Source: a virus (Duplodnaviria > Heunggongvirae > Uroviricota > Caudoviricetes). From it: a DNA stretch of 28,489 nucleotides. Location of the stretch: the IMG/VR virus record IMGVR_UViG_3300032323_003295, positions 1 through 28,489 of that record; one strand, 5' to 3'. The notes beneath the pieces are model-generated. The model was given only the letters and a program-made list of their open reading frames with translations, was not told the origin of the DNA and did not search any database. Below are positions 1-28,489 of the stretch, piece after piece. The number at the start of each line of letters is the position of its first letter. The stretch's first letter is position 1. Both the position numbers and the translations under genes were made by a program.

Positions 1-4
1 AGAT

Positions 5-370
5 TTGGGTTTGGATGAAGTAAAAAAGTTTGAGAAACTAATGGAAATTCATGATAAGTATTCAAAAGATCCAAAAAGAGAAGATTTTAAACTATGTGTT
101 TCTTGTAATAGGGATGATAAGTTGGAAGGAATAACAAGTCATAAGTTCTTTAATGGTAATAGACTTAATAAGATAAAGAAATTACTATATTCAAAAAAGT
201 TTGATAAAGTTCAAATGATAATGTTAATTCTAATGATTGTATTTCAAGTAATTGATGGTTTAATTAGACATTACTTTCATATACGTACAATGATAGGTTC
301 TTTATACACTATTTTTTATTGGTGTGTGTGGTATTATAAAATGAGTTTAACATTTGGTGAAAAAAAGTAA
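5..370 (+). CDS. Hypothetical membrane protein, probably 5'-truncated by the window edge
   Basis: Frame is open from position 2 and the track start is a TTG. Two hydrophobic C-terminal segments (VQMIMLILMIVFQVI; MIGSLYTIFYWCVWYY). Contains RDDKLEGI. Followed by a terminator hairpin. Confidence 0.75.
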   Translation: MGLDEVKKFEKLMEIHDKYSKDPKREDFKLCVSCNRDDKLEGITSHKFFNGNRLNKIKKLLYSKKFDKVQMIMLILMIVFQVIDGLIRHYFHIRTMIGSLYTIFYWCVWYYKMSLTFGEKK

Positions 371-392
371 ACCTCTAATTTCTTAGAGGTTT
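369..392. terminator. Bidirectional intrinsic terminator
   Basis: AAACCTCTAA-TTTC-TTAGAGGTTT 10-bp stem with A-run before and T-run after, between convergent genes. Confidence 0.85.
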
Positions 393-470
393 TTACTTTA
401 TAAAGGGTCGACACTGGTACTGTCAACTTCCACCACCATATTTTACAAAATATGGAAAAACAGATTCTTA

Positions 471-641
471 TTATGCTTTTGCTTCTGCTACAGATGCTGC
501 TCTATAAGGAGTTACCAACTTTTTAATTTCTCCTAATGCTTTACGTGCATCAGCATCAGATTTTTTAGTTGTTTTAGCATGGTTTTCTTCAAAAGAAGCC
601 CATAAAGTTGCTAATTGTTCAAAAATTTCTTGTTTGTTCAT
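471..641 (-). CDS. Histone H1-like (Hc1-type) small nucleoid-associated protein, 56 aa, absent from the ORF track
   Basis: Translated by hand: MNKQEIFEQLATLWASFEENHAKTTKKSDADARKALGEIKKLVTPYRAASVAEAKA*. The ARKA-x2-E-hydrophobic-KKL-x3-R-x2-S pattern matches Bacteroidota Hc1-family proteins. A-rich leader before the ATG. Confidence 0.7.
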   Translation of the reverse strand: MNKQEIFEQLATLWASFEENHAKTTKKSDADARKALGEIKKLVTPYRAASVAEAKA

Positions 642-698
642 AATTTCTAATTTTTATTTTTTGTTTTTAAACCTACTTATAAAAGAGGTTTTCTATTT

Positions 699-1922
699 TT
701 ATCCGAAAATATCATCTGCATCTGCTGCATCTGTAAATCCATTTGTATCATCATCTTCTTCAATGATTGAATTAAATTCTTTTTCAACTTCTTCAATTTC
801 ATCAATACTTTTGAATCTGAAATAATCATTAACTATTGGTGCCATTTTCTCTAACACTTCCTTTGTAAATACTTCTTGTGTGAATAGTTGTTTAGTTGTT
901 ACTGATTTGTTTAAGTGATCAACATACCATCTAATTCCACCTGGTGTGAACTTCATTTCACCTGTTGATTTATCAACTTCCATTTTACCTTTTGCAATAC
1001 CAATTTGATTAAAGTATTCAGGTCTACAGAAAGCATCTAATCCTGTGTAAGGGTTCATACCATGTGCAAATGAAATATCAAATCTAATTTTCTTAGGTTT
1101 TGCCAATCTATTTTTCTGTGTTTTAAATAGAACTGAAATACCTGATTGTCCTAAGTCCATATCATCTTCTTCACCAGTTTTCAATTTTGATTTACTTAAA
1201 AATCCTAATACTGATGCAGAGTAAACAAGACCCATACCACCTTTAGATATTTCTTTAGGAAATAAATCTTGAGATAAGTATGTGTGATTACAACAAACCA
1301 TTGGAATATCTAAGAAACCTAAGTCAGAACTAATACTTCTGAATAGAGCATTTAATCCTTTTGCTCTTGTCATATCTTGTTTCATTGCTCCTTTTAATAA
1401 ATCTTCTTTCTCTTTGTTAGAAGACATCATACCAATTGAGTCAAGAACAATTATAATTTTAGGAATTTCAAATCCATCCATTTTAGCTTCTTTCAATTCA
1501 TCTAATAATTGTGTAATAGAAATATTAATATCTTCTACTTTATTAGATCTGATTAATCTAAATTTATCTTGTGAGTTATCAATACCAAATTTTGTGATAC
1601 CTTCTAAGTCAATAGAGTTTTCAGTATCAATATAGATAATTGAATATCCAGATTTCTGAGCTGATTTACAAATAGAATAAGCTATAAATGATTTACCTGC
1701 TCCTGATTCTCCTAATAAACCAAAGATACGACCACCTAAAATTCCACCACCAACTAATTTTGCTGATAATGCTGCATCCAATAAATAACAACCAGTTGAT
1801 ATAAATTGTTTTTCTTTTACTTCTTTCTCAATAACAATTGGAACTGATTTTGCAATGTTGTCCAAAATTGAACCAACTTTACTGAATTCAAATTTTTTTC
1901 CTTCTTTAACTTGTTTAGCCAT
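699..1922 (-). CDS. recA: RecA/UvsX-family recombinase
   Basis: Walker A GESGAGKS, YIDTEN (catalytic Glu), Walker B IIIVLDSIG, NHTY, GGMGLVYSASV, acidic C-terminal tail. Confidence 0.92.
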   Translation of the reverse strand: MAKQVKEGKKFEFSKVGSILDNIAKSVPIVIEKEVKEKQFISTGCYLLDAALSAKLVGGGILGGRIFGLLGESGAGKSFIAYSICKSAQKSGYSIIYIDTENSIDLEGITKFGIDNSQDKFRLIRSNKVEDINISITQLLDELKEAKMDGFEIPKIIIVLDSIGMMSSNKEKEDLLKGAMKQDMTRAKGLNALFRSISSDLGFLDIPMVCCNHTYLSQDLFPKEISKGGMGLVYSASVLGFLSKSKLKTGEEDDMDLGQSGISVLFKTQKNRLAKPKKIRFDISFAHGMNPYTGLDAFCRPEYFNQIGIAKGKMEVDKSTGEMKFTPGGIRWYVDHLNKSVTTKQLFTQEVFTKEVLEKMAPIVNDYFRFKSIDEIEEVEKEFNSIIEEDDDTNGFTDAADADDIFG

Positions 1923-1947
1923 TTTTAATTTCTAATATTTTTATAAA

Positions 1948-1957
1948 GTATATATAA
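1948..1957 (-). promoter_or_regulatory. Putative late promoter motif TTATATATAC (recA)
   Basis: Recurring upstream motif, 25 nt before the ATG. Confidence 0.55.
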
Positions 1958-2016
1958 AGTTATTTCTCTCCCCTTTCAAGATTTTTTAAAAAAGTTTTGC
2001 AGGGGAGTATAACTTT
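1956..2016. repeat. Imperfect palindrome between divergent promoters
   Basis: CTCCCCT (1968-1974)/AGGGGAG (2001-2007) and T6A6 are symmetric about 1987/1988. Outer arms AAAGTTAT (1956-1963)/ATAACTTT (2009-2016). Confidence 0.75.
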
Positions 2017-2017
2017 C

Positions 2018-2027
2018 TAATATATAA
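2018..2027 (+). promoter_or_regulatory. Putative late promoter motif TAATATATAA
   Basis: Recurring motif, 5 nt before ATG 2033. Confidence 0.55.
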
Positions 2028-2032
2028 GTTAT

Positions 2033-2758
2033 ATGACAAGAAGTGAATTTTTAGAAAGGGCTCATAACCAACATGGTTACAAATACAAATACATAGATTT
2101 ATCAGATAAAATTATTTTATCTGATAAAATTATTATTGAGTATAATAATGTGAAATATGAACAAAGAGTTTCTAAACACTTAATGGGTAAATGTCCAGAG
2201 AAAAGTACACCAACAAGAACTACAGAACAATTTATAAGTGAATCTAAAGAGGTTTGGGGTAATAAATATGATTATACATTAACTGAATATAAAGGAGCCT
2301 TAATTGATGTTAAAATCATCTATGATGGTATAGTTTATTTACAAAGACCAACTTCACACTTAAAAGGAATGGCACCAGAGTTTAGAAGAACAGAAGAATC
2401 TATTATCAATGATGAAATGAAAAAAATGGATTTATTTGGTGAAACTGAAATACATAACTTTTTAAGAAAATATAAAATTGTATCTAAAGAGAAACATAAA
2501 TTAGATGAGATAGTATTTGATTTTTATTTACCTAATCTTAGAGTTTGTATAGAGTTTGATGGTAGACAACATTTTGAACCAATTGAAAAATTTGGTGGTG
2601 TTACTACTTTAGAACGTATTAAATTAAATGATAAAGTAAAGAATGAATATTGTGAAGAACATTATATTGAACTAATAAGAATTAAATATGATAAGATAGA
2701 TGATATTTATAGAATATTATGGGATAGTTTAGCACATAAAATAAAAAAGACCAATTAA
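2033..2758 (+). CDS. Putative homing-type endonuclease: two N-terminal DNA-binding repeats plus Vsr/DUF559-like PD-(D/E)xK nuclease domain
   Basis: Repeats T-x-x-E/Q-F-x4-A/S...G-x-KY-x-Y...Q-R-x-x-x-HL-x-G. C-terminal FDFYLP...IEFDGRQHF...FGG...DKVKNEYC...LIRIKY. Confidence 0.75.
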   Translation: MTRSEFLERAHNQHGYKYKYIDLSDKIILSDKIIIEYNNVKYEQRVSKHLMGKCPEKSTPTRTTEQFISESKEVWGNKYDYTLTEYKGALIDVKIIYDGIVYLQRPTSHLKGMAPEFRRTEESIINDEMKKMDLFGETEIHNFLRKYKIVSKEKHKLDEIVFDFYLPNLRVCIEFDGRQHFEPIEKFGGVTTLERIKLNDKVKNEYCEEHYIELIRIKYDKIDDIYRILWDSLAHKIKKTN

Positions 2759-2765
2759 GGTCTTT
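2746..2765. terminator. Bidirectional intrinsic terminator
   Basis: AAAGACC-AATTAA-GGTCTTT between convergent genes. Confidence 0.7.
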
Positions 2766-2767
2766 AT

Positions 2768-3088
2768 TTACTTTCTAAACTTATGTGGATATAAACTTCT
2801 TAGTTCATGTCCTGGTGGTATATCAGATACTTTAATTCCCATTATCTTTTCTTCTGGTGTCATATCTTGTCCATCCATTAAGTAGTTATTATTACTTGCC
2901 CAAACCTCAGCAGTTCTATTAAATAGTTGTCCTACAGAGAAACAAAATCTTATTCCATTTGGATTATCAATATCAGTTATTCTACCATCAGGTGTTTTAG
3001 TAACTTTTATTACTAACCTTGGATTTCTTTTATTAGTGAAAGTAACTACTTTCTCTCTAAACTCTTCAAATATTTTTATATGTTTCAT
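2768..3088 (-). CDS. Hypothetical protein with capsid-targeting-like N-terminus (putative internal virion protein)
   Basis: 106-aa ORF starting MKHIKIFEEFRE. Confidence 0.75.
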   Translation of the reverse strand: MKHIKIFEEFREKVVTFTNKRNPRLVIKVTKTPDGRITDIDNPNGIRFCFSVGQLFNRTAEVWASNNNYLMDGQDMTPEEKIMGIKVSDIPPGHELRSLYPHKFRK

Positions 3089-3090
3089 AA

Positions 3091-3528
3091 TTAATTTATT
3101 TTTAACTTGTCCAGTTCATTTATTATATCATCAATATAAGCATTGAATTTTTTAATGTTTACAAACTTTCTATCAGTTCTTTCAAAAAAATCTTCTATAC
3201 TAGCTACTTTATCAGTTATCTCTTCTATTTTATTCCAAATAAATGGCATTCTTATATCCTCTCTTTGGTAACTATCAAAAAACTCAGGAAATCTATTAAT
3301 TGCCATTTTAGCACTTTCTACTTCTTTACCTGGTTCACATTTAACTAAAAATCCACCATCATATGGTTCTCCTACTAATTTAAGACCTACTCTATCAAGT
3401 AACTTTTTAGCAAAATCATAATCAACATCCTTATTTTTAATCTGATCTGACCAAATGATTACTTCACCTTTTTTATATGAAGGTTGTTGAAGAGGTATTA
3501 CATTTTCAAATAATTTTAAGTATCTCAT
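3091..3528 (-). CDS. Hypothetical protein with capsid-targeting-like N-terminus; possible subtilase-propeptide-like fold
   Basis: 145-aa ORF starting MRYLKLFEN. YKKGEVII...GFLVKCEPGKE...FPEFF pattern. Confidence 0.7.
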   Translation of the reverse strand: MRYLKLFENVIPLQQPSYKKGEVIIWSDQIKNKDVDYDFAKKLLDRVGLKLVGEPYDGGFLVKCEPGKEVESAKMAINRFPEFFDSYQREDIRMPFIWNKIEEITDKVASIEDFFERTDRKFVNIKKFNAYIDDIINELDKLKIN

Positions 3529-3550
3529 TTATTTCTACTATTTTATTATT

Positions 3551-3560
3551 GTATATATTA
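3551..3560 (-). promoter_or_regulatory. Putative late promoter motif TAATATATAC
   Basis: Recurring motif, 22 nt before ATG 3528. Confidence 0.55.
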
Positions 3561-3563
3561 TTT

Positions 3564-3595
3564 TTTGATATTATAAAAATAATTTACTATCTTTG
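3564..3595 (+). promoter_or_regulatory. Bacteroidota primary-sigma promoter (early)
   Basis: TTTG (3564-3567)-N20-TATCTTTG (3588-3595) matches the -33/-7 consensus TTTG/TAnnTTTG. 16 nt before ATG 3612. Confidence 0.75.
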
Positions 3596-3611
3596 TAAAA
3601 AATTATAAATT

Positions 3612-4202
3612 ATGAACATTTGGTTTACTAGTGACACTCACGCATATCACGCTGGAATTGCAGGTCCAGAATTGTCAAAATGGAAGTCTGGTTACAGAAC
3701 TTTCAAAACAGTTCAGGAAATGAATGAGTGTTTGATTGAAACTATCAACAAATATGTAAAAGAAGATGATATTCTTTACCATCTTGGTGACTTCTCTTTT
3801 GGTTCACCACAAAAAATGTATGATTTTAGAAAATCTATAATCTGTAAAACTATTCACTTAATCAAAGGAAACCATGATGAAATTTTTGATGAATTTCATG
3901 AAGAAAAAAGACAAAGATTGTCTTTTGATCCATTTGAATTATTTGCAAGTGTTAGAGATACTTATACAGGTTACATTGGAAAAAACAAATTCCATTTATC
4001 TCACTACTCACACAGAGTATGGCCAAGTTCTCACAAAGGTGTAATTCATCTTTATGGTCACTCACATGGTAGTATTCCAGATTATGGTAAATCAATGGAT
4101 GTTGGTATTGATGCTCACAAAGAGTTCAGACCATTTCATATCAATGAAATACTTCAATTAATGGATAAAAGAGAAATTGTTAAAGTTGATCATCATGTAT
4201 AA
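3612..4202 (+). CDS. Calcineurin-like metallophosphoesterase
   Basis: Motifs SDTH, HLGDFS, GNHD, SHYSH, LYGHSH. Confidence 0.9.
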   Translation: MNIWFTSDTHAYHAGIAGPELSKWKSGYRTFKTVQEMNECLIETINKYVKEDDILYHLGDFSFGSPQKMYDFRKSIICKTIHLIKGNHDEIFDEFHEEKRQRLSFDPFELFASVRDTYTGYIGKNKFHLSHYSHRVWPSSHKGVIHLYGHSHGSIPDYGKSMDVGIDAHKEFRPFHINEILQLMDKREIVKVDHHV

Positions 4203-4518
4203 AGAAGATAGATTTGAAATGGGAGACCAAGTTGTTTGTATAAAACAATATGAAACTCTAAAACCAAAAAGTCACTACAAGATAAAAGGTTGTGGTGACT
4301 TGACTTGGAATGCAGCAACTGATAAAGAAGGTTATGGTTTCTGTATTGAAGATGAATTTTTTGGATCTGATAAGAAAGATTGGTGGAAGAAACCATACTC
4401 AGAAAGAGTAAAATGGTATTACTTTACTGAACAAGAAATGAATGAGTTATTTATTACACAAGCAGAAGATTATGTAACATATACAAGAGATATAAAGTTA
4501 AAAGATTTGGGAATATGA
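4195..4518 (+). CDS. Hypothetical protein (SH3/KOW-like start FEMGDQVVCIK) ending RDIKLKDLGI
   Basis: Track ORF 4177..4518 uses a TTG. The in-frame ATG at 4195 overlapping the upstream stop is the more likely start. Confidence 0.75.
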   Translation: MYKEDRFEMGDQVVCIKQYETLKPKSHYKIKGCGDLTWNAATDKEGYGFCIEDEFFGSDKKDWWKKPYSERVKWYYFTEQEMNELFITQAEDYVTYTRDIKLKDLGI

Positions 4519-4958
4519 ATACAAATGAATTAAGAGAATTACTTAAAGAAGTTTTCTGTGAAGATGAATACAATATTTCTGAAACTGATTATATAAAATA
4601 TGATGAAGAATTAACAAGATTTAATATAAAAGTTTATTCTAAAAAAATGAATAAACATATGGTAATGATTGTAATAGAAAATTATGTAATAGGTACAACA
4701 ATATGTAAGGATATATGGAAAATGATTTGGTCTTTACCTAATCAAAATTATTATATGAAGATACCAGGAACCAGTATTAAAAGAAATCCTAAAGATGTTG
4801 GTGATCCAAAATTCTTTCTAATATTATCAAAAGATAAGATAAATGACATTTTACTCATAAATGAATTAAATAATAATTTAATTAGTGATATGAAAGAAAT
4901 GGATAAAAACTCTATGGTTATGGTAAGAGATAACAAACTAAAAAAATTAGGAATATGA
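4515..4958 (+). CDS. Hypothetical protein ending RDNKLKKLGI
   Basis: 147-aa ORF with ATGA overlaps at both ends. Confidence 0.8.
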   Translation: MNTNELRELLKEVFCEDEYNISETDYIKYDEELTRFNIKVYSKKMNKHMVMIVIENYVIGTTICKDIWKMIWSLPNQNYYMKIPGTSIKRNPKDVGDPKFFLILSKDKINDILLINELNNNLISDMKEMDKNSMVMVRDNKLKKLGI

Positions 4959-5572
4959 TAGATATATTTGGAAATACACCAATTAGACTAAACAGATTAG
5001 TTTGTCACTCTGGTGGTGCATCTGGTGCAGACACTTATTGGGAAACCATAGGTGATAACTATGGTGTAAAGACAAGAGCATATTCTTACAAAACAAAGTA
5101 TCACACTACTGAAAATAAAGTAGAAATTAGTGATAGTGATTATGAAGAAGGTATAAAAGAAATAACTAAAGCAAATAGATTTTTAAGTAGATATGGTATT
5201 CATAAGTTTATGAACTTGTTAGCAAGAAATTGGTCTCAAGTAAAATATTCTGATGAAGTATTTGCAATAGGAACTATAGTAGAACCTGGTAAAAAAGGAT
5301 CTAAAGGATTTTATAATAAATCAGAGTTTCAAGTAGTTGATGGTGGAACTGGTTATGCTGTTCAAATGGCAATAAATAATGGTAAGTTTGTTTATGTATT
5401 TGACCAGGATAAAGACAAATGGTTTAGATGGTCATATACATCACTAAGTTTTATTGAAGTCACAAAACCTCTTAAAATAAGTTATGAAAACTTTGCAGGT
5501 ATTGGGACAAGAGAGATAAAACCTAATGGAATAAAAGCAATAGAAGAAATATATAAATTAACATTTAATTAA
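4955..5572 (+). CDS. SLOG-superfamily (Smf/DprA-LOG, YspA-like) nucleotide-binding protein
   Basis: SGGASGAD, ARN, GGTGYAVQMA, FAGIGTR. Confidence 0.7.
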   Translation: MIDIFGNTPIRLNRLVCHSGGASGADTYWETIGDNYGVKTRAYSYKTKYHTTENKVEISDSDYEEGIKEITKANRFLSRYGIHKFMNLLARNWSQVKYSDEVFAIGTIVEPGKKGSKGFYNKSEFQVVDGGTGYAVQMAINNGKFVYVFDQDKDKWFRWSYTSLSFIEVTKPLKISYENFAGIGTREIKPNGIKAIEEIYKLTFN

Positions 5573-5575
5573 AAC

Positions 5576-5971
5576 ATGGAAAAAGATACAATCATAGTTG
5601 AAATGACACCATTCTTATTTGAAGATGGGAAAACCTATTATTTTGATATTAAGAAAGGATATAGTAATTCTTATCATTATCTGTTTGTGTATAATAAGAT
5701 TGAAAATGTAACTGAAAGAACAACTTGGTTTGGTCTTGGTAAAATTGAAAGAAAAGTAACCAGTGAACTCATTTGTATAAATAAAGGAAATGGTGCTTTA
5801 GTTAATGTAAAACTTAATTCAAAAGAAGTTAAGAGTGAGATTAAAAATGTAATTCTAGCAAATCAAGCAGTAACAAGAATAAAAGACTGGGATGGATTTG
5901 TTGGTGATATACCAGCAGATGCAAGGAAATCATTAGCAAGAGAAGCTAAATTAAATGACTTAGGAATATAA
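5576..5971 (+). CDS. Hypothetical protein ending REAKLNDLGI
   Basis: 131-aa ORF inside the operon. Stop overlaps the next ATG. Confidence 0.8.
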   Translation: MEKDTIIVEMTPFLFEDGKTYYFDIKKGYSNSYHYLFVYNKIENVTERTTWFGLGKIERKVTSELICINKGNGALVNVKLNSKEVKSEIKNVILANQAVTRIKDWDGFVGDIPADARKSLAREAKLNDLGI

Positions 5972-6399
5972 TGTATAAATCAGCAGGAATAATAATTATT
6001 CTAAATAACAAAAAGTTACTTTTAAGTCATCCTACTAATTCAAGATGGAATAATACTTATTCATTTCCTAAAGGTGGAATTGAAGAAGGTGAAAGTCAAA
6101 TTGATGCCGCTATAAGAGAACTTAAAGAAGAAACTTCTATTGAAATAACAGAAGATAGAATAATTGATAAAGAACCAATTACAATTCTTTATAATGATAG
6201 AAGAGGTGTAGTCTATAAAGAAGTTTACCTATTCAAAGTTTATATCAATGATATATCAGAGATTGGGTTGGATAGTGAAACTTTACCAAAAGAAATGTTA
6301 CAGATTGAAGAATTAGACTGGTGTGGTTTCTTAACAAAAGAAGAAGCTAAAACTAAAATATTCTATAGAGTAGAACACTTACTAAACTTAATAGACTAA
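5971..6399 (+). CDS. Nudix hydrolase
   Basis: Nudix box FPKGGIEEGESQIDAAIRELKEETSI. Confidence 0.92.
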   Translation: MYKSAGIIIILNNKKLLLSHPTNSRWNNTYSFPKGGIEEGESQIDAAIRELKEETSIEITEDRIIDKEPITILYNDRRGVVYKEVYLFKVYINDISEIGLDSETLPKEMLQIEELDWCGFLTKEEAKTKIFYRVEHLLNLID

Positions 6400-6426
6400 G
6401 TATGATATAATAAAGAAAAATTTATT

Positions 6427-6828
6427 ATGTCAATACCAAAACCACCATCTAGTTTTTCATTTGCTTATGCTTACCAACAACCAAAAAGAATTGAGTTAAA
6501 TTTAGATAACCCAATTTTTGTATTTTATATATGTGTAAATGGTATGTCAAGACAAAGAGCAGAAGAATATATTCATGATGTTAAAAATCAATTTGATATA
6601 TATAGCAATATAACAATGTGGATTGTTACAACTGATGAACCAACAAAAATTGAATGTGTTTATGATGGTAAAGGTAAAACTAAAGATAGTGAGATTGCAG
6701 GACTTATTGAACAAATAAATGAAAGAATTACTATCTTAGGACAATCTAATTCATTTGAAGATTTCAAAATAAATATAAGAGATTGGAGAATTGACAAAAT
6801 TGTAAAACATCTAAATGAAGAAGACTAG
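6427..6828 (+). CDS. Hypothetical protein
   Basis: 133-aa ORF with RDWRIDKI near the C-terminus. Confidence 0.8.
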   Translation: MSIPKPPSSFSFAYAYQQPKRIELNLDNPIFVFYICVNGMSRQRAEEYIHDVKNQFDIYSNITMWIVTTDEPTKIECVYDGKGKTKDSEIAGLIEQINERITILGQSNSFEDFKINIRDWRIDKIVKHLNEED

Positions 6829-7162
6829 TAAAAAAGAAAAATATGATGTAGTTAGACGTGAATTAGACCTTGAGTTTATTCAGTGGTATGACTATTATGA
6901 TTATTATGATGATTATGATTGGTATTATGATGAATGTAATAATTTTTCCTATATCAAGAAAGATTTTTATGAAGAGATAATATCAGGCCCTATTTTCAGA
7001 AGAAGAAAATGGCAAAATCAATACTTCCCATATCAAATAGTTGATATGAACTCTTTCTATTCAAAACAAGAAAGAAGAAATAAATTGATTGATGAACTAT
7101 TAGGTTATGAAAATCCTAAAGTTGTTTATAAACCAACATTTGCAGATATATGGAAAGGATAA
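6815..7162 (+). CDS. Hypothetical protein with Tyr/Asp tract
   Basis: 115-aa ORF containing WYDYYDYYDDYDWYYDE. Overlaps both neighbours as in an operon. Confidence 0.75.
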   Translation: MKKTSKKEKYDVVRRELDLEFIQWYDYYDYYDDYDWYYDECNNFSYIKKDFYEEIISGPIFRRRKWQNQYFPYQIVDMNSFYSKQERRNKLIDELLGYENPKVVYKPTFADIWKG

Positions 7163-7569
7163 CACCTAATATAATTAAAAGACTTGAAGATAATCAAGTC
7201 TTTGTTTTTGGAGCTAATACTCAGGGTCGTCATGGAAAAGGAGCTGCTCTTACTGCAAGAACTAAGTTTGGTGCCATTTATGGTCAATCTAAAGGTTTAC
7301 AAGGTCAATCATATGCCATAGTAACAAAAGAACTGAGAAAAGATTATGATCCAGTTACTTTAGATGAAATTAAAGAAGGTATTGATAATTTCATTATCTT
7401 TGCTAAAGAAAATACTCACTTAACATTTTATGTAGTTGAGTTAGGTTGTAACTTAGCTTACTTTACTGTAGAGGAAATTGCACCTCTTTTCAAACCAGCA
7501 ATAAGATTAAAAAATGTTTATCTACCACAAAGGTTTATTGACAATTTACAAACAGGATTTACTATATGA
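7150..7569 (+). CDS. Macrodomain-like phage protein (recalled as the A1S_2505-type family)
   Basis: VFVFGANTQGRHGKGAA, FGAIYGQSKGLQGQSYAIVT, FYVVELGCNLA, IAPLF, VYLP. Confidence 0.65.
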   Translation: MERITPNIIKRLEDNQVFVFGANTQGRHGKGAALTARTKFGAIYGQSKGLQGQSYAIVTKELRKDYDPVTLDEIKEGIDNFIIFAKENTHLTFYVVELGCNLAYFTVEEIAPLFKPAIRLKNVYLPQRFIDNLQTGFTI

Positions 7570-7596
7570 ATAAAGAGGATAATAAAATTAGTCAGA

Positions 7597-8274
7597 TTAT
7601 CTAGTAAGTAATTCTGGAGTAATTGTGTTAGTAAATACATCAAGCATTATTTCAGTTCCATATCTTGCATCAATTTCATTCTTTTTGATAGTTTCTATTA
7701 CTTTAGAAGCATTTTCTAAATCAATATTAATATTTGTATTTTGTACTTTTGCTCTAATATCCTCTTTAGAAAGTTCATTACCATATCTATTTTCCCAAGT
7801 TATATTATAGTTTCTATTATTTTCATCTTTACAGAATAATATTATAGTATTAACATATGGTGGTCTTGGTTTACCAAGTTTTACTGTTCTACCATTAGTA
7901 TGATAACTTTGTTGAGGTTGTGGACTACCATATACTGCATAAGCATGTGGTATTAGTTTTAATTTTTCACCTCTAAGTGTAATCTCAATGGCATCACCAA
8001 TTTTAGCAGTATTCTTAACTTCAATAAGAACATTTGTAACGGATTTTCTATATGATAAGTCTGTTTTAGTAATATCTTTACCATAAGCTTGTAATTTAGT
8101 AATTACATCATTATACATTTCAAGAGTTTGATTAAAGTCATACTCACCAGTATATTTAAGTTTAAATTCATTTAATTTTCTTTCAATAGTAAATCCTTCA
8201 TCTACAAACTCTACAAAGTAGTCTTCCAACTGCATTTCAGATTTACTCTCATTAAACTTTTTTAAGTGTTTCAT
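7597..8274 (-). CDS. Hypothetical protein with capsid-targeting-like N-terminus
   Basis: 225-aa ORF starting MKHLKKFNESKSE. Confidence 0.8.
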   Translation of the reverse strand: MKHLKKFNESKSEMQLEDYFVEFVDEGFTIERKLNEFKLKYTGEYDFNQTLEMYNDVITKLQAYGKDITKTDLSYRKSVTNVLIEVKNTAKIGDAIEITLRGEKLKLIPHAYAVYGSPQPQQSYHTNGRTVKLGKPRPPYVNTIILFCKDENNRNYNITWENRYGNELSKEDIRAKVQNTNINIDLENASKVIETIKKNEIDARYGTEIMLDVFTNTITPELLTR

Positions 8275-8275
8275 A

Positions 8276-8307
8276 TTTGTATATATTAAAATTTTATCTT
8301 ATATTTG
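8276..8307 (+). promoter_or_regulatory. Bacteroidota primary-sigma promoter (early)
   Basis: TTTG (8276-8279)-N20-TATATTTG (8300-8307). 18 nt before ATG 8326. Confidence 0.7.
8279..8288 (-). promoter_or_regulatory. Putative late promoter motif TAATATATAC
   Basis: 4 nt before ATG 8274, lying within the early promoter span. Confidence 0.55.
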
Positions 8308-8325
8308 TATTCTAAATAAAACACT

Positions 8326-8478
8326 ATGTACGAGACTATCAATGATTATATGGAAAATCCTAATATGGATCCTTCACAATTAAATGAATTATTAATAATG
8401 GCAGAAGATTTTAAAAATCAGTCTGAATATTTTCAAACAAATGTTGAGAAAGAAACTATAAATGACTTACCTTTCTAA
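8326..8478 (+). CDS. 50-aa acidic peptide ending NDLPF (SSB C-terminal tail-like), absent from the ORF track
   Basis: Translated by hand: MYETINDYMENPNMDPSQLNELLIMAEDFKNQSEYFQTNVEKETINDLPF*. First ORF after the early promoter. Confidence 0.7.
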   Translation: MYETINDYMENPNMDPSQLNELLIMAEDFKNQSEYFQTNVEKETINDLPF

Positions 8479-8480
8479 TT

Positions 8481-8624
8481 ATGACATTACTTTTTATACT
8501 TCTAATTCTAAGTACCTTACTTTTCTTAATGATTGGTATTGATATTTTGATTATACCTAATCTTGATAAAGAAAATAAATTTTTTAAGTGGTGGAATAAA
8601 CATATCATAACAAAAATAAAATAA
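8481..8624 (+). CDS. 47-aa single-pass membrane protein, absent from the ORF track
   Basis: MTLLFILLILSTLLFLMIGIDILIIPNLDKENKFFKWWNKHIITKIK*. Its TAA overlaps ATG 8624. Confidence 0.7.
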   Translation: MTLLFILLILSTLLFLMIGIDILIIPNLDKENKFFKWWNKHIITKIK

Positions 8625-9352
8625 TGTTTGAAACTACAGATGATATGGGAATATATGATACCCCAAGTTGGGTAATAGACTTTGAGCCAAAGAGTGCTTT
8701 AAGAGATTTAAAAATACAGATGATAACTACTGATGATGTTAAATTTTTAGTATCAACTGTGAACATGGAAGTTCATGAAAATGAGCTTGATTTTCTAAAA
8801 ATAGCTTGTCCTGATGATGTTATCACAGGTTCTTTTGCATTAAATCTTTATGGTTTAATAAATAGAAGTTGTAATGATATTGATGTTCTTATCAAAGATA
8901 AAGACAGATATCCAAATGGACATTATTATAATGACCATGGTGCATATAGTGGTGATGTTGCTTTTTCTGAAAACAGATTAGGTTATAAACAACATGTTTA
9001 TAGAAAAGAAGTAACTATAAAAAATCCATTTTTGAATAGTTTGTTATTTATGTTTGTTAATGTAATCAATTATTTAGTAAAAGTTTTTGGTAATGAATAC
9101 ATCTACAAAGTTGATTATTTCTTAGATAATGATGTTAGATATAATACCTTTGAATATAAAGGACATACTTATAAAATTCATTGTCCTCTACAGATAATGG
9201 ATCAAAAATTAGATATGTTTCTAAAAGATACAAATTCACAACATTATCTATCAAGAGACAATAAACATAAAAAAGATTTATTTGTAATATTCAAGAATAT
9301 TAATTTTGATCTTTTTAAAAAAGGTAAGAGTGAACAAAATATCTTATTATAG
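8624..9352 (+). CDS. Pol-beta-superfamily nucleotidyltransferase
   Basis: VITGSFALNLYG...NDIDVLI (GS plus DxD), and a C-terminal KHKKDL helix. Confidence 0.7.
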   Translation: MFETTDDMGIYDTPSWVIDFEPKSALRDLKIQMITTDDVKFLVSTVNMEVHENELDFLKIACPDDVITGSFALNLYGLINRSCNDIDVLIKDKDRYPNGHYYNDHGAYSGDVAFSENRLGYKQHVYRKEVTIKNPFLNSLLFMFVNVINYLVKVFGNEYIYKVDYFLDNDVRYNTFEYKGHTYKIHCPLQIMDQKLDMFLKDTNSQHYLSRDNKHKKDLFVIFKNINFDLFKKGKSEQNILL

Positions 9353-9394
9353 TATCATGATGTTGCATAAAATTAATAAATAATATAAAAAAAT

Positions 9395-9877
9395 ATGACT
9401 GGATCATTAGAAGAAGCAATTCAAAAAATTATAAAATTAGCAAAAGAACAATTCATCTTGGAAGACCATAATATACATGGTTTTGACCATTGGGATGAAG
9501 TTGAGAAGAATGGAATTATGTTAGCAAATCAACCTGGTGTTGATTTAACTGTTGTTAGATTATTTGCACATATTCATGATTGTAAAAGATTGGATGATTT
9601 CCAAGACCCTGAGCATGGTGACAGGTCAGCAGACTATGTTAGAGAAATTGAAGATGAATTAGAATTCTTAACTAAAACTCAAATAGAAAAATTATGGGAA
9701 GCTTGTAAGTATCATCATAAAGGAGTAGTAAATAAAGAAGATATTACAATAGGAGCTTGTTATGATGCAGATAGAATAGAATTAATTAGATGTGGTCATG
9801 TTCCAAGACCAGATTTGATGAATACTCCAATTGGAATAAGAATTGCTGAAAAAATGCAGACTTTATATAATTATTAA
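9395..9877 (+). CDS. HD-domain phosphohydrolase
   Basis: HGFDHW, AHIHDCKR, EHGDRSA, YHH, DADR. Confidence 0.88.
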   Translation: MTGSLEEAIQKIIKLAKEQFILEDHNIHGFDHWDEVEKNGIMLANQPGVDLTVVRLFAHIHDCKRLDDFQDPEHGDRSADYVREIEDELEFLTKTQIEKLWEACKYHHKGVVNKEDITIGACYDADRIELIRCGHVPRPDLMNTPIGIRIAEKMQTLYNY

Positions 9878-9888
9878 AAAATAATCCT

Positions 9889-9896
9889 TATCTTTG
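9889..9896 (+). promoter_or_regulatory. Bacteroidota -7 element TATCTTTG (early promoter, -33 box not evident)
   Basis: Identical to the -7 boxes at 3588 and 14139. 15 nt before ATG 9912. Confidence 0.55.
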
Positions 9897-9911
9897 TAGA
9901 AATATTAAGAT

Positions 9912-10550
9912 ATGGCAGTATATAATAAATTTAGGTATATTTTTCCACCCAGACCCAAAAATGCAATTCCATCAGATGAATTATCTTTTTGGGATAATGA
10001 CTCATTACTAGGACAACCAAAACTTAATGGTTCTAATACTACTATTTATACAAATGGTGAAAAACACATTGTAATGAATAGACACAATCAAAGACTTACA
10101 AATTTCAGAATAACAGATGAAGAAGTTACTTCTATGTATAGAGGTAATGGTGAGTGGATGGTAATTAATGGTGAGTATATGAATAAATCTCAGAATGATG
10201 AAACTGGTAGACCATTTAATCATAAGTTTGTTATTTTTGATATTCTTGTTCTTGATGGTAACTATTTAGTAGGAACTACTTTTGAACAGAGAGTTGCTAT
10301 TCTAAATGACTTATATGGTCAAGTAGATTGTGAGAAAGAACATTTGTATGGTATTTCAGAAAACATCTACAGAGTAAAATCTTACAATGGTGGTTTCTTA
10401 GACTTATACAATGATTTGATTAAAGTTGATATGTATGAAGGTTTGGTTATGAAAAGAAAAAATGCTAAGTTAGAACTTGGTACAAATGAAATGAATAATG
10501 TAAAATCTCAGTTGAAATGTAGAAAACCAACTAAAAACTATGCTTATTAA
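9912..10550 (+). CDS. Minimal ATP-dependent ligase (adenylation domain only; RNA-ligase-like)
   Basis: Motif I PKLNGSN, III NGEY, IIIa FVIFDIL, IV EGLVMK, V QLKCRK. No room for an OB domain. Confidence 0.75.
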   Translation: MAVYNKFRYIFPPRPKNAIPSDELSFWDNDSLLGQPKLNGSNTTIYTNGEKHIVMNRHNQRLTNFRITDEEVTSMYRGNGEWMVINGEYMNKSQNDETGRPFNHKFVIFDILVLDGNYLVGTTFEQRVAILNDLYGQVDCEKEHLYGISENIYRVKSYNGGFLDLYNDLIKVDMYEGLVMKRKNAKLELGTNEMNNVKSQLKCRKPTKNYAY

Positions 10551-10553
10551 TTT

Positions 10554-10563
10554 TAATATATAG
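10554..10563 (+). promoter_or_regulatory. Putative late promoter motif TAATATATAG
   Basis: Recurring motif, 22 nt before TTG 10586. Confidence 0.5.
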
Positions 10564-10585
10564 TGTATAAAAATTAATTAATATT

Positions 10586-11161
10586 TTGGAAAAGTTTAGT
10601 AGAATAAAACCTAAAAATGAATTTGAAGATGAAAGTAAAGAAAAAGTTCTTTATTCTGATGCAGCAATAAAAGTTATAGAATATGATAATTGGTCTATAA
10701 TCAAAGAAAAAGATTTAGTTGTTTGTATTCCTTATTTAATAGAGAAAAATGAATTTATTTTAAGATATGAATATATACCAACATATTTTTTAACAGATGG
10801 TCAAGAATATCATGCAACTGTGGTTGGTGGACAAGTAGAAACTGGTGAGGCAATTGAAACAGCTATGTTAAGAGAGCTTGAAGAAGAAGCTGGTATAGTA
10901 GTTAATGAGAACTATAAATTAGATGCCTTGAAACCTTTGTATATCTCTAAGGGTTTAACATCAAAGTATCATCCTTTCATCATTCCATTAAATGAAAGAG
11001 AGTACACTGAAATAACTGCAACAGGCGATGGATCAGAAGTTGAAAAAATGAGCAAGTCTGTAAGAGTAAGTGCAAAATTTATTGACTCAGTAAAAACATC
11101 AGACTTAATAACAGATTATTTGTTATTGAAATTAAAAGAATATATGAACTTACAAAAATAA
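10586..11161 (+). CDS. Nudix hydrolase (ADP-ribose pyrophosphatase-like)
   Basis: GGQVETGEAIETAMLRELEEEAG Nudix box. TTG start. Confidence 0.85.
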   Translation: MEKFSRIKPKNEFEDESKEKVLYSDAAIKVIEYDNWSIIKEKDLVVCIPYLIEKNEFILRYEYIPTYFLTDGQEYHATVVGGQVETGEAIETAMLRELEEEAGIVVNENYKLDALKPLYISKGLTSKYHPFIIPLNEREYTEITATGDGSEVEKMSKSVRVSAKFIDSVKTSDLITDYLLLKLKEYMNLQK

Positions 11162-11163
11162 AA

Positions 11164-11186
11164 AAATCCTTCTTTATGAAGGATTT
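11164..11186. terminator. Bidirectional intrinsic terminator
   Basis: AAATCCTTC-TTTAT-GAAGGATTT with flanking A and T runs, between convergent genes. Confidence 0.8.
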
Positions 11187-12559
11187 CTTTTATTTTCTAT
11201 ACCAAGTTTATTATTTAACATCCAAGTAACATCTGAATTAAAATCTTTTGAATCAACTGAACCATAATCAGAGAAATGAGGTTCAAACTTAAAAGTTCCT
11301 AAGTGAGCCTGACAATATTCTCTAAATACATCATAAAGTGAATAATCTTTTAAGAAGTCATAATCAAATTCTTCAATCCATTTATTATCATATTTAATTT
11401 TATAGAATGTTTGTACTTCTGGATAAGTATGTACTTCTCTTGTACCATCTGGTTTTGTATAACTCTTTTTAACTTCTACTTCTTTATCATATTTAGAATA
11501 TGATAATTCCGCACCATAACTTCTATCTCCAACAATATTATCAAACTCATTAACAAGATCTTTATAATTTTCATCCTGATGAGCACTTGAAGCATGATCC
11601 GCATAAGTTTGTTTAATATCTTGTACTAAATCAGAATTCTTACATAAATCAATTAATGTACTATAAAATCTTTCTTTAGTTAAATATTCTATAACTTCAT
11701 CTTCTGTTAATCCTTCTAATTTATCATTATCTGCTTCTTTAACAAGTTCTTCTAATCCACCATATTCTTTAATCAACGCTTTAACTAATAGAACTTCATT
11801 ATCTTTATTCAAATCATAGTTAAGTAAAGAGTTAGTATCTGGATAATAATCTGAACCCCAGTAGTGGTCACCATCTATTCCATCAATTAATTGACTTTTA
11901 TAACTTTTTTCATCACCTAATAATATATCAGCTAAATCTTCCATACCAACAACAATATAAATATCATTACCTTCTATAAAAGTATCTTTATCTTTTTCAG
12001 ATAACCAGCCATAATACTCACAAAGTTCTTTAACATCAATTTCTACTTCTTTCTTATCCATTACAAACAAGCCAATATTATTATCAATTTGTATATCTTT
12101 AGTCATATCACCACTTTCATCTTCTAAAAAGAATCCACCTTTTATCAATAATTCATCTAAATTTACTTCACTTTTATCTTCATATACTTTTGCTTCAAAA
12201 CCAAGGTCTTCAAAGTAATCAATTGCAGTTAAAACAACATCAGTAACATCTTCATTTGATGGTTTTGTATCATATATATTTATCCAGTATGCAGGTGTCA
12301 CTGAGCCTTTAACTAATTTTTGACCAAATACTTTATAATCATTGTGATACTTTCCACCACTATATCTATATTCAGTTTCTACAAAACCTCTTTCAATATC
12401 AATTGTATATCCTTCATCATTCATTTCAACAAATAACTCTTCAATTTTATCATCTTCAAGTCTATATGTTTTTATTTCTTCAACAGGTCTCATTACTTCA
12501 TCCATAGGAAATAAAGACAATTGTTGTTCTTTAATAAATTGTAAGTATCTTTTTATCAT
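11174..12559 (-). CDS. Large acidic protein with capsid-targeting-like N-terminus followed by QLSLF
   Basis: 461-aa ORF starting MIKRYLQFIKEQQLSLFP. D/E-rich. Confidence 0.85.
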   Translation of the reverse strand: MIKRYLQFIKEQQLSLFPMDEVMRPVEEIKTYRLEDDKIEELFVEMNDEGYTIDIERGFVETEYRYSGGKYHNDYKVFGQKLVKGSVTPAYWINIYDTKPSNEDVTDVVLTAIDYFEDLGFEAKVYEDKSEVNLDELLIKGGFFLEDESGDMTKDIQIDNNIGLFVMDKKEVEIDVKELCEYYGWLSEKDKDTFIEGNDIYIVVGMEDLADILLGDEKSYKSQLIDGIDGDHYWGSDYYPDTNSLLNYDLNKDNEVLLVKALIKEYGGLEELVKEADNDKLEGLTEDEVIEYLTKERFYSTLIDLCKNSDLVQDIKQTYADHASSAHQDENYKDLVNEFDNIVGDRSYGAELSYSKYDKEVEVKKSYTKPDGTREVHTYPEVQTFYKIKYDNKWIEEFDYDFLKDYSLYDVFREYCQAHLGTFKFEPHFSDYGSVDSKDFNSDVTWMLNNKLGIENKRNPS

Positions 12560-12561
12560 AA

Positions 12562-12948
12562 TTAATAGTTTTTATATATTGGTTCCAAATATGGTAATGG
12601 TTTTTTTAAGTACCAGTGTACTAATGCTCTGTGATTCCCTTCTACTCCAACTGATGGATAATCTAAACCTCTTTCTTGAATATCTTTAATAAGATATTGA
12701 ACATAAGGTTCTTCAATAATATCTTCAATCTCATTTCCAAAATGTTTAGTAACATATTCTTCAATTTCATCTACTGGTAACAACTTAAACTTCCACTGAT
12801 AATCTTCTGGTTGTTCATCACCATATTCATCAAACTGAATATCTATATCAGATTGTACTTCTTCTGGTAAATCATCATACTGATAAGTTTTACCTACTTC
12901 AAAGTCAAACTTATTAGTAAACTTCTCAAAAGTTTTAACATATTTCAT
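12562..12948 (-). CDS. Protein with capsid-targeting-like N-terminus and ParB/sulfiredoxin-like motif
   Basis: Starts MKYVKTFEKF. LIKDIQERGLDYPSVGVEGNHRAL resembles the ParB-N L..SI...G...P....DGxHR pattern. Confidence 0.6.
   Translation of the reverse strand: MKYVKTFEKFTNKFDFEVGKTYQYDDLPEEVQSDIDIQFDEYGDEQPEDYQWKFKLLPVDEIEEYVTKHFGNEIEDIIEEPYVQYLIKDIQERGLDYPSVGVEGNHRALVHWYLKKPLPYLEPIYKNY
12572..12581 (-). promoter_or_regulatory. Possible late promoter motif CAATATATAA inside the end of the upstream gene
   Basis: Core AATATATA 12 nt before ATG 12559. Also explained by codons PIYK. Confidence 0.35.
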
Positions 12949-12952
12949 AAAG

Positions 12953-12962
12953 GTATATATAA
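12953..12962 (-). promoter_or_regulatory. Putative late promoter motif TTATATATAC
   Basis: 4 nt before ATG 12948. Confidence 0.55.
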
Positions 12963-12963
12963 A

Positions 12964-12990
12964 AAAAAGAGAGTTAAAAACTCTCTTTTT
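12964..12990 (-). terminator. Intrinsic terminator
   Basis: AAAAAGAGAGTT-AAA-AACTCTCTTTTT stem followed on the minus strand by a U run. Lies downstream of 13013..13990. Confidence 0.85.
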
Positions 12991-13012
12991 ATATAGCTGT
13001 TATTATTTTTAA

Positions 13013-13990
13013 TTATATTTTAGAAAGCAATTCTTCTTTCTTTGTTGTAAACTCTTCTTCTGTTAATATTCCTACTTTGTGAAGTTCACCAAGTTTTTCT
13101 AAAAGAACAATACTATCAATCTTTTCTTGGGTTAGAGATATTGTAGTAGTTTTTTTTATTTCTTTTGTTTCAACTGGTTTTCTACTATCTGGTAGTAATT
13201 GAACTATAGTTGATGCAATGTAATAATTATCAAAGTCCATATCAACTGTTTCAAACTTTTGTTTAGATTTTGAACCTTTTTCTACTCTACCAGTTTCAAT
13301 ACTTAATGATTTCTCACTTGAGAAACTAGTTTGTGTAAAACTATTACTAATAGGCATAGAATCAATTGTACTTGAATAGTATGCATTATTTGTTGATTTA
13401 AGATTTGTTAAATCAATTGCCCCTGTTGAACAATAGACATTTCCAGTATTTGTAGTTGTAGTTGCAATTGAACCACCTATTGTTGTATTACAATTAGTTG
13501 TTGTAATTCCATTACCATAATAAACTGTATAAGGATTTGTTGTACCCCAAGGATAAGTAGGATAAACCCAGTAAGGATATGTTCTACCAGTTAGAATACG
13601 ATTAAACTTATTGCTCCAGTTTTCTAATGTAACAACAGATTCTCTATAGAAGAAAACTTCTAATAAACCATTTTTTGCAATTGCATTTGCTACTTCTGTA
13701 GTGTCTTCAACTTCATAAGTATTGAAAATGAATTTCTTTTTATCATCAATAAAACAATCTAAATAAAATCTTTGACCTGGATTTAATACCAGACCTGTTT
13801 GTGAAATTGATTTACCATTTAATTTGATGTCTGCTAGTATGCAGTCTTGAAGTGGATTGAAAAGTTCTATTACAAATTCTTCTTTATCTTGAAGATAAAC
13901 TTTTCCTTTTTTGATAGATTTTCTTCCTCTATCTTTTGAGTTAACTACCCACGCACTTGGTGTAGTAGTTGTTTTGACTTGTTTTGCCAT
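13013..13990 (-). CDS. Uncharacterised protein: N-terminal beta-rich domain, low-complexity T/Y/P linker, C-terminal SHOCT domain
   Basis: C-terminus LLEKLGELHKVGILTEEEFTTKKEELL fits the SHOCT consensus. N-terminal YLQDKEEFVIELFNP...LNG...GLVLNPGQRFYL. Confidence 0.8.
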   Translation of the reverse strand: MAKQVKTTTTPSAWVVNSKDRGRKSIKKGKVYLQDKEEFVIELFNPLQDCILADIKLNGKSISQTGLVLNPGQRFYLDCFIDDKKKFIFNTYEVEDTTEVANAIAKNGLLEVFFYRESVVTLENWSNKFNRILTGRTYPYWVYPTYPWGTTNPYTVYYGNGITTTNCNTTIGGSIATTTTNTGNVYCSTGAIDLTNLKSTNNAYYSSTIDSMPISNSFTQTSFSSEKSLSIETGRVEKGSKSKQKFETVDMDFDNYYIASTIVQLLPDSRKPVETKEIKKTTTISLTQEKIDSIVLLEKLGELHKVGILTEEEFTTKKEELLSKI

Positions 13991-14010
13991 TTTGTTTTTT
14001 TAATTTTTGG

Positions 14011-14070
14011 ATCCATATCTTTGATTCTTTTCAAAATCTCAAAGGCATCCTATTGATACCCGACATGAAT
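14011..14070 (-). ncRNA. Candidate structured cis-regulatory RNA (three-way junction) in a 5' UTR
   Basis: AUUCAUGUC-G-GGUAUC[AAUAG]GAUGCC-UUUGA..GAAA..UCAAA-GAUAUGGAU. 9-bp P1, 6-bp P2 and a P3 that can close a GAAA tetraloop. G-U pairs form only on the minus strand. Confidence 0.6.
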
Positions 14071-14088
14071 TATATAACAGCTATAATT

Positions 14089-14098
14089 TTATATATTA
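14089..14098 (-). promoter_or_regulatory. Putative late promoter motif TAATATATAA
   Basis: Recurring motif, 98 nt before ATG 13990. Confidence 0.55.
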
Positions 14099-14114
14099 GA
14101 TTTTTATTCTTTTG

Positions 14115-14146
14115 TTTGGAAAAAATAATAATTTGTATTATCTTTG
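14115..14146 (+). promoter_or_regulatory. Bacteroidota primary-sigma promoter (early)
   Basis: TTTG (14115-14118)-N20-TATCTTTG (14139-14146). 18 nt before ATG 14165. Confidence 0.75.
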
Positions 14147-14164
14147 TTAAAATAAATCTAAATA

Positions 14165-15445
14165 ATGACAAAATCTACACAATTCATACCAGAAGTTTTC
14201 ATTGAACTTACAAAGAATACATATCCTCATGGTAGTGAGAATATTATTGCAGATAAGATGTTCAAACTTGGTTTATTTCCAGAGGGAATAGATATGGATG
14301 AGCATGGTAATTACTTTTGTAAAATTGGTGAGTCAAGAACAATCTTTGCTTCTCACCTTGATACAGTTTCTAAAGTTCATGAACCAGTCAATCATGTACT
14401 TGATGGATTTATGATTAAAACAGATGGTACTACAACATTAGGTGCAGATGATAAAGCAGGTGTTACTATACTTACTTGGATGATGAAAAATAAAATTCCA
14501 GGTTTATACTACTTTTTTATTGGTGAAGAATGTGGTTGTATTGGTTCAAGTGCTGCTGCAAAATCTGGTGACTTCAAAAATTATGATAGAATAATTTCAT
14601 TTGATAGAAGAGCAACAACTTCAATTATTACACACCAATCTTGGTCAAGATGTTGTTCAGATGAATTTGCAGATGCATTTTGTAATGAATTAAACAAATC
14701 AGGTCTTTCTTATGTAAAAGATGATGGTGGAGTTTATACTGACTCTGCTGAGTTTGTTGATATTATTCCTGAATGCACCAATGTATCTGTTGGATATTAC
14801 AAAGAACATACTTTCAATGAAAGTCAAGATATAGAACATTTAGTAAAGTTAGCAAATGCTTGTCTAAAAGTTGATTGGGAAAACTTACCAACTAAAAGAG
14901 ATCCAAATGTTTATGAAGCAAAAGAATACAAAACTTCAAAATGGGGTGGTATTTATAGTGGTAGTAGATTTGATGAATGGGATGATGAAGATGTTGATTG
15001 GCATGGTTCAAAAAGAAGTGTTGGTACTTATCCAGTAACAGGTACAGGTTGGAGTAGAACTGGTGGTGTTACTAAAACAAGAGATTATGATTACTATGAA
15101 GATTGGTTAGATGAAGAAGATGAGGATGGTAATTATAAACACTATACAGATAGAAATATATTAGCAGATGATTTCTTTGAAAAACCAAAGAAAACAAGAA
15201 GAGGTAGTAAAAAGTCTAAAACTTATTTTGATAATGGAGGTAAGCTAATTGAGCTTGATAGTGAATTTGGTGTAAAACATTATGATTGGATAATGACTAA
15301 ATTTTCAAGTAACAAACTAAATAAAGAAGAGCTTGAAATTGTCAGAGAACAATACTTAGATATGGAGAATGACTATGATAGATACTTCTATGAGAATTTA
15401 GTGGATGAACTATTAGGTGATGATGAATATCACTTTTTTACATAA
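14165..15445 (+). CDS. M28/M20-clan zinc peptidase with long charged C-terminal extension
   Basis: SHLDTV, LGADDKAGV, GEECGCIGS, SFDRR, YTDS, EHTFNE zinc-ligand pattern. Confidence 0.85.
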   Translation: MTKSTQFIPEVFIELTKNTYPHGSENIIADKMFKLGLFPEGIDMDEHGNYFCKIGESRTIFASHLDTVSKVHEPVNHVLDGFMIKTDGTTTLGADDKAGVTILTWMMKNKIPGLYYFFIGEECGCIGSSAAAKSGDFKNYDRIISFDRRATTSIITHQSWSRCCSDEFADAFCNELNKSGLSYVKDDGGVYTDSAEFVDIIPECTNVSVGYYKEHTFNESQDIEHLVKLANACLKVDWENLPTKRDPNVYEAKEYKTSKWGGIYSGSRFDEWDDEDVDWHGSKRSVGTYPVTGTGWSRTGGVTKTRDYDYYEDWLDEEDEDGNYKHYTDRNILADDFFEKPKKTRRGSKKSKTYFDNGGKLIELDSEFGVKHYDWIMTKFSSNKLNKEELEIVREQYLDMENDYDRYFYENLVDELLGDDEYHFFT

Positions 15446-15446
15446 T

Positions 15447-15472
15447 AAAAACCCATCTTATGATGGGTTTTT
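15447..15472. terminator. Bidirectional intrinsic terminator
   Basis: AAAAACCCATC-TTAT-GATGGGTTTTT between convergent genes. Confidence 0.85.
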
Positions 15473-15679
15473 TAATTTATCTATTATATCAGATGATTTA
15501 ATTGTTTCATCTGGAGCATTTTTTATTTCTGATTGACTAATGTTATGACTTACTTTATATTTTGTCTTAGAAATCTTCTCTACTATCTTACATGGTGTAA
15601 TCATATTGTTGTACCAGTATTCTATAAGAACAATATCACCAACATTATAAAATGACTTAAACTCTAATATAAACTTCAT
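15458..15679 (-). CDS. Small SH3/Tudor-like protein with capsid-targeting-like N-terminus
   Basis: MKFILEFKSF-YNVGDIVLIEYW...CKIVEK...YKVSH...ETIKSSDII. Confidence 0.65.
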   Translation of the reverse strand: MKFILEFKSFYNVGDIVLIEYWYNNMITPCKIVEKISKTKYKVSHNISQSEIKNAPDETIKSSDIIDKLKNPS

Positions 15680-15682
15680 AAA

Positions 15683-15692
15683 CTATATATTA
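15683..15692 (-). promoter_or_regulatory. Putative late promoter motif TAATATATAG
   Basis: 3 nt before ATG 15679, overlapping the phoH stop. Confidence 0.55.
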
Positions 15693-16454
15693 AATTTTAA
15701 TACTATTTTTAGGTTGATTTTCTTCCCAAGTATCAAATTCTTCTTCAATCATCATAACAATTGGATTTCTTACAATATCTTTAGTTTGAAATTCCATAGT
15801 ACCAATATTTGGTTTACCAGAGAATATTGTAACTACTGTATCTAATGAAGATAGTCTTTTATTTTTTATATCAATTTGTTTAGTATCACCAGTAATAATC
15901 ATTTTTGAATTATCACCAATTCTTGTTAAAGTACTTCTCATATTTTTGAGAGAGATATTCTGAGCTTCATCTACAATGATGATTGAATTATCAATACTTC
16001 TACCTCTAATATAAGCAAGTGGTAAAACTTCAATCAATCCTTCATTTAACATAGCAGTTGTATTTTCTTCACCAATTAATTTATAGAAATTATCTAAAAA
16101 AGAGATTGTAAAAGGAAACATTTTCTCTTTTAAATCTCCTTTTAAAAATCCAACATCTTCACCTTCAAGTACAGTAACACTTTTAACTAATAGTATTTTT
16201 GTATATCTCTTATCACTTTTTAAAAGTTTCAGAGCTTGAGCACAAGCAAGATAAGTTTTACCTGTACCAGCAGGGCCAGCACTTATAGTAATATCATTAT
16301 TATTTATTAGATTGACTAACTTTTTTTGAGAAGCATTTTTACATTTCAGCTCAAATGATATTTTTTGAAAATTAAACTTGGGTAACTCAGGTTGTAGAAT
16401 AGTTCTTGGAGCACTTACAACTTCATCCTCCTTTTTAGAATACTTTCTTCTCAT
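15690..16454 (-). CDS. phoH: PhoH-family ATPase
   Basis: GPAGTGKT, PLAYIRGRS, VDEAQN, GDTKQID. Confidence 0.93.
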   Translation of the reverse strand: MRRKYSKKEDEVVSAPRTILQPELPKFNFQKISFELKCKNASQKKLVNLINNNDITISAGPAGTGKTYLACAQALKLLKSDKRYTKILLVKSVTVLEGEDVGFLKGDLKEKMFPFTISFLDNFYKLIGEENTTAMLNEGLIEVLPLAYIRGRSIDNSIIIVDEAQNISLKNMRSTLTRIGDNSKMIITGDTKQIDIKNKRLSSLDTVVTIFSGKPNIGTMEFQTKDIVRNPIVMMIEEEFDTWEENQPKNSIKI

Positions 16455-16470
16455 AAATATTGTTTTTCTT

Positions 16471-16480
16471 TTATATATTC
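16471..16480 (-). promoter_or_regulatory. Putative late promoter motif GAATATATAA
   Basis: 16 nt before the phoH ATG. Confidence 0.45.
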
Positions 16481-16524
16481 ATTTAGTTTATTTCTCTGTT
16501 TATATTTATAGAGCTTATATTATT

Positions 16525-16534
16525 TAATATATAA
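16525..16534 (+). promoter_or_regulatory. Putative late promoter motif TAATATATAA (structural operon)
   Basis: Recurring motif, 2 nt before ATG 16537. Confidence 0.55.
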
Positions 16535-16556
16535 CTATGAAAAAAATTTTTTTGTT

Positions 16557-16772
16557 GTGAAGAAAACAGACGATTTAATTTATGATTTAATATTCTCAAA
16601 GGAAACCTATTTTTTAATTGATATTTCTGATTATATAGAAGACATATATCAATATGAAAATTTTATAATTAAACTAAGAGAAATATTAAAAAAATCAAAA
16701 GTTTATATTGTGAAAAATGAAGTTTTAGTTGACAGCAAAACAGTTATGTGGGAATTAAAAGTAAGAAAATAA
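16557..16772 (+). CDS. Small hypothetical protein; true start may be ATG 16537 via a -1 frameshift or indel
   Basis: 71 aa from GTG 16557. The A7T7 run upstream puts ATG 16537 one base out of frame. Confidence 0.7.
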   Translation: MKKTDDLIYDLIFSKETYFLIDISDYIEDIYQYENFIIKLREILKKSKVYIVKNEVLVDSKTVMWELKVRK

Positions 16773-16775
16773 TTT

Positions 16776-19700
16776 ATGTGGATATTTAACAAGGATTATA
16801 ACAAATGGGTTATAACAGAGGATCAATTAACTAAAAGTAATTTTGATTATTTAAAACAAGAACTTGTTTCTACAAGATACTATTCAAAGTGTCTTAGTGG
16901 TGCTACTTATCTACCAATAAATACTGTAGATAATATCTATGATATTTTAGGTGAATATGAACCAAGAAACTGGTACATAGACAGTTCTGGTTCTCAATAT
17001 TCTTATACTGCAATTCCACAAAATGCAAGCCCAATTAATGCAATAACTTCAAATAATTATTATACAAAATATTTATCAGAATATGGTTTAACATTAAAAA
17101 ATTTATTTACACCTGATAGATTAATAAAGGATTCTATTAATTATTTATATGTTGATGTTGCCACAACTGAACAGATAAATTTAAGTACAAGATATACAAA
17201 TCTTATTATAGATGGTGTTAAATTACTTGATGGTCATAGACTTTTGGTTAAAGACCAAATATCAATTGAAACATTACCATTTGATACTGATCCTAATACA
17301 TACTTTAAGGGTAATTATACTTTAGTACAAGATTATGGAACAACAATAGAATATAACTATTATAATTCTGAAAATGGAATATACCTGTTTAACAATGGTT
17401 ATTTGACTAAAACTGATGATTTATCATTATATGAGGATTGTATAAGATATAGTGTTTCAGTTAAGTTAGGTACTATTAATACACAAAGACAATTTCATTT
17501 AAGTAGATTATTAAGTGGATATTATCCAACTTCATCTTTGAATGAACCTGTTGAGTTTATTGAAAAACATAATTGGTTATTAAGAAATAGAGTAGATTAT
17601 AATAATCTATTTGAAATTAACTATTATGATGTTTTAAAACATGATCCACAAACTTATAAAATTAATTCAATTACTTATAGTATTCCACAGAGAACTATTG
17701 CAGTTGGTGAATTTGGTGTTATATTAAATACACAACAATTTACAGGTCTAACTGGTACATCAAATATAATTCCTAATAAGTATAAAGTTAATTTAAGAGC
17801 AATTACACAAACCGAAATGTATTATTGGATATGTGGGGATGATGGAACTTTATTAAAAGTTAGAAAACATGATTTTTTATTAGAAAAAGTTAATATCAAT
17901 ATAATAAAAAATTTAAAGTCTGTATCATTTTTTAATAATTTAAAAGGTGTTATAGTTGGTGACTTAAATACAATATTAATAACTAATGATGGTGGGTTAA
18001 GCTGGGATAGTATAATTGTGGATGATTTTGAATCTTATTATTATAATAAAGTACTTTTTCAATCACAAGACAAAATTTATATTGTAGGTAATACAGGTGT
18101 TTTTATTGAATTAGAACAAGATATTTCCGGATGGACTGCATATAAAAGAAGAATATCAAAGTTCATTGATGATTATGAAGAATATTTATTAGTTGATAAT
18201 ATTAATGATATTATTTATTCAAATGTTTTTTGGAATTTATCAAGTTCAAATGAAAATACACAATCTAGAGATTCTGGAACAACAACAACAATAAAAGAGT
18301 TTTTGTTATTAGTTACTAATGATGGTAAGATAATTGCAAATGATTTAAACTCTGTAACTAATTTTGATTTTATTTATTTAGAGTTTAATTCAATTTATGG
18401 TGATATAACTAATATAAAGCAAAAAGGAACTTCAAACTATTTCTTTTTTTCTGGTGATGAGGATATATCAAGATTTGATATAAATAAATTTACTAATATA
18501 GGTGTTTTTAATGGTGTTTTTAATCAATACTCAAACACTATAATTAGTAGTGAAGATGCATTTAGTTATACAAATAATGAATTGGGAATAAACAAAATAT
18601 TTGATTATAATTCAGAAGAGTTAATTATATGTGGAAATACTTCTTTATTAAAGACTACTATTTATGATAATCCTTTAAACTTTAATTCATTAGATGATAA
18701 CTTTGAATCAAGATTAAAATCTAAAATGTTATTTGTTGATTATGATGTTGCAAGTAAATTAAATTTCTTTACTGATGCAGGTGAGTATAGATTACCAAGT
18801 TCAACATCATTTAATTTAGTTAATAGTTTAGATGATATTACATATTCAAATAATACTTCTCAAGATATTAACCAAAACACTATAGGTTTTTTAAAATCTA
18901 TAATACAAGTTAATAATACTTCTGATAAAAATCCTATAGATATTGAGATTAAATTAAATTTAATAAATCCAGCAGGTATAACTAATTTATTAATTAATTT
19001 AAAGGCTCCTAATGGAAGAGTAATAAATTTAAAAAAATCCAGTTCTGGTACAGGTACAACACTTTCAAATGTGAAATTTACCACATCATCTGATTATACT
19101 AAATTTAGAGAATCATTTGCACCTTATACTAATAATACTTATCAAATGGATAAGATATTACTAAGTAATACTTTCACACTTATTCCTAATGCAAATACAA
19201 AAATTTTATCAGATTTATTAAACTTTGATGGTGGATTTACAGGTAATTGGGAATTATACATACAATGGAACCAAGTAAATGCAGGAATATTTTTACCAAA
19301 TTCACCATATTATTATAGTAGTCAAGGTGTTGGTGTTGGAAACTTATTAATAGGGAAACTTTTTGGATGGGATTTAAAATTTGTTTATAAACTACCAAAT
19401 GAAATTAATTTAAACTGTTTATCATTTAAACCTTTAGTTTATGGACCAACTGCACCAAGTTTTATGACACAATCAGAAACCAATTGGTTAACATACTGGA
19501 GAGATAGACAAAAGACATTTGAGTATTATTCTGACATGCCTTTAGATGAAAGTAGCAAAGTTGAAATATCAACAGATTTTTGTAAATCTATTTCATCAAT
19601 TAGAAATATTTCATCAACTAACATAACTAATTCATTGGATGCAATTTCAAGGTTAGCCCCTTCTTTATTAGATACTACACAAAGTAGATTTAATGGTTTA

Positions 19701-22529
19701 GGACTAACACCAATATCTGGACCAAATGAGTTATATGATATTTATTTCTATGATTATTTAATGATACTAAGAGTTCGTATAAATTTTCCAGTTAATGTTG
19801 GAGATGTAATCAGTTTAACAAGTTCTATTGTTGATAGTCAGTTTATTGTTAATAGAGTTGAAACTTTACCAAATTGGGATCAACCAAGTGTTAGTAGTAA
19901 GTATATTTATATGTATATGGATTTTAATGATAATATAATTACTGAATTAATGAAAACAGACAATCCTATTATTATTACTAACTTAAACAAGTTTCAAAAT
20001 ATAACACAATTAGAACAAAGATTTAATGTACATCCTATTTCAAATGGTTATCAATTAACATATAATAATACAAATAATATTAAAATAGATGCCAAGTTTA
20101 ATAATATAACATCTTATTATAATTTAGCAACTCAAGTAATTGCAACTGGAACTAATGAAGCAAATATTCCTATTACTCTAAAAAGAGAAATGGTATATAC
20201 TGATGGGTTCTTAAAATTTGGATATACTCCAACTTATAATTTATTAGATTATTTAGAAGGTTTAAATGATACTACAAATTTATCAGTTGCCAAATTTACT
20301 GCAGATAAAGAATACTATGCAATGCCACATTATAAGGCAATACCTATGCAAGCTTCACTTAGTGCAAATTCAACAGGGGCTTATTTTAATTTTAATGGTA
20401 TTGATTTCAGTAACAACAATACAAAACCAAGTAATATATTACAATTTGGTAGAGAATTAAAATTAGAATGGCAAAGTATATTTATAGATACATTTGTAGA
20501 TATAATAATGTATTCTGATAATGACTATTATAATCCTCCAATTGGCACAACATATAGTACTGAAAGATTATTAGTAACTAAAAAGTATTATGATAGTATA
20601 AATGAAACTTATGTTATTGAATTTGGTAAAAGTATAATATTTCCAATTGGTAGTCAACCTAGATTTATTGATATTTTATCAAGAAGAACCTTATTACAAA
20701 TAAGTGAAGACTTACAAGAGTTAAATAATATTCAAAGACCAAGATTTAATAATAGAATTATAGATAATGGAGAGAATAACTTTTATAACTATGATAGAAC
20801 TACAAATTATAAAATATCAACAGATTCATATACTAAAATTTTATTATCTGATGTAGATACTATTAAGGAATTATCTGCAATTGTTTATACTGATTATAAG
20901 AATGAACTGGCAATGAATATAACAAGACTTGCAAGAGAATATAGTATTAAGATAACAGATACTGATGTATATAATGACAAACTGCTTATAATTTGTGGTG
21001 AGAAACATGAATTAAAAAATAGTGATGGTGTTATTTTAGAATTTAATGGTGGAACATTCTCTTCTGAGGTTTTAAATCAACAATATTTTGGATATCATAT
21101 AGTTAATGTAGTTGATGAATATAAAATATGGGTAGATATACCATATATTAATAACACTATTGTTAATGATACAGGATTTTTGAAATATACTAAAAGTGAT
21201 CCTTTCTTTAATTATCAACCTGTTGATATTATTGATGTTGGTGTTAACAAAAAAGGTAAAATTGCAATTGAATTAAGTATTGATAACTTGAAACTAACTA
21301 ATGATGTTTATAGTCTAATAAATGTTGACTATAACAAATATAGATTTAGATTAATTGATGGTTTAAATATAGAAACACTATCACTTCAATATCCTTGGAT
21401 TTTAGAAGCAGAAGTTTCAGGTGCATTGTTGGGACTTGACATAAATGGATTAGTTTGGTATAAAGGTTATTGGGAATGTGGAAGATGGTTTGGTGGAACT
21501 TGGATATCAGGTACTTGGAAGTCAGGTGACTGGTTTGCAGGTACTTGGAATTCTAAAAGAATAACAGATAATTTAATATCAGTTGAAGTAGATAATAGTG
21601 TATCAGATACAATACAATCAACTTGGTTTGGTGGTAGATGGTATGATGGTACTTGGAATAATGGTACTTGGGTTGATGGTAGATGGTATGGTGGTACTTG
21701 GAATAATGGTGAATGGTATAATGGTATTTGGAATGATGGTACTTGGAATAATGGTATTTTATCAGGTGGAATTTGGGTAACAGGAGTTTGGAATAGTGGA
21801 ATATTTAATTGTGATAATAATCCAGCTTATTGGATAGATGGTAAATGGAGTGGTGGTGACTTTGAGAATGGTATTTGGTATAATGGTATATTTGAAGAAA
21901 AAAATTCATTTGCAAGATTTGGTACTAAAGCATATAATAGTAGAACTGCAAACTGGAGAGCTGGTAAATGGTTAAGTGGAAGTTTCTATTCAAGAATGAT
22001 TACTGATAATAATGAATTACCTGTAGTTTCAATATCTCATAAATATTCAATATGGAAAACAGGTACTTGGTTTACTGGTGATTGGTATGGAGGTATTGCA
22101 TACAATATGGATTTTCAATCAGGAAATTGGTATGGTGGTATATTGGAGGATATTCAAGTTATTGGTATTACTTATAATAGTGATGAAGATAGATATATTA
22201 CATTAAATGGAAAGTTTGATTTTAATATTGGTGATGAAATAAATATTTTAAATACTTTTGGACTTACAAATAGTATTGAAGGCCAATATAAGGTTATAAA
22301 ACCTAGTGAAGTTGATTCTTTTAATAATAAAACCAGATGTGATATTAATATAAACTTTGGTTACAATACAACAGATAATGATAGTGAAACTGGATTAAGA
22401 GTTGTTAGTAGATTTAGAAGTACAAATTGGAAATCAGGTATTTGGACAAATGGTATTTATGAAACTGGACTTTGGGAAGGTGGTATTTGGTATAATGGAA
22501 TCTTTAAAGATGGTGCAAATTGGATGTAA
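16776..22529 (+). CDS. 1917-aa mosaic virion protein (tail/baseplate/fibre-like)
   Basis: VDVATT...IDGV...RLLVKDQ...NGIY fibre-type module, BNR/Ycf48-like propeller repeats, a P-domain-like jelly roll and about 30 WxxG pentapeptides at the C-terminus. Confidence 0.85.
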   Translation: MWIFNKDYNKWVITEDQLTKSNFDYLKQELVSTRYYSKCLSGATYLPINTVDNIYDILGEYEPRNWYIDSSGSQYSYTAIPQNASPINAITSNNYYTKYLSEYGLTLKNLFTPDRLIKDSINYLYVDVATTEQINLSTRYTNLIIDGVKLLDGHRLLVKDQISIETLPFDTDPNTYFKGNYTLVQDYGTTIEYNYYNSENGIYLFNNGYLTKTDDLSLYEDCIRYSVSVKLGTINTQRQFHLSRLLSGYYPTSSLNEPVEFIEKHNWLLRNRVDYNNLFEINYYDVLKHDPQTYKINSITYSIPQRTIAVGEFGVILNTQQFTGLTGTSNIIPNKYKVNLRAITQTEMYYWICGDDGTLLKVRKHDFLLEKVNINIIKNLKSVSFFNNLKGVIVGDLNTILITNDGGLSWDSIIVDDFESYYYNKVLFQSQDKIYIVGNTGVFIELEQDISGWTAYKRRISKFIDDYEEYLLVDNINDIIYSNVFWNLSSSNENTQSRDSGTTTTIKEFLLLVTNDGKIIANDLNSVTNFDFIYLEFNSIYGDITNIKQKGTSNYFFFSGDEDISRFDINKFTNIGVFNGVFNQYSNTIISSEDAFSYTNNELGINKIFDYNSEELIICGNTSLLKTTIYDNPLNFNSLDDNFESRLKSKMLFVDYDVASKLNFFTDAGEYRLPSSTSFNLVNSLDDITYSNNTSQDINQNTIGFLKSIIQVNNTSDKNPIDIEIKLNLINPAGITNLLINLKAPNGRVINLKKSSSGTGTTLSNVKFTTSSDYTKFRESFAPYTNNTYQMDKILLSNTFTLIPNANTKILSDLLNFDGGFTGNWELYIQWNQVNAGIFLPNSPYYYSSQGVGVGNLLIGKLFGWDLKFVYKLPNEINLNCLSFKPLVYGPTAPSFMTQSETNWLTYWRDRQKTFEYYSDMPLDESSKVEISTDFCKSISSIRNISSTNITNSLDAISRLAPSLLDTTQSRFNGLGLTPISGPNELYDIYFYDYLMILRVRINFPVNVGDVISLTSSIVDSQFIVNRVETLPNWDQPSVSSKYIYMYMDFNDNIITELMKTDNPIIITNLNKFQNITQLEQRFNVHPISNGYQLTYNNTNNIKIDAKFNNITSYYNLATQVIATGTNEANIPITLKREMVYTDGFLKFGYTPTYNLLDYLEGLNDTTNLSVAKFTADKEYYAMPHYKAIPMQASLSANSTGAYFNFNGIDFSNNNTKPSNILQFGRELKLEWQSIFIDTFVDIIMYSDNDYYNPPIGTTYSTERLLVTKKYYDSINETYVIEFGKSIIFPIGSQPRFIDILSRRTLLQISEDLQELNNIQRPRFNNRIIDNGENNFYNYDRTTNYKISTDSYTKILLSDVDTIKELSAIVYTDYKNELAMNITRLAREYSIKITDTDVYNDKLLIICGEKHELKNSDGVILEFNGGTFSSEVLNQQYFGYHIVNVVDEYKIWVDIPYINNTIVNDTGFLKYTKSDPFFNYQPVDIIDVGVNKKGKIAIELSIDNLKLTNDVYSLINVDYNKYRFRLIDGLNIETLSLQYPWILEAEVSGALLGLDINGLVWYKGYWECGRWFGGTWISGTWKSGDWFAGTWNSKRITDNLISVEVDNSVSDTIQSTWFGGRWYDGTWNNGTWVDGRWYGGTWNNGEWYNGIWNDGTWNNGILSGGIWVTGVWNSGIFNCDNNPAYWIDGKWSGGDFENGIWYNGIFEEKNSFARFGTKAYNSRTANWRAGKWLSGSFYSRMITDNNELPVVSISHKYSIWKTGTWFTGDWYGGIAYNMDFQSGNWYGGILEDIQVIGITYNSDEDRYITLNGKFDFNIGDEINILNTFGLTNSIEGQYKVIKPSEVDSFNNKTRCDININFGYNTTDNDSETGLRVVSRFRSTNWKSGIWTNGIYETGLWEGGIWYNGIFKDGANWM
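21456..22526 (+). repeat. W-x-x-G-x pentapeptide coding repeat
   Basis: About 30 WxxG units counted, e.g. WYDGTWNNGTWVDGRWYGGTWNNGEWYNGIWNDGTWNNG. Confidence 0.9.
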
Positions 22530-22534
22530 AAAGT

Positions 22535-22544
22535 TAATATATAG
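22535..22544 (+). promoter_or_regulatory. Putative late promoter motif TAATATATAG
   Basis: 3 nt before ATG 22548. Confidence 0.55.
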
Positions 22545-22547
22545 ATT

Positions 22548-22955
22548 ATGATAAAAAGATATACACAATTTGTAAATGAGGCAGATGATGCCAATATTGA
22601 TGATACACCAGGGGTTAAATCATTAGATTCAAATAAGTTTACTGAACTTAAAGATGAAGTTAAAAAGATGATTGATAATACTATTTCTAAAAGTGGTGGT
22701 GAGTTTGCATCTTTTGTTGAATCATTTGAAAAGAATCCAGAAGATGTTAAAGTTGAAGGATTTATAAATGATGCTGATATATATGACTTTTATCTTAAAT
22801 TCAGAAATGATATAGATGAGGTTCTCAATGGTGTTAAATTCTATGATGAGGCACCTACAGGAGTAAATGCATATGGTTTATATGAATATACTATAAAGGG
22901 TACAGAAAAAGCTTTTATGGAAATAGTAAAGATGTTACAAACAAATCCTCAGTAA
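22548..22955 (+). CDS. Acidic protein with capsid-targeting-like N-terminus (putative internal head protein)
   Basis: Starts MIKRYTQFVNEA, close to the T4 CTS MKTYQEFIAE. Confidence 0.8.
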   Translation: MIKRYTQFVNEADDANIDDTPGVKSLDSNKFTELKDEVKKMIDNTISKSGGEFASFVESFEKNPEDVKVEGFINDADIYDFYLKFRNDIDEVLNGVKFYDEAPTGVNAYGLYEYTIKGTEKAFMEIVKMLQTNPQ

Positions 22956-22966
22956 TGAGGATTTTT
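22943..22966 (+). terminator. Intrinsic terminator
   Basis: AAATCCTCA-GTAA-TGAGGATTT followed by TT. The stop codon sits in the loop. Confidence 0.7.
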
Positions 22967-22989
22967 CATATTAAAGAGGTTTCATTTTT

Positions 22990-22999
22990 TTATATATAT
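22990..22999 (+). promoter_or_regulatory. Putative late promoter motif TTATATATAT
   Basis: 23 nt before ATG 23023. Confidence 0.45.
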
Positions 23000-23022
23000 G
23001 AAAAACTTATATTGTATTTTTT

Positions 23023-25638
23023 ATGTCAACACCCTTGTATAAATCAGTAAAAACCAATGGAACTTCTTTTTATGCATTTCCAAGTGCAGCAGAAGATATT
23101 TCAGCAGCATATCAGAACTCTAACTATAAAATGTATTTCTCTAAATATGTTTTACTTAACTTACCTAAACAAAATTTGAATCCAGGTTCAGGAACTGCAT
23201 CAAAACCAGTTTACTTTGACTTTGATAATGCTTTTAAGAAATCTGTCACTGCTGGATTACCAACAGACTTCAAAGACCAAATTATTGAGTCTTTAAGAAA
23301 CTATGTTGCAAATCAAGAAGTTGTAATAAGAGAATCAAGATTAAATAATACTAATTACTATTATGATAATAATGCACTTGAAACTACAACAGAAAAGATT
23401 TTTTACAAATGGGCTAAAAAATTAAATATTATTGACTTTGAACCAGCTATACCAGATGATGAGTATTTCAGTTCAATTGCAGAGTTTCAATCTGCTAATA
23501 TTAATGATCCTGAATACTTTCCTGAATATTTATGGAAAGAAAGAGAATTAACTGCTTGGGACATTAAAACATCAAATAATGATAATAACCAATTACAAAT
23601 TGAGTTTAATGGAACTACAAACTTTAGAGTTGGTGATATTGTTAATATTTATAATACTTCTTCTGGTATTAATGTAAAAGTTAATAACATTATAGCACCT
23701 GATGGAATATTAGGTCAATTAGTTACATTTAATACTGAATATACTGATCAATATAATGGTGGTGAAGCTAAATTAGTTTACAATAGATTAGTTCAATATA
23801 TTGGTGAAGTGAATGGTATATCTAATGTACAAGAAGCTAATCGTTCTTATACAGAAGTTTATGCTCATATCCCAGATCATACAGGTCAAACACCTGATAT
23901 TCTTTTTAGAACAATGTATGATATAAATTATAAACCAAACTTATCATTTCCTATTATACCATCTCAATATCAAGCAGAGATTATGGGTGCAGGTGAGAAT
24001 CAAGGATTCAGTTCTCCAATTGTTAATTCACCATTAAATTATCCAGGTTCTTACTTAGGACAATTTGATACATTAGATTGGACTTATGAAACTGCTGGTG
24101 GAGATTCAATAAGAAGAAGTGGTGCTTACTATGGTGTTTTTGGTGATACAAATACACCAGTTGTAAATGGTAATACTATTGATGGTATTACAATGGATTT
24201 CAACTCTGCACATTATGTTAAAATGAATATTTTAGGAAGAAACTTAACTAACTTTGACCAGTTTAATGCACTTTCAGTTAATAACTTACCCCCATCTGAT
24301 TTTGAATTTAATGCTATTTTATGGTATTACACTATAGAGGATTCTAATGGTAATCAAAAATCAAATTTATATGGTATTTCTTTCTTAGATAATCCAGATA
24401 ATAATGTTATTCCTGAAGAAACAGGATTAAGATTCCCAAGTTATAAAAAGTTTGTAACTAATGGTAATCAAGATGGTACATCATTTGCTTTTAGTTTAAA
24501 TTTAAACTTTAATATAATTAATGAAAATCCAGTTGATACTTATAACCCTGAGGCAATCAATTCAATGTTTAGTATGAACCTATTCAATCAATCAATGAGT
24601 AGATTATCCTCAACTAATGATAGTTTCTTAAACCTAATTGCTGAACAAGGAACTATAAGAGATGAATTAAATGCAGTAAAAGGATTGGTATATACACAAA
24701 CAGATTTAGCAACAATAAATTCAAAAATTCAAAATCTTGAAAACTTATTAAGATTATATTCAACAAATCAAATTGTATCTACTGATACTGTTGAGGTTAG
24801 TACTGTAACTGGGACACCACCAACAATTAGATTAAGTGCAGTTAATACATCTTATGAAAGAGTTTATGTTTATAATGCAACTGATATGTATAATACACAA
24901 GGTGTTATACCTGCCAATTTAGCAGTACCAAATAATAGAGATTTTTTAGTTAATTTTACTAATAATGATGAGGTTCAACTTTCATTTACTGCAAGTAATT
25001 TAACATTTGTATTAGATAGGGATTTATATTATAGACAATCAGTTGATTTTATGATTGATGCTTCAGAGTTTTCTTCTCAAAATAAGAAGTTAGATATTTA
25101 TATGAGAAGTGATATTTCAGATACAAGTAATCAAAGTACAGAAGTTCTTATTGTTGGTGGAATAGATTTACCTGTTTATTACAATACTTCTTTACAAAAT
25201 CCTAACTCTGCTTATCTATGGAAAGATTTCAAATTTAATATTGATTTTACAAAACAAATAACTTTAGAACCTGGAAATAAACTTAAAGTTTATTTTGATA
25301 TGGATTCTAATATTGTATCAAATTCTATAAAAGTGGGAGAGGTATTAACACTAAATAACTTATTTGTTGGTACTGCATCAGTTTATGATTATTCTGGTCA
25401 ATATCCTGTTATTGCAAATAATTCCTTTGTTGAATTTGATATTTCATCAAATTTAAGTTTAGTAAATTATGCAACAAGTATAAATGTATATCCAATAGTA
25501 CTACATGGTAGTCAATCATCTTTATTATCTAATATACCTTACTTCTCTTTGAATAAAGGTAAGAAAATCAGACTAACAAGAGTTTCAAACTCAACAATTC
25601 TTAAAGAAAGATATTCAGTAAATGTCCTTGATTTATAA
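23023..25638 (+). CDS. 871-aa putative virion structural protein
   Basis: N/T/S/Y-rich beta-type composition with a central coiled-coil (TIRDELNAVK...INSKIQNLENLL). Located in the late structural cluster. Confidence 0.8.
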   Translation: MSTPLYKSVKTNGTSFYAFPSAAEDISAAYQNSNYKMYFSKYVLLNLPKQNLNPGSGTASKPVYFDFDNAFKKSVTAGLPTDFKDQIIESLRNYVANQEVVIRESRLNNTNYYYDNNALETTTEKIFYKWAKKLNIIDFEPAIPDDEYFSSIAEFQSANINDPEYFPEYLWKERELTAWDIKTSNNDNNQLQIEFNGTTNFRVGDIVNIYNTSSGINVKVNNIIAPDGILGQLVTFNTEYTDQYNGGEAKLVYNRLVQYIGEVNGISNVQEANRSYTEVYAHIPDHTGQTPDILFRTMYDINYKPNLSFPIIPSQYQAEIMGAGENQGFSSPIVNSPLNYPGSYLGQFDTLDWTYETAGGDSIRRSGAYYGVFGDTNTPVVNGNTIDGITMDFNSAHYVKMNILGRNLTNFDQFNALSVNNLPPSDFEFNAILWYYTIEDSNGNQKSNLYGISFLDNPDNNVIPEETGLRFPSYKKFVTNGNQDGTSFAFSLNLNFNIINENPVDTYNPEAINSMFSMNLFNQSMSRLSSTNDSFLNLIAEQGTIRDELNAVKGLVYTQTDLATINSKIQNLENLLRLYSTNQIVSTDTVEVSTVTGTPPTIRLSAVNTSYERVYVYNATDMYNTQGVIPANLAVPNNRDFLVNFTNNDEVQLSFTASNLTFVLDRDLYYRQSVDFMIDASEFSSQNKKLDIYMRSDISDTSNQSTEVLIVGGIDLPVYYNTSLQNPNSAYLWKDFKFNIDFTKQITLEPGNKLKVYFDMDSNIVSNSIKVGEVLTLNNLFVGTASVYDYSGQYPVIANNSFVEFDISSNLSLVNYATSINVYPIVLHGSQSSLLSNIPYFSLNKGKKIRLTRVSNSTILKERYSVNVLDL

Positions 25639-25656
25639 TAAATAGTTTTTAGATTT

Positions 25657-25666
25657 TAATATATAC
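25657..25666 (+). promoter_or_regulatory. Putative late promoter motif TAATATATAC
   Basis: 20 nt before ATG 25687. Confidence 0.55.
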
Positions 25667-25686
25667 ATTAAAATTAATAATTAATT

Positions 25687-26817
25687 ATGGCATGTGGAAC
25701 AATATTTGGTAGTGGAGCACAATATATTAAAGTAAATGGTGGTGATTTTGTTGCCATAGATGGTGCTAATATAGTAGATAGACTTACTGTATCAGATTTA
25801 AGAATGCCCTACAAACAACTTCTTAAAAGTAGAATTTTACTTAAAGCAGGTCAAACAAACTACTTATTAAACCACTTAGGTTTAGGAGATAATGCAACTT
25901 TCTTAGCAATTAAGGCAATGTATAATAGTGCTTCTGTTATAGAAGAGGATAATTATATTACTTGGAGTTTTTATGATGATTTAACAAAAACTTATCCAAT
26001 GGCACAAATGATGTGTTTAACCGGTAATTCTACAAATAGAATTAAACAATTATACTTAACTAATCCAAATACAAAATATGCAGTTACTTTAGAAGTAATG
26101 GTTGGTGTTATTGATGATAGTTATACTTTCTTTAATGATTCAATTAATCAATCAAGTACTTCATTTACCAATTTAGAATGGACTGATATTAAAACACATA
26201 TACAAGGAGAATCTATTAAAATAATGGATAAAGGAACACCTTCAAGACCATTAATTTATATGGAAATTTCTAATTTTGAAACAATTGAAAAAACAGGATC
26301 AATATTAATTATTGATGATGCAAGTTATGGAACAATATTTTTACAATTTTTAACAGAGTATGATGCTTATCAAGCACACTCATTACTAAACTTTATTATT
26401 GAGAATCCAGAATCCAATATTACTGATGGTTACCCAGCAGATAATCAGGATCCTGTATTAACTTTCTATAGTCAAGTTGGTGGAAATGGTGATTATATTG
26501 CATTTAATGGTGCAACTGCAGGAGTTCCTTACTCTACTGCAGATGGATTAACATTCTCTACATCAATAAACTTAGTTACTTATGGTACTGCAAGTGTTTT
26601 GGATAAACCACAATTAATTTATTTATTAGTTGATAACATTGTTGATAACAGAGAAGGAACTATGTCAATGCAACCTTCTAACTTAATTATTCATGACACA
26701 ACTGCAACAGAATTATCATTAATTACAACACCTGGTACATATTCTGTAACATTTAACTTCTCTGATATAGCACATAACTTATTGGATGGAGTTAATGTTG
26801 AAATTATAGTTGAATAA
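25687..26817 (+). CDS. 376-aa putative virion structural protein
   Basis: Long ORF in the structural cluster. Shares a module with the next gene. Confidence 0.8.
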   Translation: MACGTIFGSGAQYIKVNGGDFVAIDGANIVDRLTVSDLRMPYKQLLKSRILLKAGQTNYLLNHLGLGDNATFLAIKAMYNSASVIEEDNYITWSFYDDLTKTYPMAQMMCLTGNSTNRIKQLYLTNPNTKYAVTLEVMVGVIDDSYTFFNDSINQSSTSFTNLEWTDIKTHIQGESIKIMDKGTPSRPLIYMEISNFETIEKTGSILIIDDASYGTIFLQFLTEYDAYQAHSLLNFIIENPESNITDGYPADNQDPVLTFYSQVGGNGDYIAFNGATAGVPYSTADGLTFSTSINLVTYGTASVLDKPQLIYLLVDNIVDNREGTMSMQPSNLIIHDTTATELSLITTPGTYSVTFNFSDIAHNLLDGVNVEIIVE

Positions 26818-26831
26818 AAATAATATAAGTA

Positions 26832-28489
26832 ATGAGTTATAGTTATAATAAGTTTTTAAGACCAATTACATCATCTGATAAAAGTATAAAAATATTAGAT
26901 GATACTAATGATATTAAATATACTATAGAACCATTTGCTATACAAAATGTTTCTATAAGTAATAATATACTTAAAATTAATCTAAAATCTAAAAGAATAA
27001 TTTCATTACACTTTTCAACTATAAATGAAGCAAAGCTTGCATTGACAAGAATACGAATACAAATTGATACATTAATACAAAATACACCTTATTTAATTGA
27101 TAGAGATGTACAAAATTATGTTGAAACACTATTTAATAAGGTTTCAATTATTGTAGGTCCTACTGGTGCAACAGGTGCAGCAGATAAATATAGTGCAACA
27201 TCAAGTACACCATTTCAAATACCTATTGTTGGTGAAGTAATAAATTTACAAACTCAAACAAACTTAGCTTATACAGCTGCACAAAGTGTTATTATCTATA
27301 ATGATATACCAAATTTATATAATAATAATTATGAGGAAGGTGGTGACTATTTTATAAGTAGAATAGATACTTATGATAAGAATACAGGTAATATGGTAAT
27401 AGCAGTTGATTTTTCAACAGCCATTACCACTGGGGAGACATATAGTTTTTGGTATATCAATTTAAGTGGTGAAAAAGGACAAGCAGATAAATATTATACA
27501 ACATCAACTACTACTTTATCAGTTCCACAAATTGGAGAAGTTGTAGATTTAGAAATAGAAAAATATTTAGCTTATTCAAGTTCACAAAATGTTGTTGTTT
27601 ATAGTGACTTACCTAATTTATATGATAATGATTATCAAATAGAGGGTGGTTACTTTTCTGGTCAAGTAGATTATTATGACTTTTCAACTGGTCTTATTTC
27701 AATAGTTGTTGATGATTTTATAGGTGATGGTACTTATAGTACTTGGTATATGAATTTAAGTGGTGCACCAGGAGTTAGTGCAACTAGTTCTACATTAGAT
27801 TTAACTAATTTAACAACAGATATTATACCTGCAGTTGATAGTTTATATAATTTAGGAACAAGTGCATCACAATGGAAAAGTTTACATGTTTCTGGACAGA
27901 CAATTTATATTGGTGGTGTTCCTATATCTACTGATGGTGATTCATTAGTTGTTAGTAGTATTAATTTAGGTACAACTGCATCTCCTTTAATTTTATCTGC
28001 AAATAATGATAGTCTATTAGTAAATGGTACAGGTTCTATGGGTGCAACCGGTGCTCAAGGTCTTCAAGGTCCAACAGGATCAACTGGTCCTACTGGGTCA
28101 GTTGGTGCAACTGGTCCTCAAGGTCCAACTGGACCTCAAGGTGCAACAGGTTCATCTGTAACTCCTACATTTGCACAAGTAACACAAGCGGGTAACACAA
28201 CCACACAATCTTTTTACCAAAGTATTACTTTTAGTACAGGTGATGGAGGAAGTTTTGCAATCAATACTGGTGTTTTTGGTTCTTATTCAAATGAAAGTAC
28301 TCTTATGAATGGAATACAATATCTTCAAAATGAAGTTCCTATAGTTAGTTTAGGTTTTGCAGTTACTGATCTTCCAGTTATAAGATTTTCTGCAAATATA
28401 CCTGAATTTTTAGGACCTGGTTCAGATTTACGAAAAGAGTTATCTTTTCTTTTACCCTTTGGAAAAGAAAACCCTTCTTACCCTGATCC
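26832..28489 (+). CDS. Collagen-repeat tail fibre/adhesin-like protein, 3'-truncated (>552 aa), absent from the ORF track
   Basis: Read by hand: ATG 26832 (MSYSYNKFLRP...) with no in-frame stop to the window end. Contains two ~100-aa tandem modules and 14 Gly-X-Y triplets. Confidence 0.88.
   Translation, partial: MSYSYNKFLRPITSSDKSIKILDDTNDIKYTIEPFAIQNVSISNNILKINLKSKRIISLHFSTINEAKLALTRIRIQIDTLIQNTPYLIDRDVQNYVETLFNKVSIIVGPTGATGAADKYSATSSTPFQIPIVGEVINLQTQTNLAYTAAQSVIIYNDIPNLYNNNYEEGGDYFISRIDTYDKNTGNMVIAVDFSTAITTGETYSFWYINLSGEKGQADKYYTTSTTTLSVPQIGEVVDLEIEKYLAYSSSQNVVVYSDLPNLYDNDYQIEGGYFSGQVDYYDFSTGLISIVVDDFIGDGTYSTWYMNLSGAPGVSATSSTLDLTNLTTDIIPAVDSLYNLGTSASQWKSLHVSGQTIYIGGVPISTDGDSLVVSSINLGTTASPLILSANNDSLLVNGTGSMGATGAQGLQGPTGSTGPTGSVGATGPQGPTGPQGATGSSVTPTFAQVTQAGNTTTQSFYQSITFSTGDGGSFAINTGVFGSYSNESTLMNGIQYLQNEVPIVSLGFAVTDLPVIRFSANIPEFLGPGSDLRKELSFLLPFGKENPSYPD
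27180..27773 (+). repeat. Two tandem ~100-aa modules (303-nt period)
   Basis: Both copies read ADKY..TS...P..GEV..L...LAY...Q.V..Y.D.PNLY.N.Y...GG...D.YD..TG...V D...TYS.WY.NLSG (27180 and 27483). Confidence 0.85.
28032..28157 (+). repeat. Collagen-like (Gly-X-Y)14
   Basis: GSM GAT GAQ GLQ GPT GST GPT GSV GAT GPQ GPT GPQ GAT GSS. Confidence 0.92.

Follow-up and report, generated by a model that had tools for sequence, protein, structure and literature searches.

A short N-terminal tag as a candidate T4-type capsid-targeting leader, greatly expanded in a clade of ~600-kb phages

Our analysis of a 28,489-nucleotide stretch of viral DNA (the window) identified a short N-terminal tag on proteins that are otherwise mostly unrelated, and we consider it reasonably probable that this tag is a T4-type capsid-targeting leader (CTS) that has been greatly expanded in a clade of ~600-kb Bacteroidota phages and targets its carriers to the head. 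A first-pass annotation had picked out seven such proteins in the window and read them as a candidate arsenal of injected proteins. It saw part of the phenomenon; the tag set is far larger across the contig and its relatives. The injected arsenal reading deserves less confidence than head targeting itself, and the further suggestion that the tagged window proteins are anti-defence or takeover effectors is speculation.

The three internal proteins (IPs) of T4 are the textbook case of injection together with phage DNA to disarm host defences. By means of its CTS, MKTYQEFIAE, T4 directs IPs or foreign proteins into the prohead core, after which the CTS is removed (PMC8442874), and T-even phages have a diverse set of internal proteins that counter defence and have only the CTS in common (PMC3012670). 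The CTS of IPII and IPIII and its removal by gp21 go back to Mullaney & Black 1996, as cited in PMC8442874, PMC3012670 and PMC5694885. Literature searches turned up no account of CTS-like tags being expanded in huge phages, and Iyer et al. 2021 mentions none.

Occurrence of the tag in the window, the contig and complete relatives

The window forms the first 28.5 kb of a 92.5-kb IMG/VR contig with a GC content of 27.7% and a completeness of ~16% (CheckV). The UvsX-like recombinase of this contig is 74–76% identical to those of LR756502 (642 kb) and LR745206 (635 kb), both complete and uncultured, with remoter relatives in a 636-kb phage, a 735-kb phage and the Lak phages. Plus-strand operons in the window are preceded by TAnnTTTG promoters at 3588, 8300, 9889 and 14139; since these are of the Bacteroidota type, the host is probably a member of the Bacteroidota and the plus-strand operons are probably early.

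Inspection of the ORF translations showed that the starts and N-termini of all seven proteins are as initially claimed (Table 1). A loose tag pattern, defined as M-[KR]-x-[ILVM]-x-x-[FYW] with a one-residue shift allowed, matched 7/33 non-overlapping window ORFs in comparison to a per-position background of 0.78% in the same proteins (binomial P ~6e-9), and 12/103 ORFs on the whole contig. In the complete relatives, whose ORFs were called in the same way as those of the contig, the pattern was found in 150/970 ORFs of LR756502 and 114/938 of LR745206 (12–15% of ORFs). Within LR756502 it occurred at 13.6% of N-termini, whereas internal positions gave 0.4% and those behind an internal Met 0.5%, a 33-fold N-terminal enrichment over both. 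Starts of the form 'MK...' are frequent in AT-rich genomes, and the MKFILEF protein of the window is probably a case of chance resemblance in a proteome rich in Lys, Ile, Phe, Tyr and Asn at 28% GC. As an account of the whole set, however, chance or composition was rejected on the N-terminal enrichment, the window P value and the strict association with late genes described below, and we regard it as barely credible.

Table 1. Seven window proteins with the tag or a tag-like N-terminus and the motifs upstream of their units; 'late' refers to the promoter motif.
Feature	Position	Strand	N-terminus or motif	Remarks
106-aa protein	2768..3088	-	MKHIKIFEEFRE	second gene of unit beginning at 3528
145-aa late protein	3091..3528	-	MRYLKLFEN	
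late motif	3552..3560	-	TAATATATA	23 nt before ATG at 3528
225-aa late protein	7597..8274	-	MKHLKKFNE then S	orphan
late motif	8280..8288	-	TAATATATA	5 nt before ATG at 8274
461-aa acidic late protein	11174..12559	-	MIKRYLQFIKE then Q	second gene of late unit
128-aa late protein	12562..12948	-	MKYVKTFEKF	first gene of unit also holding 11174-12559
late-motif variant	12954..12962	-	TTATATATA	5 nt before ATG at 12948
73-aa protein	15458..15679	-	MKFILEFKSF	doubtful tag member
late motif	15684..15692	-	TAATATATA	4 nt before ATG at 15679
late motif	22535..22543	+	TAATATATA	4 nt before ATG at 22548
135-aa late protein	22548..22955	+	MIKRYTQFVNE then A	

Tags fell into classes. The LR756502 consensus was M-K-[HY]-[LI]-K-x-[YF]-[NKE]-[EI]-[FS]-E-S, with a second class of M-[IL]-K-[KR]-[YW]-x-[QE]-F-[IV]-x-E. 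The window sub-classes were M-[KR]-[HY]-[ILV]-K-x-F-[EN]-x, with starts at 3088(-), 3528(-), 8274(-) and 12948(-), and M-I-K-[RK]-Y-x-Q-F-[IV]-x-E, with starts at 12559(-) and 22548(+). A Glu at residues 8–14 was present in 96–100% of strict tags versus 35–42% of untagged N-termini, and the residue following the tag-end Glu was mostly S, N or A. A CTS signature, K-x-Y-x-[QE]-F-I-x-E near residue 4, was assigned to four contig proteins, 11174-12559 and 22548-22955 among them. The likeness to the T4 CTS, initially drawn for all seven proteins, is specific for this MIKRY class, where the heptad described below also finds IPII and IPIII in T4; the other four or five window tags do not match the signature and resemble only the MKTFKEF of IPI.

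Homologue searches gave two families with many members. The 135-aa protein has 789 homologues, and among the 120 of these that were listed K3 was found in 119, Y5 in 118, F8 in 119, E11 in 120 and A12 in 115. Its family is built of the tag, an indel-rich linker of variable length and a conserved helical domain; in an AF2 model (mean pLDDT 66.5) residues 1–21 were disordered, and Foldseek comparison of the model to the PDB and BFVD gave no informative match. The 461-aa protein has 132 homologues with identities down to 33%, nearly all of which start ..[KR]-[YW]-x-x-F-[IL]-[KN]-E-S/Q even at 33% body identity, and a tblastn search for it in 50,697 phage records returned one uncultured match. Orthologues in LR745206 of the 145-aa protein (32% identical) and the 106-aa protein (64% identical) begin with MKHLKKFNEE and MKHLKSFNEG, respectively. 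The 128-aa protein had no orthologue in LR756502 or LR745206, and the 225-aa protein had no match by tblastn in the 50,697 phage records, nor a family or atlas match; the ESM Atlas held no usable match for the latter or for the 461-aa protein. Membership of the 73-aa MKFILEF protein in the tag set is doubtful because, while it fits the loose pattern, it lacks both a Glu at residues 8–14 and a linker, and its conservation extends over the full length (68% identity over 73 residues to both relatives).

Promoter motifs and the level of selection

The motif TAATATATA or its variant was found upstream of the starts at 3528, 8274, 12948, 15679 and 22548, and 3088 and 12559 are the starts of second genes in motif-led units, which bears out the claim that all seven proteins are encoded in such units. 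The motif is plausibly late, because in LR756502 the form AATATATA precedes the portal, protease-scaffold and capsid genes. Describing the units as lying antisense among early operons was fair wording, since the plus-strand neighbours have the Bacteroidota-type promoters listed above. The motif at 8280..8288 stands back to back with an early-type TATATTTG at 8300 on the plus strand, as does that at 3552..3560 with TATCTTTG at 3588, and the TTATATATA variant sits just past a terminator-like hairpin.

Tagging followed the motif in all three sequences surveyed. In LR756502, 61/185 late-motif genes were tagged versus 0/50 early-motif genes (P = 7e-8); the respective counts were 41/167 and 1/67 in LR745206 (P = 6e-6) and 8/20 and 0/10 on the contig (P = 0.03). 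Judged by the promoter motif, the tagged proteins would be made late, at the time of prohead assembly.

One alternative is that conservation resides in nucleic acid, as a late promoter or leaderless-initiation element, or as a recombination handle for the shuffling of cassettes. Many tagged genes start 4–5 nt past TAATATATA and are probably leaderless, and AAA is over-used at codon 2 (82% versus 61%). Against such an element, synonymous codons were mixed at every conserved residue, including His (CAC 33, CAT 26), Tyr3 (TAT 21, TAC 20), Leu (TTA 47, CTA 24, CTT 7, TTG 6) and Lys5 (AAA 44, AAG 34), and because of this mixing selection is taken to act on the tag peptide; the signal is not one of nucleic acid. 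Moreover, half of the tagged genes are operon-internal with no upstream motif (61/122 strictly tagged LR756502 genes have none within 30 nt upstream), including 2768-3088 and 11174-12559; the former has no promoter directly upstream, and its tag is therefore independent of a leaderless start. Conversely, there are genes with the same motif spacing that are untagged, such as that of a 1783-aa protein at contig position 45424. A nucleotide-level element was rejected on the mixed codons and the tags of operon-internal genes, and it must be considered very improbable.

A Sec or lipoprotein signal peptide was also rejected. Reading directly from the sequences, we looked for a hydrophobic core of ~7–15 uncharged residues behind a basic N-terminus; the tags have no such core and carry charged residues every 2–4 positions (MKHLKKFNESKSE and MIKRYLQFIKEQ, for instance). 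The contig does encode a true signal peptide, MKKTSILLFLLITAF, and this looks quite unlike the tag.

Diversity and turnover of the tagged protein bodies

That the bodies behind the tag are mostly unrelated was confirmed well beyond the window. When the first 16 residues of the 150 tagged LR756502 proteins were removed and the remainders clustered (blastp, E 1e-4), 135 clusters were obtained, of which 127 were singletons; an ordinary paralogous gene family was rejected on this outcome. In the window itself, none of the seven proteins gave anything above noise in Pfam or PHROGs and no family hit was common to them. Tagged proteins had a median length of 160 aa and a median pI of 5.2.

Tagged genes turn over faster than untagged ones. 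An orthologue between LR756502 and LR745206 was found for 31% of tagged versus 48% of untagged genes (28% versus 47% when size-matched), and within orthologue pairs the tag was better conserved than the body (55% versus 43%), the reverse of the trend in untagged proteins. A Pfam domain is the exception among tagged proteins; the strictly tagged set of LR756502 includes a T4 Rnl1-like RNA ligase, a T4-lysozyme-like domain, a SET domain, a 2H phosphoesterase (LigT/Acb1-like) and an HNH nuclease. Tagged genes at 221232, 222007 and 231351 flank the LR756502 head module.

Head module, shared heptad and proposed route to the head

LR756502 possesses a T4-type head module (Portal_T4, 196 bits; Gp23, 99.5 bits), in which a 699-aa protein lies between the portal and capsid genes. 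Its first ~170 residues matched Peptidase_S77 at 20–23 bits, below the Pfam cut-off of 27. Sequence and profile searches of this domain against the PDB found nothing, and fold comparison alone matched T4 gp21: with a model of medium confidence (pLDDT 64.5) built from IMG/VR relatives, the three best PDB matches were the T4 gp21 chains of 5JBL (E 3e-5, probability 1.00). Herpesvirus proteases followed weakly in the same comparison. The head module is common to the two complete relatives, and the putative gp21-type protease with its scaffold also occurs in 80 IMG/VR relatives; neither the protease gene nor the head module was found on the 92.5-kb contig, which is ~16% complete. In Lak-A2 the protease-scaffold does not adjoin the capsid gene.

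The rest of the 699-aa protein is a scaffold-like region in which Y-S-E-Y-[ILV]-A-E is repeated with a strict period of 14 residues. A census of the heptad [YW]x[QEDN][FY][ILV]xE found 35 matches in LR756502 (15 at N-termini, 11 in the protease-scaffold and 9 elsewhere) and 35 in LR745206 (14, 11 and 10, respectively). On the contig, from which the protease-scaffold gene is absent, all four matches were N-terminal and included both MIKRY window proteins (11174-12559 and 22548-22955). T4 had three matches, namely the N-termini of IPII and IPIII (residue 4) and one unrelated site, with none in a protease-scaffold. The 80 IMG/VR relatives have 9–12 scaffold heptads each, spaced with a 14-residue period and followed by N or H, together with a conserved N-terminal region of the capsid protein (...EYAEFHSINE-NAY), and LR756504 and the 735-kb LR756501 keep the same scaffold heptad. 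We looked for a cultured relative bearing the tag and found none: in Tenacibaculum phage PTm1, the closest by capsid protein (27.6% identity), the tag expansion is absent; PTm1 does have a fused protease-scaffold, but its scaffold repeats differ. Since the heptad is common to the tag and to a scaffold fused to its protease, the tag appears to be tied to the prohead core and to that protease. This match has limits, as I or V occupies P3 of the presumed cut site only in some tag classes; the commoner class (MKHLKKFNES and alike) has F/Y at this position, not I/L, and does not match the scaffold heptad.

We infer the following route. Tagged proteins would be made late, and their first 8–13 residues would dock them onto the prohead core formed by the protease-scaffold fusion, in the coiled-coil-like part of which Y-S-E-Y-[ILV]-A-E recurs every 14 residues; a MIKRY-type tag would amount to one scaffold repeat unit set at an N-terminus, with the same presumed cut site. 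Following closure of the shell, the gp21-type protease would cut behind the tag-end Glu; cuts in the scaffold repeats and in the N-terminal piece of the capsid protein are likewise to be expected of it. The bodies would then remain in the head as cargo and could exit with the DNA. The proposal in full, that this clade loads more than 100 rapidly exchanged proteins by means of an N-terminal scaffold-repeat copy that doubles as a cut site and delivers them with its DNA, is a tentative one, which we hold to be possible and rather less than probable.

Alternatively, the tag may be a real late peptide signal unrelated to the head, such as a helix that docks to a chaperone of the phage or to some other site of late assembly, or a stability or degradation signal. 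Peptide-level selection and restriction to N-termini and late genes fit any late-acting peptide, more than 100 tagged genes are less surprising if the tag serves sorting or stability in general, and ordinary-looking enzymes are tagged (the RNA ligase, lysozyme-like, SET, 2H phosphoesterase and HNH proteins). Such a signal nevertheless leaves unexplained why the MIKRY tag is the heptad of the T4 CTS, why this heptad is concentrated in the protease-scaffold and why almost every tag has a Glu at its end with a small residue behind it, and we consider it rather unlikely.

T4 builds its prohead core of gp22, gp67 and gp68, which are chopped by gp21 to small peptides. The 14-residue scaffold repeats described here, which end in [ILV]-A-E with N or H as the next residue, look built for such chopping, with the difference that protease and scaffold form one protein, whose repeat matches the tag of the putative cargo. 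Tagged proteins could by analogy enter the prohead, be cut and act as auxiliary core or scaffold like gp67 and gp68, to be degraded or expelled, in which case there would be no arsenal. The resemblance of tag and scaffold repeat, the tagged genes at 221232, 222007 and 231351 that flank the head module and the acidity of the bodies, as in scaffold proteins, all agree with this role. More than 100 unrelated bodies with fast turnover are hard to square with a structural function, however, and some carry enzyme domains; an auxiliary core role seems distinctly unlikely to us.

Head targeting by a T4-type leader, the reading we favour, draws on several parallels to T4. In both cases proteins that evolve fast and are otherwise unrelated have a leader of ~10 residues at their very N-terminus; the MIKRY class carries Y-x-[QE]-F-I-x-E at residues 4–11; the leader mostly has a terminal Glu with a small residue behind it; and the lineage has head genes of the gp20 and gp23 types, a protease gene that resembles gp21 by fold, and late tagged genes, which are here called late by promoter motif. 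The differences are equally clear, as 12–15% of genes are tagged here in comparison to three in T4, and two or more sub-classes of tag exist. The tagged bodies are mostly acidic, unlike the T4 internal proteins, which are described as basic (PMC8442874). The protease is fused to the scaffold and the heptad is repeated within that scaffold; since T4's own scaffold lacks the heptad, scaffold mimicry by the tag would be without precedent. The role of the T4 CTS is also documented (PMC8442874, PMC3012670 and PMC5694885), whereas that of the present tag is predicted from sequence.

Giant phages SPN3US, phiKZ and 201phi2-1 likewise have a gp21-like protease, which processes many head-internal proteins that are later ejected (PMC5694885, PMC7411985, PMC10052503). 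Their propeptides, however, are mostly 80–130 residues long with no single short common tag (PMC5694885), ~50 head proteins are concerned in comparison to more than 100 tagged proteins here, and both lineage and hosts differ.

If the proposed route is correct, sequence alone could reveal which proteins an uncultured phage injects, and an RNA ligase, a lysozyme, a SET methyltransferase and a 2H phosphoesterase would be among those injected here. Much of the megaphage 'dark matter' would become a defined and testable class with a ready list of more than 100 candidate counter-defence or takeover proteins per genome, and cargo docking would gain a mechanistic handle in a scaffold-repeat mimic cut by the same protease. 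The tags may also be a source of new packaging signals for engineered capsids. Should the role of the tag differ, it would still be a sorting signal that has not been described, present on 12–15% of the proteome in the largest phages known.

Head cargo at 12–15% of genes would be unprecedented if every tagged protein were cargo. T4 packs ~1000 IP molecules with 170 kb of DNA (PMC8442874, PMC3012670), and at this ratio a 640-kb head was estimated to hold a few thousand molecules of ~18 kDa, or tens of copies each for 100–150 tagged species. By this estimate more than 100 cargo species would be physically possible, and the number of tags, albeit surprising, would not be beyond the capacity of such a head.

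Scaffold repeats and T4-like leaders

In LR756502, a complete uncultured relative (642 kb), the prohead protease and a long scaffold form one fusion protein. The centre of the scaffold, in this genome and in counterparts at 80 IMG/VR loci, comprises 10–11 repeats of exact 14-residue period with the unit Y-S-E-Y-[ILV]-A-E-N-L-D-K-N-I-x. Every repeat is closed by a likely protease site, suggesting that the scaffold is built to be chopped into 14-mers. Tenacibaculum phage PTm1 also possesses a protease-scaffold fusion, but its repeats differ from these. An 83-aa ORF of LR745206, another complete relative, carries three scaffold/CTS (capsid-targeting sequence) heptads spaced 14 residues apart and may encode a small free-standing scaffold-like protein. 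In T4, the hypothetical protein of gene 61.1 has a start similar to the IPI and CTS leaders.

Distribution of terminal peptides

In the 461-aa protein, the CTS-like N-terminal tag is directly followed by QLSLF, which was kept only in closer homologues (MIKRYLQFIKEQQLSLFP..., ..KESKQLSLFP..) and was lacking in more distant ones such as MKLKRYIQFIKESLKEDL.... The tag was absent from both the 1917-aa protein and the next large protein, which are likely fibre or baseplate proteins. Three unrelated early proteins share a similar C-terminal peptide that looks like a second shared tag, on early genes. A MAKQVK start was common to the UvsX/RecA-like protein (699-1922, -) and an unrelated 325-aa protein (13013-13990, -).

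Coordinates of features
Feature	Record	Position	Strand	Detail
Gene 61.1 (54 aa)	NC_000866	18966-19130	-	MKTFKEFIKED
QLSLF, residues 13-17	window	12509-12523	-	461-aa protein
1917-aa protein	window	16776-22529	+	C-terminal long G-x-W-x-x-G-x-W-type repeat run
Next large protein	window	26832-28487	+	collagen-like G-x-x run, GATGAQGLQGPTGSTGPTG...
Protease-scaffold fusion	LR756502	225272-227371		
83-aa ORF	LR745206	460435-460686	-	YEDYIAE, YSEYISE, YCDYLCE
Early protein	window	4177-4518	+	...RDIKLKDLGI
Early protein	window	4515-4958	+	...RDNKLKKLGI
Early protein	window	5576-5971	+	...REAKLNDLGI
Intergenic regions	window	3529-3611, 8275-8325, 13991-14164		early/late motifs

Promoter-like motifs

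Short intergenic regions of the window contain back-to-back promoter-like motifs, early TAnnTTTG on the plus strand and late TAATATATA on the minus strand. The spacing between late motif and ATG in LR756502 was bimodal (4–8 nt or 18–28 nt).

Follow-up and report, generated by a model that had tools for sequence, protein, structure and literature searches.

Complementary arms at the two ends of a late-type megaphage gene covary across homologous loci together with a three-way-junction leader

A gene for a 325-aa protein in an environmental megaphage is flanked by two short arms that could close its message into a loop. Comparison of homologous loci showed selection for the complementarity of the arms, whose helix is here called P0; the arms keep fixed positions and are accompanied by a leader that covaries as well. 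Taken together, the analysis makes it likely, though by no means certain, that P0 is a real helix within one monocistronic late megaphage mRNA and that its job most probably concerns the stability and translatability of the message. The arrangement is best filed as a deeply conserved phage form of a known 5'/3'-UTR long-range interaction, joined to a new leader motif. The window analyzed here is the whole stretch of 28,489 nucleotides (28.5 kb) that forms the start of a 92-kb IMG/VR virus record (IMGVR_UViG_3300032323_003295), estimated to be 16% complete, with a GC content of 24–28% (approximately 27% across the window). The gene is a hallmark of environmental megaphages, and its family comprises more than 2,300 proteins.

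The transcription unit lies on the minus strand and consists of the following elements, listed in the direction of transcription:

14089..14098, minus strand: promoter-like "late" motif TAATATATAA, putative function
14074..14085, minus strand: 5' arm of the closing helix P0, UAUAGCUGUUAU, at the putative transcript start; covaries with the 3' arm
14071..14073, minus strand: 3-nt linker AUA between P0 and P1, from fold prediction
14011..14070, minus strand: three-way-junction leader, 60 nt, from the minimum free energy (MFE) fold and covariation
13991..14010, minus strand: A-rich unstructured leader, 20 nt, without a Shine-Dalgarno sequence, preceding the ATG
13013..13990, minus strand: coding sequence, 325 aa, ending in TAA
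13004..13012, minus strand: A-rich spacer, 9 nt, from the stop codon to the 3' arm
12992..13003, minus strand: 3' arm of P0, AUAACAGCUAUA
12956..12990, minus strand: intrinsic terminator with a 12-bp stem and a 3-nt loop (12990-12964), followed by a U run

An earlier note on this DNA had described two perfectly complementary arms, one starting 3 nt after a late motif and the other ending 1 nt before a terminator stem. The arms, TATAGCTGTTAT (12992-13003) and ATAACAGCTATA (14074-14085), are found exactly at those positions, are 100% complementary and have 1070 nt between them; each is present once, with no third copy in the window. The described spacing is likewise borne out on the coding strand, where the promoter-like sequence AATATATAA is followed by 3 nt and then by the 5' arm, and the 3' arm is separated by 1 nt from the only terminator-like hairpin of the region. 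The motif [ACT]ATATATA[ACT] occurs upstream of nine annotated gene starts in the window, at a spacing of either +4/+5 (three leaderless-looking genes) or +12 to +25. Since the late motif lies +4/+5 from the leaderless gene starts, transcription is predicted to begin at A14084, the second base of the 5' arm. A scan for sigma-70-type promoters gave hits at chance level.

Without regard to position, inverted repeats of 12 nt are no more frequent than expected by chance in a window of approximately 27% GC: we counted 44 perfect 12-mer inverted repeats with arms 200–3000 nt apart, as compared to 40.2 ± 9.4 in 200 dinucleotide shuffles of the window. The position of the arms gives a different result. 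All late motifs of the 92-kb record were combined with the next terminator-like hairpins on the same strand, yielding 47 pairs, for each of which we scored the pairing of the 22 nt following the late motif with the 24 nt preceding the terminator hairpin. The pair belonging to the gene for the 325-aa protein reached −15.6 kcal/mol, whereas the runner-up among the 47 pairs had −9.4 kcal/mol and random pairings gave −3.2 ± 1.9 kcal/mol, making the arm pair a clear outlier. Thus, although 12-mer inverted repeats are equally common in shuffled sequence, there is next to no probability that the arms are a chance repeat in AT-rich DNA; this explanation is refuted for practical purposes by the position-conditioned test and by the covariation of the arms across 16 arm classes, as described below.

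The earlier note had proposed that homologous loci be collected and compensatory changes between the arms examined. We ran this check on 2 GenBank phages, 16 full-length IMG/VR loci and 80 metagenome loci, the latter drawn from at least 428 relatives; a seventeenth IMG/VR match covered the SHOCT tail only and was left out. The helix was called if RNAduplex gave −10 kcal/mol or lower for the 34 nt upstream of P1, the first helix of the leader, against the 34 nt after the stop codon. With this threshold, 59 of the 79 distinct loci, all on megaphage contigs, had P0 at the two positions seen in the window. The complementarity of the arms is conserved while their sequences covary: the helix varies from 8 to 22 bp and falls into 16 sequence classes, some of which are fully unrelated, such as CUUUUCCCGUU/AACGGGAAAAG. 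The window-type arms (..GCUGUUAU / AUAACAGC..) and the L008-type arms (..GCUGUUCG / CGAACAGC..) are connected by G-U intermediates (..UUCG / UGAA..). Other classes are represented by L024 (GCUGUUACAC / GUGUAACAGC), L053 (CAACUGUUCAUAU / AUAUGAACAGUUG), L075 (UAUAGCUGAUUA / UAAUCAGCUAUA) and L060 (GCUGUUCC / GGAACAGC).

The arm sequences of the GC-richer and more distant clades, with 37–45% protein identity, are unrelated to the window type. Here, L083 combines CCUUUUCCCGUU / AACGGGAAAAGG with UUAACAUC / GAUGUUAA (13 + 8 bp), L088 has UGCCUUUUACCGUUUG / UAAACUGGUAAAAGGCA in an interaction of 16 + 8 bp, L094 has a 17-bp helix, L096 has CAAGUCCUUUACC / GGUAAAGGACUUG and the helix in L098 is approximately 22 bp long. 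When every arm was offered all 16 possible partners, its own partner was the best for 14 of the 16 5' arms and for 14 of the 16 3' arms. The natural compensatory changes in the 16 arm classes thus argue for pairing in the RNA.

Covariation was also evident within the CUGUU clade (39 haplotypes), where 86.8% of the cells were paired as compared to 77.4 ± 1.4% with permuted partners (maximum 81.8% in 500 permutations) and 25–43% in slid registers. Two inner positions of the helix switch in this clade, one between C-G, A-U and U-A and the other between G-C, G-U, U-A, C-G and A-U. Helix positions were occupied by G-U in 18 cells and by A-C in 8, a count that ignores kinship. The surroundings of the arms are conserved as well. 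In 52 of the 59 helix-bearing loci, a promoter-like motif preceded the 5' arm at a median distance of 4–5 nt, and in at least 53 a terminator followed the 3' arm. The distance from the stop codon to the 3' arm had a median of 9–10 nt in the homologues (range 1–13), and the orientation of the arms relative to the promoter and the terminator was identical in all 59.

The leader adjoining P0 folds into a three-way junction. The MFE fold consists of P1 (14070-14062 with 14019-14011), P2 (14061-14055 with 14049-14043) and P3 (14038-14033 with 14028-14023), the last of which is closed by a GAAA cap (14032-14029). When this fold was imposed on a MAFFT alignment of 74 leaders, 87.9% of the cells were paired, double changes were seen in 17 of the 22 pairs and the covariation score was 0.363 as compared to 0.06–0.11. 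A covariance-model alignment, which leans towards structure by construction, gave 91.1% paired cells, double changes in 19 of the 22 pairs and a score of 0.472 against at most 0.115. In slid registers, pairing fell to 33–51% in the MAFFT alignment and to 31–51% over the two alignments. RNAalifold recovered only P2 from the mixed MAFFT alignment, because the GC-rich clade was out of register. GAAA caps P3 in many members, with U-A and A-U alternating as the closing pair of P3. Thus, the three-way junction, which the earlier note had listed as a separate finding, is real and covaries among homologues, and the view that the gene is set in a purpose-built RNA architecture is supported by the arms and the adjoining junction alike.

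The leader element is specific to the gene for the 325-aa protein, with one copy per genome: the leader model matched a single time in the 92-kb record and a single time in a 385-kb genome (95% complete), and it gave one convincing match in a 262-kb record. This specificity makes the junction more likely to be a gene-specific control site than a shared signal, and it is possibly bound by the gene's own protein product. A search of Rfam gave no match in the gene region at E-values up to 1.

Duplex energies do not discriminate between the strands, with the sense orientation favoured in 25 haplotypes and the antisense orientation in 31. The assignment of P0 to the sense strand therefore rests on context. 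The conserved G-U pairs in P1 and P3 work solely on the coding strand, and the junction, and by adjacency P0, was for this reason assigned to the sense RNA.

For evidence of transcripts, we compared positions 12500-14600 with the Logan contigs of four metatranscriptome runs, each from a different study. Relatives of the window's phage were present among them, and contigs from three studies (X15, X17 and X19) covered long parts of the gene body. The X15 and X17 contigs began exactly at 12995, inside the 3' arm, and the X15 and X19 contigs ended exactly at 14071, in the linker between P0 and P1; no loose contig ends were seen at these two positions in the four metatranscriptomes. None of the contigs from the four metatranscriptomes bridged into either neighbouring gene, and separate contigs on the peptidase gene were found in X15 and X19. 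The contig ends thus lie 13 nt short of the predicted start and just short of the terminator hairpin. Standard RNA libraries usually lose about 13 nt at RNA ends. As a weak hint, the contigs fit a monocistronic RNA bounded near both arms, or else processing in the linker between P0 and P1. The end at 14071 is the usual outcome of a start at 14084, and it hints as weakly at a start or a processing site downstream of the 5' arm, which also fits. No back-joined contigs, as would be produced from circular RNA, were found in the four metatranscriptomes, and contigs cannot show rare circles. One X19 contig joins 13057 to 14082, with a short side of 26 nt that is AT-rich; it probably stems from another organism or from a spurious join.

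The reading that we favour is that transcription begins at or beside the 5' arm and would proceed through the junction leader and the open A-rich start region into the reading frame. The 3' arm, approximately 9 nt past the stop codon, would pair with the 5' end once it has been transcribed, that is, near the completion of the transcript. Such pairing would loop the whole message and bring P0 beside the terminator hairpin and P1 of the junction, so that the 5'-terminal bases would be buried and the 3' end braced, as in the 5'/3'-UTR helix of hbs from Bacillus subtilis, and the start codon would stay accessible throughout. Pyrophosphohydrolases of the RppH type and 5'-end-dependent RNases need unpaired 5' bases, and a paired terminus is a poor substrate. 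Protection would therefore be the simplest reading of P0. The locus offers a defined and testable model for studying why a message ties its ends together.

A local 5' hairpin would protect the message more simply, and the joining of the ends may itself be the point. Since the two ends are joined to each other rather than capped locally, ribosome reloading is a serious alternative: P0 would mainly join the stop codon to the start region, so that ribosomes reload or the junction senses termination, and stability would be secondary. The median spacer of 9–10 nt in the AT-rich clades approximates the leading edge of a terminating ribosome, so that the helix could survive translation, and the start region, predicted to be open, lies about 20 nt beyond the junction with the stop codon 9 nt from the helix. 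However, the spacer is 0–4 nt in the GC-richer clades, where a terminating ribosome would melt part of P0, and an arrangement of this kind is without bacterial precedent. We therefore hold this explanation to be unlikely, though the foremost of the alternatives, and regard with the same reserve a module in which the 5' end, the junction, the stop codon and the terminator meet in one hub that controls both ribosome reloading and mRNA lifetime. If such a module exists, the protein encoded by the gene may read the hub, or the hub may shield the message from a phage-encoded enzyme that attacks 5' ends; a NUDIX gene (10586-11161) is located 2 kb away. Somewhat less probable still is that P0, alone or stacked on the terminator hairpin, is recognized by RNase III or a different structure-specific nuclease, which would trim the primary transcript at both ends. 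The interaction reaches 21–24 bp in some clades (L083, L088 and L098), and the contig ends in the 3' arm and in the P0/P1 linker, each from two studies, could be products of such trimming. RNase III needs approximately 20 bp of double-stranded RNA, and P0 has just 8–14 bp in the window and most AT-rich relatives; the 12 bp of the window are short for the RNase III substrate that had been suggested, although P0 may stack coaxially on the terminator stem of 12 bp. The two contig ends also lack the 2-nt stagger of an RNase III cut and mark RNA ends only weakly.

The message could also be timed or latent, with the 5' arm masking the start region until the 3' arm has been made, or with a closed form that is inert until its 3' end is trimmed. 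When folded by itself, the leader forms a pairing of GCUGUU with AAUGGC at the start codon; in clades that use a Shine-Dalgarno sequence, CCUUU in the 5' arm is complementary to AAAGG, a Shine-Dalgarno-like stretch located before the start codon; and the arms pair slightly better with their own start regions (−7.0 as compared to −5.0 kcal/mol), ranking mostly 2–7 of 16. Against this stands the in silico folding of three constructs of the window, in which the unpaired probability of the start region stayed at 0.78 whether the 3' arm was intact, absent or scrambled, as well as the inconsistency of the effect across the 16 classes. Since the start region is predicted to be open with or without P0, the closed form would not be a silenced form; the reading frame of 325 aa is no small toxin, and 3' trimming would be blocked by the terminator hairpin. 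A timed or latent message is hence improbable, and the silent hok/aapA-type mRNA to which the gene had been likened does not agree with these results, nor was an antisense partner apparent; masking of the start region by the 5' arm was dropped as a candidate, its signal being weak and inconsistent. It is more doubtful yet that the arms act in the DNA, as invertase sites that flip the gene or as paired sites for a DNA-binding protein. Inverted repeats do flank the whole gene and the duplex energies cannot separate the strands, but all 59 helix-bearing loci have one orientation, the arms contain G-U pairs, and a search of the four flanking genes gave no domain of a site-specific recombinase. Unlike a protein site, the arms differ fully between clades in both length (8–22 bp) and sequence, with complementarity alone being kept. 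Ends of a transposon or MITE were rejected because the arms are single-copy in the window, the leader occurs once per genome and the flanks are a promoter and a terminator; there is no duplication adjacent to the arms, as had already been noted.

To our knowledge, few bacterial or phage mRNAs whose two ends pair over a long range have been genetically dissected. The 5'-terminal stabiliser hairpins of the E. coli ompA leader type protect from 5'-end-dependent decay by pairing the first nucleotides; such a hairpin is local, whereas the partner strand of the phage helix is located 1.07 kb downstream. In hok/sok and aapA/IsoA, the full-length mRNA folds back so that its extreme 5' end is paired with the region at its 3' end; this mRNA encodes a small toxic peptide, is inert until 3' trimming and is accompanied by an antisense RNA. 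Those reading frames are small (<60 aa) and membrane-toxic, and the start region is sequestered in the closed form, in contrast to the soluble-looking beta-sandwich and SHOCT protein of the phage and its start region, predicted to be largely unpaired.

Among known systems, hbs of B. subtilis comes closest: a perfect 14-bp helix between the 5'- and 3'-UTR, located just upstream of the intrinsic terminator, restrains cleavage by RNase Y, as demonstrated with compensatory mutants (Braun, Durand, Condon 2017; PMC5737220). Like the putative phage transcript, the hbs mRNA is monocistronic and has a highly structured leader and a 3' segment just upstream of the terminator, and the phage transcript shares with it complementary 5'-UTR and 3'-UTR segments within one transcript, the 3' segment just before the terminator. 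The two differ in that the 5' partner in hbs is inside the leader, after hairpin 2, whereas the phage 5' arm is at the predicted first transcribed bases. The hbs reading frame is also approximately 0.3 kb long and belongs to a host gene, as compared to approximately 1 kb in the phage. Furthermore, the hbs work (PMC5737220) reports no deep covariation in the gene family, as is seen for the phage helix. In Staphylococcus aureus icaR, the 3'-UTR pairs with the Shine-Dalgarno sequence, and this pairing prevents initiation and generates an RNase III site (Ruiz de los Mozos et al. 2013; PMC3868564). The phage 5' arm instead precedes the start codon by more than 70 nt, in front of a start region predicted to be open.

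The suggestion that this locus represents an undescribed system thus goes too far: 5'/3'-UTR helices just upstream of a terminator were already known from hbs (PMC5737220), and what is new is the predicted position at the extreme 5' end, the attached junction and the deep conservation within a family of phage genes. Natural variation has in effect provided many compensatory "experiments" for a helix that spans approximately 1 kb, in addition to an unreported structured leader. The order of promoter, arm and junction at one end and arm and terminator at the other is a signature independent of sequence by which the transcription unit can be spotted in metagenomes.

Not all relatives carry the helix. 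In an 11-locus clade (L010, L027, L032 and others), the junction is present without the 3' arm, the terminator being either directly after the stop codon or missing. No partner arm was detected in L014, L066, L068, L085, L099 and L100, and a search for a displaced 3' arm in L010, L014, L032, L066, L068, L085, L099 and L100 gave only weak matches within the coding sequence. P0 is thus dispensable in part of the family, which suggests that its role is modulatory rather than essential. In at least one relative, L094, P0 together with U7 may itself take the place of the terminator stem, in which case a free 5' end would be needed for the transcript to be completed. L004 has a reading frame for a GIY-YIG homing endonuclease within the transcription unit, between a diverged leader copy and the gene; deletion of the leader by the endonuclease was rejected when the diverged copy was found upstream of the endonuclease frame. 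L016 and L076 have an insertion similar to that in L004, and the core of their 3' arm is AACAGUU.

The 325-aa protein consists of a conserved N-terminal domain of approximately 120 aa, modelled as an Ig-like beta-sandwich, a low-complexity and variable middle part rich in T, N, S, Y and P, a conserved block (ETGRVEKG...SKQKF...LPESRKP) and a C-terminal SHOCT domain, which is replaced by a zinc ribbon in some relatives. Homologues were identified in 2,364 database proteins at E-values up to 0.001, all unnamed and on contigs of up to 656 kb. The SHOCT domain at the C-terminus was the sole Pfam match, and the only match in PHROGs was to an unknown family; in the Atlas, the family consists of hypothetical proteins, nearly all viral, with SHOCT or zinc-ribbon tails. 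A sequence profile search of the PDB gave no match, and a literature search for megaphage together with SHOCT found nothing. The full-length AlphaFold model was poor (pLDDT 45). The model of the N-terminal domain (pLDDT 71.6) resembled a generic Ig-like sandwich with a best Z-score of 5.4, and Foldseek gave no match to it at E-values up to 0.001. The late-type promoter suggests a role in the virion or in morphogenesis.

The region around the locus has 70–72% DNA identity to LR745206 and LR756502, two uncultured "huge phage" genomes of 635–642 kb, and a weak DNA match to the Prevotella Lak megaphages. Near-identical DNA is present in lake, estuary and wastewater metagenomes. The neighbouring genes encode a UvsX-like recombinase, a PhoH-like ATPase, a peptidase, a ligase-type nucleotidyltransferase and a NUDIX hydrolase, the last of which is located 2 kb from the gene for the 325-aa protein.

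The terminator of the target gene may have been merged with the long-range closing helix in one of the homologous loci, L094. The site is as follows:

L094, 1185-1299 and the 40 nt past the stop codon: site of the long-range helix

The helix is 17 bp long at this locus, and its 3' arm, CCGAAAGAGAGAAGGGU, is directly followed on the 3' side by U7. The 40 nt past the stop codon hold no hairpin apart from it. The terminator stem of L094 may be the long-range helix itself, with a loop of approximately 1 kb.

The arms of the GC-richer clades (L083-L098) contain CCUUU within the 5' arm and AAAGG within the 3' arm. Since the genes of these loci carry an AAAGG-type Shine-Dalgarno sequence, the 3' arm mimics a ribosome-binding site, and from these motifs the ribosome-binding site of the genes could be masked by the 5' arm. 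The 3' arm is absent in a clade of 11 loci (L010, L027, L032, L033, L040, L043, L046, L054, L057, L063 and L069). Their 5' UTRs display AAGUU-N3-5-AACUU at the place of the 5' arm, and the AACUU doubles as the start of P1 in the three-way-junction leader, which makes two alternative pairings possible.

A further variation of the transcription unit is an inserted open reading frame in three of the homologous loci:

L004, 1579-2411: GIY-YIG homing endonuclease, 241 aa; also in L016 and L076

In L004 the endonuclease frame separates the target gene from its three-way-junction leader, of which a diverged copy is present, and thus lies within the closed transcription unit. The first nine residues of the L004 target protein are unlike those in close relatives, as expected under co-conversion.

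In metatranscriptomes from two independent studies, RNA contigs stop at 14071, the last base of the linker between P1 and the long-range helix P0, and contigs from two independent studies likewise stop at 12995, within the 3' arm. These stops may represent processing sites, or simply the loss of ends in the libraries. A single contig from metatranscriptome run X19 connects 13057 with 14082 and leaves out the 1024 nt between them. Its short side measures only 26 nt, and it may derive from another organism or from a relative lacking the gene, or be a spurious join.

Two neighbouring genes encode predicted enzymes:

9912-10550, plus strand: ligase-type nucleotidyltransferase (Pfam DNA_ligase_A_M, 7e-9; RNA_ligase, 6e-7)
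10586-11161, plus strand: NUDIX hydrolase (1.6e-8), next after the nucleotidyltransferase

If the phage NUDIX hydrolase acts on RNA 5' ends, this would provide a reason for burying the 5' end of the late mRNA. Upstream of the leader in L008, L010, L012 and L013, the gene on the same strand has a zinc-ribbon motif (..FCPxCGT..) at its end, and in some homologues of the target protein a zinc ribbon replaces the C-terminal SHOCT domain.

Follow-up and report, generated by a model that had tools for sequence, protein, structure and literature searches.

Dozens of huge-phage genomes keep, just upstream of a single late gene, a 60-nt RNA folded into a three-way junction, and we describe it here as a previously uncatalogued family of cis-acting RNAs. 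As structured mRNA leaders its members belong to a well-known type; what sets the family apart is its phage host range, together with its coupling to a helix that joins the two ends of the message. The junction very probably controls its one mRNA. To our knowledge, structured regulatory RNAs have seldom been described in huge phages, or in hosts whose translation starts without Shine-Dalgarno sequences. The strong covariation and the tie to one conserved late gene make this RNA a tractable entry to post-transcriptional control in uncultivated megaphages, where it may also lead to an RNA-protein pair not seen before or to a type of mRNA closed end to end.

The window, i.e. the whole stretch of 28,489 nucleotides analysed here, is a fragment of a very large phage, from a record of 92 kb that is estimated to be 16% complete. 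Among named relatives, uncultured phages of 635-642 kb stand closest to it, and its genes include those for PhoH, a UvsX-like recombinase, a peptidase, a NUDIX hydrolase, a 1917-aa protein and tail-fibre-like proteins. No Shine-Dalgarno sequence precedes any ORF in the window, and promoters of the Bacteroidota type (TTTG...TAnnTTTG) occur in it. Both features point to a Bacteroidota-like host, and the huge phages that bear the motif probably infect Bacteroidota.

Fold and surroundings of the junction

The element is the reverse complement of positions 14011-14070, the RNA reading from 14070 to 14011. The following features make up the junction and its transcript:

14011..14070, minus strand: three-way-junction RNA, from RNAfold, covariance models R1 and R2, and covariation
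14070-14062 / 14019-14011, minus strand: P1
14061, minus strand: J1/2
14060-14055 / 14049-14044, minus strand: P2, with its loop at 14054-14050
14043-14039, minus strand: J2/3
14038-14033 / 14028-14023, minus strand: P3, with its GAAA loop at 14032-14029
14022-14020, minus strand: J3/1
14089..14097, minus strand: late-promoter-like box AATATATAA, conserved upstream of the motif in homologous loci, a putative promoter
13991..14010, minus strand: A-rich unstructured spacer without Shine-Dalgarno sequence, 19-24 nt in almost all loci
13013..13990, minus strand: presumably regulated ORF of 325 aa, single copy per genome
12964..12990, minus strand: intrinsic terminator hairpin followed by a T run, conserved in homologous loci

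On the sense strand, RNAfold returned the three-way junction as both the minimum free energy and the centroid structure, at -18.1 kcal/mol (z -3.95), a value equalled by 1 of 200 dinucleotide shuffles, whereas the plus strand was without a stable fold (-5.4 kcal/mol, z 0.06). The element scores 87.6 bits with covariance model R1 and 85.8 bits with R2. Two of the stems are exactly as an earlier note on this DNA had described them from the letters: P1 (AUUCAUGUC/GAUAUGGAU) has 9 bp including 2 G·U pairs, and P2 (GGUAUC/GAUGCC) has 6 bp including 1 G·U, with the loop AAUAG. For P3, the stem closed by GAAA stands, but the proposed register UUUGA/UCAAA does not: covariation gives GAUUUU/AGAAUC, based on G37:C56 and A38:U55, and leaves UUUGA and AAA as unpaired junction strands. 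Among 59 distinct sequences, pair 38:55 shows 5 compensatory changes and is never broken. The outer register UUUGA/UCAAA was rejected, its pair 36:55 being broken in precisely the 5 sequences changed at 55 and its pair 32:59 being unpaired in 21 of the 59.

The leader of the ORF (13990-13013) is about 95 nt long. A WATATATAW box lies 12-34 nt before 14 of the 28 ORF starts in the window, and here it lies 98 nt before the ATG at 13990, which gives this gene an unusually long leader; the leaders of other late genes in the window measure 30 nt or less. As proposed at the outset, the element ends 20 nt before the ATG and leaves the A-rich initiation region free: the spacer is unstructured in all loci looked at, and the start codon is never sequestered. 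There is no terminator between the junction and the ATG, the only one lying after the ORF. A candidate pairing of the leader UGUUC with GAAUA just before the AUG was discarded, since its duplex (-5.7 vs -4.3 in shuffles) is barely better than chance and is superseded by the far stronger pairing of the two arms described below. Elsewhere in the window, several genes start 3-6 nt after a WATATATAW box (12948-12962(-), 2019-2033(+), 15679-15690(-) and 22955+), so that their late mRNAs are probably leaderless or nearly leaderless.

Covariation, distribution and comparison with known RNAs

Is this fold kept among homologous genes? Homologues of the 325-aa protein were taken from viral contigs and from metagenomes (the metagenome loci being among the matches listed), and compensatory changes are visible in the motif across their upstream regions. 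With a covariance model built from 12 sequences and a cut-off of E<1e-4, we obtained at least 69 matches, equal to 59 distinct sequences, directly upstream of the homologous genes, all on the gene's strand and ending about 20 nt before its ATG. As initially remarked, the G·U pairs function on the sense strand only. In the alignment of 59 distinct rows, 97.7% of cells pair and 16 of 21 pairs show double-sided changes; none of 500 shuffles reached any of these pairing measures, and slid-partner controls pair at only 31-51%. Although this alignment was fitted to the covariance model, its top mutual-information column pairs are the helix pairs, and a mutual-information search for pseudoknots or loop contacts gave none beyond the helices.

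A second, independent alignment comprised 18 leaders of distant homologues (35-50% identity), with coordinates taken from single-sequence folding. From these, MAFFT and RNAalifold arrived at the architecture of the first alignment, with 96.1% paired and compensatory changes at 17 of 20 pairs. Because the distant leaders share this architecture in different sequence, the family comprises at least two sequence classes of one shape. Covariation across homologues, the test that had been set for the fold, was found in both classes and, with the RNAfold structures, bears out the three-way junction at 14011-14070. The 60-nt fold is confirmed, and it is more extensive than first described.

Across the family, P1 has 9-10 bp, its inner three pairs (G·U, U:A, C:G) being invariant or nearly so, and J1/2 is one nucleotide long. 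P2, of 6 bp, is free to vary in its stem sequence and its loop, and so is the outer part of P1. J2/3 spans about 5 nt (varying NYNGA) and ends in GA, the last A being invariant; P3 has 6 bp with a near-invariant U·G and usually a GAAA loop, and J3/1 is AAA or a related purine-rich triplet (AAA / GAU). Specifically, G9·U62, U10:A61 and A36 are found in 59/59 sequences and U42·G51 in 57/59, and both the P1 G·U and the P3 U·G are also present in the second sequence class. That these positions are held while P2 and the outer P1 vary points to a constraint beyond the need for pairing.

The element is single in the window and in its 92-kb record, and each of five genomes of 385-642 kb holds one strong motif match and one copy of the gene. 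Any further match in the window or the loci was at chance level, with 19 bits or less. The motif is widespread and was found in lake, marine and sludge metagenomes. A degenerate pattern search of viruses gave mostly chance matches, and of 22 sequences that fitted the pattern in 185,579 prokaryote genomes the covariance model confirmed none, so that this route offers no clue to the host. The expectation of a new motif is in keeping with our comparisons: Rfam 15 (4227 models) had no match in the window at the gathering threshold, two chance-level matches at E<=10 over 13950-14170, both away from the element, and no match at E<=0.1 on the leader in 18 diverse loci, and we found no equivalent RNA described in the literature searched. 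Two other matches lie upstream of distant homologues: in L247 (97-158 and 184-989) a freshwater-1 RNA match (RF02979) reaches 70.5 bits against a gathering score of 72, beside four tRNA genes, and L239:730-920 matches a group I intron (RF00028, 57.3 bits).

Many aptamers are built as a three-way junction whose joining strands are conserved, as in purine, TPP and THF riboswitches. The phage element, which sits in a 5' UTR, might likewise bind a small molecule at its junction and alter translation, and in its size and its P1 closing two hairpins it resembles the purine riboswitch (RF00167; ~60-70 nt). We consider this very unlikely. The RNA accompanies one non-metabolic gene per genome, its junction strands are short and poorly conserved, with only some 3-5 conserved unpaired positions across the two classes, and no Rfam aptamer matches it. 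A riboswitch would combine many conserved unpaired nucleotides with an expression platform over a terminator or start site; here there is no terminator or start-site-sequestering alternative, and P1 ends 20 nt before the ATG. For the purine riboswitch in particular, which has a pocket of conserved J1/2, J2/3 and J3/1 strands and kissing P2-P3 loops, there is no covariance-model match, and the P2 loop is variable and shows no covariation with the P3 loop.

The three stems around a junction, with GUC next to it at the end of P1, also recall a self-cleaving ribozyme, whether hammerhead-like or of a new class. This reading is scarcely credible: the hammerhead set of CUGANGA and GAAA core strands with a cleavage-site triplet UH was not found, J1/2 is a single nucleotide, J2/3 UUUGA and J3/1 AAA both vary, and no Rfam ribozyme model matches at E<=10. 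The element is thus neither a hammerhead nor a purine riboswitch, as had been surmised from its signatures. It also lacks the features of a phi29-type pRNA, a stand-alone three-way junction of 117-174 nt with inter-molecular loop pairing, as it is 60 nt long, continuous with the mRNA and without an Rfam match.

A helix between the two ends of the mRNA

The junction had been described as a stand-alone unit. It is real as such, but in most loci it directly abuts a co-varying helix that closes the 5' end on the 3' end, formed in the window by two arms:

14074..14085, minus strand: 5' arm of the closing helix, UAUAGCUGUUAU, a perfect complement of 12992-13003, at the putative transcript start
12992..13003, minus strand: 3' arm of the closing helix, AUAACAGCUAUA, separated by 9 nt from the preceding stop codon and by 1 nt from the terminator that follows

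In the 92-kb record, these two are the only exact copies of the 12-nt arm sequence. In homologous loci the 5' arm ends 0-2 nt before P1, and the 3' arm, immediately ahead of the terminator, begins 8-13 nt past the stop codon. Of 74 homologous loci (L001-L253), about 50-60 have arms that co-vary, with 39 distinct 5'-arm sequences matched by complementary 3' arms; versions that change together include UAGCUGUUCG/CGAACAGCUA, UGCUGUUACAC/GUGUAACAGCA, UUAUAGCUGAUUA/UAAUCAGCUAUAA and UAUCUGUUCAUA/UAUGAACAGAUA. Class 1 has closing helices of 10-16 bp; in some class-2 loci they reach about 24 bp (-37 kcal/mol).

Messages closed by 5'-3' pairing are known from the hok mRNA of plasmid R1, with its fbi and tac elements, and from the 5'UTR-3'UTR pairing of S. 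aureus icaR. As in these, a 3' segment just past the stop codon is complementary to the extreme 5' leader, and the phage helix is a co-varying long-range helix of the hok fbi/tac kind. Unlike in hok and icaR, the start region of the phage mRNA stays open and the junction has no counterpart there; selection on the phage arms may act at the RNA or at the DNA level, G·U and A·C combinations on the closing helix numbering 50 vs 53.

Would such a closed message bring its ends into functional contact? With the end-to-end helix stacked on P1, the stop codon, about 10 nt from the helix, would come to lie beside the start codon, about 20 nt from P1. We speculate that the junction could be the hub of a closed-loop mRNA of bacterial type in which terminating ribosomes are handed back to the start site, although we rate this as unlikely. 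If true, it would be a base-paired analogue of eukaryotic mRNA circularisation, in huge phages over-producing one late protein.

Stacked on P1, the closing helix could also yield a long, almost unbroken duplex as a substrate for RNase III or a phage nuclease, whose cut would excise or mature the mRNA in the manner of rRNA processing stalks. The length of the helix in both classes and its abutment on P1 would suit such a processing signal, which we nevertheless hold to be quite unlikely: with its own promoter-like box and terminator the message needs no excision, and a subgroup (L189-like, L012 and L199) keeps the junction while the closing helix is absent. That the junction is kept without the helix indicates that it has a role of its own.

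Possible roles of the junction

Our preferred reading, held tentatively and at just under even confidence, is that the junction is a gene-specific leader element recognised by a macromolecule, be it the protein that the gene encodes, some other protein of phage or host, or the 30S platform. The fixed position, the open A-rich spacer, the 1:1 link to the gene and the constraint beyond pairing together suggest a post-transcriptional element that is read by its shape and a few bases, and the invariant wobble pairs (P1 G·U, P3 U·G) and junction A suggest specific recognition. The junction would then act on its single mRNA as a shaped platform that borders the ribosome-binding site on its upstream side. 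The G·U-U:A-C:G stack of P1, the U·G of P3 and the junction strands ..GA and AAA would be the parts that the macromolecule reads, and recognition, together with the closing helix stacked on P1, would govern how the mRNA is translated and how long it lasts. Against this reading, the start codon is nowhere sequestered, which leaves no simple on/off mechanism in view.

Autogenous translational operators offer the closest model. Examples are the leader of ribosomal protein S15, which in Geobacillus and Thermus takes the form of a three-way junction, and the phage T4 gp32 and RegA operators. The phage element shares with them a gene-specific structured leader just upstream of the ribosome-binding site, conserved wobbles beside a three-way junction and a 1:1 relation of RNA and gene; it differs in that its gene encodes a phage protein without known RNA-binding domain, and not a ribosomal one, and in that the Rfam models do not match. 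An autogenous protein-binding leader is a candidate class, to which the single-copy 1:1 link and the invariant wobbles lend indirect support.

The N-domain of the product counts against recognition by a macromolecule. The 325-aa protein consists of an Ig-like N-domain, a Thr/Asn/Ser-rich low-complexity linker, a conserved middle segment and a C-terminal SHOCT domain. Its N-terminal 135 residues are modelled as an Ig-like beta-sandwich (pLDDT 90), whereas the full-length AlphaFold model is poor (pLDDT 38). The N-domain is generic: structure searches gave Ig-like sandwiches at Z 6.5 or less, Foldseek gave matches at E>0.009 only, BFVD gave unnamed viral proteins only, and neither sequence nor structure comparison gave an RNA-binding relative. 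Searches of Pfam, PDB and PHROG found no function for the protein, whose family is large and viral (2364 relatives; 1189 representative clusters for the N-domain). Many relatives carry, upstream and in the same direction, a gene that ends in a double CxxC zinc-ribbon (…CPNCG…FCPxCG…), about 60 nt upstream of the promoter box in loci L006, L008, L010, L011, L040, L132 and L138; it is not paralogous to the N-domain.

Further points weigh against macromolecular recognition. The position of the junction is explicable by a purely structural role, and the invariant wobbles could serve tertiary packing of the RNA instead of a protein. Such a structural role seems possible, though rather doubtful: as a passive module, the junction would bury or abut the 5' end, stabilise the closing helix by stacking and keep the A-rich initiation region from pairing with the leader, raising mRNA stability and translation with no dedicated ligand. 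The 5' arm ending 0-2 nt before P1 and the always unstructured spacer fit this, and in loci without the closing helix (L199, L012, L189) the promoter box is nearer, so that P1 would lie near the 5' end. 5'-terminal stem-loops stabilise bacterial mRNAs, for example in the E. coli ompA leader, which likewise places a structure at or next to the 5' end before an open initiation region. However, a single hairpin would suffice for this purpose, and a spacer needs no invariant G·U and U·G, junction A or conserved GAAA-type P3 loop; unlike the ompA stem-loop, the phage element is a junction with invariant non-Watson-Crick features, joined in most loci by the end-to-end helix.

Of the earlier proposal of a cis-regulatory motif in the 5' UTR (a protein-binding operator, thermosensor or riboswitch), the new, conserved and structured sense-strand RNA stands, backed by covariation and the lack of an Rfam match. 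The evidence leans to recognition by a protein or the ribosome, or to a structural role; the riboswitch option is disfavoured on the grounds given above, and nothing supports a thermosensor.

Could the conserved element instead act as DNA, as a homing-endonuclease target, a recombination site or an opposite-strand promoter? L069, L002 and L014 have homing-endonuclease genes within the leader or adjacent to it, and positions 13991-14023(+), the opposite strand of the spacer, the 3' strand of P1 and J3/1, fit the full Bacteroidota promoter pattern (TTTG-N21-TATCTTTG, the latter matching TAnnTTTG). This promoter match is probably due to chance, as other clades lack the TTTG half and the upstream gene is co-directional in most loci. 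Moreover, compensatory changes preserve pairing, and the invariant G·U would be A·C on the other strand, which does not fold. Such strand-specific covariation largely refutes a DNA-level role, which we judge highly improbable.

The homing-endonuclease genes, of GIY-YIG type, are found in or beside the leader at L069:3760-4670 and L002:2180-2950 and upstream of the gene in L014, L169 and L219. In L069 the insert lies between junction and gene and separates them by about 900 nt, so that strict proximity of the motif to the ATG is not always kept, which also counts against recognition of the junction by a macromolecule. In L002 the endonuclease gene is flanked by two diverged junction-like copies, and the first 9 codons of the gene are replaced; to judge from the sequence, this arrangement suggests homing into conserved DNA with co-conversion.
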